Shown: positions 1 to 64,000 of the stretch, in pieces
Layout of the letters: the number at the start of each line of letters is the position of its first letter
Numbering within the stretch: the first letter of the stretch is position 1
Source of the DNA: an uncultured Erysipelotrichaceae bacterium
Lineage (GTDB): Bacteria > Bacillota_I > Bacilli_A > RFN20 > CAG-826
Assembly (NCBI GenBank): GCA_902785645.1
Contig: CACZZG010000002.1
Location: 88,226-152,225, forward strand
Direction of reading: 5' to 3'
Length of the DNA: 64,000 bases
Made by a program: the position numbers and the translations under genes
The notes under the pieces: model-generated
Seen by the model: the letters and a program-made list of their open reading frames with translations, nothing else
What the model was told of the DNA's origin: nothing
Databases searched by the model: none

Positions 1-464
1 TTGTAGGAATAGTATTTCAAATAACCGTGACGAATAAGAATACCAACATCATCTTGGTTGTCACCAGTAATTTTGGCGGCTGTAACTTCAGATGCTGCGA
101 TACCATCAGCTTCGATGGCGTGTTTTAACACGACATTATCTAATTCGATATAGTATTTGAGTGTTGGGACACGGATTGATGATTTGACTGCGCCAGTATA
201 TAAACCATTGAGAGTGATGCAGTTTGTAATGTTGGCGCTATACCAAACATTATTTAAACCTTCAACTTGACCAACAACACCTTGGGAATCTGCTGCCATA
301 GCAGCTTCTTCACTGTCATAATAGGCGCACACGCCATAATCCATTGCGTATAAAATGTGAGCCTTGTCTTTGGAAGAGCAGAAAGAGTTTGTACAACCAG
401 ATAAAACCATCGCTCCTAAAAGGAGAGAGGCAAATCCTAATCCTAATTTTGTACCTTTTTTCAT
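1..464 (-). CDS. Lipoprotein of unknown function (partial; C-terminus lies outside the window)
   Basis: Absent from the ORF track because it runs off the window edge. The reverse complement from 464 reads ATG AAA AAA GGT..., giving MKKGTKLGLGFASLLLGAMVLSGC/TNSF. That is a signal peptide plus a lipobox (L-S-G-C). An AGGAG lies 6 nt upstream and overlaps the rnpA stop codon. The frame stays open to position 1. Confidence 0.6.
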   Translation of the reverse strand, partial: MKKGTKLGLGFASLLLGAMVLSGCTNSFCSSKDKAHILYAMDYGVCAYYDSEEAAMAADSQGVVGQVEGLNNVWYSANITNCITLNGLYTGAVKSSIRVPTLKYYIELDNVVLKHAIEADGIAASEVTAAKITGDNQDDVGILIRHGYLKYYSY

Positions 465-473
465 TTTTTGCTC

Positions 474-797
474 CTAGTATTGTTTTAATAAATCTCTTAA
501 CTGAGATTTGTTGTCTTCAAAGTCGGTAGTAATGAACTTACTTCTAACGATGATGACGATATCAAGTGATTTAGCATTATAGTCAATAAGACTATCGCAA
601 ATTGCTCTCACTTGACGTTTTACGCGATTACGAACAACCGCGCATCCAAGCTTAGTAGACGCAGATATACCAATACGGGTATATCCTAATTCTGTCTTAA
701 AAACATGAACAACAAAGCTTGGTAAACGAGATGAATTACCTTTATGGATCGCCCTTGCAAATTCTCTATTGTTTTTAATTCTATTAAGGGTTTTCAT
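474..797 (-). CDS. rnpA: Ribonuclease P protein component
   Basis: 107-aa basic protein sitting directly downstream of rpmH. It carries the RNase P protein pattern (REFARAIHKG..., VVRNRVKRQVR). A GGAG RBS overlaps the rpmH stop. Confidence 0.9.
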   Translation of the reverse strand: MKTLNRIKNNREFARAIHKGNSSRLPSFVVHVFKTELGYTRIGISASTKLGCAVVRNRVKRQVRAICDSLIDYNAKSLDIVIIVRSKFITTDFEDNKSQLRDLLKQY

Positions 798-809
798 TCA
801 TTCTCCTAA

Positions 810-944
810 TTAAGCTGTTAATCTTTTACGGCCTTTAGCTCTACGGCGGGCTAATACATTACGTCCTTTGTCGCTTTTCATTCTTGCGCGAAAACCAGCT
901 TTACGTTGATGCTTGATTTTACTTGGTTGATATGTACGTTTCAT
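810..944 (-). CDS. rpmH: 50S ribosomal protein L34
   Basis: Hand-translated 44-aa ORF, below the track cutoff: [44 protein letters not shown]. This is a canonical L34 sequence. An AAGGAGG RBS lies at 951-960 on the complement strand. Confidence 0.95.
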
Positions 945-1029
945 ATAAGTGTACCTCCTTAAACATAGCGGTAAAATTATAGATGTATTTATTGAATAAA
1001 GTCAATAAAAGAAGAAAACCGGCGAACAC

Positions 1030-1325
1030 CCATTCTCTTTTATATCCACATGAACAGTTCAATTTATTGAATTTAAGTTATCCACATTATTTTTGTGGAA
1101 AACTATTTTTTGGTGGGAAATAGACTGTTCAATTTTGTAGAAATGATTGTATGTAAGTTAATCATTTTTAAATATAAATAATTTTATTATTTATTATTTT
1201 ATAAGTACTTTTTATCTGGTGATTAATGGTCAATGTGGAAAACTAAATTTTGTTTAATTTTCTACTTAAAAAACCAGTAGGATTCAACTATAATTGTTCC
1301 CAAGATAATTGGTGTTGGAGGGTTT
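1030..1325. other. oriC part 1: DnaA-box cluster plus AT-rich unwinding region, between rpmH and dnaA
   Basis: A perfect TTATCCACA box lies at 1078-1086. One-mismatch boxes are ATATCCACA (1042-1050) and TGTGGAAAA at 1094-1102 and 1234-1242. The stretch 1141-1230 is extremely AT-rich. An 11/12 direct repeat, AC(A/T)GTTCAATTT at 1054-1065 and 1124-1135, flanks the central boxes. Confidence 0.75.
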
Positions 1326-2699
1326 ATGATTAATTCTATTTCTGAAATTACCCAGCTTTGGGATCGCGCTTTAAGAAAAATCGATGAGCGCTTAGGAGAA
1401 AGGCAAATATTCGATTCCTTCTTCGCTAATAGTTATATCAATAATGTTCAAGATAATACGATAGTGGTAGTGGTTAGCACCGCTTTAGCCAGAACCTTAT
1501 TAAAGACTAAATATTATGATTTGGTTTCCGGAGTCATTAACGAAATCACTGAATCAAACTATAGACTAGACTTCATTTTAGAAGGTGAAGCTAAATCAGA
1601 AAAAATCGATTACACTGCTCCTCAACCAAAGAAACAACAACAATTCTTCCAAGACGCTATCTTAAATACAAAACTTACTTTTGACAACTTTGTTGTCGGT
1701 GAATTTAATAGAGAAGCTTCACAAGCTGCTCTTTTAATTGCATCCAATCCAGGAAAAATGTTTAATCCGTTATTCATTTATTCTCATTCTGGATTAGGTA
1801 AAACACACTTATTACACGCAATTGGAAATTACATTATTAAAGAAAGAAATCCAAACGCCAGAGTCTTATACATTACCGCTAATGACTTTGTTGAAGAATA
1901 CATTAAGTTTGTCAGAGGCGAGAAGGATGATGAGACATTAAAAGATTATGTTAAGAATTTTGACGTGTTGTTGTTAGACGATATTCAATTTTTAGCAAAT
2001 AAGGTTAAAACACAAGAGATGTTTTTCTACATATACACGCACATGATCAATTTTAATAAACAAATAGTAATTACGTCTGATCGTCAACCTAACGAAATTG
2101 CCAACCTTGAAGACCGTCTAGTTACAAGATTTACCCAGGGTTTAGTGGTAAAAATCGATGAACCTGACCAAAATACATGTGTTGAGATTCTAAGAAAAAA
2201 GATTATCGCAAGTGGTCTTTCTTTAGATAATTTTGATGATAATGTTCTCTATTTCTTTGCGGATAAATTCAGCAAGAATGTTCGTGAGCTTGAAGGTGCG
2301 TTAAATAGGTTAATGTTTGTTGTTGTAAGCATGAAGAAAACTGACAAGATTACGATGGATGTTGCAGTAGAAGCCGTTTCATCATTAGTGGGCGGTAAAC
2401 AACTCGCCACACAACTTAATGAGCAAAAGATCATCAACGCTGTCGCCGATTACTACAATTTAACTTCTTCACAATTAACCGGAAAGATCAGAACAGGTCA
2501 AATCGTCTTAGCGCGTCATGTTGCGATGTATTTAATAAGGTATATGTTAGATATTCCGCTCAAGAAAATTGGTGATATGTTTGGTGGTAAAGACCATACA
2601 ACTGTTATGTCCGGTATATCCAAAGTGGAAAACGAGTTGAAAACTAACGAAGGTTTAAACCAAGCGATAGAAGAGATCAAAAAACGTTTAAAACCATAA
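1326..2699 (+). CDS. dnaA: Chromosomal replication initiator protein DnaA
   Basis: Walker A motif GLGKTHLLHAIGN. C-terminal DNA-binding helix motif KIGDMFGGKDHTTVMSGISKVE. Canonical position next to oriC. Confidence 0.98.
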   Translation: MINSISEITQLWDRALRKIDERLGERQIFDSFFANSYINNVQDNTIVVVVSTALARTLLKTKYYDLVSGVINEITESNYRLDFILEGEAKSEKIDYTAPQPKKQQQFFQDAILNTKLTFDNFVVGEFNREASQAALLIASNPGKMFNPLFIYSHSGLGKTHLLHAIGNYIIKERNPNARVLYITANDFVEEYIKFVRGEKDDETLKDYVKNFDVLLLDDIQFLANKVKTQEMFFYIYTHMINFNKQIVITSDRQPNEIANLEDRLVTRFTQGLVVKIDEPDQNTCVEILRKKIIASGLSLDNFDDNVLYFFADKFSKNVRELEGALNRLMFVVVSMKKTDKITMDVAVEAVSSLVGGKQLATQLNEQKIINAVADYYNLTSSQLTGKIRTGQIVLARHVAMYLIRYMLDIPLKKIGDMFGGKDHTTVMSGISKVENELKTNEGLNQAIEEIKKRLKP

Positions 2700-2842
2700 A
2701 GTTTATTAAAAATAAAATATCAATTCAAATAGCGGTGTGATAAAATAGAAATATCTATGTGGGAATTGATAAATTAAGTGGTTTTCCACAATATCCACCG
2801 CCATTACTATTATTATTAATATAATAAATGAAAGGAATTTAT
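2700..2842. other. oriC part 2: DnaA boxes in the dnaA-dnaN spacer
   Basis: TTTTCCACA at 2782-2790 abuts ATATCCACC at 2791-2799. A weaker box-like TGTGGGAAT lies at 2758-2766. Bacillus-type origins are bipartite around dnaA. Confidence 0.6.
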
Positions 2843-3964
2843 ATGAGATTCACGATTAGAAGAGAAGAACTCCTTAAAGGATTAACAATTGCATCTAGAG
2901 CAGTTGCGAATAAAGTTGCAGTAGCTGTTTTAGCAAATTTAAAAATTGAATTAACAGAAAATGGTTTATTTATTACTGGTTCAAATTATGATCTAACAAT
3001 TAGAACTCAAGTTCCTTATAGATTTAATGGTGTGGAAATTATCAGAAACTATAAAGAAGGCGCAACTCTCATTAATGCTAGATTGATTACAGAGATCGCT
3101 AGAAAGATGGAATCTGAAGAAATCACATTAGATGTTATTGATTCCACAATTGCCACAATTAGTGATAATCGTTCTGAATATAAATTAAATTGCGTGAGAC
3201 CAGAAGAATATCCAGATTTGGATTTAGAACCAAACGGAACTATGCTCACATTATCCAAGGCTGATTTTGATACATTGGTTTCTCAAACAGCTTTCGCAGC
3301 ATCACTTAAAGAACAAAGACCAATTTTAACTGCGATGAATCTTGAAGCTGCTAACGGACAACTTACCGCCACAGCCACAGACTCTGCTCGTATGGCTAGA
3401 AAGAATATCAGCATTCCTGAAGATATCAAATTTATTGCTAACGTTCCTGCCAAGATGATGGTGGAAGTTGACCACTTATTAGAAGGCATGGAATCTGTTG
3501 ATATCGCTTTTAGCGATAAGAAAGCATTATTCTCACTCGGAAGAACCATTGTTGCTTCTCGTTTAATCGCTGGCGATTATCCAAACACCAAAAACATCGT
3601 TCCAAGAGTGACAAATTATCACTTGGAAGTTAACGCAAACGATTTGATTAAAGCAATTGATAGAGCGAACATCTTATCCATGGATAGAGAAAACGTTGTT
3701 GATTTATCAATGAGTGAAGACGGTATTGAGATATCCGCTAAGAGCCAACAAGTTGGTTCCGCAACAGAAAGAATCGATGTCTTTAAATATGACGGACAAG
3801 AACTTCGCGTCTCATTCAATAGTGAGTTTGTCGTCGCTGCCGTCAAAGCCTTAAATTGTGAAGATGTGACCTTTGCGTTTGTAGGCGAAATGAAGCCCTT
3901 TGTTGTGAAAAATGCTTCAGATGACTCCATCATCCAAATTGTCACACCAGTGAGGACATATTAG
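2843..3964 (+). CDS. dnaN: DNA polymerase III beta sliding clamp
   Basis: MRFTIRREELLKGL... is a typical DnaN N-terminus, and the length is clamp-like. The track start at 2828 was moved to the ATG at 2843, which has AAAGGAA about 8 nt upstream. Confidence 0.93.
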   Translation: MRFTIRREELLKGLTIASRAVANKVAVAVLANLKIELTENGLFITGSNYDLTIRTQVPYRFNGVEIIRNYKEGATLINARLITEIARKMESEEITLDVIDSTIATISDNRSEYKLNCVRPEEYPDLDLEPNGTMLTLSKADFDTLVSQTAFAASLKEQRPILTAMNLEAANGQLTATATDSARMARKNISIPEDIKFIANVPAKMMVEVDHLLEGMESVDIAFSDKKALFSLGRTIVASRLIAGDYPNTKNIVPRVTNYHLEVNANDLIKAIDRANILSMDRENVVDLSMSEDGIEISAKSQQVGSATERIDVFKYDGQELRVSFNSEFVVAAVKALNCEDVTFAFVGEMKPFVVKNASDDSIIQIVTPVRTY

Positions 3965-4000
3965 GCCAAAAAAGCCCAATTTCAAGAATATAGTAGATTA

Positions 4001-4024
4001 GGGAATATTTTATTCCCTTTTTTA
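4001..4024 (+). terminator. Rho-independent terminator after dnaN
   Basis: GGGAATA-TTT-TATTCCC hairpin followed by a T-run at 4018-4024. Confidence 0.6.
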
Positions 4025-4059
4025 TTTATATAATGTATAATTGTTCCAAGGAGTTTTTT

Positions 4060-4278
4060 GTGGGCGCAAAAGTGATCAAATTAAGACAAGATGAAGAGTA
4101 TATCACCCTTCAATCTCTCCTCAAGTTAGCCGCTATTATTCCAACCGGGGGAATGATTAAGGTTTTTCTTGAAGATAATGTAGTTTTGGTCAATGGAGAG
4201 CGCGAAAATCGTCGAGGCCGTAAATTGTACCGTGGAGACGAAGTTAGCCTTACTAACGCGTTGTTTGTAATCAAATAA
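4060..4278 (+). CDS. yaaA: S4-domain RNA-binding protein (YaaA-like)
   Basis: Conserved dnaN-yaaA-recF position. Pattern EYITLQSLLKLAAIIPTGGMIKVFL...VLVNGERENRRGRKLYRGD. The GTG at 4060 has AAGGAG 7 nt upstream. The track's ATG at 4033 has no RBS. Confidence 0.8.
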   Translation: MGAKVIKLRQDEEYITLQSLLKLAAIIPTGGMIKVFLEDNVVLVNGERENRRGRKLYRGDEVSLTNALFVIK

Positions 4279-4281
4279 GCT

Positions 4282-7412
<3,131 letters not shown>

Positions 7413-7430
7413 TAAAAGGAGGAACGATTC

Positions 7431-10076
7431 ATGTTGTTTGAAGATGAAGAAAAAATCGTCGAAGAATTAGACGAAAATGCTGAAAATGATGAAAAAGAAC
7501 CCGTTTCTGCTGAAGAAATTGAATCTGGTATCGTTGCTGGAACCACTGATGTTGATACAGTTGGCTTAGTTAGAGAATCATTCTTAGACTACGCCATGAG
7601 CGTCATCGTCTCCCGTGCTATTCCAGATGTTAGAGATGGTTTAAAACCAGTTCATAGACGTATTGTTTACTCAATGAGTGAAACTGGTAATACACCAGAC
7701 AAACCATTTAAAAAGTGTGCTCGTATCGTCGGTGACGTTATGGGTAAATATCACCCTCATGGTGACGCCGCAATCTACGGTGCTTTAGCAAGATTAGCCC
7801 AACCATTCTCAATGAGATATACGCTCGTTGAAGGTCATGGTAACTTCGGTTCTATCGATGGCGACGAACCTGCTGCTTATCGTTATACAGAAGCTCGTAT
7901 GGCTAAGATGGCTCTTGAAATGGTCAGAGACATCAACTGTAACGTAGTTGACTTTATGGATAACTACGATGGTGTCGACCAAGAACCAACCGTTTTACCC
8001 TCTAGATTCCCTAACTTATTAGTTAATGGTTCAAGTGGTATCGCTGTTGGTATGGCCACAAACATTCCACCACACAACTTAAGTGAAGTTATCGATGGTG
8101 TTGTTGCTTTAAGCAAAAACCCAGAAATCACCACTGAAGAATTAATGGAATTCATCAAAGGTCCAGATTTCCCGACCGGTGGTTTAATCTTAGGACGTGC
8201 CGGCATTCGTGATGCTTATGAAACCGGTTCAGGAAGCATTGCCGTTCGTAGTAAATGCAGAATCGAAGAACGTGGTGATCACGGATTAAAGAGAATCGTT
8301 GTGGAAGAAATTCCTTATGGTGTTAATAAAGCCACAATGATCGAAGACATGGCTGCTTTAGTTAGAGATAAAGTTATCGATGGTATTACTGATATCAGAG
8401 ATGAATCTAACAAAGATGGTATTAGAGTGGTTATTGAAGTTAGAAGAGATGCCATTCCAGAAGTCTTATTAAATCAATTATTTAAATTAACAAAGTTACA
8501 AGTCAGCTTTGGCATTATTAACTTATGCTTAGTTGATAACGCACCAAAAGTGTGTTCTTTAAAGACAATGTTACAAGAGTACTTGGATTTCCAAGTTGAA
8601 GTTATCGCTAGAAGAACACAATTCTTATTAGACAAAGATGTGGCTCGTGACCATATCGTTGTTGGTTTAATTAAATGTCATGACAACATCGATGAAGTTG
8701 TTGATATTATCAAAGCTAGTAAGAGTAGAGAAGATGCCACAACCAGATTAATGGCGACATTTGATTTCTCTGAACCACAAGTTCAAGCCATTTTAGCAAT
8801 GAATTTAGGTCGTTTAACTGGTATTGAAACCGAAAAGCTCGAAGCTGAAAGAGTTCAATTAGAAAAGAATATCGAAGAATACAAGAGAATTCTTTCTTCT
8901 AGAGAAAACGAAACTGAAGTCGTTGTTAACGAATTATTAGAGATTAAAGAAAAATTCGGTGATGAAAGAAGAACCGAAATCACTAATAGTGATGCATCAA
9001 TCGATGATGAAGATTTAATCCCACAAGAAGATATCGTTATCACATTAAGTAGAGGTGGTTACGTTAAGAGACTTAACGCCGATATATTCAGAACTCAAAA
9101 CCGTGGTGGTCGTGGCGTTCGCGGTGCTTCATTAAATGAAAATGATGTTGTTGAACTCATGATCTACACAAAAACACACACAGACTTATTGTTCTTTACA
9201 GATTTAGGTAAGGTTTACCGTATTCGTGGTTACCAAGTTCCTGAATATCAAAGAACAGGTAAGGGTGTTCCTGTGATTAACTTAATCAATATCGAAAAAG
9301 GTGAAAATGTTAAATCCATCATCGCTGTTAACGAATATAGAGATGATCGTTACTTAATGTTCTTCACTACCGAAGGTATTGTTAAACGTACTCCATTAAA
9401 GGAATATGAATCAATCCGTCAAAACGGTAAAATCGCTATCACATTACGTGAAGGTGACAACTTATTAAACGTCAAACAAGTTTCTGAGAAGATCGAACTT
9501 CCTGAATTTGCTGATGAAAACGGTAACTATACACAAGACTTATTAGTCGGCATTGCTGCCTCTAACGGTAAGATGGTTAACTTCCCAGCTAACGAAGTTA
9601 GACCAATGGGTAGAAGTGCATCTGGCGTTAAAGGTATCGAATTATGTGAAGGCGCACGTGTTGTTGGTTGTACCGCACAATACGAAGGTGATCACATCTT
9701 AGTTGTTACCGATAAAGGTTATGGCAAAATGACAAAAGTTGTCGATGACGATGGCGAACCAACATATCGTATTACAAAACGTGGCACCAAAGGTGTTTCA
9801 ACCTTAAAGGCCTCAGATAAAGTTGGACAACTCGTTGCCGTCCGTGCCGTTAACTTAGATGACGACTTAATGGTTATTACAAATGCTGGTATTGTTATCA
9901 GAACACCATTAAGACAAATTCGTGTTGCTGGACGTAACACTCAAGGTGTTAAGATTATGAACCTTGAAGGACGTCAAAGAGTTTCTTCTATCGCTATTGT
10001 TCCACATGAAGAACCAGGCGAAGAAGTTGAAAATGTTGAAGAAGGCGCTGAAGAAGCGTTAGAAAACAACGAATAA
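7431..10076 (+). CDS. gyrA: DNA gyrase subunit A
   Basis: Motifs [32 protein letters not shown] and the catalytic-Tyr motif [11 protein letters not shown]-terminal beta-pinwheel repeats are present. Acidic N- and C-terminal tails. Confidence 0.98.
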
Positions 10077-10083
10077 TTGAATT

Positions 10084-11121
10084 ATGAAAGTTTTGGTTAG
10101 TTTCCAACCAAATAAAAAAGCCCCTGATTTTGAGGGTGCCAGAATGAGAAAAACTATCAAAGGCGCCCTCGAAAGAGTGGATGTTGATTACACAACAACA
10201 ATTGTGGAAAAGCACGATGTTGTTCATTTGATTTCGCCGGAAGATGAAAACAAATTAAACGACGCAAAAGAAAACAATATTCCAGTTGTTGTTAGCGCAC
10301 TATATTGTGAAGATGATCCACAAGCATCTTACTTAGAACACAAATGTAAAGATGGTGTAAGAACCACAGAATTAACTAATAAAGCTTTAAAATTCTTAAA
10401 CAAAGCCGATTTGGTTCTTGTACCTTCACCTAAAGTTAGAGATTTCCTAGTTAATAGTGGTGTCACATCCGATATATCAATCGCCTTACCAGGTATTAAT
10501 TTAGCGAGATTTGATTTCTCTAGAGATGATGAAAAAACAATTTTCTATCGTTACTTTAGAGAAGATTCAAAAAAGAAATTAGTCCTTGGATTAGGTGAAT
10601 ACGATAATACAATGGATGGAATTAACGCCTTTATTAACGCCGCGAAAATATGCGAAGATGCAATCTTCTATTACATTGGTAGAGAAGCGAAACCAGGAAT
10701 TTATAATTCATTAAAAATGAAAAAAATAATCTCTTCTGCTCCAAAGAACCTAAAATTCATTACAATTATTCCTGATGATATTTATAGAAGCGCATTATTA
10801 AACGCTGATGTATTCGTCATCCCAGGTTATAAGGTTACAGGTGTCGTTAGTTTAATGGATGCCATGGCTGCAAAATGCCAAATCATCGCTAGAAAACAAG
10901 CTGTATATCCAGACCTAATTGTTGATGGTCAAAACGCCTATCTTGGCGAATTCTCAGAAACAATTACAAGCCTTATCAAAGATTATTTAGGTGGCAAATT
11001 AAAACCTACAATAGAAAACGCATATAACTACGTTAAAAAATGTAATCTTAAAGCAGTTGGTGAACAATTAAAATGGTTCTACTTAGAACAGATCAATATT
11101 AAAAATCTATCAAAACTATAA
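10084..11121 (+). CDS. Glycosyltransferase, GT-B fold (GT4-like), specificity unknown
   Basis: The C-terminal half looks like group-1 glycosyltransferases (LGEYDN...INAF, VFVIPGYKVTGVVSLMDAMAAKCQIIA, DGQNAYL). The N-terminal half is divergent. Assignment is by motif recall only. Confidence 0.5.
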   Translation: MKVLVSFQPNKKAPDFEGARMRKTIKGALERVDVDYTTTIVEKHDVVHLISPEDENKLNDAKENNIPVVVSALYCEDDPQASYLEHKCKDGVRTTELTNKALKFLNKADLVLVPSPKVRDFLVNSGVTSDISIALPGINLARFDFSRDDEKTIFYRYFREDSKKKLVLGLGEYDNTMDGINAFINAAKICEDAIFYYIGREAKPGIYNSLKMKKIISSAPKNLKFITIIPDDIYRSALLNADVFVIPGYKVTGVVSLMDAMAAKCQIIARKQAVYPDLIVDGQNAYLGEFSETITSLIKDYLGGKLKPTIENAYNYVKKCNLKAVGEQLKWFYLEQINIKNLSKL

Positions 11122-11132
11122 GGAGAGATATT

Positions 11133-12413
11133 ATGTTAGACATTAATCTTATTCGTGAGAATCCAGAAAAAGTAAAAGAGTCCCTAAAAAAGAAATTATG
11201 GGATGCAGACTTTACCGAATTATTAAAATGGGACGCTGAAAGAAAAGAACTTATTCAAGTTGTAGAAGGCAACAAAGCCGAGATGAATAAGCTCTCCGCA
11301 AGTGTTCCACAAGCAAAGAAAAACGGTGAAGATGTTACAAAAATCTTTGCAAAAGTTAAAGAAATTGCGAAAAATAACGCCGAAAACGAAGCAAAATTAA
11401 AAGAATTAGATCAAAAAATTAATGATTTCTTAATCGTTTTACCAAACATTCCTGATGATGATTTAGTGGGTGGTGGAAAAGAAAACAATAAGGTCATTAA
11501 AGTGTATGGCGAAAAACCAGTCTTTAATTTCAAAATGAAAGACCATGTTGAACTCGCTGAATCACTTGGTTTAGTCGATTATGAAAGAGGCGGAAAGATT
11601 GCGGGTCGCGGCAGTTGGATCTATACCAACCTCGGTGCCAGATTAGAATGGGCAATCTTAAACTTCTTTATTTCAGAGCATCTTAGAGATGGATATGAAT
11701 TTATCCTACCTCCACATTTATTAAATGAAGAATCTGGTTTCGTTGCTGGACAATTCCCAAAATTTAAAGAAGATGTCTTCTGGCTTGAAGGAACTGAGCC
11801 AAAAAGATTCTTATTACCAACCGCTGAAACAGCATTAGTCAATTTATATAGAAACGAAATTTTAAGTGAAGATGATTTACCAAAGAAATTCTTTGCTTAC
11901 ACACCATGCTACCGTCGTGAAGCTGGTTCTTATAGAACCGAAGAAAGAGGTATGATTCGTGGCTATCAATTCGACAAAGTCGAAATGGTTCAATATACAA
12001 AACCTGAAGATAGCGATGCTGCTTTCGAAGAATTGGTGAGAAAAGCATCTTCTTTAGTGGAAAAACTCGGATTACATTTCCAAATTAGTAAATTAGCCGC
12101 TGGTGACATCTCCCATTCTATGGCGAGAACATATGATATTGAAGTTTATCTCCCAAGTATTGGCATTTATAAAGAAGTTTCTTCAGCAAGTAATGCTCGT
12201 GATTACCAAGCTAGAAGAGGCATGATGCGTTATAGAGATAAAGCAACTGGTAAAACCAGATATATGCATACATTAAATGCTTCTGGTTTAGCTACAAGTA
12301 GAATCTTCCCAGCTATCCTAGAACAATATCAACAAGAAGATGGTTCCGTTTTGGTTCCTGAAGTATTACAACCATTTATGGGTGGAATCAAAGTTTTAAA
12401 ACCAGTTAAATAA
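11133..12413 (+). CDS. serS: Seryl-tRNA synthetase
   Basis: Coiled-coil N-terminal arm. Class II motifs: LLPTAETALVNLY, YRREAGSYRTEERGMIRGYQFDKVE and GLATSRIFPAILE. Confidence 0.97.
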   Translation: MLDINLIRENPEKVKESLKKKLWDADFTELLKWDAERKELIQVVEGNKAEMNKLSASVPQAKKNGEDVTKIFAKVKEIAKNNAENEAKLKELDQKINDFLIVLPNIPDDDLVGGGKENNKVIKVYGEKPVFNFKMKDHVELAESLGLVDYERGGKIAGRGSWIYTNLGARLEWAILNFFISEHLRDGYEFILPPHLLNEESGFVAGQFPKFKEDVFWLEGTEPKRFLLPTAETALVNLYRNEILSEDDLPKKFFAYTPCYRREAGSYRTEERGMIRGYQFDKVEMVQYTKPEDSDAAFEELVRKASSLVEKLGLHFQISKLAAGDISHSMARTYDIEVYLPSIGIYKEVSSASNARDYQARRGMMRYRDKATGKTRYMHTLNASGLATSRIFPAILEQYQQEDGSVLVPEVLQPFMGGIKVLKPVK

Positions 12414-12430
12414 TCAACAATAAACACGAA

Positions 12431-12453
12431 AGGGACTCATTGAGTCCTTTTTT
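12431..12453 (+). terminator. Rho-independent terminator after serS
   Basis: GGACTC-ATT-GAGTCC hairpin followed by TTTTTT at 12448-12453. Confidence 0.7.
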
Positions 12454-12484
12454 GTTAGATGTTATTTATTATAAATATCTCGTG

Positions 12485-12493
12485 TGCTATAAT
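12485..12493 (+). promoter_or_regulatory. Extended -10 promoter (TGcTATAAT) for the SRP RNA
   Basis: TGCTATAAT at 12485-12493, about 5-7 nt upstream of the predicted RNA 5' end. Confidence 0.5.
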
Positions 12494-12497
12494 AACC

Positions 12498-12583
12498 CCG
12501 CCATCGCGATGGATATCTATGAACCAGGTCAGGACAGGAATGTAGCAGCCTTAAATATCTTGTTCATGTGCGGTGGTTTGTTT
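12498..12583 (+). ncRNA. ffs: Signal recognition particle RNA, small 4.5S/scRNA type
   Basis: AUGAACCAGGUCAGGACAGGAAUGUAGCAGCCUUAA matches the universally conserved SRP domain IV (CAGGUCAGG..GGAA..AGCAGCC) with a GGAA apical loop. AUGAAC/GUUCAU and CCGCC/GGUGG closing helices are present. A U-run follows at 12577-12583. The tadA-adjacent position matches Bacillus. Confidence 0.85.
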
Positions 12584-12585
12584 AT

Positions 12586-13056
12586 ATGGAAAAGACTAAT
12601 AAGTTCATGTTAGAGGCCATCAAGGAAGCCAAGAAAGCCGAGCTACTTGATGAAGTACCAATAGGTTGTGTTATTGTCAAAGACAATAAAATTATTTCTC
12701 GAGGACATAACGTTAGAGAAAGCAAAAACAATCCAGTTGGTCATGCTGAAATAATTGCCATCACTAAAGCCAGTAAAAAACTAAATAGTTGGCGGCTTAA
12801 TGATTGTGAACTTTATGTAACTATAGAACCTTGCATCATGTGTTCCGGCGCCATTATCCAGTCTCGAATAAAAGCGGTATATTACGGAGCAAAAGATTAT
12901 AAAGGTGGAGCATTCGGATCATCAATTGATGTATTGAAAGCTGAAAACATTAATCACCATCCCGAAATAGTTGGCGGCGTATTAGAAAAAGAATGCTCAG
13001 AGCTAATCAGTAGATATTTCAAAAACAAAAGAGAAAAGAATAAACTTGGACTTTAA
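12586..13056 (+). CDS. tadA: tRNA-specific adenosine(34) deaminase
   Basis: Zinc motifs HAE (GHAEIIAI) and PCxxC (EPCIMCSGAI), and TadA-like length. The start was moved from 12568 to the ATG at 12586, because the upstream codons lie inside the SRP RNA. Confidence 0.88.
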   Translation: MEKTNKFMLEAIKEAKKAELLDEVPIGCVIVKDNKIISRGHNVRESKNNPVGHAEIIAITKASKKLNSWRLNDCELYVTIEPCIMCSGAIIQSRIKAVYYGAKDYKGGAFGSSIDVLKAENINHHPEIVGGVLEKECSELISRYFKNKREKNKLGL

Positions 13057-13076
13057 TTTTAGTCCAAGTTTTTTTA
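13044..13076 (+). terminator. Rho-independent terminator overlapping the tadA stop codon
   Basis: ACTTGGACT (13044-13052) pairs with AGTCCAAGT (13061-13069), followed by a T-run to 13075. Confidence 0.7.
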
Positions 13077-13090
13077 TCATATATGCATAT

Positions 13091-15553
13091 ATGAAGAATG
13101 AAGAGAATATTCAAAGAATAGTACCCTCTTTAGAAACAGGATTGACTTCTGAACAAGTTGAAGAGAGAAAGCAACTAGGTTTAACTAATAAAACACCGAT
13201 AGTTGTTGGTAAAACATATTTTGAAATTATCGTTACTGATTTATTCAGTTTCTTTAACATTCTTTTATTCATCATCGCTGGTTTAATGATCGCTGCTCAA
13301 TATTGGGCTGGTCTTACTTTTACAGTGGTGTTATTTGCTAACATCATTATTTCTTTGACCGAAGATATCAAAGCCAGAAGATTGATGGGCAAATTAAGAT
13401 ATCAAACCGCTCCAAAAGTTGAAGTTATTAGAAACGGACAAAAAGAAGTTGTTAAAAACCAAGAAATATTAATGGATGACATTGTCTGTTTAGAAAGCGG
13501 AAACCAAATATGCGTCGATGGCAAGCTTCTTGAAGGAACTTTGGTGGTTAATGAATCCGCATTAACTGGCGAGTCAATCGATGTTGTTAAAAAGACAGGC
13601 GACTATTTATATTCAGGTTCTTATATAATAAGCGGAACCGGATTAATGCACGCTGAAAAGGTCGGAGTGGATAGTTATATTGAAACTCTACACGCAAAAG
13701 CAAGAGCATTCAAAAGACCCACATCAGAGATTCTTAAAACATTAACTATTTTATTTAGAATAATTGGCATCATAGTTTCAACATTAGCTATAGCTATTTT
13801 TATCATTTATCTAGCTAGAGGTAAGTTCGGTTCTTATGATGACTTCCAAAAATCCATGAGAGGAATATCTGGCGCTATGGTGTCGATGATTCCAGCTGGA
13901 TTATATTTATTAACTTCTGTTGCTCTAGCAGTTGCGGTTTTAAAACTTTCCAAAAAAGGAGCAAGAGTACAAGACTTTTATTCTGTGGAAATGCTCGCAA
14001 GAGTCAATGTCCTTTGTGTTGATAAAACAGGAACCATTACAAGTGGTGAAATGGATGTACAAAAAGTATTGCTTGTTGGTAATGAAGGATACTCAAACGA
14101 CGACATTTCTCAAATTATGTCAAACCTATTAAACGCCACAAAAGATAACAATTTAACTGCAAAATCCCTGCAAAAAACCTTTAATTATGAAACAACCAAG
14201 ACTTTCGAAGCGGTTTTACCATTCAACAGTAAGAACAAATATTCCGCTGTTACATTTGCGGGAAACGAAACTTTTGTGTTGGGCGCAATTGAATTCTTAA
14301 ATATTCCAAATCCAACATTATTGAATCATAGAGCTCAAGAATATACTGAACGCGGTCAAAGAGTTTTAGCGTTGGGTAAAGTAAAAGGCTCAATCAAAGA
14401 CAACGTTGTTGATGGTGTAGTTACACCTATTGCTTTAATTATTCTTCAAGATCATGTTCGTGAAAACGCAGTTGAAACATTTAAATGGTTTAAAGAAAAT
14501 GGTGTCCAAATAAAAGTTATATCTGGTGACAATGCTGCTGCAGTTAGTTATGTAGCTTTAGAAGCAGGAATTGAAAATGCTGATAAATATATTTCTCTAG
14601 CCGGACTCTCTGATGAAGAAGTGGTCAAAGCCGTTAGTGAATACAGTGTCTTTGGCAGAGTCACCCCCGAACAAAAAGAAATCATCATTCAAGAACTAAA
14701 GAAACAAGGCAAAACAGTTGCTATGACAGGCGATGGTGTTAATGATGTTTTAGCCTTAAAACGCGCTGATTGTTCTATTGCCATGAATGAAGGTTCTGAA
14801 GCTGCCAAAAACGTTTCACACATTGTTTTATTAAATTCTGATTTTGATGTTTTGCCAGGCGTTGTGGAAGAAGGCAGAAGAGTCATTAACAACATTCAAA
14901 GAACAAGCTCTTTGTTTTTAACAAAAACCATTTTCTCAATGGTCACAACCACAATGTTCTTAATTGCTATGTTGTTTATGAAAGATATTGAATATCCATT
15001 CCACGCAACACACTTCCAATTATGGAGTTTAATTAATATTGGATTATCTGCATTCTTCTTAGCGTTAGAAAGAAACAGAGAACCAGTTAAAGGAAAAATG
15101 GGGGCAAATATTGTACGTAAAGCCGTTCCTGGCGCCGCTACAATTCTTGCTGCTGTGTTATCGGCCTATGGTTTATATGGTTTATTTACTTCCCGTTCTT
15201 TATATACAGGTGTTGAGACCCCTGAACAAGCCACAACCATGAGCATCATTATCTTCACCATACTTGGTTTGGTGGTCCTTCTTAAAATCTGCCTTCCATT
15301 TACAAAATATAGAGCAATTATATTTGCTTCAGCATCTACACTTGAAGTGGTTTTATTGATTGTGGCGGCAATTATTTCATATAAAGTTAAAGATGGAGTT
15401 GAACGTTCTATATTAAATATCAATTTCCCATCATTAACATTAGTTAATTGGTTAGCAATTGCTATAATAATAGTGTTGGCTACATCGATATATTTGATTG
15501 TTTCTTATGTCGTAGAAGTATTTAAGGGAGAACACAAAAATGCTAAAAATTAA
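13091..15553 (+). CDS. Cation-transporting P-type ATPase (HAD-IC family)
   Basis: Motifs LTGES, CVDKTGTIT (phosphorylation Asp) and MTGDGVNDVLALKRAD, plus about 10 predicted TM helices. The start was moved to the ATG at 13091, because the 13046 start lies inside the tadA terminator. Confidence 0.9.
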   Translation: MKNEENIQRIVPSLETGLTSEQVEERKQLGLTNKTPIVVGKTYFEIIVTDLFSFFNILLFIIAGLMIAAQYWAGLTFTVVLFANIIISLTEDIKARRLMGKLRYQTAPKVEVIRNGQKEVVKNQEILMDDIVCLESGNQICVDGKLLEGTLVVNESALTGESIDVVKKTGDYLYSGSYIISGTGLMHAEKVGVDSYIETLHAKARAFKRPTSEILKTLTILFRIIGIIVSTLAIAIFIIYLARGKFGSYDDFQKSMRGISGAMVSMIPAGLYLLTSVALAVAVLKLSKKGARVQDFYSVEMLARVNVLCVDKTGTITSGEMDVQKVLLVGNEGYSNDDISQIMSNLLNATKDNNLTAKSLQKTFNYETTKTFEAVLPFNSKNKYSAVTFAGNETFVLGAIEFLNIPNPTLLNHRAQEYTERGQRVLALGKVKGSIKDNVVDGVVTPIALIILQDHVRENAVETFKWFKENGVQIKVISGDNAAAVSYVALEAGIENADKYISLAGLSDEEVVKAVSEYSVFGRVTPEQKEIIIQELKKQGKTVAMTGDGVNDVLALKRADCSIAMNEGSEAAKNVSHIVLLNSDFDVLPGVVEEGRRVINNIQRTSSLFLTKTIFSMVTTTMFLIAMLFMKDIEYPFHATHFQLWSLINIGLSAFFLALERNREPVKGKMGANIVRKAVPGAATILAAVLSAYGLYGLFTSRSLYTGVETPEQATTMSIIIFTILGLVVLLKICLPFTKYRAIIFASASTLEVVLLIVAAIISYKVKDGVERSILNINFPSLTLVNWLAIAIIIVLATSIYLIVSYVVEVFKGEHKNAKN

Positions 15554-16445
15554 TCCTGAAGTTTTAAAAGCCGTTAGAGAGAATAGACCAGTTGTTGCTT
15601 TAGAGAGCACAATTATTTCTCATGGTATGCCTTATCCAAAGAATGTTGAAACCGCATTAGCAGTGGAAAAAGTGATTCGTGATCACGGTGCAATTCCAGC
15701 CACCATTGGCATCATTAATGGTGATGCAATTGTCGGTATGACACCTGAAGAAATTGAATTATTTGGCAAAACCAAGGGGATTTTGAAGGCTTCTAGAAGA
15801 GATTTACCAGTTGTTTATGCGAAAAAACTTTGGGCCGCGACAACAGTTGCCACCACAATGATCATTGCTAATCAAGCTGGAATCAAACTCTTTGTTACTG
15901 GCGGCATCGGTGGTGTTCATAGGGGCGCCCAAGAGACAATGGATATCTCTGCTGACTTACAAGAATTAGCAAAAACAAACGTTACAGTTGTTTGTGCTGG
16001 TGCGAAAGCAATTCTTGATTTACCTCTTACACTTGAATACTTAGAAACAATGGGTGTTCCTGTTCTTGGCTATCAAACAGAAGAACTACCAGCATTCTAT
16101 ACTGCTCATAGTGGACTCAAAGTCGATTATAAGTTAGATAACGCACATGAAGCAGCGCTAACAATGCATGAAAAAGAAATCAATAACCTTAGCGGTGGAA
16201 TTTTAATTACAAATCCAATTCCTGAAGAATACTCAATGGATAAAAAAGTCATTGATGCCGCTATTGATAAAGCCATCGAAATGATGAATGAGAAAGGCAT
16301 TAAAGGCAAAGAAACAACCCCATTCTTATTAAAAACAATTGCAGAAATTACCAGTGGTGATTCTTTAGAATCAAATATTAAATTAGTCTTAAATAATGCC
16401 GCGGTTGGCGCAGAAATAATTAAGGAGTATTGTAAACTAAAGTGA
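15540..16445 (+). CDS. psuG: Pseudouridine-5'-phosphate glycosidase
   Basis: N-terminus VVALESTIISHGMPYPKN and GGIGGVHRG are characteristic of the PsuG/IndA family. Overlaps the ATPase gene by 14 nt. Confidence 0.9.
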   Translation: MLKINPEVLKAVRENRPVVALESTIISHGMPYPKNVETALAVEKVIRDHGAIPATIGIINGDAIVGMTPEEIELFGKTKGILKASRRDLPVVYAKKLWAATTVATTMIIANQAGIKLFVTGGIGGVHRGAQETMDISADLQELAKTNVTVVCAGAKAILDLPLTLEYLETMGVPVLGYQTEELPAFYTAHSGLKVDYKLDNAHEAALTMHEKEINNLSGGILITNPIPEEYSMDKKVIDAAIDKAIEMMNEKGIKGKETTPFLLKTIAEITSGDSLESNIKLVLNNAAVGAEIIKEYCKLK

Positions 16446-16999
16446 AAACTGAATATCGTTTAGCAGAAGCACTTAAGAATATGATGTCTGAAGTCCCGTT
16501 GGACTCTATTTCAGTCACAACATTATCAAAGAAATGTAAGGTTAATAGACAAACATTCTATTATCACTTCCATGATATTTATGACTTATTAACACTAGTG
16601 TTCTTAAATGAAGAAATTCCCGGTATTGAAGAAGTCAAAACTATCAAGGGTCTTTTAAGTGCGATCTTCAAATACTATCTCCAAAACAAAGGCTTCATTG
16701 ATGCCACATTAAATTCAGCGGGCAAAGAATTATTTGAAGAGTTTGTTCATAATGTCTGCTACAAAACATTCTTAACAATTGTTAATGGTATTCAAGATAG
16801 TAAGAAACTACATATCAACGATCGTAAAGCAGTCGCAAGATTCTATGCTTTAGCATACTCACACTCAATTGTTTATTATTTATCAACTTATAAAAACAAG
16901 ACCATTGAAGGTTTATATAACTGTTTTGTCTTTGAACCAAGCACCGTCTTTGATGATGCGGTCAATAGACTATTAGTCATTAGGAGCAAACAAAAATGA
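16442..16999 (+). CDS. TetR-family transcriptional regulator (DhaS-like)
   Basis: N-terminal HTH ISVTTLSKKCKVNRQTFYYHFHDIYDL. The GTG start overlaps the psuG TGA stop (GTGA). Confidence 0.8.
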   Translation: MKTEYRLAEALKNMMSEVPLDSISVTTLSKKCKVNRQTFYYHFHDIYDLLTLVFLNEEIPGIEEVKTIKGLLSAIFKYYLQNKGFIDATLNSAGKELFEEFVHNVCYKTFLTIVNGIQDSKKLHINDRKAVARFYALAYSHSIVYYLSTYKNKTIEGLYNCFVFEPSTVFDDAVNRLLVIRSKQK

Positions 17000-18168
17000 T
17001 AGATTTTGATTTAGGAATAAAAACAAAGATCTATTTCGGTGCTGATAAAGAAAACGAAATCGGCAATATTTTGTCTGAACTTAAATTTAAACGCGCATTA
17101 ATAGTTATCGGCCAAGGTTCAGTAAAGAAAACAAAACTATTACCTTTGGTAATGGAAAAGTTAGACGAACACAAAATCGTTTATAAACTAATTGAAGGTG
17201 TTAGACCAAACCCAACAGTGGATTTTGTTATTGAACATTTAGATTCAATTAAAGAATTCAAGCCAGACATTATTTTAGCTATTGGTGGTGGATCAGTTAT
17301 CGATACCGCAAAACTAATCGCGGTTGATTATTACTATGATGGAGATCCTTTTGATTTTAATAATCATAAAGCCAAACCAAAGAAAGCTTTGCCAGTCGGA
17401 GTTATCTTAACGATTTCCGCTGCTGGAAGTGAAATGTCGACTTCTTGTGTTATTCAAAACGATGCTCAAAAAACCAAAAAAGGCTTCAATTCTGAACTAA
17501 TTCGCCCAATTTTTGCTATAGAAAACCCGAAATTAACATATTCAGTTAATCAATATCAAACTGCATGTGGCATTGTTGATATCATGATGCACACATTAGA
17601 AAGATACTTCCAACCATCCTCAGAAAATGAACCCGCAGATAGATTTGCGGAAGGCGTTCTTAAATCCGTTATCAAAGCTGGACAAAAAGTTATTAGGAAT
17701 CCAGAAGATTATGAATCAAGAGCGGTCCTTATGCTTATGAGTTCATGGTCACATAATGGATTAACAAATATTGGAAAACCATTTGGTATGCCAGTCCATC
17801 AGTTAGAACACGGATTATCAGGTATGTATCCAAGCATCGCTCATGGTGCAGGTCTAGCAGTACTTTGGCCAGCTTGGGCAAAATATTATGTTCAATACGA
17901 TGAAGACAAATTCAATTTATATGCAAAAAACGTTTGGGGTAGTATACTACCTAATAAGCGCGATAATGCGTTACAAGGAATCAAATTAACAGAAGAGTTC
18001 TTCCGTTACATCGGAATGCCTCAAAGACTTATGGAATTTAAAGTTGGGGCGATTGATATAGATGGTTTAATTAATCTTCTTACTGATAATGGCACACGAG
18101 TAGTGGCCCATCATGTTAAACCACTAGATGAAGAAGTTGCGAGAATTATTTATAATTCTTGCCTCTAG
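16996..18168 (+). CDS. Iron-containing alcohol dehydrogenase (butanol dehydrogenase/YqhD-like)
   Basis: GGGSVIDTAK motif, metal-binding His cluster (HxxxH region LEHGLSGMYPSIAHGAG), 390 aa. Confidence 0.9.
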   Translation: MIDFDLGIKTKIYFGADKENEIGNILSELKFKRALIVIGQGSVKKTKLLPLVMEKLDEHKIVYKLIEGVRPNPTVDFVIEHLDSIKEFKPDIILAIGGGSVIDTAKLIAVDYYYDGDPFDFNNHKAKPKKALPVGVILTISAAGSEMSTSCVIQNDAQKTKKGFNSELIRPIFAIENPKLTYSVNQYQTACGIVDIMMHTLERYFQPSSENEPADRFAEGVLKSVIKAGQKVIRNPEDYESRAVLMLMSSWSHNGLTNIGKPFGMPVHQLEHGLSGMYPSIAHGAGLAVLWPAWAKYYVQYDEDKFNLYAKNVWGSILPNKRDNALQGIKLTEEFFRYIGMPQRLMEFKVGAIDIDGLINLLTDNGTRVVAHHVKPLDEEVARIIYNSCL

Positions 18169-18183
18169 AAAGAAGGAACTATT

Positions 18184-19365
18184 ATGAAAAAAGAAGATGC
18201 ATCTGGAATTATTGTTTATCTATTGATATTAGCAATCGCAGTAGTGTTTGGTATTACAGTTTTAAGAGAACACTCCGCATCCTCTAATATGGATACTTTT
18301 GTCTATATTCTTTTTATCCTAGGAGCGATTCTAACCGGCATTTTACTCAACTCCATACTATTTGAAGTCGGACATATCTTAGGCGCTAAAGTGGGCCGTT
18401 ATGAAATTGTTTCAGTTAATATCCTTGGATTACTTTGGTATAAAGAAGAAGGCAAAACCAAATTTAAGTTTTCTGGTTATGATGGTTTAACTGGTGAAAC
18501 AGTTATTCTTCCTAAGAAAGAGGCCAAGAAAGAGCCAAACCCAACTCCATATTTAATGTTTGGAACATTATTCTATCTTGTCGAGTTAATTATCATTATT
18601 GTTTTATTCACTTTATACAACACCAAAGACAATATGCTTATGTATAACATTGTCTACTTCTTATTAGTGGTTGCTGTTATTGGCGGTATGGTTCTTATTT
18701 ATAACATCCTTCCATTTAAACTAGATGCAATGACTGATGGATATCGCATGAGAATGACCACGAATAGTGCAAACAAAAAAGCATTTAATGAATTATTACG
18801 CGTTCAATATGCGATTAATCAAGGCGAAGAAAATGTTGAAGTCGCTACATTCAGTGAAATCACAAATTTTACTGCAGAACTCAATTTAAATAAGGTTTAC
18901 ACCCTTTTAGATAAAAAAGAATTTGAAGAAGCAGAAAAGCTTATTGATATTATTCTTGCTGGTAAGAGCACAATCTCTGAAAAAGTTTATACTAGAGCAA
19001 GAGCTCAAAAGATCTATATCAACATTTTCACTAAACCAATTGAAGAAGCTAAGGAATTCTATGATAAAGAAGTTCCTATGGATGAAAGACGTAGAATCTC
19101 CAATGACATCTCTATGGTTTCCATTCGTACATATTTATTAATGTCAGGCATCTTAGATGGCAGCAGAAGTGAATGTGTTATCGCGATTAATAATGTCCGT
19201 AAATGCTTTAATAGCACACCTAAGCAAAGACAAAAAACCGAAGCTAACTTGTTCAACGAAGCCTTAGCTAAAGTTGATGAATTACATCCAACCTGGAAGT
19301 TAGGCGAATACAAAGTTGTCTTTGAAGAAAAACCTGAAAAGAAGAAAAAGGAAAAAAAGAAATAA
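18184..19365 (+). CDS. Polytopic membrane protein with a degenerate site-2-protease-like core and a helical C-terminal domain
   Basis: The TM-embedded LFEVGHILGA resembles the HExxH motif with the first His replaced by Phe. A later TM carries NILPFKLDAMTDG, which resembles the M50 NxxPxxxLDG motif. C-terminal K/E-rich tail. Confidence 0.55.
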   Translation: MKKEDASGIIVYLLILAIAVVFGITVLREHSASSNMDTFVYILFILGAILTGILLNSILFEVGHILGAKVGRYEIVSVNILGLLWYKEEGKTKFKFSGYDGLTGETVILPKKEAKKEPNPTPYLMFGTLFYLVELIIIIVLFTLYNTKDNMLMYNIVYFLLVVAVIGGMVLIYNILPFKLDAMTDGYRMRMTTNSANKKAFNELLRVQYAINQGEENVEVATFSEITNFTAELNLNKVYTLLDKKEFEEAEKLIDIILAGKSTISEKVYTRARAQKIYINIFTKPIEEAKEFYDKEVPMDERRRISNDISMVSIRTYLLMSGILDGSRSECVIAINNVRKCFNSTPKQRQKTEANLFNEALAKVDELHPTWKLGEYKVVFEEKPEKKKKEKKK

Positions 19366-19400
19366 AGAAAAAGCCGAGCCGCGAAGCTCGGTTTTCTTTT
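19366..19400. terminator. Bidirectional terminator between convergent genes
   Basis: CCGAGC-CGCGAA-GCTCGG hairpin flanked by an A-run on the 5' side and a T-run on the 3' side. Confidence 0.7.
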
Positions 19401-19405
19401 ATCTA

Positions 19406-22267
19406 TTAATCTTGTTTTCTCTTCTTAATTACTAAGTAAGTAACTGTAAGACTTGAGATGATAACAACACTAATAATGGTAATCAATAATACTGCATTAT
19501 TTTGTGCTGTAATGCTTAACTTATTAGAGTTAATGACATAACCATCGTCACCAGAGTTTGTAATTGTTTTGCCGTGGTAAGCTGCCCAGGCAACAAGTCT
19601 TTCTCTTGCGGTTGCAATGACATAGTCATTACTTGTCATAAATGTGTTTCTTTCCGCTTTAGATAATCCTTCAAAATATCCTTTAGCAGTTGGGAACTTG
19701 GTTTCGCATTGTTTGTTTGTGTCTTCAAACATAACATAGTTAGATAAGTTAACTGCAGAATCGCTTGTTCCTGAACCACCCCATGTGAATGAAATACTTG
19801 TTAAGTACATAGCGTCTGATTTTGATCTAACACCAACAAAAGCATAATCGCCAGAAATTGTTAATTCTGTTGACGTGCCTTTCACAATAGTACCCAATAA
19901 AGTTCCTTGTTTAGAAGAGTCATACAAATCCGTTGGAGCGTTATAAGCAGAATTCTTGCCATAAACATTCAATGTTCTTCCTGCTGTTGTCCCGGATTGC
20001 CATTCAACAACAACTTTTGATAATTTGCCACCAGAAGTAGTTGTGATAATACCTGAGTTACTATTGTTACTTCTTAATTGAATTGAATCGTTGCCACCGG
20101 CAGATTGACCAGCATAAACAGCAGAGGATTGATCGGTTTTTCCTGACCAAGAGCCATAGCTTGTGCCGCTTATTCCTGTTTTTGCTCTATTTAATGTGTC
20201 TGTAACGCTTGTGGATGGACTTGGCGCAACGTGTGCTTTTCTTTGAACTTTTGTATTTAAAGTGGTGGTTAATCCACTATAAGTGATTGTGAAATTCTTG
20301 TTTGTTAAAGCGCCACCAGATGCTGCATCAGTATATGTATATTGATAGCTTTCGAAAGTGTAATCGGTAATTGTGTTGTTCAAATTATCTTTAACAGTAA
20401 TGTCTGATTTAGAAATCGTCTCACCAACATAGAAAGTTTTGTTTACTGTTGCGGTAATGGATGTGGCTTCAGATGCTGTTACGATAATATCGTATTCAGT
20501 ATATGCGTTGACACCACCTTCAGAATATTCTACCTCAACGGTGTAAACATCTTCTTTGGACATATCATAACCACTAAATGTTGCGCTGTTGGTCACGTTA
20601 GCGGTAGAACCATCGCTATAAGTTGCTGTGACTGTTGGTTTAACAAATGCATCGCCGACTGTATATTCGGTCTTTTCATTAGAAACAGCAATACTCTCTA
20701 ATGTCTTTGGGGTTGCTGAAGCTTCATAAGTAATTTTAATTGCTTGTATTCTTCTGTTTCCGCTAGTACCACCAATGGTAAATGTCACAGAATTTGATTT
20801 ACCTGTCCATGTTGGAGATGTAAATGAACCTGTGTTAGCAGTTATTGCGTTAGAACCATCAGATGAACCAAATGTAAATTCGATTTTAATTATGTTTCTT
20901 GTTCCGCCGGAAATAGTGATGGTGTTGCCACCATAAACACGAACAGCTGTACCGTTATTGTAGTATTTAGGGTCATTGGAACCGCTTCCTTTAGCAAAGG
21001 TTGCTGTTGCGACAGTTCCTTCAGCAGAAGAAACAACTTGTTGATCGTTGAATCCTTGTTCAGTCAAATCAATTGTTTCTTCATCTCCAACAAGATCTCC
21101 GCCGCCACCAACTGGGGTTCCGTTTCCAGTGCCTTCGGCAGTAACATAAACAGTTCTAGTTGTGGATTTTTCGTTATAAGAGACGGAAAAAGCTGCGTAA
21201 TTTGTTTGTTGCAAGCCAGTTAATTTGCCACCAGTTAAGCTAATGTATGAAGAATAATTGGTGCTATTAACGGTTGTTGTGTATGTTGCGGAACTTGTAA
21301 TGTCTGTTCTGGAGTCATCATCATAGACAGCATAAACTTTTAATTGTTGATAGCTGTTTACATCAACAGAAATACCTAAAGATGTTGAAGATTCATCAGA
21401 TAATCTAACATCAATACTTTCTAATGTTTTTGGTGTTACTGGAGTAGTGGAATTACAAATTGATCTAGTTGTGGAGTTAGTATCTCCCCAAATCTTACAA
21501 GCATATTCAGGATGATCAACAAATGGATTTCTGTTTTTTTGTATGGTTTGGATTGCGTTGTTTCTGTAGATATCTCTGTTTGTTACAGGATGCTGTAAAT
21601 TCCATTTTAAAGCAGTTTCTAAAGGCAGCATTGAATCAAACGAATAATTGGAACCATATAGGGCAACTCCATAAAAAATAGTTCTAGCAACCTCGCCTTT
21701 GGCATCATCACAAGGTTCGAATGTGCTTCCGTTAAAATAACAATCTGTTTCGTGACCATGAACTGATTGTTTGTTGGCTGAATTATGTGCAACCTCACCA
21801 AAAGGATAACTACTTCTTATATTATTAATTTGTCCTTCGCAGGCAAAATAGTTGTGAGCATCAGTTTTTGTGTTTGGAAATTCGCTTTGTGGCCAAACAT
21901 GTTCTCTATTCCATTTATCCCAAGAATAGCCACTACTTACATGGTTTGATTTCTTGATATTGTGTCTTGTATATAAACAAAGAACAGATGTTGAATCGCC
22001 CTCTGCTTCGTCACCTAATTCATCAGGAGACCAATCATAAGACTTATTCGTTCCTTTTGATAACAATGATACTTTTGATAAAAGAGTTGAACCAGTCATT
22101 GAATCAGTAATTGAATCATAATAATTTCCAATGTTTGGAGTTTGTTCACCGCTCCAAGCTTTTGTTTCTTTGGTGGAATATGCGTTGTGCATAATAGCGG
22201 CCACCATACCAAAAGTAGCAACAAAAACAAGGAGTGATGCCAATGATAGTTTGAACGATTTTTTCAT
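19406..22267 (-). CDS. Surface-anchored Endonuclease I-family nuclease with Ig-like repeats (953 aa)
   Basis: N-terminal signal/anchor MKKSFKLSLASLLVFVATFGMVAA. Endonuclease-I motifs NREHVWPQS and RNPFVDHPEY. Repeated TPKTLESI...YDIIVT Ig-like modules. C-terminal hydrophobic helix plus basic tail (IKKRKQD), with no LPXTG. Confidence 0.85.
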   Translation of the reverse strand: MKKSFKLSLASLLVFVATFGMVAAIMHNAYSTKETKAWSGEQTPNIGNYYDSITDSMTGSTLLSKVSLLSKGTNKSYDWSPDELGDEAEGDSTSVLCLYTRHNIKKSNHVSSGYSWDKWNREHVWPQSEFPNTKTDAHNYFACEGQINNIRSSYPFGEVAHNSANKQSVHGHETDCYFNGSTFEPCDDAKGEVARTIFYGVALYGSNYSFDSMLPLETALKWNLQHPVTNRDIYRNNAIQTIQKNRNPFVDHPEYACKIWGDTNSTTRSICNSTTPVTPKTLESIDVRLSDESSTSLGISVDVNSYQQLKVYAVYDDDSRTDITSSATYTTTVNSTNYSSYISLTGGKLTGLQQTNYAAFSVSYNEKSTTRTVYVTAEGTGNGTPVGGGGDLVGDEETIDLTEQGFNDQQVVSSAEGTVATATFAKGSGSNDPKYYNNGTAVRVYGGNTITISGGTRNIIKIEFTFGSSDGSNAITANTGSFTSPTWTGKSNSVTFTIGGTSGNRRIQAIKITYEASATPKTLESIAVSNEKTEYTVGDAFVKPTVTATYSDGSTANVTNSATFSGYDMSKEDVYTVEVEYSEGGVNAYTEYDIIVTASEATSITATVNKTFYVGETISKSDITVKDNLNNTITDYTFESYQYTYTDAASGGALTNKNFTITYSGLTTTLNTKVQRKAHVAPSPSTSVTDTLNRAKTGISGTSYGSWSGKTDQSSAVYAGQSAGGNDSIQLRSNNSNSGIITTTSGGKLSKVVVEWQSGTTAGRTLNVYGKNSAYNAPTDLYDSSKQGTLLGTIVKGTSTELTISGDYAFVGVRSKSDAMYLTSISFTWGGSGTSDSAVNLSNYVMFEDTNKQCETKFPTAKGYFEGLSKAERNTFMTSNDYVIATARERLVAWAAYHGKTITNSGDDGYVINSNKLSITAQNNAVLLITIISVVIISSLTVTYLVIKKRKQD

Positions 22268-22357
22268 AATAATTTACCTATTTCGGATTACCGAAAGAAT
22301 ATTCTAACTTATTTATTTAAATCATTAAACAAATAAAAAATATAGTGTGATTGTATC

Positions 22358-22381
22358 AAAGAAAAAGGCCCTTATAGGGCC
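22358..22381 (-). terminator. Terminator between the two nuclease genes
   Basis: GGCCC-TTATA-GGGCC hairpin with a T-run on the minus strand (complement of A62-A66). Confidence 0.65.
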
Positions 22382-22390
22382 AATTCATTA

Positions 22391-24004
22391 TTATTTAGAT
22401 TTATGCTTCTTTCTCACAATTAAGAATACTGCTAAAGCAATACCGACAATTAAGACAAATCCTCCGACGATTATTAAGACTATAACCCAAAGAGGTAAAT
22501 TTCCTTGATGGTGAGGATTATCAGGCGTCACCGGTTCATCTGGTGTTGGATCAACAGGTTTGGCTTTAACAATAATGTCATAACCACAAGAGACGTGAAC
22601 ATCACCTTCTGTGTATCCTAAATTAACGTGGTATTCTCCTTCTTTAGTCATATCGACTTTTGATGAATCAACAGAAGGAACAACTGTTTTTGTAGCACCG
22701 TTAGTATAATGTGCGGTACATGTACCATCATAAGAGAATTTATCCCCAATGTAGTATTCAGTTTTTTGACCGCTTGTTGATAACTCGGAGAGCTGAACAG
22801 CCTTATTAACTGTGACTGAGCACTCTTTGTAATATTCGACCTCATCGATAGTGGCGGAAGCTCTTATTATTGCATTTCCAACGGATTTTGCAGTGATTTT
22901 GCCATTATTTACTTCCGCAACGGCAGCATTTGAGGTAGTCCATGTGATAGGACTTGAATCAGATGCAGTAGCGGTAATTGTTTCAGATTGGTTTTCCAAT
23001 AATGTAAGAGCAGTCTTTGATATTCTGACACCGACGGTGGAATAATCTGAACCGAAAATACCATTTGCCCATTCTGGAAAATCCACAAACGGATTTCTAT
23101 TGCCTTGTAATTTTTCTACTGCGTTATTTCTAATAGTTTCTTTTTCGGAAACAGGGTCTTGGACATGCCACTTTGCTAAGAGTTTTTTTCCATAGTCTGT
23201 GACATATGGGTTACTGTTAGTAAAAGTGGAAGTGAAGATTGAGGCACCTTGTGTTTTTGTTGCGGCGCAACTACCTCCTCCATATCTAACCGCAAAGTAC
23301 ATATAGATACGAGCAAAGTCGCCTTTATATTGATCATCAGGTTCAAACACTAAAGTTTGTGAGGTTGTTGTTCCATCAATTGCTTTTGGAGAACCTAATT
23401 TTGAGACACCCGCTGCTTGATATTGAACAGAGTTATATGATCTTGCTGGGAATGGATATGAATAGCCACCAGAAACAGAAGTGGATTGAACTTCACCAAA
23501 GGTGTAGTTACTACGCACACCATTAACTTTTCCATCTGTTGGAACCAAATGTATTAAATCTGAATAAGCTGGTTTAGCTTCTCCAAACCAAGATTTAGGA
23601 ATAGAGTGTTCTCTGTTGTAGCAATCCCCCTCCTTGGAATAACTTTTACCACTAGATTGATATGCATATTGGAAACCACCATACAGATCCCAAATATAAG
23701 CACCACTAGAACCGGGGACTGAATCCGACTCCTTATATGCTGACCATAAACCGTTATAAGAAACGGTATTGTCTTTTCCGTCTGCAACTTGAGTAATTTT
23801 TTGCTTTAAAGCGGTGACTAAAGTAGTGCCGCCTGCATTTAATGCTGCTTGGTTATTGCTAATCCATGTATTCCAATATGTTTCAGGGCTTGGTGTGGCC
23901 GCATTAACCTTACTCATTTCGTTAGTTGCAAAGGCTGCGCCTAAAGAAAGCGATAGTGCTAATGAAGAAAGGAACACACAAAGAAAGGACCTCTTTATAC
24001 TCAT
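22391..24004 (-). CDS. Surface-anchored Endonuclease I-family nuclease paralog (537 aa)
   Basis: Signal peptide present. Motifs YNREHSIPKSWF and GNRNPFVDFPEWA. A Big_2-like module (TWTTSNAAVAEVNNGKITAKSVGNA) and the same Ig-like module as its neighbour (EYYIGDKF...YDIIVKA). C-terminal TM plus RKKHKSK. Confidence 0.85.
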   Translation of the reverse strand: MSIKRSFLCVFLSSLALSLSLGAAFATNEMSKVNAATPSPETYWNTWISNNQAALNAGGTTLVTALKQKITQVADGKDNTVSYNGLWSAYKESDSVPGSSGAYIWDLYGGFQYAYQSSGKSYSKEGDCYNREHSIPKSWFGEAKPAYSDLIHLVPTDGKVNGVRSNYTFGEVQSTSVSGGYSYPFPARSYNSVQYQAAGVSKLGSPKAIDGTTTSQTLVFEPDDQYKGDFARIYMYFAVRYGGGSCAATKTQGASIFTSTFTNSNPYVTDYGKKLLAKWHVQDPVSEKETIRNNAVEKLQGNRNPFVDFPEWANGIFGSDYSTVGVRISKTALTLLENQSETITATASDSSPITWTTSNAAVAEVNNGKITAKSVGNAIIRASATIDEVEYYKECSVTVNKAVQLSELSTSGQKTEYYIGDKFSYDGTCTAHYTNGATKTVVPSVDSSKVDMTKEGEYHVNLGYTEGDVHVSCGYDIIVKAKPVDPTPDEPVTPDNPHHQGNLPLWVIVLIIVGGFVLIVGIALAVFLIVRKKHKSK

Positions 24005-24057
24005 AAAAATCTCCTTGATATCGCTCTTATTTTAACATTTATATTGTATGCGATAAA

Positions 24058-24084
24058 TAAAAAGAAAAGGTGACATAGTCACCT
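24058..24084 (-). terminator. Terminator after pmbA
   Basis: AGGTGAC-ATA-GTCACCT hairpin with a minus-strand T-run. Confidence 0.65.
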
Positions 24085-24090
24085 AATAGA

Positions 24091-25413
24091 TTATTTTCCA
24101 GAAACAACAATCTTTTTAATTAATAATGATGAACAGGCAATTCCACTTGGGAAGACTCTTTGATCTGCGCCAACTTCTTGGACATCATTGAATAAATCTA
24201 AGAGGTTTCCAGAAACTGTAATGACATCAAGGCCTCTATCTTGTTTGCCATCTTTAATTAAGAAACCTGTTGATTGTAATGAGAAGTTTCCTGATTGTGG
24301 ATTTAATCCAGCATGTAAGCCTTGGACATCAGTGATGTAAACACCATTACCAACTTGTTGGAATAATTCTTCTTGGCTCTTTTTACCTGGTTTTAATTCT
24401 AAGAAAAATGTGGAGATACCCATCTTGCTTCCACCTCTACTTGCATTACCGGTTGTTGTTACACCATCTTTAGCAGCGGTGGTGAGGTTATATAAGTATG
24501 TTTGTAAAACGCCTTGTTTAATAATTGCTTTGTTATATGTAGCAACACCTTCATCGTCAAACCATCTGGAGAAAATGTTTCTCTTAAGAGGTTTGTCTTC
24601 TAACGTGATTTTTCTAGAAGCAACTTTTTGTCCTAATTTACCAATAAATAAGGATGATTGTTTTTGCACATCTTCTGCATCAGCGTATCCGACAAAGAAA
24701 GATAATAATGATTTAACAACATTTGGTGATAATACTGCTTGATAGGTTTTAGAATCACATGCTTCACCACCTAATTGATCAACAGTATTTTGAACGACTT
24801 CTTTAGCTAATTTTTGAACATCAAATTTAGCAAAATCATTCTCTAAAAATAGTTCGTAACCTGATTTTGTTTGACTTCCTTCTCTAGCCACAGCTTGACC
24901 AACATAGACAAAATAATTGGACTTTTGCGCTAATTTTAGGCCTTTTGAGTTCATAATTGTGACACTTTCTTGTGATTCACTATATTCAACTCCACCAACT
25001 TCAATGACTCTTGGATCACCGTTTTTAATTGCGGTTTCAAGTTCATAAAGTTTTTTCATTTTTTCATCAATGGAGATCTTGGATAAGTTAGGATTGAAGG
25101 TATTAATCTTCTTGTATTTTGGTGATCCTTCGAAAATGAATGCTGGGTCTTCGTTTTCAATAACATTGGCATTATTAACAATTTCTTGAACCAAGTATTT
25201 GGCGTGTTCGTTGCTCCATGAGTCACATGTAGCGGTGCCAAACTTACCATTTACAATACCTCTAGCAAGGATTGTCATGGATTTATTCGAAGAATAGTTA
25301 TCGACTTCACTATGGAATAAAGAAAAACTTAATGAATAACTTTCTCCAATATATAATTCTGCTTCTTCAATACCCGCTTCTTTAGCGAGGGCAAAAAACT
25401 TATCGTATTTCAT
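24091..25413 (-). CDS. pmbA: TldE/PmbA metalloprotease partner subunit
   Basis: 440 aa, TldD/PmbA-family architecture without an HExxxH motif. Translationally coupled to tldD: ATG and TAA overlap at 25413. Confidence 0.85.
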   Translation of the reverse strand: MKYDKFFALAKEAGIEEAELYIGESYSLSFSLFHSEVDNYSSNKSMTILARGIVNGKFGTATCDSWSNEHAKYLVQEIVNNANVIENEDPAFIFEGSPKYKKINTFNPNLSKISIDEKMKKLYELETAIKNGDPRVIEVGGVEYSESQESVTIMNSKGLKLAQKSNYFVYVGQAVAREGSQTKSGYELFLENDFAKFDVQKLAKEVVQNTVDQLGGEACDSKTYQAVLSPNVVKSLLSFFVGYADAEDVQKQSSLFIGKLGQKVASRKITLEDKPLKRNIFSRWFDDEGVATYNKAIIKQGVLQTYLYNLTTAAKDGVTTTGNASRGGSKMGISTFFLELKPGKKSQEELFQQVGNGVYITDVQGLHAGLNPQSGNFSLQSTGFLIKDGKQDRGLDVITVSGNLLDLFNDVQEVGADQRVFPSGIACSSLLIKKIVVSGK

Positions 25414-26813
25414 TATTTAAGTTCTCCTCCGCGACCACCAACGGTGATTTCGCTAATTCTAAGTGTTGGTTGACCAACATTTGTTCTAATAGAACCTGAT
25501 GATGCACCACACATACCTTGACCTAAAGCTAAGTCATTACCAACCATGTCGATGTGTTTCAAGATTTCATCGCCATGACCAATTAGTGTTGCGCCTTTAA
25601 CTGGTTCACAAATCTTACCATCACGAATAATATATGCTTCGCTGCAACCGAAGTTGAATTCGCCAGTAGTGGGGTCAACAGAACCGCCATTAAAGCCGAC
25701 TGCATATAAGCCTAATTTTGTTGCAGCAATAATTTCTTCCGGTGTGCTCTTGCCATTACATATATATGTATTGGACATACGTGATGTTGGATTATATTTA
25801 TAGTTTTGTCTACGACAAGCACCGTTACCTTCACGATTCATACGTCTACCGTTAAAGTCATCAATCATGTAGTTAACTAACTTACCATCTTTGATTAATA
25901 AACGCTTTGTACCTGGGTTTCCTTCATCATCGATATCGATTGAACCCCAAGCTTGTGGAATAGTACTATCATCGACTGCAGACACGAGTGGTGAAGCAAT
26001 CATTTCTCCATCTTTTCCTGTAAAACAAGAAAGGCCTCTAGATATAGCGCTCGCTTCTAATGGGTGACCACATGCTTCATGGAATAAAACGCCACCCCAA
26101 CCGTTGCCGATAACAACTGGCATTTTGCCACTTGGACATTCTTTAGCGGTTAACATTAACAAAGCTTTTTCAGCAGCCTTTCTCGCCACTTCTCTGGCGT
26201 GAACTTTAGTTTCAAAATAGGAAATATCTTGTTGGGCACCTGGACCTTCGAATGCTGTTTCAAAACCATTTTGATCAGCGGCGACAATCATATAGGCCAA
26301 TCTACCGAATTCTGTATCACGTTTAAACCATTTTCCTTTGGAATTAAACACAGCGACAAAGCGGTGGTTGTCAGCAAAACTGCCAATATATCTAACAATA
26401 CGAGGATCTTTCATTGATTCGATTTCATCTATGCCTTCTCTCACTAATGCGATTTTCTTTTCACGAGAAATACCATCATAACTATTTGTCACTGGATTAC
26501 GATTTTTTACTCTAATCATATCGAGTTTGGTAACAGTGATTTTTCTTTCATCATGGAAAGAAGAACGTAAAGATTCCGCAAGGGAGATAAGACCCTTTCT
26601 TGTTAGTTCGTTTGTGTAACCATAAACACATTGATTTTCTTTTAATAAACGCAAACCAACACCATTCATTAAATTGGATGATGAAGTTTCAACTTTGCCG
26701 TTTTCAATACTAAGTGAATAACTATGTGAATCTTCATAGAAGATTTCAGCATAATCAGCACCTGTTGCTAATGCGGCATTTAGAACATCAATAGCTAATT
26801 TCTTACTAACCAT
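25413..26813 (-). CDS. tldD: TldD metalloprotease
   Basis: HEACGHPLE (HExxxH) motif, C-terminal GxC..G pattern, 466 aa. Confidence 0.9.
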   Translation of the reverse strand: MVSKKLAIDVLNAALATGADYAEIFYEDSHSYSLSIENGKVETSSSNLMNGVGLRLLKENQCVYGYTNELTRKGLISLAESLRSSFHDERKITVTKLDMIRVKNRNPVTNSYDGISREKKIALVREGIDEIESMKDPRIVRYIGSFADNHRFVAVFNSKGKWFKRDTEFGRLAYMIVAADQNGFETAFEGPGAQQDISYFETKVHAREVARKAAEKALLMLTAKECPSGKMPVVIGNGWGGVLFHEACGHPLEASAISRGLSCFTGKDGEMIASPLVSAVDDSTIPQAWGSIDIDDEGNPGTKRLLIKDGKLVNYMIDDFNGRRMNREGNGACRRQNYKYNPTSRMSNTYICNGKSTPEEIIAATKLGLYAVGFNGGSVDPTTGEFNFGCSEAYIIRDGKICEPVKGATLIGHGDEILKHIDMVGNDLALGQGMCGASSGSIRTNVGQPTLRISEITVGGRGGELK

Positions 26814-26863
26814 ATTTGTCCTCCTTTATACAAAAATAGTGTCTTGATTATAACATAATCGTT

Positions 26864-26880
26864 TTTTATTGCGACTAAAA
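26864..26880. promoter_or_regulatory. Candidate operator: quasi-palindrome TTTTATTGCGACTAAAA in the tldD/guaD divergent region
   Basis: Shares the 10-mer TTTTATTGCG and the TTTTA..GCG..TAAAA symmetry with the 30248-30265 site in the purine-operon control region. Confidence 0.3.
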
Positions 26881-26938
26881 CGCACAAAATAGAACAAACA
26901 ATTTAACTTTTTGCTATTATGTTTATGAGGTGTTTTTT

Positions 26939-27394
26939 ATGAACAAATATATGAGAATGGCAATTAATGAAGCCAGAAAAGGTATTAGAGCCGGACATGG
27001 TGGTCCTTTTGGTGCGGTCATCGTTAAAGATGGTGAAGTCATTGGAAAAGGACACAATCAAGTTTTAAAGAATAACGATCCCACATGCCATGGTGAAATG
27101 ATGGCAATCCACAAAGCTTGTAAGAAACTTGGAACATATGATTTAAGTGGCTGTGAATTGTATACAACCGGCGAACCATGCCCAATGTGTATGTCTGCAA
27201 TCTTATGGGCAAATATTAAAAAAGTATATTACGGATGTAATATAATTGACACTGAAGAAATTGGATTTAGAGATGCAAAATTCTATCAAATGCAACAACC
27301 TGGAGAAAGAGAAAAACTCGTTATTGAACTCGATAGAAAAGCTTGCTTAAAACTCTATTCAGAATATACGAGTTTGAAACACACAATTTACTAA
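26939..27394 (+). CDS. guaD: Guanine deaminase (CDA-fold, GuaD-like)
   Basis: GHGGPFGAVIVKDGEVIGKGHN, CHGEMMAI and EPCPMCMSAILWA closely follow the Bacillus GuaD pattern. The start was moved to the ATG at 26939, which has GAGGTG 8 nt upstream. Confidence 0.8.
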   Translation: MNKYMRMAINEARKGIRAGHGGPFGAVIVKDGEVIGKGHNQVLKNNDPTCHGEMMAIHKACKKLGTYDLSGCELYTTGEPCPMCMSAILWANIKKVYYGCNIIDTEEIGFRDAKFYQMQQPGEREKLVIELDRKACLKLYSEYTSLKHTIY

Positions 27395-27397
27395 AAC

Positions 27398-27426
27398 AAG
27401 GACTGGAGATATCCAGTCTTTTTTAT
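27398..27426 (+). terminator. Terminator after guaD
   Basis: GACTGGA-GATA-TCCAGTC hairpin followed by TTTTTT. Confidence 0.7.
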
Positions 27427-27438
27427 TAATATAAACAT

Positions 27439-27921
27439 ATGGCTTTTGTAAAAGATAAAACACCATATAAAGGAGACCTCCTAAGAGTTAAACGAAAACA
27501 GGGATATTTTCATTTTGGCATCGCTGTTAGTGAAGATCGCGTTATTCACTTTACCGCTCCGAACAGTGATTTATCAGAAGACAGCAAACAACTAAAGATC
27601 ATCGAAACACCATTATCACAATTTGTTCGTGGTGATGTTTTGGAAATTCAAGAACCATATAATGCTGTATTTACTCGTGATGAAGTAGTAAAAAGAGCGA
27701 AAAATTATGCAAATTCGAGTTGTTTTCGTGGCAAACCCTATAATTTCATATCCAATAACTGTGAGCATTTCGCGAGATATTGTTATGATGGTAAAGCCAC
27801 AAGTAAACAAGTCAATGATGTAGCCACAGCGGTAGTGGCTGCAGGAGCAACAATTGTTACCGGCACTGTTGCGGCAGTAGTTGCAAGCCACAACAAGAAA
27901 GTCGCAAAGAAAAAGGATTAA
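27439..27921 (+). CDS. LRAT/NlpC-P60 superfamily protein with a C-terminal membrane anchor
   Basis: GYFHFGIAV...VIHF (His pair) and the NCEHFARYC signature (catalytic Cys) of the LRAT/H-RAS-like suppressor family. C-terminal helix VATAVVAAGATIVTGTVAAVVA followed by KKVAKKKD. Confidence 0.75.
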   Translation: MAFVKDKTPYKGDLLRVKRKQGYFHFGIAVSEDRVIHFTAPNSDLSEDSKQLKIIETPLSQFVRGDVLEIQEPYNAVFTRDEVVKRAKNYANSSCFRGKPYNFISNNCEHFARYCYDGKATSKQVNDVATAVVAAGATIVTGTVAAVVASHNKKVAKKKD

Positions 27922-27959
27922 GACACCATCTATCTAACATAATGGTATGATGTTTATAA

Positions 27960-29180
27960 ATGGATAAAATGATTATTAAAGCACCACATATACTTTTACC
28001 TAAAAAAGGAATCGACATGAATGCGTACGCTGTTATTGCGTGTGATCAATTTACTAGTCAACCTGAATACTGGGACGAATTAAAAAGAGAAACTGAAAAT
28101 AAGGTTTCTACTTTCCATATGATTTACCCAGAAGCTTATTTAGAAAACACAAATCAAGAAGAATATATTGAAAACATCAATAAAAACATTAATTCTTATC
28201 TTTTAGATAAGAGTTTAGTGGATATCGGTGAGTGTTTCATTCTTGTCGAAAGAACAACACCTTATGGAAATAGAAGATTGGGCTTAGTAATTTCTATTGA
28301 TCTTGAAGAATATTCTTACAAACATGGAGTACCTTGTTCCATTAAAGCTAGTGAAGCCACGATTGAAGAAAGAATTCCTCCACGTTTAAAGATTAGAAAA
28401 GACGCACAAATAGAATTACCTCACACCTTGCTTTTGTTTGACGATAAAGAAAAAACAATTGTTGAACCACTATATAGAAACAAGGATAAATTACCATGTC
28501 TTTATGATTTTGAACTCAATCAAAATGGTGGTCACATCAAAGGATATTTAATTAAAGATACAAATGAAGTCATTAAAAAATTTAATGAACTATATAAAAA
28601 GAACAATAATGGATTGATGTTTGTAGTGGGTGATGGCAATCATTCATTAGCCACTGCTAAAGCACATTGGGAAAACCTAAAAAAGAATCTCTCAGAAGAA
28701 GAAAGAAATAGCCACCCAGCGAGATATGCGCTCGTGGAAGCGAATAATATTTATGATGAAGGAATTAAGTTTGAACCTATCCATAGAATCTTATTTAACT
28801 GCTCAAACGACTTTGTTGAAGGTCTTGAAAAAGTGATGGAGGGAGAAGAAAACAATTGTTTCTTATACAGTCAAAAAATCGGCAAAAAACCACTAAAATC
28901 ACCAAAAAACGCCGCAAAAACCTATCAAATCGTCCAAAACTACATTGATGAATACATTGGAAAACACCACGAAACAAAAGTCGATTTTATCCATGATGAA
29001 CAAAGCTTAATCGATGTTGCTAACAAGAATCCTGATAGTGTCGCTATCATTATGCCGGCTCTTGGAAAAGGTGATATCTTCGAATTTGTCGCAAAGGACA
29101 TGGTCCTCCCCAGAAAGAGTTTCTCAATGGGACACGCAAACGAAAAGCGATATTATTTAGAAGCAAAAAGAATCAAATAA
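27960..29180 (+). CDS. DUF1015-like conserved protein of unknown function
   Basis: 406 aa. The N-terminal pattern (IIKAPHILLP...AVIACDQFTS) and overall size recall DUF1015. Assignment is from memory and is unverified. The true start may be the ATG at 27969. Confidence 0.45.
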   Translation: MDKMIIKAPHILLPKKGIDMNAYAVIACDQFTSQPEYWDELKRETENKVSTFHMIYPEAYLENTNQEEYIENINKNINSYLLDKSLVDIGECFILVERTTPYGNRRLGLVISIDLEEYSYKHGVPCSIKASEATIEERIPPRLKIRKDAQIELPHTLLLFDDKEKTIVEPLYRNKDKLPCLYDFELNQNGGHIKGYLIKDTNEVIKKFNELYKKNNNGLMFVVGDGNHSLATAKAHWENLKKNLSEEERNSHPARYALVEANNIYDEGIKFEPIHRILFNCSNDFVEGLEKVMEGEENNCFLYSQKIGKKPLKSPKNAAKTYQIVQNYIDEYIGKHHETKVDFIHDEQSLIDVANKNPDSVAIIMPALGKGDIFEFVAKDMVLPRKSFSMGHANEKRYYLEAKRIK

Positions 29181-29206
29181 AAACTGGAGTCGATTCCTCC
29201 AGTTTT
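29181..29206. terminator. Bidirectional terminator between the DUF1015-like gene and arcC
   Basis: AAACTGGAG (29181-29189) pairs with CTCCAGTTT (29197-29205). Confidence 0.65.
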
Positions 29207-29217
29207 ACTTTATTCAA

Positions 29218-30138
29218 TTATTTAATAATTGTTCCAGCTTTTTCTTGGAAAGCTTCCTTTGCCATTAATAAGGAAGATATGATTGCGGTTTTTCCTGGCT
29301 TCTCGCTTAAGAATTTTATACAAGCATTCACTTTTGGATACATACTTCCTTTAGCGAAGTAATCACCTTTCATATATTCTTTCATTTCATCGACCGAAAC
29401 TCTTTCAAGTTTTCTTTCTGTTGGTTTTTTGAAATCTATATAAACATTATCAACAGCAGTTAAGATTACTAGATAATCAGCATCGACCAATTCTGCTACT
29501 TTTGCGGAAGCATAATCTTTATCGATAACAGCGGCGATACCTTCTAGTGTTCCATCTTCATGACGAATCACTGGAATGCCTCCTCCACCTGCGCAAATAA
29601 CAACGTGTCCCTTGCCAACTAACTCAGAAATTGAATTCTTTTCGATGATATCAATTGGAAGTGGTGAAGCAACCACTCTTCTATATCCTCTCCCGGCATC
29701 TTCTTTCATGGTGTAACCCATGGTTTTTGCAATTTGTTCAGCCTCTTCTTTGCTATAGAAAGCACCAACCGGTTTACTTGGTGATTTGAATAGTGGATCA
29801 TTCTTATCTACAAGGACTTGTGTTACTAAAGTAACGATATCTCTTTTAATGCCTTGATTTTTTAGCTCATTATCAATGGCGTTTTGGATATGAAAACCAA
29901 TATAACCTTGGCTCATCGCACCACATTCTGGGAATGGCATATCTGGAACGCTTTTGGCATCAGTAAATGCTAAATTTATCATTCCAACTTGTGGTCCATT
30001 ACCATGAACGATAATTACTTCATTACCACTTTTAATTAATTCAACAATTGGTTTGGCAACACCCTTTAATAACTCTTTTTGTTCTTCAGCATTATTACCG
30101 AGGGCGTTACCACCTAAAGAAACAACATATCTAATCAT
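29218..30138 (-). CDS. arcC: Carbamate kinase
   Basis: N-terminus VVSLGGNALG, motifs HGNGPQVG and GGGGIPV, 306 aa. AAGGAGG RBS. Confidence 0.92.
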   Translation of the reverse strand: MIRYVVSLGGNALGNNAEEQKELLKGVAKPIVELIKSGNEVIIVHGNGPQVGMINLAFTDAKSVPDMPFPECGAMSQGYIGFHIQNAIDNELKNQGIKRDIVTLVTQVLVDKNDPLFKSPSKPVGAFYSKEEAEQIAKTMGYTMKEDAGRGYRRVVASPLPIDIIEKNSISELVGKGHVVICAGGGGIPVIRHEDGTLEGIAAVIDKDYASAKVAELVDADYLVILTAVDNVYIDFKKPTERKLERVSVDEMKEYMKGDYFAKGSMYPKVNACIKFLSEKPGKTAIISSLLMAKEAFQEKAGTIIK

Positions 30139-30247
30139 ATTCTTGCCTCCTTTAATATTTAATCACACATGATAAAAACTGATAAGAAGTAAAAACACGC
30201 ATATTGTGCACGCAGTTATCAAGGTTATAACTGTGTAAGCACGCGTA

Positions 30248-30265
30248 TTTTATTGCGCGTTAAAA
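30248..30265. promoter_or_regulatory. Candidate operator: quasi-palindrome TTTTATTGCGCGTTAAAA overlapping the operon -35
   Basis: TTTTA-TT-GCGC-GT-TAAAA symmetry. The same 10-mer occurs at 26864. GC-rich CACGCA/CACGCG repeats lie nearby at 30196, 30209 and 30240. Confidence 0.3.
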
Positions 30266-30281
30266 GTATTTTTCCTAAAAT
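30253..30281 (+). promoter_or_regulatory. Predicted promoter of the 14-gene purine-catabolic operon
   Basis: -35 TTGCGC (30253-30258), 17-nt spacer, -10 TAAAAT (30276-30281). GGAG at 30296-30299 precedes the ATG at 30305. Confidence 0.5.
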
Positions 30282-30304
30282 AGAAGTAGCGTTTCGGAGA
30301 AAAA

Positions 30305-30865
30305 ATGGCAAGTGGTATCATCCTCGCTGGAGGATTGTCTTCTAGAGCACAAACAAATAAGATGTCTTTTTTGTTTGATGGAAAGCCACTTCTTCAGCAT
30401 ACGATTGATTCACTAGAACCATTCGTGGACACCATCTATTTAGTTACTGGCCATTACGATCAAGAAATCAGAAGTTTTATAAAAGAAAGTCCAAAAATCA
30501 AAATTGTTTATAACCAAGATTATCAAAAAGGAATGTTTTCCTCAGTTCTAACAGGGGCAAGAGAAGTGAATGATGATGTATTCATTCTTCCTGGCGATAT
30601 TCCGTTTATAAAAAAAGAAACCTATCAAGCTTTGTTAAATGGTTCATTGGATGTTAGATGTCCAATATATCAAGGCAAAGAAGGACACCCATTATTCATA
30701 AAAAAAGAACTCGTTAAAGAGTTAATAAAAGAACCAATCGATAGCAACCTCAAGCTATTTAGAAATAAACACAAATTAGAAAAAATCGAAGTTAATGATA
30801 AAAATATCCTTAAGGATATAGATACAGTTGAACAATATAAAGAAATCACAAAAGAAAGGATGTAG
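30305..30865 (+). CDS. MobA-like NTP transferase (MocA/YgfJ-type molybdenum-cofactor cytidylyltransferase)
   Basis: N-terminus GIILAGGLSSR...K. 186 aa. First gene of the Mo-hydroxylase operon. Confidence 0.8.
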   Translation: MASGIILAGGLSSRAQTNKMSFLFDGKPLLQHTIDSLEPFVDTIYLVTGHYDQEIRSFIKESPKIKIVYNQDYQKGMFSSVLTGAREVNDDVFILPGDIPFIKKETYQALLNGSLDVRCPIYQGKEGHPLFIKKELVKELIKEPIDSNLKLFRNKHKLEKIEVNDKNILKDIDTVEQYKEITKERM

Positions 30866-30867
30866 TT

Positions 30868-31650
30868 ATGAGTTTAAGAGCAAAAGAATATTATCGTGCT
30901 TCTTCTTTAGAAGATGCTTATAACAAATTAAAAGAAAATCCTAAAAACGTTATCGTTGGTGGTGGGCTTTGGTTAAAGAAGACCGGCCTTGAATACCACA
31001 CAATTATCGATTTATCTAACCTTGGTTTAGATCAAATCAAAGAAGATAAAGATTTCATCTATGTTGGTTCAATGGTGTCTTTAAGAGATTTTGAAAACAG
31101 CCCAATTATTAACAAATTATTTAATGGTGTTATCGCTTTTGGTGTGAGAGAAGTTATGGGACCCGCATTTAGAAATATCGCCACAATTGGTGGTTCTGTT
31201 TACGGTCGCTTCCCTTTCTCTGATGTTATCGCTGCCTTATTACCATTAGATGTAAAAGTTAAGTTATATCCTAACCAAGAAATGTCATTAAATGACTTAG
31301 TCAATTACCGCGGTAAACTCGATGGTATTATTGAACAAATCATCATCAGAAAGGAAGAAGGTAAAGCATTCTTCAAGAAAGTTAAAACAACCGCTTTAGA
31401 TTTCCCAATGATTAACTTTTCTATTGTAAATAGAAGTGGTAAGAATTATATCGCTATTGGCTCAAGACCAGGCGTTGCCGCTTTAGCATATAAAGCTATG
31501 GAAGAAGCCGACAAAGGTAATTATGAAAAGGCCGCGGAAATTGCATCTCAAGAATTGCAATTCTTAGATAGTTCAAATATTTCCAAGGAATATAGAATAG
31601 ACCTCACTAAAGTCTATGTTTTAAGAGGTTTAAAGGAGGTCAATGAATAA
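30868..31650 (+). CDS. Xanthine dehydrogenase-family FAD-binding subunit (trio 1)
   Basis: FAD_binding_5-like VIVGGGLWLKK and ATIGGSVYG. 260 aa. Confidence 0.85.
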   Translation: MSLRAKEYYRASSLEDAYNKLKENPKNVIVGGGLWLKKTGLEYHTIIDLSNLGLDQIKEDKDFIYVGSMVSLRDFENSPIINKLFNGVIAFGVREVMGPAFRNIATIGGSVYGRFPFSDVIAALLPLDVKVKLYPNQEMSLNDLVNYRGKLDGIIEQIIIRKEEGKAFFKKVKTTALDFPMINFSIVNRSGKNYIAIGSRPGVAALAYKAMEEADKGNYEKAAEIASQELQFLDSSNISKEYRIDLTKVYVLRGLKEVNE

Positions 31651-32102
31651 TGAAACTAAGATTTTATTTAAATAACGTTGAAGTCGAATACGAAATTCAA
31701 CCAGATGAATATCTTGCTCAAGTTTTAAGAAGAAATGGCGTCCTTTCTATAAGAATTGGTTGTGATGAATCCGCATGTGGTTCATGTACAGTTTTAGTGG
31801 ATGATAAACCAGTCTTATCTTGTGGTTTATTAGCTGCGAAAGTGGAAGGAAAACATGTCACCACAGTCGAAGGTATCCAAGAAGAAGCTAATCGTTTAGC
31901 GGATTATTTTGGTGATGAAGGTGCTGACCAATGCTCGTTCTGCAGTGTTGGTTTTGCTTTAATCGTTCATGCTTTAAGAAAAGAATATAAAAACCCCACC
32001 GATGAACAAATCAAAGATTATATCGTCGGCAACATTTGTAGATGTACTGGCTATCAATCACAATTTAAAGCCATAAAAGCATATCTCAAGGAGGCTAAAT
32101 AG
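31650..32102 (+). CDS. Xanthine dehydrogenase-family [2Fe-2S] subunit (trio 1)
   Basis: CDESACGSCTVLVDDKPVLSC and QCSFCSVGF...CRCTGY cysteine patterns. Confidence 0.9.
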   Translation: MKLRFYLNNVEVEYEIQPDEYLAQVLRRNGVLSIRIGCDESACGSCTVLVDDKPVLSCGLLAAKVEGKHVTTVEGIQEEANRLADYFGDEGADQCSFCSVGFALIVHALRKEYKNPTDEQIKDYIVGNICRCTGYQSQFKAIKAYLKEAK

Positions 32103-32103
32103 A

Positions 32104-34425
32104 ATGAGTAAAAAATTTAAAGTTGTTAATAACAAAACCCATTCCGTTGATGGCCACGCTGAGATGATGGGTAGAGCCGTCTATACACAAGATTATGAAG
32201 CACCAGGTTCATTGGTCTTGAAGATGTTACGTTCTCCACACCCATTTGCAAGAATTAAAAATATTGATACCAGCAAAGCTGAATCTCTTAATGGTGTGAA
32301 ATGCGTTTTAACATATAAAAACGTTCCACACGTGGCTTTCTCTCGCGCTGGACAAGGCGCACCTCAACCATCCCCAATTGATAAATTTATCTTAGATGAA
32401 TATGTTAGATTCGTTGGTGATGAAGTGGCGGTAGTCGCTGCAATCAACGAAAAGATTGCGGAAGACGCACTTAAATTAATCCAAGTTGAATATGAGGTTT
32501 TAGAACCAGTTCTTGATTATAAAACCGCATACAAAAATAAGAGCGTTATTCACCCAGAAAGTGGCATTTCGCAGGCTTTTGAGATGGGTTTTCGCCCAAA
32601 AGACAACGTTGCAGCCTCTTATGAAATGGAAGTAGGTAACGTTGAAAAAGAACTCGAAAAATGCGATGTCGTTATTGAACATACAGCAGAAACACAAGCC
32701 CAAGCTCACGCGATGCTTGAACCACATTGTTCTAACGCTAGACTCGATGAACATAATCGTTTAGTGATTTATACATCCACACAAACACCATTCCATATTC
32801 GTCGTATTATGGCTCAAACATTAGGGATGCCATTATCACAAATTAGAATTGTCAAACCACGTGTTGGTGGTGGCTTTGGTGGCAAACAACAATTCCACTG
32901 CGAAATGTTTGTGGCATTAGTGACATTAAGAACTGGATTACCATCAAAGATGGTATATACAAGAGAAGAAGTTTTTGCTTCTTCTTATACACGTCACCCA
33001 ATGTGTATCACCATGAAAATTGGTGCGGATAAAGATGGCACAATTAAAGCCATTGATTGCCATGCCTTAAGTGATACAGGCGCTTATGGTGAACATGCTT
33101 TAACAGTCTTTATGATTGTGGGTAGTAAAGTCCTGCCTTTATATAACAAAGTTAATGCTGTCAGATTTGGCGGTAGAGTTTTATATACAAATCATGTACC
33201 TGCAGGCGCATACCGTGGGTACGGTGCTATTCAAGGCAACTATGTCTTAGAATCAGCGATTGATATTCTTGCAGAAAAATTACATATGGACCCCGTAGAA
33301 CTTCGTAAGAAGAATTCCATGAAGGAAAAAGAAACATCCCCAATCTTTGAAATTATGGGTGAAGGTACTAAAGGTACCGCAATGATCATGGAATCTTGTA
33401 AACTTCCATATTGTATCGAACGCGGTGCCGAACTTATTGATTGGAAAAATAAATATCCAAGAAAAGAAGTCGGACCACATAAAGTCAGATCAGTTGGTTG
33501 TGCAATTGCTATGCAAGGTAGTGGAATTCCATTCTCCGATATGGGAAGCTGCGCCATCACACTTCAAGATGGTGGCTTCTATATGGTGAGATGTGGTGCT
33601 ACTGATATTGGACAAGGCTCTGACACATTAATTAGCCAAATCGTCGCAGAAGAATTAATGACAACAGTTGATAAGATTGTTATATATTCTTCTGATACAG
33701 ACTTAGCGCCATTTGATGTTGGTGCATATGCCTCCTCCACAACATATATTTCTGGTAATGCCGCTTGGAAGACTGCCATTAAGATGAGAGAACGTCTCAT
33801 TAGTGAAGCAGCCACTATGCTAGGCGTTAAAGAAAATACTGTTGAATTCGATGGTAAGAAGTTTGTTTCTGGCGAAAAAGAAATTTCATTATTTGATTTA
33901 TCAAATAAATTAATATATTCCGCTCCTCAACATCAAGTTGCAGTGACTGAATCTTATATTGGTCATGTTTCTCCACCTCCATTTATGGCAGCTTATGCTG
34001 AAGTTGAAGTGGATACTGAAACTGGTGAATATGAAGTTATTGAATATGTCTCGGTAGTGGACTGTGGAACCACAATCAACCCAATGCTTGCTAAAGGACA
34101 AGTTGAAGGTGGTATTGTTCAAGGTTTTGGTATGGCTAGTAAAGAGGCTGTCTTATATAACAAAAATGGACAAATGCTTTCTAATAGCTTTCTTTATTAC
34201 CATGTCCCAACCACCAAAGATATTCATAAATTAACTACAGAATTCGCTGATTCTTATGAACCAACCGGTCCATTTGGTGCGAAATCTGTCGGTGAAATTG
34301 GTATTGATACACCTCCTGCGGTTATTTGCAACGCAATTTATAACGCTGTTGGCGTGAGAATCAATTCCTTACCAATCACTCCAGAAAAAATTCTTAAAGC
34401 AATGAAGGAAAAAGAGAATAGATAA
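32104..34425 (+). CDS. Xanthine dehydrogenase-family molybdopterin-binding subunit (trio 1, 773 aa)
   Basis: Motifs VGGGFGGKQQ, AYRGYGAIQ and SVGEIG. Has the a/b-hammerhead plus Mo-binding domain length. Confidence 0.9.
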   Translation: MSKKFKVVNNKTHSVDGHAEMMGRAVYTQDYEAPGSLVLKMLRSPHPFARIKNIDTSKAESLNGVKCVLTYKNVPHVAFSRAGQGAPQPSPIDKFILDEYVRFVGDEVAVVAAINEKIAEDALKLIQVEYEVLEPVLDYKTAYKNKSVIHPESGISQAFEMGFRPKDNVAASYEMEVGNVEKELEKCDVVIEHTAETQAQAHAMLEPHCSNARLDEHNRLVIYTSTQTPFHIRRIMAQTLGMPLSQIRIVKPRVGGGFGGKQQFHCEMFVALVTLRTGLPSKMVYTREEVFASSYTRHPMCITMKIGADKDGTIKAIDCHALSDTGAYGEHALTVFMIVGSKVLPLYNKVNAVRFGGRVLYTNHVPAGAYRGYGAIQGNYVLESAIDILAEKLHMDPVELRKKNSMKEKETSPIFEIMGEGTKGTAMIMESCKLPYCIERGAELIDWKNKYPRKEVGPHKVRSVGCAIAMQGSGIPFSDMGSCAITLQDGGFYMVRCGATDIGQGSDTLISQIVAEELMTTVDKIVIYSSDTDLAPFDVGAYASSTTYISGNAAWKTAIKMRERLISEAATMLGVKENTVEFDGKKFVSGEKEISLFDLSNKLIYSAPQHQVAVTESYIGHVSPPPFMAAYAEVEVDTETGEYEVIEYVSVVDCGTTINPMLAKGQVEGGIVQGFGMASKEAVLYNKNGQMLSNSFLYYHVPTTKDIHKLTTEFADSYEPTGPFGAKSVGEIGIDTPPAVICNAIYNAVGVRINSLPITPEKILKAMKEKENR

Positions 34426-34426
34426 T

Positions 34427-35740
34427 ATGTCTTTATTAATTAAAAACGGACTTGTTTATATCGATAGTTCTTGGCAAGAGGTCAACATCTTAATTGATGG
34501 TGAACGTTTTGTTTATGTTGGTAAAGAAGATAAACCTGCGGATGAAGTAATGGATGCAACTGGATTAAAGATTATTTCAGGAATAATTGATCCTCATGTT
34601 CACTTTGCTCTTTATTGCGGAACCGTTACTTCGGTTGATGATTTTGAAAGTGGAAGTAGAAGCGCTGCCTATGGTGGTGTGACTACAATCATCGATTTCT
34701 TAGATCCAACAAGAAACGCCAGAAAACTCGAAAGATCATTTTATGACCGTTTAGAATTAGCAAAGAAATGTCATGTTGATTACCATTTCCATGCATGTAT
34801 CAAAGAACCAGATGGTGATTTAGAAGAATATGTTTTAATGATGAAAAAGTTGGGAATGAACACAATTAAGTTGTTTACAACTTATTCTGAAACAAGACGT
34901 AGAACTTATGATCCTGACATCATTAAATTATTAGAGTTAACAAAGAAATATAATTTCCTTGTCACCGCTCATATTGAAAACGACGAATTAGTTTCATTGA
35001 AACCTGAATATGCATGTACATATATATCTGAAGCTCGCTCAAGTGAATGCGAATATAGCGAAGCCCTCAAGCTAGCGGGTTTTGCCAAACAGACACAAGG
35101 ATATTTATATATGGTTCACTGTTCGTCAGGAGAAACATTATCTAGATTGATTAATCAATACGGTGATATCTTAGGCAAACATTTCTATGTTGAAAGCTGC
35201 CCTCAATACTTTGCATTTAATAAAGAAGTTCTTAATAGTGAACAAGGCTATTTATATACATTTGCTCCTCCACTAAGAAGCAAGCAAGAACAAGAATTAT
35301 TAATTAAGAACATCAACTATGTGAACACCATTGGTACTGACCATTGTTCATTTATGTCTAGCGACAAAAAGAACCATCCATCATTAGTGGGACATCCATT
35401 AGGTATCGGTGGAATTGAATCTTCATTTGTGGTCATGCACAAACTATTCGGCGATCAAATAATTGATAAAATGACCAAAAATATCGCTGATTTAGAAGGA
35501 TTTTCGCAAAAAGGACGCATTTTTGCTGGAAAAGATGCAGATTTAGCATTTATTAAAGAGGTTGATGAATACCCAATCGGTAAGCCTCATGGAACATGTG
35601 ACTATAGTGTTTATGAAGGCATCAAAGTTAAAGAAAAAATCGTTCACACAATGCTTAGAGGACGCTTCATTTTAAAAGATGAACAGTTCCTTGGCGGACA
35701 AGGTGAATTAATAAATTGTGACAAGGAGGTCAAGTTCTAA
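34427..35740 (+). CDS. Cyclic amidohydrolase (dihydropyrimidinase/D-hydantoinase, HyuA-like)
   Basis: DPHVHF, TIKLFTTYS (position of the carbamylated Lys), AHIEND and GTDHCSF metal-ligand pattern. Confidence 0.8.
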   Translation: MSLLIKNGLVYIDSSWQEVNILIDGERFVYVGKEDKPADEVMDATGLKIISGIIDPHVHFALYCGTVTSVDDFESGSRSAAYGGVTTIIDFLDPTRNARKLERSFYDRLELAKKCHVDYHFHACIKEPDGDLEEYVLMMKKLGMNTIKLFTTYSETRRRTYDPDIIKLLELTKKYNFLVTAHIENDELVSLKPEYACTYISEARSSECEYSEALKLAGFAKQTQGYLYMVHCSSGETLSRLINQYGDILGKHFYVESCPQYFAFNKEVLNSEQGYLYTFAPPLRSKQEQELLIKNINYVNTIGTDHCSFMSSDKKNHPSLVGHPLGIGGIESSFVVMHKLFGDQIIDKMTKNIADLEGFSQKGRIFAGKDADLAFIKEVDEYPIGKPHGTCDYSVYEGIKVKEKIVHTMLRGRFILKDEQFLGGQGELINCDKEVKF

Positions 35741-37041
35741 TGAAAGCGATTATTAACGTTAGAATATATGACTACCAAAACTATATTGAAAATGGTTTTG
35801 TTGTTTTTGATAAAGAAATAGTGAAAGTCGGAAAGATGTCTGACTTTAAAGATGAAGGCTATCAAATTATCGATGGTAAGGGGCAACTTTTACTCCCTAA
35901 CTTTGTTTGTAATCACTCACACATCTATTCAATTTTCGCTAGAGGTTTAGCCTTGCCATTTTCTCCACAAAACTTCTTACAAATATTAGAACAAATGTGG
36001 TGGAAAATTGATGCCCAATTAGACAATAAAGGAACCTTCTATTCTGGCATATGCGCAGGTAAAGAATTTATTGAAAATGGTGTTACCACAATCATTGATC
36101 ACCATGCCTCTGGAGCAGATATTATTAAGAGCTTAACAAATCTTAAAAAATCACTTGTCGATATCCTAGGATTAAGAGCGATTTTATGCTTTGAAACCAG
36201 TGATAGGTATCCTGTTGATCAATGTATTAAAGAGAATATTTCTTTCATGAGAAGATATCATACTGACCATGTTGCTGGATTATTTGGCATGCACGCAAGT
36301 ATGACACTTTCAAATAAGACTTTAGCAAGTGTTTCTCGTCACTTAAAAGGCGAACCAATTCACATTCATGTCGCAGAAAGTAAGATGGATGAAGATGACT
36401 CTTTAGAGAAATATAATATGACAATTATGGAGAGATTAGAAAAGTATAATCTCGTCAATCCAAACAGCTTAATTGTTCATGGTGTCACTATTAGTGACAA
36501 AGAACTAGATATCGTCGCTAAACACGGTGCGTATATGGTGGTTAATACCACAAGCAATATGAATAACGCAGTGGGCTTACCAGACATAAATAATTACTTA
36601 AATCATGGCATCAAAGTCTTGGTCGGTAATGATGGTTTATCAAGCACAATGGCTAATGAATATTTAAATGCTTATTACACAACACATCACTTAAATGGAA
36701 CCCCATTAGCGATGGGTCTTGTTCAAATTTTAGACATGATTAATAACTCATATGAATACGTTTCCAAAATATTAAATATCAAGATTGGTCGTATTCAAAA
36801 AGGATATGTTTCTGACTTCATGTTATTACCTTATAAACCATTTACTGAAATGGATCAAAATAATGCCTTTGGTCATATCTTTTATGGTGTCTATCCATCA
36901 TTAAAACCAAATGATGTTTACGCCTCTGGTAAATGCTTATTAAGAAATAGAAAACTACTTAGTAAAAAAGTAGAAAAATTATTCGGTGAATCTGGACAAG
37001 AGAGTCTTAGATTATGGAAACGTGTTAAGGAGGAAAACTAG
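35740..37041 (+). CDS. ssnA: SsnA-like amidohydrolase (chlorohydrolase/aminohydrolase family)
   Basis: Motifs NHSHIYS, HVAES and GNDG. 433 aa. Context next to hyuA-like and Mo-hydroxylase genes. Confidence 0.72.
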   Translation: MKAIINVRIYDYQNYIENGFVVFDKEIVKVGKMSDFKDEGYQIIDGKGQLLLPNFVCNHSHIYSIFARGLALPFSPQNFLQILEQMWWKIDAQLDNKGTFYSGICAGKEFIENGVTTIIDHHASGADIIKSLTNLKKSLVDILGLRAILCFETSDRYPVDQCIKENISFMRRYHTDHVAGLFGMHASMTLSNKTLASVSRHLKGEPIHIHVAESKMDEDDSLEKYNMTIMERLEKYNLVNPNSLIVHGVTISDKELDIVAKHGAYMVVNTTSNMNNAVGLPDINNYLNHGIKVLVGNDGLSSTMANEYLNAYYTTHHLNGTPLAMGLVQILDMINNSYEYVSKILNIKIGRIQKGYVSDFMLLPYKPFTEMDQNNAFGHIFYGVYPSLKPNDVYASGKCLLRNRKLLSKKVEKLFGESGQESLRLWKRVKEEN

Positions 37042-37042
37042 T

Positions 37043-38137
37043 ATGGATTTATCGACAAAATTTGACGGACTAGTATTAAAGAATCCACTTATGCCTGCAG
37101 CAGGACCACTTGTTGGTGATGCAGAAAAAATGCTATGGCTAAATAAGGTTGCCGGTTGTGGTGCAATCGTCGCCAAAACCATTTCCACACACATGGCGCA
37201 TATTCCTCATCCATGTATCGTGGGAGACAATAATGCGATATATAACTGTGAACTTTGGACTGAATATAGCAAAGAGAAATGGATTGAAGAATTCCTTCCT
37301 CAATACGTTAAAGAAAAAGGTGACACTCCATTAATCATTTCCGTTGGTTATACAAAGGAAGATATGGAAGAGTTAATTCCTCAATTAGATAAATTCGCAG
37401 ATGCTTTTGAAGTGAGCTGTCATTATGTCGGAACAGACCGCGAAAAACTTGCAGAAGTCGTGCGAACCATAAGAAAATTGACCAAAAAGCCTTTCTATAT
37501 GAAGATTTCTCCACATATTCCTGATCCAGCTGGATTTGCAAAAACCATCAAAGAGAATGGTGCGAATGGTGTCGTAGCGATTAATTCGTTAGGCCCATCC
37601 ATGGTCATCGATATCGAAAACAGAAGAATGTTAGCTAATAACGATAAAGGTTTCGTCTGGATGTCTGGTCCAGTTATTAAACCATTAGCCTTAGCCACAG
37701 TCTACACAATTAAACAAGCTGAACCATCATTAACCGTTATCGGTGTTGGTGGTGTGGCATCCGCGAAAGACGTCATCGAATTCTTACTTGCAGGCGCAAA
37801 TGCTGTTGGTATGTTATCCGCCCCAATGCTAAGAGGTAAGGAATTATACAAAAAGATTATTGATGACTTACCAAAAGAATTAGAAAAATATGGATTTAAG
37901 TCTGTTGAAGATGTCATGAAGACAGGACTTAAAAAAGTTACAAGCTATGAAGCTGAACTTCCAAAACTCATAAAAGAGAAATGCACTCACTGTGGCTTAT
38001 GTATGAGAAACTGCCCATACTTTGCTATTGAGTTTGATCAATTAAGAAATCCAACATTCAATAATGATAAATGTTTTAGATGTGGACTCTGTGCTTCAAG
38101 ATGCCCATCTAAAGCCATTGAATTTAAACACAAATAA
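37043..38137 (+). CDS. PreA-like dihydroorotate/dihydropyrimidine dehydrogenase-family flavoprotein with a C-terminal 2x[4Fe-4S] ferredoxin domain
   Basis: TIM-barrel motifs NPLMPAAGP, EVSCHY (Cys loop) and AINSLGP. C-terminal CTHCGLCMRNCP and CFRCGLCASRCP. The start was moved to the ATG at 37043 (AAGGAGG upstream), because the 36986 start overlaps ssnA. Confidence 0.8.
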   Translation: MDLSTKFDGLVLKNPLMPAAGPLVGDAEKMLWLNKVAGCGAIVAKTISTHMAHIPHPCIVGDNNAIYNCELWTEYSKEKWIEEFLPQYVKEKGDTPLIISVGYTKEDMEELIPQLDKFADAFEVSCHYVGTDREKLAEVVRTIRKLTKKPFYMKISPHIPDPAGFAKTIKENGANGVVAINSLGPSMVIDIENRRMLANNDKGFVWMSGPVIKPLALATVYTIKQAEPSLTVIGVGGVASAKDVIEFLLAGANAVGMLSAPMLRGKELYKKIIDDLPKELEKYGFKSVEDVMKTGLKKVTSYEAELPKLIKEKCTHCGLCMRNCPYFAIEFDQLRNPTFNNDKCFRCGLCASRCPSKAIEFKHK

Positions 38138-38148
38138 GAGAAAACAAT

Positions 38149-40242
38149 ATGGCTCAATTTAAGAATTCTACAGTCAAAATAGATAACGAAGAAAAGATGT
38201 CTGGTAAGGCATTATTTACTGATGATTTACCAAGCGAAGGCTTTCTTTGGGTTAGACCTTTACGTAGTAATATTCCCTGTGGACGTATCCGTACAATAAA
38301 CGTTCCTAAACTTCCTAAAGGATATTATTGGGTCGATGCTAAAGACATCGTTAAAGAAAATGTTGTGAACATCATCTTTTCCGATTGGCCTGTATTTGCT
38401 GATAGAAGAGTAAATTATTATGGTGAAACCATCGGTCTATTAATTGGACCTGATAAAGCTAAGCTTGAGGAATTAGGAAGACTTCTCCAAGTTAACTATG
38501 ATGAAGAAATACCTCATTTTAAACTCAACAATAGTAAGATTCACAAATCATTTACCAAAGGTAATTTAGATGAAGTTATTAAAAATCATGACTTCATGTT
38601 AGAAGAAACTTTTGAAACTGGGTATCAAGAACAAGTTTATTTAGAACCACAAAGCATGATTATGTGGCTTGATGGAGACAAAATTACTATCAAAGCCAGC
38701 ATGCAATGTCCTTTCTATATTAAAAACGCTGTCGTAAGAACACTCGGATGTTCACCAGATAAAGTGAGAGTTATTCAACCCGCTGTCGGTGGCGCTTTTG
38801 GTGGTAAAGAGCATTATCCATCTATGATGGCAGCACAATTAGCTACCGCTATTATGAAGATTAAAAAACCATTAAAGATGGTCTTTGATCGCAGTGAAGA
38901 TTTGATGTATACCACAAAAAGACATCCATCTAGAACGACATATACAGGTTATGTAAAAGATGGAAGACTTGTCGGTGTTAAAGCCCATGTTGGTCTCAAT
39001 GGTGGTGCTTATCTTGGTTGTTCTGGTGTTGTCTTAAACCGTGGACTTATTGCAGTTGTGGACTCATATGATGTTCCAAATCTTGATGTTACAGGCGATG
39101 TTTATGTTACAAACACTATGCCAACTGCTGCATTTAGAGGCTTTGGTTCACCGCAAACAATATTTGCTTTTGAAATGTTCATAGAACACATTGCTAAAGC
39201 CATTGGTGTTGATCCAGTGGAATTTAAACTCAAACATCTAGTGAAAAAGGGTCAAACAACCGCGGTAAACGGCAAATTTCATGACGATATAATTCTCCCT
39301 CAACTCGTTGAGAAAGCCATGGAGATGAGCGATTTTAAACGTAAATACAAAGAATATAGTAAGCCAGGATCTAATCGTGGTATTGGAATATCGACATTTC
39401 TCCATGGATGCGGCTTTACTGGAAGTGGTGAATCCACAATTATTAATGCCCAACTTAAATTAACTAAAGACGAGAATGATATTGTTCACTTATATACTTC
39501 TCAAGTTGATTTTGGACAAGGCAATAGAACCACATTAAAGAAAATAGTTTCTGATACTTTAGGTATACCTGAAGAACAAGTTACTCATGAAGCACCAGAT
39601 ACCGACCATACATTATCAACCGGTCCTACTGCGGCCAGCAGAACAATCATTATCGTTGGTTATTTATGTGAGAAAGCCGCGAAACATTTAAAAGAAATCT
39701 GGAAACCAGGTGTCTATCAAGAATGGATTGAACCATATGTTGGTCCTGATTATATTCACTGGGATGAAGATACATTACAAGGTGATGCTTATCCAGGTTA
39801 TGCTTGGGGTGTCAACATAGTTGAAATCAGTTTCGATCCTATTACTTATCAAGTAAAAGTAGAAGGCGCTTGGTCAACATATGATGTTGGTCACGCGATT
39901 GATGAAAGAATCGTTATCGGTCAAGCTGATGGTGGTTTAGCTCAAGCTATCGGCTATGGATATTTAGAAAATATGGAAATGGCAGAAGGAAGATTCAGAC
40001 AAAAGACTTTAGCCGACTATATCATTCCTACATCTGCGGACCTACCAATGATGGAAACCGAACTTATTGATAACTTATTTGCCTATGGCGCAAGTGGGGC
40101 AAAAGGCTGTGGTGAATTAACATTTGTTGGTGGTGCACCTGCCTTATGTCACGCAATAGAGATGGCAATTAATCGAAAAATATACAAAATACCAGCAAAT
40201 CCTGAATATTTAATGGAGTTAGTGGAAAATGGAAAAGATTAG
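38149..40242 (+). CDS. Xanthine dehydrogenase-family molybdopterin-binding subunit (trio 2, 697 aa)
   Basis: VGGAFGGKEHY (Glu after GGK, as in bona fide xanthine dehydrogenases), AFRGFGSPQ and GCGELT. Confidence 0.9.
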   Translation: MAQFKNSTVKIDNEEKMSGKALFTDDLPSEGFLWVRPLRSNIPCGRIRTINVPKLPKGYYWVDAKDIVKENVVNIIFSDWPVFADRRVNYYGETIGLLIGPDKAKLEELGRLLQVNYDEEIPHFKLNNSKIHKSFTKGNLDEVIKNHDFMLEETFETGYQEQVYLEPQSMIMWLDGDKITIKASMQCPFYIKNAVVRTLGCSPDKVRVIQPAVGGAFGGKEHYPSMMAAQLATAIMKIKKPLKMVFDRSEDLMYTTKRHPSRTTYTGYVKDGRLVGVKAHVGLNGGAYLGCSGVVLNRGLIAVVDSYDVPNLDVTGDVYVTNTMPTAAFRGFGSPQTIFAFEMFIEHIAKAIGVDPVEFKLKHLVKKGQTTAVNGKFHDDIILPQLVEKAMEMSDFKRKYKEYSKPGSNRGIGISTFLHGCGFTGSGESTIINAQLKLTKDENDIVHLYTSQVDFGQGNRTTLKKIVSDTLGIPEEQVTHEAPDTDHTLSTGPTAASRTIIIVGYLCEKAAKHLKEIWKPGVYQEWIEPYVGPDYIHWDEDTLQGDAYPGYAWGVNIVEISFDPITYQVKVEGAWSTYDVGHAIDERIVIGQADGGLAQAIGYGYLENMEMAEGRFRQKTLADYIIPTSADLPMMETELIDNLFAYGASGAKGCGELTFVGGAPALCHAIEMAINRKIYKIPANPEYLMELVENGKD

Positions 40243-40702
40243 TTTTTACTTAAATGGTAAGCAAGTTAAGCTTGCGATTGATCCTAGTACAAGATTACTA
40301 GATGTTTTACGTATCCGTTTACACATGACTGGTGTTAAAGAAGGATGCGGTGAAGGTGAATGTGGTGCATGTTCTGTTTTGGTGGATGGTGTTTGTTATA
40401 ACTCATGTTTAACACCAGTCGCTAATGTGATGGGAAAACACATTGTTACAATTGAAGGATTTAGAACCACAAAACAATATCGTATCATCGCTGACGCCTT
40501 TGCTGATTTTGGTGCTAGTCAATGTGGTTTCTGCACACCAGGCATGATTCTTAATGCCTATGCTTTATTAAAAAACAATCCTCATCCAAGTGAAGAAGAA
40601 GTGAGAATTGCCTTATCAGGTAACTTATGTAGATGTACAGGCTATAACGCAATCGTTAAAGCTATTTTAGAGATAGCGGAAAAAGGAGATATCGTATGGT
40701 AA
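40229..40702 (+). CDS. Xanthine dehydrogenase-family [2Fe-2S] subunit (trio 2)
   Basis: GCGEGECGACSVLVDG...NSC and QCGFCTPGMIL...CRCTGY. Confidence 0.9.
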   Translation: MEKISFYLNGKQVKLAIDPSTRLLDVLRIRLHMTGVKEGCGEGECGACSVLVDGVCYNSCLTPVANVMGKHIVTIEGFRTTKQYRIIADAFADFGASQCGFCTPGMILNAYALLKNNPHPSEEEVRIALSGNLCRCTGYNAIVKAILEIAEKGDIVW

Positions 40703-41538
40703 ATCACTATATTCCTTCATCTTTAAAAGAGGCTTTAAAAGTACTCAATAATCACGATTGCTATATCATGGCAGGGGGCACTGATTTAATGGTGGTTAAA
40801 CACCAAAAAAGTGGTATCGTTCCTAATTTTGATAAGGATGTTTGTTACATCTCTAATCTAAAAGAACTCCAATACATCTATGAAGATGAACAAGGCGTTC
40901 ATATTGGTGCGGGAACAAAATTTGTGGATATTGAAAATAGCATGATTGTTCCTGATTTGCTAAAGCAAATAATTCATGAATTAGCCTCACCAAATATCAG
41001 AAACATGGCCACGATGGCGGGCAATATCGCAAACGCATCACCTGCGGGTGACAGTATTGTTGGTCTATATTTATTAGACGCTAAATTAGAACTTGTGAAT
41101 GTGAATGGTTCTCGTTTAGTGCCTATTGAAAAATTCATTTTGGGTGTGAGAAAAATTGCCCGAAAGAGCAATGAAATAATTAAGGAAATCTTTATTCCAC
41201 ATCACGACGATTTAAACACTTATTGGAGAAAGGTTGGATCACGTGCCGCAGAAAGCATTTCTAAAGTTACTTTCGCTGGTGGATATCAAGTGGAAGATGG
41301 TGTTGTTAAAGATTTAAGAATGGCGTTTGGTAGTATCGGTGTCACATGTGTTAGAGATCAAAAGATTGAACAAAAATGCATTGGCATGACAGTTGAAGAA
41401 TTACATAAAAACATTGATAACATTCTTAATGACATGTCTAAGAACATTACACCAATCACTGATCAAAGAAGCACAAAAGAATATCGTTATAAAGTGGCGA
41501 TGAACATTCTTAAAGATTTCTTAAATGTTATTGAATAG
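40696..41538 (+). CDS. Xanthine dehydrogenase-family FAD-binding subunit (trio 2)
   Basis: IMAGGTDLMV and ATMAGNIANASPAGD, plus a CO-dehydrogenase-flavoprotein C-terminal-like tail. Confidence 0.85.
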   Translation: MVNHYIPSSLKEALKVLNNHDCYIMAGGTDLMVVKHQKSGIVPNFDKDVCYISNLKELQYIYEDEQGVHIGAGTKFVDIENSMIVPDLLKQIIHELASPNIRNMATMAGNIANASPAGDSIVGLYLLDAKLELVNVNGSRLVPIEKFILGVRKIARKSNEIIKEIFIPHHDDLNTYWRKVGSRAAESISKVTFAGGYQVEDGVVKDLRMAFGSIGVTCVRDQKIEQKCIGMTVEELHKNIDNILNDMSKNITPITDQRSTKEYRYKVAMNILKDFLNVIE

Positions 41539-41546
41539 GAGGAGTT

Positions 41547-42800
41547 ATGGCGAACACAAGATTTGTACTCGGTTATAAATGCACATTATGTGGCAAAACC
41601 TTTAAAGAAGATGAAGCTAATTTAACTTGTCCAGAATGTGGAGAAAAAGGAATTCTCGATGTCGTTTTTGACTATAAATCACTCAAAAAAGTCTTAAATC
41701 TTGAATATTTTAAGCAAAATAAGGACTTTTCAATGTGGAGATACGCTCCACTAATGGGTGTTAGTGAAGAACACATTGGTGAGATGTTACGCATTGGTTG
41801 GACACCTTTAATTAGAAGTCATAACTTAGCAAAACTATTAGGGCTTAAAGAATTATATATTAAAGATGATGGCCTTAATCCATCAGGTTCAAGTAAAGAT
41901 AGAGCCAGTGGTGTAGCGGTGTTAAAAGCCATTGAAGCAGGAGCAAAAGTTATTTCTTGTTCCTCAACTGGTAATGCCGCAAGTAGTTGTGCATGTCACG
42001 CTGCACACATGGGTTTACCCGCGGTTATCTTTGTTCCAAAAAGAGCGCCAATTGGTAAAACCACACAAATATGTTTATATGGAGCAACTTTAATTAAAGT
42101 TGATGGAGATTATAAAGCTGCTTTCCAACTATCCAAAGCTGCGATTGAAAAATATGGTTGGTATAACCGTAATGCAGCCATTAATCCATGGATGGTTGAA
42201 GGCAAAAAGACTGTCTCATTAGAGATAGCGGAACAATTAGGATTTAAACCCACTGATTGGATATGTGTCTCAGTTGGAGACGGATGCACAGTCGGAGGTG
42301 TTTATAAAGGATTTCATGATCTAAAGGAATTGGGATTAATTGATAGGATCCCTCGTATTCTTGCTGTACAAAGTACAGGATGTGAGCCATTCGTTATTGC
42401 GGATCATAATAACGAACCACTAAAAGAAGCAGAAGAGAATACGATTGCTGATAGCATTGCTGTTGGCATTCCACGCAATCCGATTAAGGCTATTAATGCG
42501 GTAAAGAATAGTCATGGTGTTTGGATATCGGTTCCAGACAGCGACATTCTTGAGGTAGAAGCCTTGCTAGGTCGTACTGAAGGTATCTTCGGAGAACCAG
42601 CGGGAGTTGCCTCACTTGCCGGATTAATGAAGGCATTAAAAGACGGAATCATAAGAAATGATGAATCCGTGACCTTCATTGTCACCGGAAACGGACTCAA
42701 AGATCCGGCAAATGCACAAAAGGCAATTGCCCAACCCGAAGTGATGAAACCCGATCTAGCATGTCTAGATAGATATTTAAAAGAAAAGGAGATTATTTAG
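41547..42800 (+). CDS. Threonine-synthase-like fold-type-II PLP enzyme with an N-terminal zinc ribbon
   Basis: CTLCGK...CPECGEKG ribbon. The PLP-Lys motif is NPSGSSKDRASG (canonical threonine synthase has GSFKDRG). SSTGNAA and a glycine-rich loop VGDGCTVGG. Confidence 0.72.
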   Translation: MANTRFVLGYKCTLCGKTFKEDEANLTCPECGEKGILDVVFDYKSLKKVLNLEYFKQNKDFSMWRYAPLMGVSEEHIGEMLRIGWTPLIRSHNLAKLLGLKELYIKDDGLNPSGSSKDRASGVAVLKAIEAGAKVISCSSTGNAASSCACHAAHMGLPAVIFVPKRAPIGKTTQICLYGATLIKVDGDYKAAFQLSKAAIEKYGWYNRNAAINPWMVEGKKTVSLEIAEQLGFKPTDWICVSVGDGCTVGGVYKGFHDLKELGLIDRIPRILAVQSTGCEPFVIADHNNEPLKEAEENTIADSIAVGIPRNPIKAINAVKNSHGVWISVPDSDILEVEALLGRTEGIFGEPAGVASLAGLMKALKDGIIRNDESVTFIVTGNGLKDPANAQKAIAQPEVMKPDLACLDRYLKEKEII

Positions 42801-44186
42801 ATGCCAAAAGCAAAAATTCCATTTGGTCCAACATATGACGAAATGTTGAACCCATCTCACCAAGATAAAGAAGTGAGAAAGTTAGCGGAAAAAGCATTAA
42901 AAGAGAATGAACTCGATCCAATCAACCTCTTTAACATCACCTGGAAAAATAGTAAGGATGGTACAGTTAACAAAATTGTTCTTCCTAAAGAATTAACCGG
43001 TGTCGATGCAAATATCGTCGTCTTATTAGGAAAATATTTCCCATCAGGATCACATAAAGTCGGTCCTGCTTACGCCACCCTTATGGAAGGATGTGTTGAT
43101 GGAGAAATCATTCCTGGTAAACATACTATTTTAGGTCCTTCTACTGGCAACTTTGGTATTGGTGTTAGTTATATAACTAACTTAATGAAATATGACGCAA
43201 TCGTCATCATGCCAGACAACATGTCTAAAGAAAGATATGAAAGAATTCAAAAATATGGTGCTAAACTCGATTTAACACCTGGTAGTGAATCTGACGTTAT
43301 CTTAACTTTAGAGAGAACTTATGAATTAAAGAAAAACCCAAAGAACGCGACATTAGCCCAATTTGAATTATTACCAAATTATCGTTTCCATAGACACGTC
43401 ACCGGTAATTCCTGTGTTGAAGCCGTTGAAGGAATTGGTAATGGACGTATTGCTTGCTTCTGTTCCGCACCTGGTAGTGCCGGTACATTAGCCGCAGGCG
43501 ATCAAATTAAAGCCGTCTTCCCAGAATGTAAAGTTGTCGCCTTAGAACCACATGAATGTTCTACATTAACTAATGGTGGTTTAGGACAACATCGTATTGA
43601 AGGTATTGGCGATAAGATGATTACTCTTATTCACAACGCTTTAACCACAGACTTTATTACTCAAATCATCGATGACGATTGTGTCCGTGGTTTAGCGGTT
43701 ATCCATGAAGGTTCTGAAGTGTTAGAAAAACATGGTATTGATAAGAAATTAGCCGAATCAATGGTGGATCTCTTTGGTGTCTCTGGTATTTGTAATATCT
43801 TAGGCGCAATTAAGATGGCCAAATATTTAAAACTCGGACCAGAAGATAATGTAGTAACAATTGCTACAGATAGTTTTGACCGTTATCCATCAGTCATGGA
43901 AGATTTACATCGTCGTGAATTAGAAGTGACACCAAACGTCTTAGAAAGATGGTTTGAAGATGTCTTTATGGGTGCGGATACACGTTACATCCTAGATACA
44001 CGTGGTAAAGAAGCTAAAGAAGCCCTCTTCGAACAAAAAGAAAGAGACTGGTTAAAGTTTGGTTATTCTAAAGAATATTTAGATTCCATGAAGAAGATGT
44101 CCTTCTGGGAAGATGAATATAACAAGATTAAACAATACGATGAAAAGATTAAGAAATTAAGAGGAACAGAATTCGATTATGAGTAA
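42801..44186 (+). CDS. Fold-type-II PLP-dependent enzyme (cysteine-synthase/thiolase-like, 461 aa), function unknown
   Basis: [10 protein letters not shown] (PLP Lys), [10 protein letters not shown] and [12 protein letters not shown] loops. Long C-terminal extension. Confidence 0.68.
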
Positions 44187-45414
44187 TGTTGATTTTAAAA
44201 AAGTTCTTGCTTTAGCAGAAAAGTATAAACCAGACATGGTTAAATTCCTTCGCGATATGGTCGCTATTCCTAGTGAATCATGCGAAGAAAGAGAAGTTGT
44301 GTTAAGAATTAAACAAGAGATGGAAAAAGTCGGTTTCGACAAAGTCGAAATTGACCCAATGGGAAACATCTTAGGCTATATTGGCCATGGTAAACACCTC
44401 ATTGGTATGGACGCACACATCGATACCGTTGGTATTGGTGAAATCAAAAACTGGACATTTGATCCATATAAAGGTTTTGAAGATGATGTTTATATCGGTG
44501 GTCGTGGAACAAGTGACCAAGAAGGTGGCATGGCCTCAATGGTCTACGCCGCAAAAATCATTAAAGAATTAGGTCTAGAAGATGACTACACATTAGTAAT
44601 TACCGGCACTGTCCAAGAAGAAGATTGCGATGGTTTATGCTGGAAATACATCATTTGTGAAGATAAAGTCAGACCAGAATTCGTCGTTTCTACAGAACCA
44701 ACAAGTTGTCAAATTTATAGAGGACATCGTGGTCGTATGGAAATCTGTGTTAATGTCCGTGGTATTTCTTGCCATGGTAGTGCACCAGAACGTGGTGATA
44801 ACGCAATCTATAAGATGGCGCCAATCATTGAACAAATTAAAGAGCTTAATGAGAAGAAACCAGAAGAAGGTGGACTTGCTTATGATCCATTCTTAGGCAA
44901 AGGTACAGTCACCATTTCTCAAATCTTCCACAAATCACCAAGCCGTTGTGCGGTCGCTGATGGATGTTGGATTTCTCTAGATAGAAGATTAACTGTTGGT
45001 GAAAATGATGTGACCTCTATCAATGAGATTAAGAACTTACCAGCCTGTAAGGCTGCTAATGCTGAAGTCTTCATGTATCAATATGAAAGACCAAGCTATA
45101 CTGGACTTAATTATCCAATCGAATGTTACTTCCCAACATGGGTCATTCCCGAAGATAGTGATTATGTCCAAGCCATGAAAGAAGGCTATGAAGGCTTATT
45201 TGAAAAAGCCCCAGTTATCGATAAATGGACATTCTCCACAAATGGTGTTGCCATTATGGGTAGATATGGAATTCCATGTATCGGATTTGGTCCTGGAGAC
45301 GAAAAAGAAGCTCACGCACCAAATGAAAAGACACGTAAACAAGACCTTGTTATTTGTGCAGCCATGTATGCGGTCTTACCAAATCTTTATCTCGCTAGAA
45401 TTGCGAAAAAATAA
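44179..45414 (+). CDS. ygeY: YgeY-like M20 family metallo-hydrolase
   Basis: N-terminus [30 protein letters not shown] and TVQEEDCDG metal ligands. 411 aa. Context with the ygeW-like gene. Confidence 0.8.
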
Positions 45415-45441
45415 TGAAAATATAGGAGTTTTACAGTAATT

Positions 45442-46452
45442 ATGCAAAAAATTGAACCAAGATTTGCAGGTCGTCACCTCATCACATTAGAAGATTTCAC
45501 CAAAGAAGAAATCGACTACATGCTCAAAGTATCAAGAGAATTAAAAGATGCTTTCTACGCTAACGAAGAAACCCAATGGTTAGTGGGTAAAACCGGTTTC
45601 TTAATGTTCTTTGAACAATCCACAAGAACCAGAAACTCATTTGAAAGTGGTATGGCCCAATTAGGTGGTCACGCCACATTCTTAGATACATCTATGATGC
45701 AAATTGCTCATGGTGAATCTGCAAAAGATACAGCCACAATCTTATCATCATTCGGTCATATGATTGCTTGCCGTTATTGCAACTGGGGACTAGGAAATAA
45801 ATACATTCGTGAAATGGCGAAATGGTCAACAGTCCCAATCATCAACTTGCAATGTGACTTATATCACCCAATGCAAGCCCTTGCCGATTTAATGACAATT
45901 GAAGATGAATTTGGTAAAACCAAAAACCTCAAAGTTTCTGTCATTTGGGCAATGGCCACAACACACAAGAAACCAATTTCTGTTCCTGTTAGCCAAGTCT
46001 TATTATTCCCACGTTATGGAATTGATGTGACATTAGCTTATCCAGAAGGTTATGACTTACCAGATTGGGTTATCGAAAAAGCGAGAAAGAACGCTGCTGA
46101 AAATGGCGGATCATTAACCATCACACATGATATGGAAGCCGCTTATAGAGATGCAGATGTCGTCTTCCCAAAGAACTGGGGTAGTTGGGTTACCAATCAA
46201 TCCACAACAGTTGTCGATGATGCTTTATTAGCTTTAAAAGCTTGGAAGTGCACACCAGAAATGATGAAACTTGCTAAACCAAGCTGCCGCTATATGCACG
46301 CATTACCAGCGGATAGAGTTAACGAAGTAGTGGATGAAGTTATTGATGGTCCACAATCAGTTGTTTACGAAGAAGCTGAAAATAGAATTCATACCGCTAA
46401 AGCTGTTATGGCGTTATTCGTCCATGACAAATTACCAAGCGATAGAAGATAG
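45442..46452 (+). CDS. ygeW: YgeW-like carbamoyltransferase (ATC/OTC superfamily)
   Basis: STRTR, QIAHGES, NLQCDLYHPMQALADL, GIDVTLAYPEGYDL and YMHALPAD resemble my recollection of E. coli YgeW more than OTC. At 336 aa it is shorter than YgeW. Confidence 0.72.
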   Translation: MQKIEPRFAGRHLITLEDFTKEEIDYMLKVSRELKDAFYANEETQWLVGKTGFLMFFEQSTRTRNSFESGMAQLGGHATFLDTSMMQIAHGESAKDTATILSSFGHMIACRYCNWGLGNKYIREMAKWSTVPIINLQCDLYHPMQALADLMTIEDEFGKTKNLKVSVIWAMATTHKKPISVPVSQVLLFPRYGIDVTLAYPEGYDLPDWVIEKARKNAAENGGSLTITHDMEAAYRDADVVFPKNWGSWVTNQSTTVVDDALLALKAWKCTPEMMKLAKPSCRYMHALPADRVNEVVDEVIDGPQSVVYEEAENRIHTAKAVMALFVHDKLPSDRR

Positions 46453-46466
46453 TCATAAATAGAAAA

Positions 46467-46503
46467 CGAGGCGGTTTCCTTAATGGAAATTTGCCTCGCT
46501 TTC
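46467..46503 (+). terminator. Long hairpin after the operon (weak terminator or processing element)
   Basis: CGAGGC(46467-72)...GCCTCG(46493-98) with an inner TTTCC/GGAAA helix. The tail CTTTC is a poor U-run. Confidence 0.45.
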
Positions 46504-46556
46504 AGGGCTTCTCCTTGACAAAGCCACCTTGATAATTCAATATAATAATAGAGTGG

Positions 46557-46577
46557 GGTCCCGTATGGGACCTTTTT
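46557..46577 (+). terminator. Strong rho-independent terminator
   Basis: GGTCCC-GTAT-GGGACC followed by TTTTT. It also sits 7 nt past the stop of the minus-strand small ORF. Confidence 0.65.
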
Positions 46578-46583
46578 CTTTAT

Positions 46584-46697
46584 CTATTTTTCAATAGACA
46601 AACCAACACTATTAATAGTATTAATATTATACAGATGGTTTCCATCAGTATACCCTTTCCAGGGCATGGAGAAGGCCTGAAGTTGTAATTTGCTCAT
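46584..46697 (-). CDS. Candidate 37-aa small protein (unannotated, below the track cutoff)
   Basis: Hand translation: MSKLQLQAFSMPWKGYTDGNHLYNINTINSVGLSIEK*. AAGGAGA lies 9 nt upstream. The start codon sits in the loop of an 8-bp hairpin (46675-46682 / 46710-46717). A hairpin follows the stop. Confidence 0.3.
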   Translation of the reverse strand: MSKLQLQAFSMPWKGYTDGNHLYNINTINSVGLSIEK

Positions 46698-46879
46698 AGA
46701 ACAAATCTCCTTCAGGCGGCTTTAGGCCCTCCTACCAACTAATAGGGAAAACTGAGGAAATTTTTTTCATTAAATTTTCATTATATTTTTTAATCAAAGA
46801 TTACTTTATATAATAATTATTCAAATTTATTTAGAATTACTTATTAACCTATATAACACGAAAAATTAATAAAATGACT

Positions 46880-46908
46880 TTGCTATTAACAAAATTTTTT
46901 GTTATTAT
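46880..46908 (+). promoter_or_regulatory. Promoter of rpmE
   Basis: -35 TTGCTA (46880-85), 17-nt spacer, extended -10 TGtTATTAT (46900-08). Confidence 0.55.
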
Positions 46909-46963
46909 CATTAAGCAAACTTTCTTTGGGCGAAGTACTGCTCAAGGCGGAAGGAGACAATTT

Positions 46964-47176
46964 ATGAAAGAAAAGATTCATCCAAATTATCAACGTTGCA
47001 CAGTTACATGTATCTCCTGTGGCGCTACATTCGAAACAGGTTCAACATTAAAAGAAATTAAAGTTGATACATGCAGCAATTGCCACCCATTCTATACTGG
47101 CAAACAAAGATTCGTGCAATCTGATGGTCGTGTCGCTAAATTCAATCGTAAATACGGTTTAGAAGACAAGAAATAA
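46964..47176 (+). CDS. rpmE: 50S ribosomal protein L31 (Zn-ribbon type A)
   Basis: [10 protein letters not shown]..., CxxC...CxxC ([17 protein letters not shown]). GGAAGGAG RBS. The track start at 46874 is an upstream artefact. Confidence 0.92.
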
Positions 47177-47196
47177 TTAAACATATTGATTAAGAT

Positions 47197-47222
47197 ACCG
47201 CTCAAATGGGGCGGTTTTTTCT
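47197..47222 (+). terminator. Terminator after rpmE
   Basis: CCGCTC-AAATG-GGGCGG hairpin followed by TTTTTT. Confidence 0.65.
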
Positions 47223-47270
47223 TTTAATTTTTATAATGATTTTTATAATATAAATTAGCAGGTAAATAAT

Positions 47271-48617
47271 ATGAAAAAATGTTTGAAATGTAACAAAGTA
47301 TTTTTAGATGATTCTTTATATTGTCCAGAATGTGGAGAATTATTGATTTCAGATGACAGTTGTCCTTCTTGTCATAAAGAAGTTAAACCAGATGACAAAT
47401 ATTGTCGTTATTGTGGAACAAAAATTAATAGAATCCATGTTTGCAGTCAATGTGGTAAGCAACTTGAAGGTGACGAAAGTTTTTGTTCTAAATGTGGAAC
47501 TAAGCTAGAAGGTCCTGGTTTTATTTTAAATAAAAAACACCGCTCAAAAGGTGATGATGGTGATAGTAATACTAAAAAGGAGTCAATCATCAATTACATC
47601 CTTTATGGAGTTATAGCAGTAGTTGCCATTTTATTAGTAATTGGCATGTTTGGCGATATAGTGACTGCATCAACTGGCAAGATTAAGAATAGCCAAACCA
47701 TCAGCTATTTCTTTGGCGAAGGTGCCAGAAACCTTGAGACCATTAAAAGCGCTTACAAATATCCAGAATACTATAATTTTGTTTTTTCAATATTCGTAAT
47801 TGAAAATATTTTATATTTTGTTGGACTCGTTGGCTTGATTTCATCGATTGGTTATGCTTGTTTTGCTATTTATAAATCTTTTAAAGAAAAAACGAGAATG
47901 AAATCTTCTCCAATCATATTTATGGCCATTAGTGTTTTGCCTTATGTAGCGGTAGTTGGAATAAACTCATTGATAAGTCTTAAAGGAATGGACGGATTAA
48001 TATCTGTTTCTAGTGTTTTTGGATGGGGTCCTACTTTATTAATTGTCGGAACGATGATAGGTCTTGCTTCTATTAGCTTCCTAGATGTTTATGATAATAG
48101 AAGTGATATTCGCAAAATTATCTCTTCTATTGCAATCAATGCGGCCGGAATATTATCAGCTATTATACTTGTTTGCGGATTAGCGCATGCGGTTTGTGTA
48201 TCAACAAAATATACTGCAAACAACAGTTCAATTGAGGTCGGCGGGTTCTATTTATTATCGAACATAATTCAGCCATTTAGCCAAGGAACAATAGAAGAAT
48301 TACCAGATGGTTTTGGTTTATTATTGACCGGCTATGCTTTATCGTTTGTTGCGATTGTCTCCTTGGTGTCACAAGTATTCTTTACATTTAAGAAGAGAAA
48401 AATCTCCTCAGCAGTTTTTGCATTATTGTCCCTTGTCCTTTGCATAGTTTCGTCATCTCTTCAAATCATGGGAGAAAATAGAATTATGGAGGATTTGGCA
48501 ACACAAAGAACTTATTTAGGCTCAGGACCTATTTGTTCATTTATTCTTTCAGGCTTCATTATAATCTTTATTATCATCTCTCTTGCACTTGATGGTGCGA
48601 AGAGAAAAGAAGAATAA
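47271..48617 (+). CDS. Triple zinc-ribbon, polytopic membrane protein of unknown function
   Basis: Three CxxC-x(10-17)-CxxC ribbons in the first 80 aa (CLKCN..CPECG, CPSCH..CRYCG, CSQCG..CSKCG), followed by about 9 hydrophobic helices. Confidence 0.7.
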   Translation: MKKCLKCNKVFLDDSLYCPECGELLISDDSCPSCHKEVKPDDKYCRYCGTKINRIHVCSQCGKQLEGDESFCSKCGTKLEGPGFILNKKHRSKGDDGDSNTKKESIINYILYGVIAVVAILLVIGMFGDIVTASTGKIKNSQTISYFFGEGARNLETIKSAYKYPEYYNFVFSIFVIENILYFVGLVGLISSIGYACFAIYKSFKEKTRMKSSPIIFMAISVLPYVAVVGINSLISLKGMDGLISVSSVFGWGPTLLIVGTMIGLASISFLDVYDNRSDIRKIISSIAINAAGILSAIILVCGLAHAVCVSTKYTANNSSIEVGGFYLLSNIIQPFSQGTIEELPDGFGLLLTGYALSFVAIVSLVSQVFFTFKKRKISSAVFALLSLVLCIVSSSLQIMGENRIMEDLATQRTYLGSGPICSFILSGFIIIFIIISLALDGAKRKEE

Positions 48618-48625
48618 AATAGATT

Positions 48626-48649
48626 ACCGCTTTATGCGGTTTTCTTTTA
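48626..48649 (+). terminator. Terminator hairpin 30 nt upstream of the metG start
   Basis: ACCGC-TTTAT-GCGGT followed by TTTCTTTT. Confidence 0.6.
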
Positions 48650-48678
48650 TAATCAATATGCTAGGAGGCTCATTTGCC

Positions 48679-50271
48679 ATGGAAAAGAAAAGATTTTATA
48701 TCACCACACCAATATACTATCCAAGTGCAAGATTACATATTGGTCATGCTTATTGCACAGTTTTAACTGACATCTTTGCGCGCTATAAACGTTTAAGAGG
48801 ATTTGAATGTTTTTTCCTCACTGGTGCTGACGAACACGGACAAAAGATTGAAAAGAATGCTTTAGCAGCTGGTAAAACCCCACAACAATTTGTTGATGAT
48901 ATTGTGGAAGGATTCCATAAATTATGGACATTATTAGATATTTCTAATGATGACTTTATTAGAACCACACAAGAAAGACACGTCAAAGTGGTGCAAGATA
49001 TCTTTTCTAAGATGCTAGCAAATGACGATATCTATTTAGGTAAATATAAAGGCTGGTATTGCACACCATGTGAAGCTTTTTGGACAGATACTCAAGTTGG
49101 TACAGATCACATTTGCCCTGACTGTGGTAGACCAGTTCAAATCGCTGAAGAAGAAGCTTATTTCTTCAAGACCAAGAAATATGTCGATAAATTATTAAAA
49201 TTCTATGATGAGAATCCAAAATTCTTAGTGCCAGAATCACGTAAGAATGAAATGATAAATACATTTATCAAACCAGGATTAGATGATTTATGTGTTTCTA
49301 GAACTAGTTTCTCTTGGGGTATCCCAATTAGAGAAAATCCAAAACACGTTATCTATGTTTGGTTAGATGCCTTAACCAATTACATCACTGCGTTAGGTTA
49401 TGATAGTGACCACCCAGAACTATTTGAAAAATTCTGGCAAGATCCTGAATGTGAAACCATTCATATTTTAGGTGCGGATATTACTCGCTTCCACGCTATT
49501 TACTGGCCAATGTTCCTTGAATCATTAGGTTTAAGAAAACCAGATCGTGAATTTGTCCATGGTTTATTGATGATGAAAGATAGCAAAATGAGTAAATCTA
49601 AAGGTAATGTCGTTGATCCATATCCACTTGTGGAACACTTTGGATTAGATGCAGTGAGATATTATCTTGCTAGAGAAATAACCTTTGGACAAGATGGTAG
49701 CTTCTCCCCAGAACAATTTGTGGAAAGAGTTAATAGTGATTTAGCGAACTCTTTAGGCAACTTATTAAATAGAACTGTTTCTATGATTAACAAATACTTC
49801 GGTGGTGTAGTTCCTGCTTATAAAGGTAAAGTCACTGAATTTGATGGCAATTTAGAAAGTGTCGCAAATGAAACAGTGAAACAATATGAATCATTAATGG
49901 ATGATCTAAAAATCACAGAAGCTATTTCTGTCGTTAATGAATTAGTTAATAGAGCGAATAAATACATTGATGAAACCACACCTTGGGCTTTAGCCAAAGA
50001 TGATTCTAAACAAGAAGAACTCGCAAGTGTTATGAATCACTTAGCTAACGCAATTTATATTGCGGGTATGTTATTAAAGCCAGTATTAACAAGAGCCAGT
50101 GATAAATTATTTGCCCAACTCGGTGTTACAGGCGATTTATTAAAATATGAAAACGTCTATAAATTCGGTTGTGTAGAAAACGTCACCGTTAATAAAGGCG
50201 ATCAATTATTCCCAAGACTCGATGCCGCAGTGGAAGTGGAATTTATCCAAAATTTGATGGCGGGTAAATAG
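48679..50271 (+). CDS. metG: Methionyl-tRNA synthetase
   Basis: HIGH (RLHIGHAY), KMSKS (SKMSKSKGN) and zinc knuckles CTPCE...CPDCG. The start was moved to 48679 (AGGAGG upstream), because the 48583 start overlaps the previous gene and its terminator. Confidence 0.95.
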   Translation: MEKKRFYITTPIYYPSARLHIGHAYCTVLTDIFARYKRLRGFECFFLTGADEHGQKIEKNALAAGKTPQQFVDDIVEGFHKLWTLLDISNDDFIRTTQERHVKVVQDIFSKMLANDDIYLGKYKGWYCTPCEAFWTDTQVGTDHICPDCGRPVQIAEEEAYFFKTKKYVDKLLKFYDENPKFLVPESRKNEMINTFIKPGLDDLCVSRTSFSWGIPIRENPKHVIYVWLDALTNYITALGYDSDHPELFEKFWQDPECETIHILGADITRFHAIYWPMFLESLGLRKPDREFVHGLLMMKDSKMSKSKGNVVDPYPLVEHFGLDAVRYYLAREITFGQDGSFSPEQFVERVNSDLANSLGNLLNRTVSMINKYFGGVVPAYKGKVTEFDGNLESVANETVKQYESLMDDLKITEAISVVNELVNRANKYIDETTPWALAKDDSKQEELASVMNHLANAIYIAGMLLKPVLTRASDKLFAQLGVTGDLLKYENVYKFGCVENVTVNKGDQLFPRLDAAVEVEFIQNLMAGK

Positions 50272-50272
50272 A

Positions 50273-51121
50273 ATGAACCAGTTAAAAGATAGTACTTATA
50301 CTGGCGAAAGAGCTCTCTTCTCATTAAAAGATGCAGAAATCACTAATTGCATTTTTGAAGATGGAGAATCCCCTCTTAAAGAGAGTCGTAATTTAGTCAT
50401 TAACAAAACCACATTTAAGTGGAAGTATCCAATTTGGTATTCCGAGAATGTAAAATGCGATGACATTCATATCGAGAATACCGCGAGAAGCGGCATTTGG
50501 TACACGAAAAACATTACAATCACTAATTCTCTTATTGAATCACCAAAGACTTTTAGATACGCGGAAAACGTTCTTTTAGAAAAGTGTAAAATTCCTAACG
50601 CAAGTGAAACATTTTGGAACTGTAAAGGTATCAGATTAATAGATGTCGAAGTGAAAGGTGATTATTTAGGATTTAGATCATCTGATATTGAAATCGATAA
50701 TCTTGATCTCGATGGTAATTATGCCTTCGATAGTGCGAAGAACCTTGTTATTAGAAATTCCGTATTAAGAACCAAGGATGCTTTTTGGAATGTTGAAAAC
50801 GTCACCATTATTAATTCCACAATCATTGGTGAATATCTTGGATGGAATAGTAAGAACGTCACATTTATCAACTGTCTCATCGAATCTCACCAAGGTCTTT
50901 GCTATATGGATAATCTCAAAATGATTAATTGCCAACTCATTAATACTGACTTATGTTTTGAATATTGTTCTAATATAGACGCAGACATTATTACAGTCGT
51001 GGATTCTATTAAGAATCCATATTCCGGAACCATTCGCGTTCTCGGGGTTAAAGAAACAATATTAGAAGATGAATTCATTGATAGATCTAAAACAAAAATA
51101 ATTATTAAAGGTCATGAGTAA
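50273..51121 (+). CDS. Beta-helix repeat protein (DUF3737-like), function unknown
   Basis: About 20-residue periodic N/I/L repeats (ITNCIF, INKTTF, ITITNSLI, VIRNSVL, TIINSTI, FINCLI, MINCQLI). The family name is from memory only. Confidence 0.45.
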   Translation: MNQLKDSTYTGERALFSLKDAEITNCIFEDGESPLKESRNLVINKTTFKWKYPIWYSENVKCDDIHIENTARSGIWYTKNITITNSLIESPKTFRYAENVLLEKCKIPNASETFWNCKGIRLIDVEVKGDYLGFRSSDIEIDNLDLDGNYAFDSAKNLVIRNSVLRTKDAFWNVENVTIINSTIIGEYLGWNSKNVTFINCLIESHQGLCYMDNLKMINCQLINTDLCFEYCSNIDADIITVVDSIKNPYSGTIRVLGVKETILEDEFIDRSKTKIIIKGHE

Positions 51122-52262
51122 ATATAACTTTGATGAACTTGTAAATCGTAAGAACTCTCAATCATATAAATGGGATGTTAAAGATAATGAATTACCGATG
51201 TGGGTCGCGGATATGGATTTTCATATGCTCCCAGATATTAAAGTCGCGATTCAAAAAAGATTAGATATTGATGCCTTTGGTTATTGTGGTGTTCCTAAAG
51301 AATACTATGAATCATATAAGAACTGGTGGAAGAGAAGACACAATGTAGATATCGATGTTAACTCCATGGTTTATTCCGAAGGTGTCGTGGCCTCAATCGA
51401 TTCCATTCTTAAACATATCGTTAAACCTGGTAGTGGAATTATAGTCCAATCACCTGTTTATCACGTCTTCTATCACTGCATTGAAAACAATGGTCATTTC
51501 ATCAAAAACAACCAATTATTGTACAAAAAAGGCCAATATTGCATAGATTTTGATGGTTTAGAGGAACTTTTAAAGGATTCAACCAACTTAGTTCTCTTAT
51601 TGTGTAACCCTCATAATCCAGTAGGAAGAATATGGGATGAAGAAGAATTAAAACGCATCGTTGATCTTTGTAAACAACATAATGTCTTACTTATTAGTGA
51701 TGAAATTCACTGCGATATTACCGAACCAGGACATCAATATAATTCCATTCTTAAATACTCCGAAGATGCGATTGCTTTATTGGCTCCATCCAAGGCATTT
51801 AATTTAGCGGGTCTTAAATCATCAGTGGTGGTGACTCGTAATAAATCACTATTAAAAGAAATACAAAATGGTCTTGGTGAAGATGATTTGGGAGAACCTA
51901 ATTACTTTGCGTGTGACGCAACAATCGCAGCATTTGATAAAGGTGATCAATGGATTGATGAACTTAATCAATACTTATTAAATAACAAGAAATATATCCA
52001 AGAATATTTAAAGAAAAATCTACATGATATCCACTTGGTGGATATAAAAGCCACATATCTCTTGTGGTTGGATATATCTAAATACACATCTGATAGCGAA
52101 AGCTTCGCTAAAGAATTAAGAAAAAAGACCGGACTATTTCTCTCTAACGGGAAGCAATTCGGTCGGGGTGGCGAATCTTTCTTAAGAATGAATATCGCAA
52201 CATCTTTAGATAATGTCAAAGATGCTTGTGAAAGATTAAATAAATTTATTAAAAGCAACTAA
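51114..52262 (+). CDS. patB: PLP-dependent C-S lyase (MalY/PatB-type cystathionine beta-lyase)
   Basis: N-terminus NRKNSQSYKWD...MWVADMDF, PLP-Lys motif SPSKAFNLAGLK, and CNPHNPVGR. Confidence 0.85.
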   Translation: MSKYNFDELVNRKNSQSYKWDVKDNELPMWVADMDFHMLPDIKVAIQKRLDIDAFGYCGVPKEYYESYKNWWKRRHNVDIDVNSMVYSEGVVASIDSILKHIVKPGSGIIVQSPVYHVFYHCIENNGHFIKNNQLLYKKGQYCIDFDGLEELLKDSTNLVLLLCNPHNPVGRIWDEEELKRIVDLCKQHNVLLISDEIHCDITEPGHQYNSILKYSEDAIALLAPSKAFNLAGLKSSVVVTRNKSLLKEIQNGLGEDDLGEPNYFACDATIAAFDKGDQWIDELNQYLLNNKKYIQEYLKKNLHDIHLVDIKATYLLWLDISKYTSDSESFAKELRKKTGLFLSNGKQFGRGGESFLRMNIATSLDNVKDACERLNKFIKSN

Positions 52263-52285
52263 GCTTTATAGAAGTTGCTTTTTTT
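52251..52285. terminator. Bidirectional terminator embedded in the overlapping 3' ends of patB and the nucleotidase gene
   Basis: AAAAGCAACT (52251-60) pairs with AGTTGCTTTT (52273-82). The two convergent stop codons overlap by 4 nt (52259-52262). Confidence 0.55.
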
Positions 52286-53896
52286 ATGTGCCCAAACATT
52301 GTTTGTGTAATCGTAAGCGGATAATTCTGTGCCCGTTGCGTAATTTCCTGCACGCAACCAGTCTCTTAAGATTTCACGGTAGTTTTTATTTAATGTGGTA
52401 GTGCTACTTCCACCTGTTTCACTAAAGTAATCATAAATATGATTTTCGTTGATATGGAGGTATAGGTAATCAATAACTGCAACCTTATATTTTTGTGTTG
52501 AATAAATGGCGTCACTAGTGAAACTAGGATTACGATACATATAATTACTACTATAACCGAGCTCTTTCATAAACTCTTCACCAGTAATCTCTGCGATATA
52601 AATGATGTTATCAAACGGGAATGAGCGGTATAAATCGGTATATGTGAGCATTGTGGGATCGTCTGGATTGATGAGATTTTCTCTAGCGTAATTTGTCATT
52701 GCGATAGCGACGTTATATCCAGAGGCTGCTACCTTATCAAATATCGCTCTGCACATTAAATTAGGCGCATAACCAAAGTCTTTACTTCCGCCGCTATAGA
52801 AGTAACCACTCACATTATTTGCTAAAACTTCTTCTCTTTCAGTTTTGGATTGATTGTTATATTGATTGATTAAACCTTGAACAGTGGTATCAATTGTGGA
52901 TGTATTAGCTTTAATAGTATCTGAATCAATGAACGAGCAAACAACATTGCTCTTTTTATTTGTCGCGTAATCAAAAGTAATAGTGGTTTTACCAATTGAT
53001 TGTCCTTTAGCGTAAGTTTGAATATAGTTCAAATCGCCTTCTTTTCCGGTTTCTTGTGCGTGGGAGTGGCCACATAACACTAAATCAACATAACTTGATA
53101 AACCGTTATACATCACTTCGTCTTGTGGAGCGTGAATTGAAGCGATGATAATATCGCAGTGTTCTTCGTTTTTTAACTTAGTGGCTTCATCTTTGATGAA
53201 TTGAACATGATTTTTGAAATAAATATCTCTTGTGAATGAGGAACAAATAGATGTTAATTGCGAGGTTCCAATTCCACCTAAAATACCCACTTTAACTTCG
53301 TTTTCTAAAACATAAGTCACACTAGTTGTGCCTAAATTAGACATTTGATGTGTGCCTTCAATTTTATGTTCAAAATCATAATCATAGACATTACCCGCAA
53401 GTGTTGGAGTGGTATATCCTTCGTATTCTCTATTTTTATTAATTGCGATATATTCTTGTCCCCAGTCAAAGTCGTGGTTACCAACACTTCTAGCGTCGAA
53501 CTTCACATAGTTCATCACGTCTGTTAAAAGTGCGCCTTTGTTAAAGTTTGAATATATAGAACCTTGCCAAGTGTCGCCTTGATCGATGATTAAGGTATTT
53601 TCACTTTGATTTTTGTTTTTAAGAAATGTTCCCCATCTTGCTAAACCAACTTCATAGCCATTTTCTTCTACTGCACCATGAAAATCATTTGTGCTATACA
53701 CTTCAATTGTGGTGGTGCCGGTCTTTGGTCTGGTGCTTTCTGAAGAACTACTAGAAGATTTTTCTTCTGATGAAGATTGTTCCCCGCTACTAGGCTGACT
53801 AGATTGATTATTAGATGAAGATGGATGGTTTTGCTTAAAACATCCTGCGAGAAGCATGGATGATAGAACTAATAAATAGATAATTTTGTTTTTCAT
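52259..53896 (-). CDS. Lipoprotein 5'-nucleotidase/metallophosphoesterase (UshA/CpdB-like)
   Basis: Lipobox LLAGC. Ser-rich linker. NDFHG, GNHDFDWG and CGHSH metallophosphatase motifs. C-terminal 5'-nucleotidase-like domain. Confidence 0.85.
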   Translation of the reverse strand: MKNKIIYLLVLSSMLLAGCFKQNHPSSSNNQSSQPSSGEQSSSEEKSSSSSSESTRPKTGTTTIEVYSTNDFHGAVEENGYEVGLARWGTFLKNKNQSENTLIIDQGDTWQGSIYSNFNKGALLTDVMNYVKFDARSVGNHDFDWGQEYIAINKNREYEGYTTPTLAGNVYDYDFEHKIEGTHQMSNLGTTSVTYVLENEVKVGILGGIGTSQLTSICSSFTRDIYFKNHVQFIKDEATKLKNEEHCDIIIASIHAPQDEVMYNGLSSYVDLVLCGHSHAQETGKEGDLNYIQTYAKGQSIGKTTITFDYATNKKSNVVCSFIDSDTIKANTSTIDTTVQGLINQYNNQSKTEREEVLANNVSGYFYSGGSKDFGYAPNLMCRAIFDKVAASGYNVAIAMTNYARENLINPDDPTMLTYTDLYRSFPFDNIIYIAEITGEEFMKELGYSSNYMYRNPSFTSDAIYSTQKYKVAVIDYLYLHINENHIYDYFSETGGSSTTTLNKNYREILRDWLRAGNYATGTELSAYDYTNNVWAHKKSNFYKA

Positions 53897-53903
53897 ATAT
53901 GGC

Positions 53904-53917
53904 TACATTATAATGTA
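53904..53917. promoter_or_regulatory. Perfect 14-bp palindrome TACATTATAATGTA carrying a TATAAT on each strand (shared divergent promoter/operator)
   Basis: It lies in the 33-bp spacer between the nucleotidase ATG (53896) and the pit ATG (53930). Plus-strand TATAAT at 53909-14; minus-strand TATAAT on the complement of 53907-12. Neither gene has a convincing SD. Confidence 0.45.
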
Positions 53918-53929
53918 AGAGATATAAAC

Positions 53930-55030
53930 ATGACAATTCAGGACTTCTTCACGTTATGTAACGCACATCCATGGGCATATATTGCACTGATTTTTAATTT
54001 AGGTGTGGTATTTGTTAATGGTTGGACCGATGGTCCAAACTCTATAGCCACCGCCGTAACAACAAGAGCCATTAGACCAAAAGCCGCAGTTATTATGTGC
54101 GCTATTTTGAATGTCGTTGGTGTTGTTACAATCGGTGCCTTATCTATTTATTTATCTAAATTTATCGGAGGAGATGTTTCTCAAACAATCGCTAGTTTAG
54201 TGAATTGGGGAGAGGCCTCAATTGATAAAGTACTATGCGGCATTGCTTGTGGTTTATTAGCCATTGTTATCGTTAGTTTGCTTTGTACATATTTTGGATT
54301 CCCGTCCAGTCAATCCAATTGTTTAATTGGCGGTATTACTGGTAGTGGATTAGCTTTAATGATATTAGGAAGCAACGGCACAATTGGACTTGATCCTTGG
54401 ATTAAAGTCTTAATTGGTTTTGCTGGTTCATTGATATTGGGATTCCTTTTAGGATACGGAATTACATTCTTAATTCAACTAATCTTTAAAAAAGCTACAA
54501 GAGGTAAATCCACAAGATTCTTTAATGTTGGGCAAGTCGTTACCAGTGGAGTAATGAGTTTCTTCCATGGTGTACAAGATGGTGCAAAGTTCATTGGTAT
54601 ATTTATTCTTATCGGTGCGACGTTATCCACCTCTAATGGAGGAGATCAAGCTTCAGCTATTATGTCTTTAACTGGTGTCTGGTGGATCTATGTTCCGGTC
54701 GCAGTATTTATTGGATTAGGCACAATGATGGGTGGATACAATATCATCAAAACAATGGGAAAAGGCATGGTTTCTTTACAAAAATACCAAGCCTTTGCTA
54801 CAGATATTGCCGCTTCTATAGCATTATTATTAGCTACATTATTTGGTTTACCTGTTTCTACTGGAACAGTGAAAAGCACGGCAATTATGGGTGGTGGCGC
54901 CACCAAAGGATTTAAAAGAGTAAAATGGCCAGTCGCTGGTAAGATGGTGATGTGGGGAGTAATTGTTTTCCCGTTAAGCGCGATTACCGCGATGGTTTTA
55001 ATGTTTATATTTGTTTGGACATGTAAATAG
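53930..55030 (+). CDS. pit: Inorganic phosphate transporter, PiT family
   Basis: NGWTDGPNSIATAV (the PHO4 GANDxAN-like motif) recurs in the second half (FHGVQDGAKF). About 10 TM helices. Confidence 0.85.
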   Translation: MTIQDFFTLCNAHPWAYIALIFNLGVVFVNGWTDGPNSIATAVTTRAIRPKAAVIMCAILNVVGVVTIGALSIYLSKFIGGDVSQTIASLVNWGEASIDKVLCGIACGLLAIVIVSLLCTYFGFPSSQSNCLIGGITGSGLALMILGSNGTIGLDPWIKVLIGFAGSLILGFLLGYGITFLIQLIFKKATRGKSTRFFNVGQVVTSGVMSFFHGVQDGAKFIGIFILIGATLSTSNGGDQASAIMSLTGVWWIYVPVAVFIGLGTMMGGYNIIKTMGKGMVSLQKYQAFATDIAASIALLLATLFGLPVSTGTVKSTAIMGGGATKGFKRVKWPVAGKMVMWGVIVFPLSAITAMVLMFIFVWTCK

Positions 55031-55042
55031 GAGGTTTATTTT

Positions 55043-55678
55043 ATGTTTAAGAAAAAAGGAAAGGTCAAATCGAATCAATATTTTGATTCATTCCCCGTGT
55101 TATCACATTATTCTGTGGAATGCGGTGAGATGATTTTGGAGTTCATGAAGAACTTTGATCCGAAAAAGTCAGAAGAGTTGAAGACTAGTGTTCATGAAAT
55201 CGAACATCAAGCGGACGCAGTTAAACATTCCATTACCGCGAAATTATTAACGGAATTCATGACACCGATTGATCGTGAAGATATTTTTGAATTATTAAAA
55301 CTTATTGATGATGTCACTGATGCGATTGAAGAGATTTCCTTAAAAATCTATATCTATAACTATCAAGAATTACCTCCAAACACTATTCCATTTATGGAAA
55401 GCACACTTGAATGTATGAGAAGTGTCGAAAGATGTCTAAAAGAATTTCCACATTATTTAAATAAAGAAGTCTTTGAACCATTTGTGAATGAAGTGGTGAA
55501 GTATGAAGAAGAAGGCGATAGATTCTATATCGATAATATCCACGCCTTATATCAAAAAGAAAAAGACAATATCGATCGTCATAAAGCGGAAACAATGTAT
55601 TCCATGCTTGAAGATGTCTCAGATAGATGTCGTGAAGTATGTAGATTTGTGCAAAATATTGCACTTAAGAATATTTAA
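55043..55678 (+). CDS. DUF47/PhoU-like phosphate-transport accessory protein (YkaA-like)
   Basis: 211-aa all-helical protein adjacent to pit. Pattern E..AD.....L...F.TPIDREDI is typical of DUF47. Confidence 0.78.
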   Translation: MFKKKGKVKSNQYFDSFPVLSHYSVECGEMILEFMKNFDPKKSEELKTSVHEIEHQADAVKHSITAKLLTEFMTPIDREDIFELLKLIDDVTDAIEEISLKIYIYNYQELPPNTIPFMESTLECMRSVERCLKEFPHYLNKEVFEPFVNEVVKYEEEGDRFYIDNIHALYQKEKDNIDRHKAETMYSMLEDVSDRCREVCRFVQNIALKNI

Positions 55679-55681
55679 AAT

Positions 55682-57022
55682 ATGGGAAGAATCATCCAAG
55701 GGAAATGCGTTGATATATCTAGTGAAGGTAAAGGTGTCGTTAAGATTGGTAAAGACATCATCTTTTGTGATGGATTATTTCCTAATGAAGTCGCAGATAT
55801 TGAAATCCTTTATCAACGAGCAGGTGTTTCCTTTGGAAAGGTAAAAAAACTTTACGAAATATCTAAAGATAGAATCCAACCAAGATGTAAGATTTGCACT
55901 TCTTGTGGCGGCTGCCAATACCAACAAATTAAATATGAAAAGCAATTAGAATTCAAAACTAATAGAGTGAGAAACGCTTTAAAGAGAATTGCCCATATTG
56001 ATACAGAAGTCAAACCATGTATTGGCGCGAAACATCCATATAATTATCGAAACAAAATCCAAGTCCCTTTCGCTAAAGATAGAAAAGGTAGAGTGGTCTA
56101 TGGTTTCTATAAAGAAAACAGCCACGAAATCATCCCCACAAAAGAATGTGCGATTGAAGATAAAAGAGCCGCGCCGATCTTATGGGATATAAAAGAGTTA
56201 ATTAAAGAATTTGATATACCTGTTTATAACGAAGATAGTGGTAGAGGTATTTTAAGATACGTTCTTATTAGAACTTCGTATCACTATCCAGAACTAATGG
56301 TGGTCTTAGTAACCACAACGATGAACTTCCCTGGTCAAAGAAATTTCATCAACGCATTGATTAAAAAACATCCAGAGATTACTACAATCGTGGAGAACGT
56401 TAATTCTAGACATACGAACGTTATATTAGGCAACAAAGAAAAAGTCTTATATGGACCCGGATTTATTAAAGACACAATATGCGATTTGGTCTTTGAAATA
56501 TCCGCATCAAGTTTCTTCCAAATTAACCCTGAACAAGTCGAAATTCTCTACAAAACCGCGCTAAATCTCATTGATTTTAACAAAAAAGAGGTGGTTTTAG
56601 ATGCTTATTCAGGTGTTGGGACAATTGGTCTAATCGCCAGCAAGAACGCGAAAAAAGTCATCTCTGTGGAAATAGTGAAGGACGCTCATAAAAACGCCAT
56701 AGAGAACGCAAAAAGAAATAATGTGAACAATATTGAATTCTATTGTGATGATGCCAGTAAGTTTATTTCTAATTACGATGGAGATTTAGATATCGTCATT
56801 ATGGATCCACCTCGTAAGGGTAGTGATGAAAGATTCTTATCCACACTTATCAATAAGAGAGTTAAAAAGATTATTTATATATCCTGTGACCCAGAAACAT
56901 TAGCAAGAGATATTGAATATCTTTCTACTCATTACGTAGTAACATATGTCCAGCCCGTGGATTTATTCAGTATGACTGCGCACGTAGAAACGGTGGTTTG
57001 TTTACAACAAATAACCAAATAA
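55682..57022 (+). CDS. rlmD: 23S rRNA (uracil-5-)-methyltransferase, RumA/RlmD family
   Basis: TRAM domain at the N-terminus. Fe-S Cys cluster CKICTSCGGCQYQ. SAM motif DAYSGVGTIGL, DPPRKG, and catalytic region YISCDPETLARD. Confidence 0.9.
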   Translation: MGRIIQGKCVDISSEGKGVVKIGKDIIFCDGLFPNEVADIEILYQRAGVSFGKVKKLYEISKDRIQPRCKICTSCGGCQYQQIKYEKQLEFKTNRVRNALKRIAHIDTEVKPCIGAKHPYNYRNKIQVPFAKDRKGRVVYGFYKENSHEIIPTKECAIEDKRAAPILWDIKELIKEFDIPVYNEDSGRGILRYVLIRTSYHYPELMVVLVTTTMNFPGQRNFINALIKKHPEITTIVENVNSRHTNVILGNKEKVLYGPGFIKDTICDLVFEISASSFFQINPEQVEILYKTALNLIDFNKKEVVLDAYSGVGTIGLIASKNAKKVISVEIVKDAHKNAIENAKRNNVNNIEFYCDDASKFISNYDGDLDIVIMDPPRKGSDERFLSTLINKRVKKIIYISCDPETLARDIEYLSTHYVVTYVQPVDLFSMTAHVETVVCLQQITK

Positions 57023-57270
57023 ACAATTGGTGTTGTAATTGCTCAGACCAACTTATCTTGAATTGCACAAATCAATTTGACGACAGCTTTTCTTTAAGTA
57101 TGTGGTTACAGCTTGCCTCATCACTACTATCGAGTAAATTTTGCTAACGGCGAATTAAACACTGCACAGCATAATATGAATGAAAGATTTTGTATAAAAC
57201 ATAATAAAGAGATTTTGATCATGTCAAATGTGATAAACTATTTAAAAGCTATTCATATAGAGGTCTATCT

Positions 57271-58503
57271 ATGAAAATTGTTCAAGCAAAATGTCCAAAT
57301 TGTGGCGGGACACTAAAAGTGGATTCTGAAAAAGAAGCAGCCATTTGTGAATATTGCAAAACGCCATTCATTGTAGAAAAAGCAATCAATAACTACAATA
57401 CAACAATCGTTAATAATAATACTTTCAATGATGCAACGGTCTTTATTAATAACGATGATAAAAAGAGACTATCCAATTACTTAGATTTGTCTGAAAGCGC
57501 ATATCTTGCCCAAAACTATAAAGATTCTTTTAATTATAGCCTTTTAGTGATTCAAATTGATGGCAAATGTTCAAAAGCCTGGGACTTGAAATTGAAAAGC
57601 GGCATTAATCTCGCGAACTTAAGCATTAACGAGGTTAGAGAAGCAATGATAAATGCATCAAAAGGTTTAGATAATCCAGATGGTTATTTGGAAGGAATTG
57701 CCTCATTTATCATAAAAGAAATTGCAAAAAAGAATTTAACATCCTATGTTGAATTATTAAAAAAAACAAATGAGTCTTTAAAATCAGAATATAACAAAAA
57801 GTTATGGGAAGGAGTGGGCCCGTTGTTTTTAAATCCCTCAATGGAGCAGCAAGACAATGCTAATGTTACTTATTTTTGCAGCTATTCCATTTATATTGCC
57901 AATCTTGTTTTTATTTTTGAATATCAACAAATCAAAAAGGTAGATTTAGTTGATGAATTATTAATAATCTTTGATAATTTTTTAGAAATATACAAATTGT
58001 TGAATGAAAGAGTCCATATTTATGGACGTTCTCTTAGTACTAATGCTACTAATAGCTTTAAATCCACAATTAATGAACTAAAAAAATATTTATCTTTAGA
58101 AAAAGAAACCTTGATTGCAAAAAACGAAAAACTAAAAAAAGAAACCGAAGAAATAAAAGAAAAGATTGAGACCATTAAAGCCGAACATCCTTTTGATGGT
58201 GGAGAGTACGATAATAAGATTGCAACTTTGAATGGAGAGCATGAAAGATTAATAAGAGAGAAAAAAGCACTCGGCCTCTTTAAGTTCAAAGAAAAATCTT
58301 CTATTGCAAAAAGAATAAAAGAAACCAAACACGATATTGCCGCAATTGATAAAGAAAAGCAAAGCAGCAAAGCGCTATTTGATAAGGAAAACTATAAATA
58401 TTATGAAAATGAATCAAATCAGTTAAATGATTTACTTAATCAAATTTCAAAGAACAATGAAAGAATAAAAATAACCACCAACCGTATTTTGAAACGTATT
58501 TAA
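57271..58503 (+). CDS. Zinc-ribbon plus helical/coiled-coil protein of unknown function
   Basis: N-terminal CPNCGG...CEYCKTPF ribbon. Long K/E-rich coiled-coil C-terminal third. No recognisable catalytic motif. Confidence 0.6.
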   Translation: MKIVQAKCPNCGGTLKVDSEKEAAICEYCKTPFIVEKAINNYNTTIVNNNTFNDATVFINNDDKKRLSNYLDLSESAYLAQNYKDSFNYSLLVIQIDGKCSKAWDLKLKSGINLANLSINEVREAMINASKGLDNPDGYLEGIASFIIKEIAKKNLTSYVELLKKTNESLKSEYNKKLWEGVGPLFLNPSMEQQDNANVTYFCSYSIYIANLVFIFEYQQIKKVDLVDELLIIFDNFLEIYKLLNERVHIYGRSLSTNATNSFKSTINELKKYLSLEKETLIAKNEKLKKETEEIKEKIETIKAEHPFDGGEYDNKIATLNGEHERLIREKKALGLFKFKEKSSIAKRIKETKHDIAAIDKEKQSSKALFDKENYKYYENESNQLNDLLNQISKNNERIKITTNRILKRI

Positions 58504-58718
58504 ATATGGGCAAGTAAGGAAAGAAAGAATCCTCTTGGTGCAAAAAAGATTGCTTCTAGGACTTGCGACACAAGCCTTACGCGATATGATCATTTATGGA
58601 AGAACTTGTGCAAAACAGAACACACTGTGTGCTGAATTAATATACCATTTGATATATACAAATTGTTTCGTCTAAAGACGGTTCTTTTTGATATATAATA
58701 AATAAAGAGGTCAACGCT

Positions 58719-60896
58719 ATGAAAATTAGAGGCTTGTTAATATTACTATCTGTTTTTGCTTTGTCTGCATGTGCCAAAAGTAATAGTGGAAACAATTCTT
58801 CTGATATCCCGGAAGAACAAGTCGAAAAATGTAGAGAACCATATTACCACTTAGACAAAAAGCTTGATCCAACAGAAGAAAAAGATGGATACATCATTTA
58901 TCAATGTGCTGTCTGTGGATATAAAAAAGAAGAAGTAATTCCCAAATTATCTAGTGAAAATTACGAAGTAGAAGAAATTACTTATAACTGTATCCATGGC
59001 AATGGCAAAAGATACACAAGTGAAATATATGGAACATATGAAGTGAGTGATGATATGAGAAGTAAACATACAGTCTATGGAGATGTTTGTGAAGTATGTG
59101 GACATCTCGTTGGAGAATTCAAATTCTCAGATTTTTCCACTCCAGTATGCGCTGGATATCCAAGACTATATCAATTAAGTGAATATTGGGAAAACACCTG
59201 GCTTTTAGGTGGTGATAACGGAAGAATCGTTTTAAGAAGATCATATGATAAAGGTAAAACTTGGTCTAAAGAAGACATTGTTGCTTCTATGCCTGGTTAT
59301 GCATGCGCGAACGTTGACTTCTTTGAATTACCAAATCACGACATTATTTGTTCATTCCGTGCGATCGGTAATATCAGTTCCACAAAAAATAATCGTAAGC
59401 TCCATTATGTTATCTCTTCCGATGGTGGAGAGACATGGATTGATGGTGGAGATATCGTTGATAACTTCTTATTAGGCATATCTCTTGGATATAGTGAAAA
59501 CGAAGTTACCACAGCAATGACTTTAAAGAACAATATCGGTTTCTATGAACCATATGTTGATTATATCGACAATGTTCCAACAGTCATGTATGCGGATGAC
59601 TTTACACCGATGCTCATTAAAGCTAAAGGCGCAAGTGTTTCGTTAAATTACGCGACACAATACTTGATGAGTCAAACATTCGATATGGAAACCATGAAAT
59701 GGTCAAGAGAAAGAACTATTGTCATGGATGGCACTAAAGATAAATCTCCAACCGGTAGTGGTTTAGCCCCAAGAATCTCAAGAGATGGTATGCCAGTATT
59801 TTCCAGAATGAAAGATGGAACATATGTTCTTGTCTTTGAAGGAACATATCGCGATAGTGATTATCATAGTCTAACTGGTGAACCAGCATTAAGCGAAGTT
59901 CATCCATTTGAAATCATGTTAAGTTATTCCAAAGATGGAATTACTTGGTCTAATCCAGTTGAAATATATACACCTCATAACAATCGTTCTAAATCTAGCG
60001 CACCATATATATGTGTCACAGAAGATGATCGTTTAGTGGTCTCATTCCAAACTGATGAAGAAGCCGTTTTAAGCGATAAAGTCGGTGATGCTTATTCCGT
60101 CATGAAATGTATGGTCTCTAAACCAGGTATTAAAATTGAAGATATTAATCAAGATTCATTCTTCGCTGTTAACAATGTTAACAATACACCTGTTGGTTCC
60201 GCGAGTTTATGGAACGGCATGATGCTTATTGATGATAAGTTATATACATGTTCATCTAGCTGTAGATTAAGAGTCTCAGATATTCCTGTATATGCTGATC
60301 CAAAGGATTATGAAAATGATGAAATTCATATTGATGGTGAAGAACATGTTGTTGCTATAAATAGTTCATCATTTACCGCATATAGTTCATCCAACACTGT
60401 TGTTCCATCATATGGTGAAAACAAAGTCACATTAGATAATCAAACACACGCTGAACAAAAACTAATCATTAATGATTTAGCAGTGGAAAATAAATATCAA
60501 ATTGATTGCACAATAGAAAGCGTTAGTGATAGAGATGTCAATTTTGGTTTCTATCTTGGTGCGCTTAATCCAGATAATGGTGCGGATAAGATTACCGCAC
60601 TAAATATTCATCTTGAAAGAGCGGTATCATCATTATCATGGTCCACACATCTATATGATTTTAATCAAGCTTATGCTGGCCAACTAGGATCATCTAGTAG
60701 TGCGAGTAGTGAGTCCACTACAATAAAGGTTAGAGTTATTGTTAAACAACAAACAATTAAAGTATTAATTGATAATATGAAGAAAGTTGTTAACGAATAT
60801 GAAGTACCTAATACTTATAATTTAAATGGTAAAATTGGTTTAAGAAACCAAGGTACATCTAAAGTTACTATCAGTGAATTAAAGATTACAAAATAA
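58719..60896 (+). CDS. Lipoprotein with a BNR/Asp-box beta-propeller (sialidase-like) and a C-terminal lectin-like domain
   Basis: Lipobox LSAC. Three Asp-boxes: SYDKGKTW, SSDGGETW and YSKDGITW. N-terminal Cys pairs CAVCG and CEVCG. The C-terminal beta-sandwich-like segment ends ...GKIGLRNQGTSKVTISELKITK. Confidence 0.72.
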   Translation: MKIRGLLILLSVFALSACAKSNSGNNSSDIPEEQVEKCREPYYHLDKKLDPTEEKDGYIIYQCAVCGYKKEEVIPKLSSENYEVEEITYNCIHGNGKRYTSEIYGTYEVSDDMRSKHTVYGDVCEVCGHLVGEFKFSDFSTPVCAGYPRLYQLSEYWENTWLLGGDNGRIVLRRSYDKGKTWSKEDIVASMPGYACANVDFFELPNHDIICSFRAIGNISSTKNNRKLHYVISSDGGETWIDGGDIVDNFLLGISLGYSENEVTTAMTLKNNIGFYEPYVDYIDNVPTVMYADDFTPMLIKAKGASVSLNYATQYLMSQTFDMETMKWSRERTIVMDGTKDKSPTGSGLAPRISRDGMPVFSRMKDGTYVLVFEGTYRDSDYHSLTGEPALSEVHPFEIMLSYSKDGITWSNPVEIYTPHNNRSKSSAPYICVTEDDRLVVSFQTDEEAVLSDKVGDAYSVMKCMVSKPGIKIEDINQDSFFAVNNVNNTPVGSASLWNGMMLIDDKLYTCSSSCRLRVSDIPVYADPKDYENDEIHIDGEEHVVAINSSSFTAYSSSNTVVPSYGENKVTLDNQTHAEQKLIINDLAVENKYQIDCTIESVSDRDVNFGFYLGALNPDNGADKITALNIHLERAVSSLSWSTHLYDFNQAYAGQLGSSSSASSESTTIKVRVIVKQQTIKVLIDNMKKVVNEYEVPNTYNLNGKIGLRNQGTSKVTISELKITK

Positions 60897-60908
60897 GGAG
60901 CGATAAAT

Positions 60909-61394
60909 ATGAAACAAGAAAAATACGTTATCAAAGATAAAGAATATAGTCGAGACGCACTAATTGAATACGGAATGAATGCTCGACCAGGTGTATTTTG
61001 GATTCCAAGAATGCTCGGCATTATCTTTATGGGTGCGGGTCTATTTATCATGGCTTTAATTGGAATCACAATGTTGATTCTCAATGCCACAGGTGTATTC
61101 AGTGAACCAGATTTCCCAGTATGGGTATTCTTTATTCCTTTAGGAGTATTTGGTTTATTGTTCTTAACTGGTCTTATTATATTTATTGTTTCCTTTACCG
61201 CGAACTCAGATGAAAGAAATGTTAAATATGCGATTAAGGAACTATCTAAAGACAATAGTGTTAAATCCAGTAGTGGTGAAAGACTATTAACCAAAAGAGA
61301 CGAAGACGCATTAAAGAGATATGATAGATTGCTTAAAGCCGGTGCGATGTCACAAGAAGAATATGACGAAAAAGTCAAAGAAATAAAAGGATAG
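60909..61394 (+). CDS. Membrane protein with a C-terminal SHOCT domain
   Basis: Two or three TM helices, then LKRYDRLLKAGAMSQEEYDEKVKEI, which is a typical SHOCT motif. Confidence 0.65.
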   Translation: MKQEKYVIKDKEYSRDALIEYGMNARPGVFWIPRMLGIIFMGAGLFIMALIGITMLILNATGVFSEPDFPVWVFFIPLGVFGLLFLTGLIIFIVSFTANSDERNVKYAIKELSKDNSVKSSSGERLLTKRDEDALKRYDRLLKAGAMSQEEYDEKVKEIKG

Positions 61395-61412
61395 AAAAAG
61401 AGGCAATTATTT

Positions 61413-61799
61413 ATGGCACAAATCAATGCTTTTACAAACTATTTAAGAGAAACTTTTAAGGTAAAGCTCTGGTGGGTAATCGTCCCATTTGCCTTCATTG
61501 GCCTCCTTTTTGCGGGGTTATTCTATTTATTTACCCCAATTTACATGCTTTTTGATCTTGCAAGATTTGAACTGAGAAAAATCTTATATAGCGATAACGA
61601 AAAACTTTCTGGCGCTGCACAATTCATTAAGTTCGCTATTAGTTATTTTGGTTATTTCCTTGCCGCAGTATTAACCATCTTCCAAATCGGACTATTATCA
61701 ATGATGTTTATGTTTACGTTTTTAGCTTTCTTTATTTCTAGTCTTGGAAGAGCCAGAGGAAATCCATTTAAGTTCCACGAAATTACTGAATCAAAATAA
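61413..61799 (+). CDS. Small integral membrane protein, unknown function
   Basis: 128 aa with about 3 hydrophobic helices. Follows the previous gene after an 18-nt gap. Confidence 0.5.
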   Translation: MAQINAFTNYLRETFKVKLWWVIVPFAFIGLLFAGLFYLFTPIYMLFDLARFELRKILYSDNEKLSGAAQFIKFAISYFGYFLAAVLTIFQIGLLSMMFMFTFLAFFISSLGRARGNPFKFHEITESK

Positions 61800-61817
61800 C
61801 TATAAGAGGTATTTATT

Positions 61818-62939
61818 ATGAAGAAAAATCTATTAGTGTTACTTCTTTCATCAGTCCTTCTTTTAGGTGGTTGCAATACAAGAAACAACAACCAAAGTGG
61901 ATCAGGCGGCCAAAGCGGCAAACAAAGCGAAAGCGAAACCGGAGATAAAAAGATTAAAGAAATTGCTTTAAAGGGTAGTGCGCCGGATCAAATCTACGTT
62001 ACTGAAAAAGTTGCCACAACCGCATTATTTGAAATTAGAGCGAATAAAGGTCAAACTTTAAAGACTGCGGATAAAAAAGTTACTGTTACTTCTAGTAACC
62101 CAAGTGTTTTGAAAGTGGAAAATACTGGTGCGGTTATTACCACATTCTTAAATGCTTTAAGTGCAGGTACAGTCACTGTTACTGTTCAATCTGCGATTCA
62201 AGAAGATGCAAAATTAGATATCAACTTTACCGTTCTCCCCGCAACATTTGATCGACAAGCTAATTGCTTACAAGATGTCAGTTGGGAAAATGTTGATTTA
62301 GAACATGAAGCGGATGAAGTTAATCCATATGTGAAAACTTCCGCGGATGAAGGTGTTAACCATCAATTCTTCTTTAGAGATTCATATTCTGATAGATGCT
62401 ATATGGAAAGTGAAATTACTTTCTATTCAGAAAAAGATGGTAACGCTCATTTACCAAAATTAGGATTTATCTTCTCCACGAATGAAATTAATGACACTAA
62501 TATCAAATCAGTTTCATTTATTTATCTAAATACCGATTGTAGGGGTGGTAATGATACATATTACTTCCTTCAATATAATGAAATCGCCAGCGGTGTATGG
62601 GGATGGGACTATCCCGATGGCACCCCTCTAGCGAAGAGCTACGCTTTCTATAAATATGAACCTGGTGTGAAAAAAGCCGAATCATTTAAATTAGGTGTTG
62701 TAAAAGAAGGATATAACTATCACGTCTATTTCAATGATGTATATGTGAAATCAATTAAAACCACAGATGTTGGCTTTAGCACTGATAAGACATATACACA
62801 AGCCGCACCAACAATTTGTGGTATGTTTGACTTCAAATCTGAAGTTAAATACGCAAATTACAGCTTTACAACCACGGAATCAGTGGTGACAAGTAAAATA
62901 CCTGCGGAACCAGATTTCACTAACTGGAAAGGCGAATAA
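61818..62939 (+). CDS. Lipoprotein with a Big_2-like Ig domain and a lectin/LamG-like C-terminal domain
   Basis: Lipobox LLGGC. Gly/Ser/Gln linker. VTVTSSNPSVLKVENTGAV...GTVTVTVQS is a Big_2 pattern. The C-terminal half resembles the C-terminal module of the protein at 58719-60896. Confidence 0.68.
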   Translation: MKKNLLVLLLSSVLLLGGCNTRNNNQSGSGGQSGKQSESETGDKKIKEIALKGSAPDQIYVTEKVATTALFEIRANKGQTLKTADKKVTVTSSNPSVLKVENTGAVITTFLNALSAGTVTVTVQSAIQEDAKLDINFTVLPATFDRQANCLQDVSWENVDLEHEADEVNPYVKTSADEGVNHQFFFRDSYSDRCYMESEITFYSEKDGNAHLPKLGFIFSTNEINDTNIKSVSFIYLNTDCRGGNDTYYFLQYNEIASGVWGWDYPDGTPLAKSYAFYKYEPGVKKAESFKLGVVKEGYNYHVYFNDVYVKSIKTTDVGFSTDKTYTQAAPTICGMFDFKSEVKYANYSFTTTESVVTSKIPAEPDFTNWKGE

Positions 62940-62956
62940 TAATATTATTAAGTAAG

Positions 62957-62988
62957 AAAATACTGGCACAAACCGGCCAGTATTTTTT
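62957..62988. terminator. Bidirectional terminator between convergent genes
   Basis: AAAATACTGGC...GCCAGTATTTT hairpin at 62957-62986. Confidence 0.6.
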
Positions 62989-63370
62989 ATTCCACTAATT
63001 TAGTGTTATTGCTTTTATATTCTTCGTAATCCTCTATGAGATTTAATCTATTCTCAATCTTCTTACCGAACAACGCTCCTCTTAAGATGAACATCGTAAG
63101 GAAGGCAATAAAGAATAATCCTGCAAGAGTACCAACAAAAGTGTCTAAGAAAACAAATAAGACATATGCTGATGTAAAATCGCCTGCGGACGCACGATTA
63201 TATATGCCTATACCTAAAAGAATAGAACCTATTAATGCGGCAATAAAAAGGATCATAAATATAAATCCTAATATCAGGAATAGTGTTTGCTTTTGCTTAT
63301 AGCCTTCTATTTCTCTTTTAAAATGTCTAATATCAGCATCAGTTAATTCTTCGACTCTTTTTCTTCCCAT
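62987..63370 (-). CDS. Small membrane protein, unknown function
   Basis: 127 aa. Charged N-terminus, two long hydrophobic helices, charged C-terminus. Confidence 0.5.
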   Translation of the reverse strand: MGRKRVEELTDADIRHFKREIEGYKQKQTLFLILGFIFMILFIAALIGSILLGIGIYNRASAGDFTSAYVLFVFLDTFVGTLAGLFFIAFLTMFILRGALFGKKIENRLNLIEDYEEYKSNNTKLVE

Positions 63371-63572
63371 AATAAGATCCTCTAATGAAAATATTTTAAC
63401 ACAACAACATATTTTTATTATTTGGAAGTAAAAAATACCTATTTTTCCTTATTATTTATTATTAAAAATATATATTTATATAAAAAAATTAAAAAAATAT
63501 CAAAAAAGTTATTTTACTTTGTAAAATAAAAAAGAAATTTCACAAAAAAATAAAAAAATTTTAAAAAAATAC

Positions 63573-63603
63573 TTGCACAATTTTTTGAATAAGCGCATAC
63601 TAT
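63573..63603 (+). promoter_or_regulatory. Candidate strong promoter with a phased A-tract upstream region
   Basis: -35 TTGCAC (63573-78). The -10 is either CATACT (17-nt spacer) or TACTAT (19-nt spacer). A5-A7 tracts recur about every 9-11 nt from 63482 to 63569, like a UP element. Confidence 0.35.
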
Positions 63604-63609
63604 TCTAAT

Positions 63610-64000
63610 CCAAACGGGAAACCGCTTGGTAAGAAATGAATACTGATAGGTATTCACTTCTTAAATCTAGGTAAGTCAATCGACGCAGGAAACGAAGTTG
63701 ATACGGCGGTTCTGAAACTCAAATGCTTCAGATTAGCGATTGCTCTAGTAAGTAGTTGATCTTGTATCAGCTACAGGGTCGTTCCTCCCTGCTACAGTGG
63801 ATGCTGAGTTAGAATTTAACAGCGTAAAACCACCGCCCGACACGATCGAAGAGGAAAAGACATAAACGATAAGCTTAATACCTTATCACCGATCATTCAC
63901 GCTAAAATCAACTCAAAACGTGAAATAAGATAAGAATCCTCGGATATCTTATTAAAGGGATCATCAAATTCAGCCGAATCTTAAGACAGTCAACCATTAG
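63610..64000 (+). ncRNA. Unassigned hairpin-dense non-coding region (novel ncRNA or rRNA-operon leader), truncated by the window end
   Basis: No ORF of 60 aa or more in any frame after 63370. GC content is clearly higher than in the flanking spacer. Long stems: AAGAAATGAATAC/GTATTCACTTCTT (63631-63662), GTAGTTGAT/ATCAGCTAC (63751-63773), GATAAG/CTTATC (63868-63887) and AATAAGATA/TATCTTATT (63925-63953). Possible long-range AACCGC/GCGGTT pairing (63619-24 / 63706-11). Confidence 0.4.

Follow-up and report, generated by a model that had tools for sequence, protein, structure and literature searches.

The window analysed in this study is a stretch of 64,000 nucleotides from an uncultured rumen bacterium. 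It carries a genuine 15-gene locus, in which 14 co-directional genes on the plus strand (30305-46452) are accompanied by a divergent carbamate kinase gene, arcC, on the minus strand (Table 1). All the open reading frames of the earlier note were found at their positions, and its motif-level gene calls were all upheld at the family level by profile and domain searches. The junctions within the 14-gene run are gaps of 2, 1, 1, 1, 11, 8, 0, and 27 nt and overlaps of 1, 1, 14, 7, and 8 nt, and the widest intergenic gap of the operon (27 nt) lies ahead of the carbamoyltransferase gene. This layout is more than chance: dozens of genomes at the species level carry the same gene block, and so do metagenome contigs.

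The divergent control region has the size that had been claimed for it. An inverted-repeat search found an imperfect dyad, ACGCAGTTAT-N7-ATAACTGTGT, at 30210-30236, and no Rfam element was found in the region. A promoter had been proposed at 30253-30281, but the consensus scan gave no site in the intergenic region; by eye, the -10-like TAAAAT near 30276-30281 is good and the -35 TTGCGC is poor (3/6). Terminators had been proposed only beyond 46452. The strongest terminator-like hairpin on the plus strand does follow the operon, and the hairpins within it have 3 G-C pairs and are weak. At the end of arcC there is a two-way hairpin (29180-29206).

Table 1. Features of the locus and of its upstream feeder gene, in window coordinates.
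Feature	Coordinates	Strand	Remarks
CDA-fold guanine deaminase, 154 aa	26930-27394	+	Feeder enzyme; two unrelated genes between it and the operon
Carbamate kinase, ArcC/YqeA type	29218-30138	-	TIGR00746 377 bits, cut-off 358
Divergent control region	30139-30304		166 nt
MocA/YgfJ-like molybdenum-cofactor nucleotidyltransferase	30305-30865	+	Family level only
Trio 1 FAD-binding subunit	30868-31650	+	XdhB-type models weak, 65-69 bits; Pfam FAD_binding_5
Trio 1 [2Fe-2S] subunit	31650-32102	+	XdhC-type models 126-134 bits; 39% to E. coli XdhC
Trio 1 molybdopterin subunit (Mo1), 773 aa, XdhD-like	32104-34425	+	
Cyclic amidohydrolase, hydantoinase/dihydropyrimidinase superfamily, HyuA role, divergent clade	34427-35740	+	
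SsnA-clade aminohydrolase	35740-37041	+	Proposed opener of the reduced 2,8-dioxopurine ring
FMN reductase, PreA/PydA (DHO_dh) type, C-terminal 2x[4Fe-4S] domain	37043-38137	+	Pfam DHO_dh and Fer4
Trio 2 molybdopterin subunit (Mo2), 697 aa	38149-40242	+	
Trio 2 [2Fe-2S] subunit	40229-40702	+	XdhC model 172 bits; 45% to E. coli XdhC
Trio 2 FAD-binding subunit	40696-41538	+	XdhB model 164 bits; 28% to E. coli XdhB
ThrC-like fold-type-II PLP enzyme, N-terminal Cys4 zinc ribbon	41547-42800	+	
CysK-fold PLP enzyme, 461 aa, N- and C-terminal extensions	42801-44186	+	
YgeY, M20 ureido-group hydrolase	44179-45414	+	TIGR03526 677 bits, cut-off 321
Carbamoyltransferase, 336 aa, insertion-less YgeW relative ("mini-YgeW")	45442-46452	+	
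Intrinsic-terminator-like hairpin	46555-46574	+	8-bp stem, 5 G-C pairs, then T run; operon end

The MocA/YgfJ-like protein, for which public gene calls record Pfam NTP_transf_3, scored 128 bits against TIGR03310 (cut-off 186) and shares 29% identity with E. coli MocA. The identity of Mo1 to E. coli XdhD and XdhA was 37% and 33%, respectively, and the XdhD-only loop with E606 is also present in Mo1 ("IMGEGTKGT" in Mo1, "AIGEGKAPT" in XdhD). The top PDB match of Mo1 was a reductive enzyme, 4-hydroxybenzoyl-CoA reductase (318 bits). We consider Mo1 a candidate urate 6-dehydroxylase, i.e., 2,8-dioxopurine dehydrogenase. Mo2 is 25% identical to XdhA and XdhD alike, lacks the XdhD loop, has eukaryotic XDH/XO as its top PDB matches (176 bits), and is part of the core that stays syntenic across the related clusters; it is a candidate xanthine/hypoxanthine dehydrogenase. 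The assignment of trios to jobs is ambiguous, because Mo1 keeps Arg where XdhD has Gln, and because some related clusters have a Mo2-type enzyme only and others a Mo1-type enzyme only.

The cyclic amidohydrolase scored 222 bits against TIGR02033 (cut-off 393), shows 29% identity to E. coli HyuA, and is 46-69% conserved across the related clusters. The SsnA-clade hydrolase scored 363 bits against the SsnA model NF005540, below the cut-off of 444, with 136 bits for the best non-SsnA family and 30% identity to E. coli SsnA. For the reductase, the likely start is the ATG at 37043 and not the listed GTG at 36986, because AGGAGG lies 8 nt 5' of this ATG, homologues align only from residue 20, and the public calls are 364 aa long. 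This protein is predicted to be a UacX-type 2,8-dioxopurine reductase that fills in for YgfK, which holds the reductase slot in some related loci (L056 and L057). The earlier note had listed a missing YgfK-like subunit as part of an unusual gene set; tblastn indeed found no homologue in the window, but the substitution is not novel, as UacX has been published as a YgfK replacement (10.1101/2025.05.19.654654).

The proposal of a guanine deaminase upstream was supported: the 154-aa product resembles the B. subtilis enzyme, its top PDB match being 1WKQ (135 bits). In most Izemoplasma-type loci, homologues of this enzyme (45-68% identity) adjoin the carbamoyltransferase gene or lie within about 0.7 kb of it, just downstream. 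An adenine deaminase gene lies within one orthologous Izemoplasma-type cluster (L075), with an equal-size gap in the others. Two secreted Endonuclease-I proteins are also encoded upstream in the window.

The M20 hydrolase shares 70% identity with E. coli YgeY and scored far above the cut-off of the YgeY models, so it is read as an unambiguous YgeY orthologue and not as a generic DapE/ArgE enzyme. The terminal carbamoyltransferase passed no NCBIfam model: it scored 268 bits against OTC (cut-off 281) and 186-198 bits against YgeW (cut-offs 453-500), and its identity to E. coli YgeW was 37%. It has the YgeW-specific motifs but lacks the three insertions of YgeW; compared with OTC, it has no SMG loop, HCLP is changed to HALP, and the ornithine motifs are missing. 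The description of this protein as YgeW-like thus holds at the motif level but not at the level of the YgeW cut-offs, and with no OTC or PTC model passed it is not read as an ordinary ornithine or putrescine carbamoyltransferase. Its expected substrate is a ureido intermediate, from which carbamoyl phosphate would be released. The arcC product shares 54% identity with E. coli YqeA. The conversion of carbamoyl phosphate to ATP, the ending suggested before, is the expected energy step; it has been demonstrated for YgeW plus YqeA (10.1101/2025.04.24.650524).

No homologue of YgeX, YqeB, or YqeC was found in the window by tblastn, and no nucleobase permease, regulator, or SelD-type domain was found among the window ORFs scanned, in line with the absences claimed earlier. 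In characterised organisms, selD, yqeB, and yqeC are required, and their absence from the window counts against the pathway reading given below. Two PLP enzymes occupy the YgeX position. The CysK-like enzyme, which is better conserved than any other protein of the cluster, matches only CysK in fold; its PLP lysine (Lys86), S-T-G-N loop, Q187, and S328 are invariant, and it retains all residues required for the aminoacrylate intermediate. We regard it as a candidate replacement for YgeX/DpaL. That two PLP enzymes should take the place of one YgeX speaks against this reading.

Public annotation and a previous study (PMC8397711) read both PLP enzymes as threonine and cysteine synthases, and they could be ordinary biosynthetic enzymes riding in the operon. 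The ThrC-like enzyme does pass TIGR00260 (thrC; 197 bits, cut-off 167), and JGI labels relatives of its neighbour "cysteine synthase". However, four residues that do not vary among four solved ThrC structures, one of them the NPxR arginine, have changed: T88, S155, R160, and N188 (numbered as in T. thermophilus) are replaced by A, A, M/L, and D, respectively, in the ThrC-like enzyme and in all readable relatives (70-74 of 76); because of this family-wide replacement, the enzyme is predicted not to be a threonine synthase. The CysK-like protein reached only 134 bits against the cysK model (cut-off 351) and carries about 60 N-terminal and about 100 C-terminal extra residues with no PDB counterpart, and both genes strictly co-occur with purine genes over distant lineages. 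We therefore consider ordinary synthases highly improbable.

Relatives of the CysK-like protein occur in at least 549 representative genomes, and 80 of them, 73-91% identical, were kept. The gene was found with YgeY, a carbamoyltransferase, and the ThrC-like gene in all loci with adequate flanks (55/55), and with SsnA in 52 of the 55; the same association was seen in metagenome contigs whose CysK-like protein was only 59-68% identical. The ThrC-like gene is missing from some clusters that do have the CysK-like gene (L130, L136, L143, and others). No YgeX homologue was found in any fetched locus (about 20 kb examined per locus), although a YgeX may lie in other parts of these genomes. Directly 3' of ygeW, the position of ygeX in E. 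coli, lies the CysK-like gene of the "OH" Bacillota loci.

Two preprints of 2025 solved the ygeW/ssnA/xdhD-type pathway, which was reconstituted in vitro, and the route runs from urate to 2,8-dioxopurine, followed by reduction, two ring openings, 2,3-diureidopropionate, diaminopropionate, and pyruvate (10.1101/2025.05.19.654654; 10.1101/2025.04.24.650524). The earlier statement that its step-by-step chemistry is only partly assigned is thus outdated. The view of the locus as a compact variant of this anaerobic purine/urate system is upheld by the family assignments, and we believe that its products probably take purines all the way to pyruvate without oxygen, by a variant of the reductive uric-acid pathway, all steps of which are drawn from homology and gene context. 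Guanine would be converted to xanthine by the upstream deaminase, (hypo)xanthine would be hydroxylated to urate by one Mo/FeS/FAD trio, probably trio 2, and the 6-oxo group of urate would be removed by the other, probably the XdhD-like trio 1, to give 2,8-dioxopurine; MocA would provide the Mo cofactor in its cytosine-dinucleotide form. The ferredoxin-type FMN reductase would then reduce the ring, the SsnA-clade hydrolase would open it to ureidomethyl-hydantoin, and the hydantoinase-like enzyme would yield 2,3-diureidopropionate. One ureido group would be phosphorolysed by the short YgeW-type carbamoyltransferase, with carbamoyl phosphate passing to ATP through carbamate kinase, and the other would be hydrolysed by YgeY to give 2,3-diaminopropionate. 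In the least certain step, the CysK-like enzyme would carry out a YgeX/DpaL-type beta-elimination to pyruvate and ammonia, and the ThrC-like enzyme would help or work in parallel. Because the curated cut-offs were not reached by SsnA, the hydantoinase, MocA, or either Mo subunit, and their identity to the E. coli enzymes is only 25-37%, the substrates named here are putative. The adenine and guanine deaminases in orthologous clusters and the secreted Endonuclease-I upstream point to a purine context.

The operon might instead degrade some other N-heterocycle (a pyrimidine, hydroxylated pyrimidine, or pteridine, for example), through PydA-like reduction and dihydropyrimidinase-like ring opening, after which YgeY and the carbamoyltransferase would cleave the N-carbamoyl product. 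The PydA/PreA-like reductase, the dihydropyrimidinase model as the best one for the cyclic amidohydrolase, and the sub-threshold scores of SsnA, hydantoinase, and Mo subunits agree with this, but the SsnA-clade hydrolase, the closely matching YgeY, and the XdhD-specific loop bind the locus to the urate pathway, the orthologous clusters contain adenine and guanine deaminases, and two Mo hydroxylases plus a fold-type-II PLP lyase would be superfluous for pyrimidine reduction. We consider it very unlikely. The same pathway as far as the C3 amino acid but with another ending, in which the C3 unit or one ureido group exits by a route not described in 2025, is possible though doubtful. The CysK-like enzyme could perform a beta-replacement, e.g., of diaminopropionate or albizziin with sulfide to give cysteine, and it keeps the full CysK residue set for this; thiosulfate induced the orthologous cluster of Xianfuyuplasma coldseepsis (PMC8397711), but this effect may be indirect, cysteine is an unlikely endpoint for a high-flux catabolic operon, and the window contains neither a urease gene nor a sulfur gene. 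Another possible ending is the elimination of urea from 3-ureidoalanine (albizziin), with the ThrC-like enzyme as catalyst. Its pocket, with four invariant residues lost and an Asp and a hydrophobic residue gained, would fit a distal group that is uncharged or cationic, for example ureido or amino, and two PLP enzymes are present where one YgeX would do. The two 2025 papers also differ on which ureido group is removed first (10.1101/2025.05.19.654654; 10.1101/2025.04.24.650524), and therefore the intermediates with a free alpha-amino group are putative. Against this, the high identity of YgeY means that diaminopropionate is still the expected product, leaving little need for a urea-lyase. We thus keep the purine-to-pyruvate route as the preferred reading.

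The 2025 reconstitutions of the reductive uric-acid ("2,8-dioxopurine") pathway concerned E. coli, C. sporogenes, and C. difficile, and in the solved pathway ATP also comes from carbamoyl phosphate. Orthologous Izemoplasmatales clusters were drawn earlier as "xanthine-degradation loci" and reported as co-induced, as in X. coldseepsis, with the present genes read as amino-acid metabolism; a similar cluster of Hujiaoplasma was induced by DNA and RNA (PMC10470597). Across the related loci, modules interchange in one conserved frame: the reductase slot holds YgfK or UacX, and the carbamoyltransferase slot holds a true YgeW (66-69% to E. coli) or mini-YgeW. What is new here is that YgeX/DpaL is absent from the window and that a ThrC-like and a 461-aa CysK-like enzyme stand in its position; together with the short carbamoyltransferase, these two PLP enzymes are the remaining novelty of the locus relative to the known systems.

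The locus is real and conserved, and we regard it as, very probably, an operon for anaerobic purine catabolism by the reductive type of pathway that is now known. Genes were assigned by NCBIfam and Pfam scans and by direct BLAST against the ygeW-xdhD region of E. coli K-12. The ORF table holds one minus-strand gene (29218-30138) and 14 plus-strand genes (30305-46452), and the ORF coordinates show that neighbouring genes of the operon either overlap by 1-14 nt or lie 0-27 nt apart, which bears out the tightly spaced, co-directional array with a divergent carbamate kinase described in the earlier note. For the reductase, the seventh plus-strand gene, the longest ORF opens at GTG 36986, within the preceding gene. 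ATG 37043 is the likely start, because AGGAGG lies 8 nt upstream, the homologue alignment begins at residue 20, and the public gene calls on same-species contigs are 364 aa long.

Genes of the operon and the divergent carbamate kinase, with the evidence for each assignment (scores in bits; percentages are identities)
Feature	Coordinates	Strand	Evidence
Carbamate kinase	29218-30138	-	passes TIGR00746, 377 vs cut-off 358; 54% to E. coli YqeA
MocA-like transferase	30305-30865	+	under cut-off; 29% to MocA
FAD/[2Fe-2S]/Mo trio 1	30868-34425	+	Mo subunit 37% to XdhD, 33% to XdhA
Cyclic amidohydrolase	34427-35740	+	best model dihydropyrimidinase, 222 < cut-off 393; 29% to HyuA
SsnA-clade hydrolase	35740-37041	+	363 < cut-off 444; 30% to SsnA
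DHO_dh flavoprotein with 2x[4Fe-4S] tail	37043-38137	+	UacX architecture
Mo/[2Fe-2S]/FAD trio 2	38149-41538	+	Mo subunit 25% to XdhA and to XdhD
ThrC-like PLP enzyme	41547-42800	+	passes TIGR00260, 197 vs 167
CysK-like PLP enzyme, 461 aa	42801-44186	+	cysK model 134 < cut-off 351
YgeY	44179-45414	+	TIGR03526, 677 vs cut-off 321; 70% to E. coli YgeY
Carbamoyltransferase, 336 aa	45442-46452	+	no curated model passed

The shared control region of 166 bp was confirmed as the divergent spacer 30139-30304, and the terminator noted after the last gene (46452) corresponds to a hairpin at 46555-46574, the best terminator-like candidate on the plus strand. The carbamate kinase gene ends at a two-way hairpin (29180-29206). 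The promoter that had been predicted at 30253-30281 did not hold up: the consensus scan reported none there or elsewhere in the 166-nt spacer, and the proposed site has a good -10 and a poor -35. The Rfam gathering scan gave zero matches to a riboswitch or known RNA leader near the operon. Within the divergent arcC/mocA control region, positions 30210-30236 carry an imperfect dyad, ACGCAGTTAT-N7-ATAACTGTGT, with repeated CACGC flanking it; this is a candidate operator, and no regulator gene lies nearby. The G+C content is uniform over the window. Downstream of the operon terminator, about 390 nt of AT-rich non-coding DNA (46575-46963) extend to the likely true rpmE start, ATG 46964; the listed ORF (46874-47176) makes L31 30 codons too long.

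Several genes of the E. coli cluster had been noted as missing from the window, and this was upheld. With E. coli YgfK, YgeX, YqeB and YqeC as tblastn queries over the 64 kb, nothing was found save a weak partial YgeX match on the ThrC-like gene, and SelD was likewise not found there; domain scans of most of the remaining window ORFs of at least 100 aa revealed no nucleobase permease, regulator or SelD-type domain.

Studies have shown how such clusters work, and the statement that their chemistry is only partly assigned is outdated, since the pathway was reconstituted in two 2025 preprints. According to Li et al. (10.1101/2025.05.19.654654), XdhD-YgfM reduces urate to 2,8-dioxopurine, YgfK reduces 2,8-dioxopurine, the aminohydrolase SsnA, the marker that these authors used, opens the ring to give ureidomethyl-hydantoin, HyuA produces 2,3-diureidopropionate, YgeW (or the hydrolytic UacY) and YgeY strip the two ureido groups, and YgeX converts 2,3-diaminopropionate to pyruvate. 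In C. difficile, UacX, a PydA-like FMN/Fe-S enzyme, replaces YgfK (10.1101/2025.05.19.654654). Liu et al. described the same scheme, with ATP from YgeW plus YqeA and a dependence on SelD (10.1101/2025.04.24.650524).

Carbamate kinase passes its equivalog model (TIGR00746) and YgeY passes TIGR03526. For 35740-37041 the SsnA models are the best matches by far (363 and 331 bits), under their cut-offs of 444 and 455. In the place of the 2,8-dioxopurine reductase stands a DHO_dh domain with 2x4Fe-4S, the architecture of UacX, to which it is likened by architecture and position and not by sequence; in two related loci (L056 and L057) YgfK occupies this position. YgfK is indeed absent from the window, and its absence is not an unexplained oddity, because Li et al. 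describe UacX as the YgfK replacement in C. difficile. The classic clostridial route from xanthine to formiminoglycine was also considered and rejected, as it needs no reductase, YgeY or PLP lyase; the C. acidurici genome paper makes no mention of genes for any of the three. The locus does not represent a new class of pathway, and published or simple explanations account for most of its "non-canonical membership". The suggestion that this version of the pathway had not been worked out can be kept only in part: the class has been known since 2025, and what the locus does define is a widespread DpaL-less variant, marked by two PLP enzymes under wrong annotations and by a short clade of YgeW. The literature searched contains no assignment of the reactions of the PLP pair or of this clade.

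The two molybdenum enzymes differ in their relatives. In a MAFFT alignment, the Mo subunit of trio 1 (Mo1) shares with E. coli XdhD an insertion of about 10 residues ("IMGEGTKGT" vs "AIGEGKAPT"), inside which lies E606 of XdhD, the residue singled out by Li et al. (10.1101/2025.05.19.654654). This insertion with E606 is missing from the Mo subunit of trio 2 (Mo2), from XdhA and from the Mo enzymes of several related clusters. Among solved relatives, the reductive 4-hydroxybenzoyl-CoA reductase is the best for Mo1, and eukaryotic xanthine dehydrogenases are the best for Mo2. Because of the insertion and these relatives, we lean, with somewhat more confidence than doubt, toward urate 6-dehydroxylation as the probable role of Mo1 and (hypo)xanthine hydroxylation as that of Mo2. 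Hypoxanthine breakdown would then be redox-neutral, as two hydroxylations would give 4 electrons, and dehydroxylation and ring reduction would use 4. Caution is needed because Mo1 keeps Arg at a position where XdhD has Gln, and because some related clusters hold a Mo2-type enzyme alone and others a Mo1-type alone. Against TIGR03313, Mo1 scored 578 bits (cut-off 1102). The E606 loop was rejected as a universal marker of DOPDH versus XDH: it is confined to the Mo1/XdhD lineage, and some related clusters have a single Mo enzyme that lacks it.

The carbamoyltransferase had been called YgeW-like, with the proviso that it might prove an ordinary ornithine or putrescine carbamoyltransferase. In the HMM ranking, ornithine carbamoyltransferase (OTC) came first, yet no curated cut-off was reached (TIGR00658, 268 bits against 281). 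When the protein was aligned with E. coli ArgI, E. coli YgeW and the true YgeW proteins of related loci, the D-V-W-x-S-M(-G) region of OTC was found to read PKNWGSW, with no D and no SM, and HCLP had become HALP. The motifs specific to YgeW are present (QIAHGE, NLQCDxxHPxQ, WAxxxxxKPxSVP...DVTLAxPEGYDLP, PKxW and YMHxLPAD), so the protein does not look like an ordinary OTC or putrescine carbamoyltransferase. YgeW proteins have about 396 aa and carry family insertions. The 336-aa protein lacks the three insertions of YgeW and fails the curated models (TIGR03316, 186 < 500; NF005538, 198 < 453), and the YgeW-like label thus stands for the shared motifs and not for family membership. Judged from its sequence, 45442-46452 is best placed in a short clade within the YgeW lineage, here termed mini-YgeW. 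In the Bacillota MAGs labelled OH, a true YgeW, 66-69% identical to that of E. coli, fills the carbamoyltransferase slot.

At the last step of the pathway the locus departs from the published scheme. The DpaL model gave 52 and 24 bits on the window (cut-off 276), with a match of only 26% to part of the ThrC-like protein, and a YgeX homologue was found neither in the window nor among the 160 related loci that were fetched. Kasahara et al. reported dpaL as one of five genes shared by every confirmed purine degrader, and made it a criterion of their search (10.1101/2022.12.12.520169). In the OH loci the order HyuA-YgeW-CysK-like-ArcC-ThrC-like-YgeY mirrors the ygeW-ygeX-ygeY-hyuA-yqeA order of E. 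coli. Two PLP enzymes stand in the place of YgeX.

Cysteine synthases of the CysK/CysM type have about 300 aa, a PLP lysine and an Asn loop. The CysK-like protein (42801-44186) keeps the PLP lysine K86, the S-T-G-N loop, Q187 and S328, and carries about 60 extra N-terminal and about 100 extra C-terminal residues. It appears to share the CysK fold, and its membership of the cysteine synthases is not supported (134 vs 351 bits, 461 aa, two extensions). Its AlphaFold model is moderate (pLDDT 75); Foldseek led to generic CysK/beta-cyanoalanine synthase folds for the model and to zero matches for the two extensions. The family is small and unnamed, with 118 representatives at E <= 1e-30, and an NCBIfam scan of its distant relatives gave only sub-threshold generic cysteine-synthase, CBS and SbnA matches and no family-specific model. 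Among the distant members of 460-500 aa, one sequence (P0234) has no Lys at the aligned PLP position ("GSYQVG"), and in another (P0164) the "GSHKVG" of most members has become "QTLKSG"; at least P0234 may be a paralogue without catalytic activity. The nearest outgroup of the CysK-like protein (from loci L088, L089 and L092) is 55-59% identical to the window protein and about 50% to the family sequence P0123. In L088 (3498-12345) this outgroup is not part of a purine cluster: it is flanked on one side by dihydroxyacetone kinase DhaKLM genes and on the other by a 905-aa altronate/galactarate-dehydratase-like protein, and the neighbourhood is uninformative on function.

The ThrC-like protein (41547-42800) passes the threonine synthase model TIGR00260, but T88, S155, R160 and N188 (T. 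thermophilus numbering), invariant in four solved ThrC structures, are replaced family-wide, reading A, A, M/L and D in the window protein and every readable relative (70-74 of 76). These four residues reportedly line the ThrC phosphate site (Omi et al. 2003). Therefore, as read from these positions, the protein is predicted not to be a threonine synthase.

We propose that the CysK-like enzyme would supply the beta-elimination that turns a C3 amino acid into pyruvate, with the ThrC-like enzyme as a possible partner for another isomer or a ureido-bearing intermediate. This ending is the weakest link of the scheme, and we give it about the same chance as other endings. More broadly, and at slightly less than an even chance, the two PLP enzymes may make up a so far undescribed terminal module for the anaerobic breakdown of purines, one that replaces DpaL and is paired here with the unrecognised short YgeW clade; it would carry out beta-elimination or beta-replacement on 2,3-diaminopropionate and/or 3-ureidoalanine, perhaps with one enantiomer per enzyme. 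The 2025 preprints of Li et al. and Liu et al. make no mention of such CysK-like and ThrC-like enzymes. Li et al. counted any PF00291 protein in the neighbourhood as "YgeX" (10.1101/2025.05.19.654654), and this scoring would hide the difference between DpaL and the CysK-like/ThrC-like enzymes.

Close relatives of the CysK-like protein were confined to MAGs of uncultured rumen and gut organisms, named "Bacilli bacterium" and "Erysipelotrichaceae". A scan with one genome per species gave at least 549 genomes with a CysK-like relative, from which 80 loci were kept. Searching these loci by tblastn with the window proteins revealed a common block, hydantoinase-SsnA-UacX-Mo2-FeS2-FAD2-ThrC-like-CysK-like-YgeY-carbamoyltransferase, in rumen and gut Bacilli, Izemoplasmatales, one Acholeplasmatales MAG and other Bacillota. 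CysK-like is the most conserved member of the cluster (73-91% identity). Counts were made in 55 loci whose flanks span at least 8 kb on the upstream and 2.5 kb on the downstream side: all 55 have a carbamoyltransferase as well as YgeY and the ThrC-like gene, 52 have SsnA, 50 the hydantoinase and 45 UacX. Over all loci, YgfK could be detected in five. Starting from more distant CysK-like relatives, a metagenome scan added contigs from peat, sediment and digester, where the CysK-like protein is only 59-68% identical and lies among SsnA, UacX, Mo/FeS genes, YgeY, arcC and a short carbamoyltransferase (50-52% identical); the ThrC-like gene is missing from some of these contigs. As part of the tentative terminal-module reading, the PLP pair would occur in at least several hundred species, including rumen Bacilli, Izemoplasmatales, other Bacillota and peat or sediment organisms.

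The surroundings of the operon also touch on nucleic acids. The guanine deaminase noted upstream was substantiated, as the best solved relative of this 154-aa CDA-fold protein is the B. subtilis guanine deaminase. Directly upstream of it, at 19406-24004 and 24091-26813 (both on the minus strand), are two large Endonuclease-I proteins (953 and 537 aa), of which the 537-aa one has Ig-like domains, and then a TldD/PmbA pair. Such neighbours suggest foraging for nucleic acids, much as in the "DNA-degradation loci" of Izemoplasmatales. In the interval from the guanine deaminase to arcC (27439-29180, plus strand), an LRAT/NlpC-P60-like gene (160 aa) and a DUF1015 gene (406 aa) are kept in same-species contigs. 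A further window gene for nucleoside salvage or catabolism is of the pseudouridine-5'-phosphate glycosidase type (PsuG/Indigoidine_A, 425 bits; 15540-16445, plus strand) and adjoins a P-type ATPase and an Fe-ADH. The genes dnaA, dnaN, recF, gyrB and gyrA (1326-10076, plus strand) mark the start of the window as the chromosomal origin region; the purine operon is about 30 kb from them and co-oriented with them. At 63794-63854 (plus strand) there is a full-length copy of the orphan sRNA family cow-rumen-1 (Rfam, 80.8 bits; gathering threshold 53.4), which fits a rumen origin of the contig.

Purine and urate degradation by gut anaerobes is now a defined pathway of clinical interest in gout and hyperuricaemia. 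Published surveys find degraders by BLAST against YgeX/DpaL, YgeW and other pathway proteins with identity cut-offs. Mini-YgeW is 37% identical to E. coli YgeW, and the survey cut-off is 63%, set against C. sporogenes YgeW. With no DpaL and a carbamoyltransferase well under this cut-off, abundant rumen Bacilli, many Izemoplasmatales and others could therefore be missed or misread; if the terminal-module reading is true, surveys that require dpaL or YgeW-level identity undercount purine degraders. A "threonine synthase" without the four invariant ThrC residues and a 461-aa "cysteine synthase" also gain a specific biochemical setting, testable with commercial substrates. Taken with the secreted nucleases beside it, the locus supports the view that nucleic acids sustain these rumen Bacilli, as has been suggested for the marine Izemoplasmatales.

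Compared with the E. coli/C. sporogenes cluster, the locus has a similar XdhD-like Mo enzyme, SsnA-clade and hydantoinase-type hydrolases, a YgeW-related carbamoyltransferase and MocA; with the E. coli cluster it further shares YgeY (70% identical), carbamate kinase (54%), an XdhABC-like second hydroxylase and a guanine deaminase nearby. It differs in that the window has no YgeX/DpaL, YgfK, YqeB, YqeC, regulator or permease, that the XdhD-like enzyme consists of three subunits whereas the E. coli type is an FeS-Mo fusion plus YgfM, that the carbamoyltransferase lacks the three YgeW insertions and fails the YgeW models, and that there are two extra PLP enzymes. Like the C. difficile variant, it has a PydA-like FMN/[4Fe-4S] enzyme without an FAD/NAD(P)H domain in the reductase slot, which implies a ferredoxin-type electron donor, as proposed for UacX. 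C. difficile uses UacX for YgfK and the hydrolytic UacY for YgeW/YqeA, whereas here the ATP-yielding carbamoyltransferase and carbamate kinase are kept and both Mo enzymes have FAD subunits. The arginine deiminase module (catabolic OTC and carbamate kinase) differs in its DxxxSMG ornithine loop, its HCLP (HALP here), its arginine deiminase and its antiporter, none of which this locus has; what the two have in common is phosphorolysis of a ureido group to carbamoyl phosphate and substrate-level ATP.

Related loci have been published for the Izemoplasmatales. Wasmund et al. (2021) drew such regions of Ca. Izemoplasmatales as "xanthine-degradation loci" (PMC8289736, Extended Data Fig. 9), the cluster G4Z02_01105-01195 of the cultured Xianfuyuplasma coldseepsis was co-induced (PMC8397711), and a similar cluster of Hujiaoplasma rose with added DNA and RNA (PMC10470597). 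In these papers the last four genes were read as amino-acid metabolism (PMC8289736, PMC8397711, PMC10470597), and the Ca. Izemoplasmatales and X. coldseepsis loci were described with no link to the 2,8-dioxopurine pathway (PMC8289736, PMC8397711). One Izemoplasma-type locus (L075, Mycoplasmatota strain zrk2, CP076020.1) also carries, starting about 2 kb downstream of the purine cluster, genes for lipoate-protein ligase and for the glycine-cleavage proteins GcvT and both GcvP subunits (15540-20861), with a 127-aa ORF that is GcvH by size only; these neighbours may be a coincidence or a link to C1/glycine metabolism. The block from hydantoinase to carbamoyltransferase is orthologous to that of the Izemoplasmatales and X. 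coldseepsis clusters, at 45-77% identity gene by gene. Several Izemoplasma-type loci have, between FAD2 and the ThrC-like gene, a gap large enough for an adenine deaminase; in L075 this place is taken by a 571-aa adenine deaminase (Pfam Adenine_deam_C), and the gap in the others is of equal size. In loci of this type the homologue of the window's guanine deaminase lies just downstream of the carbamoyltransferase. Relative to these loci, the rumen lineage adds the XdhD-like trio 1, MocA and the divergent arcC.
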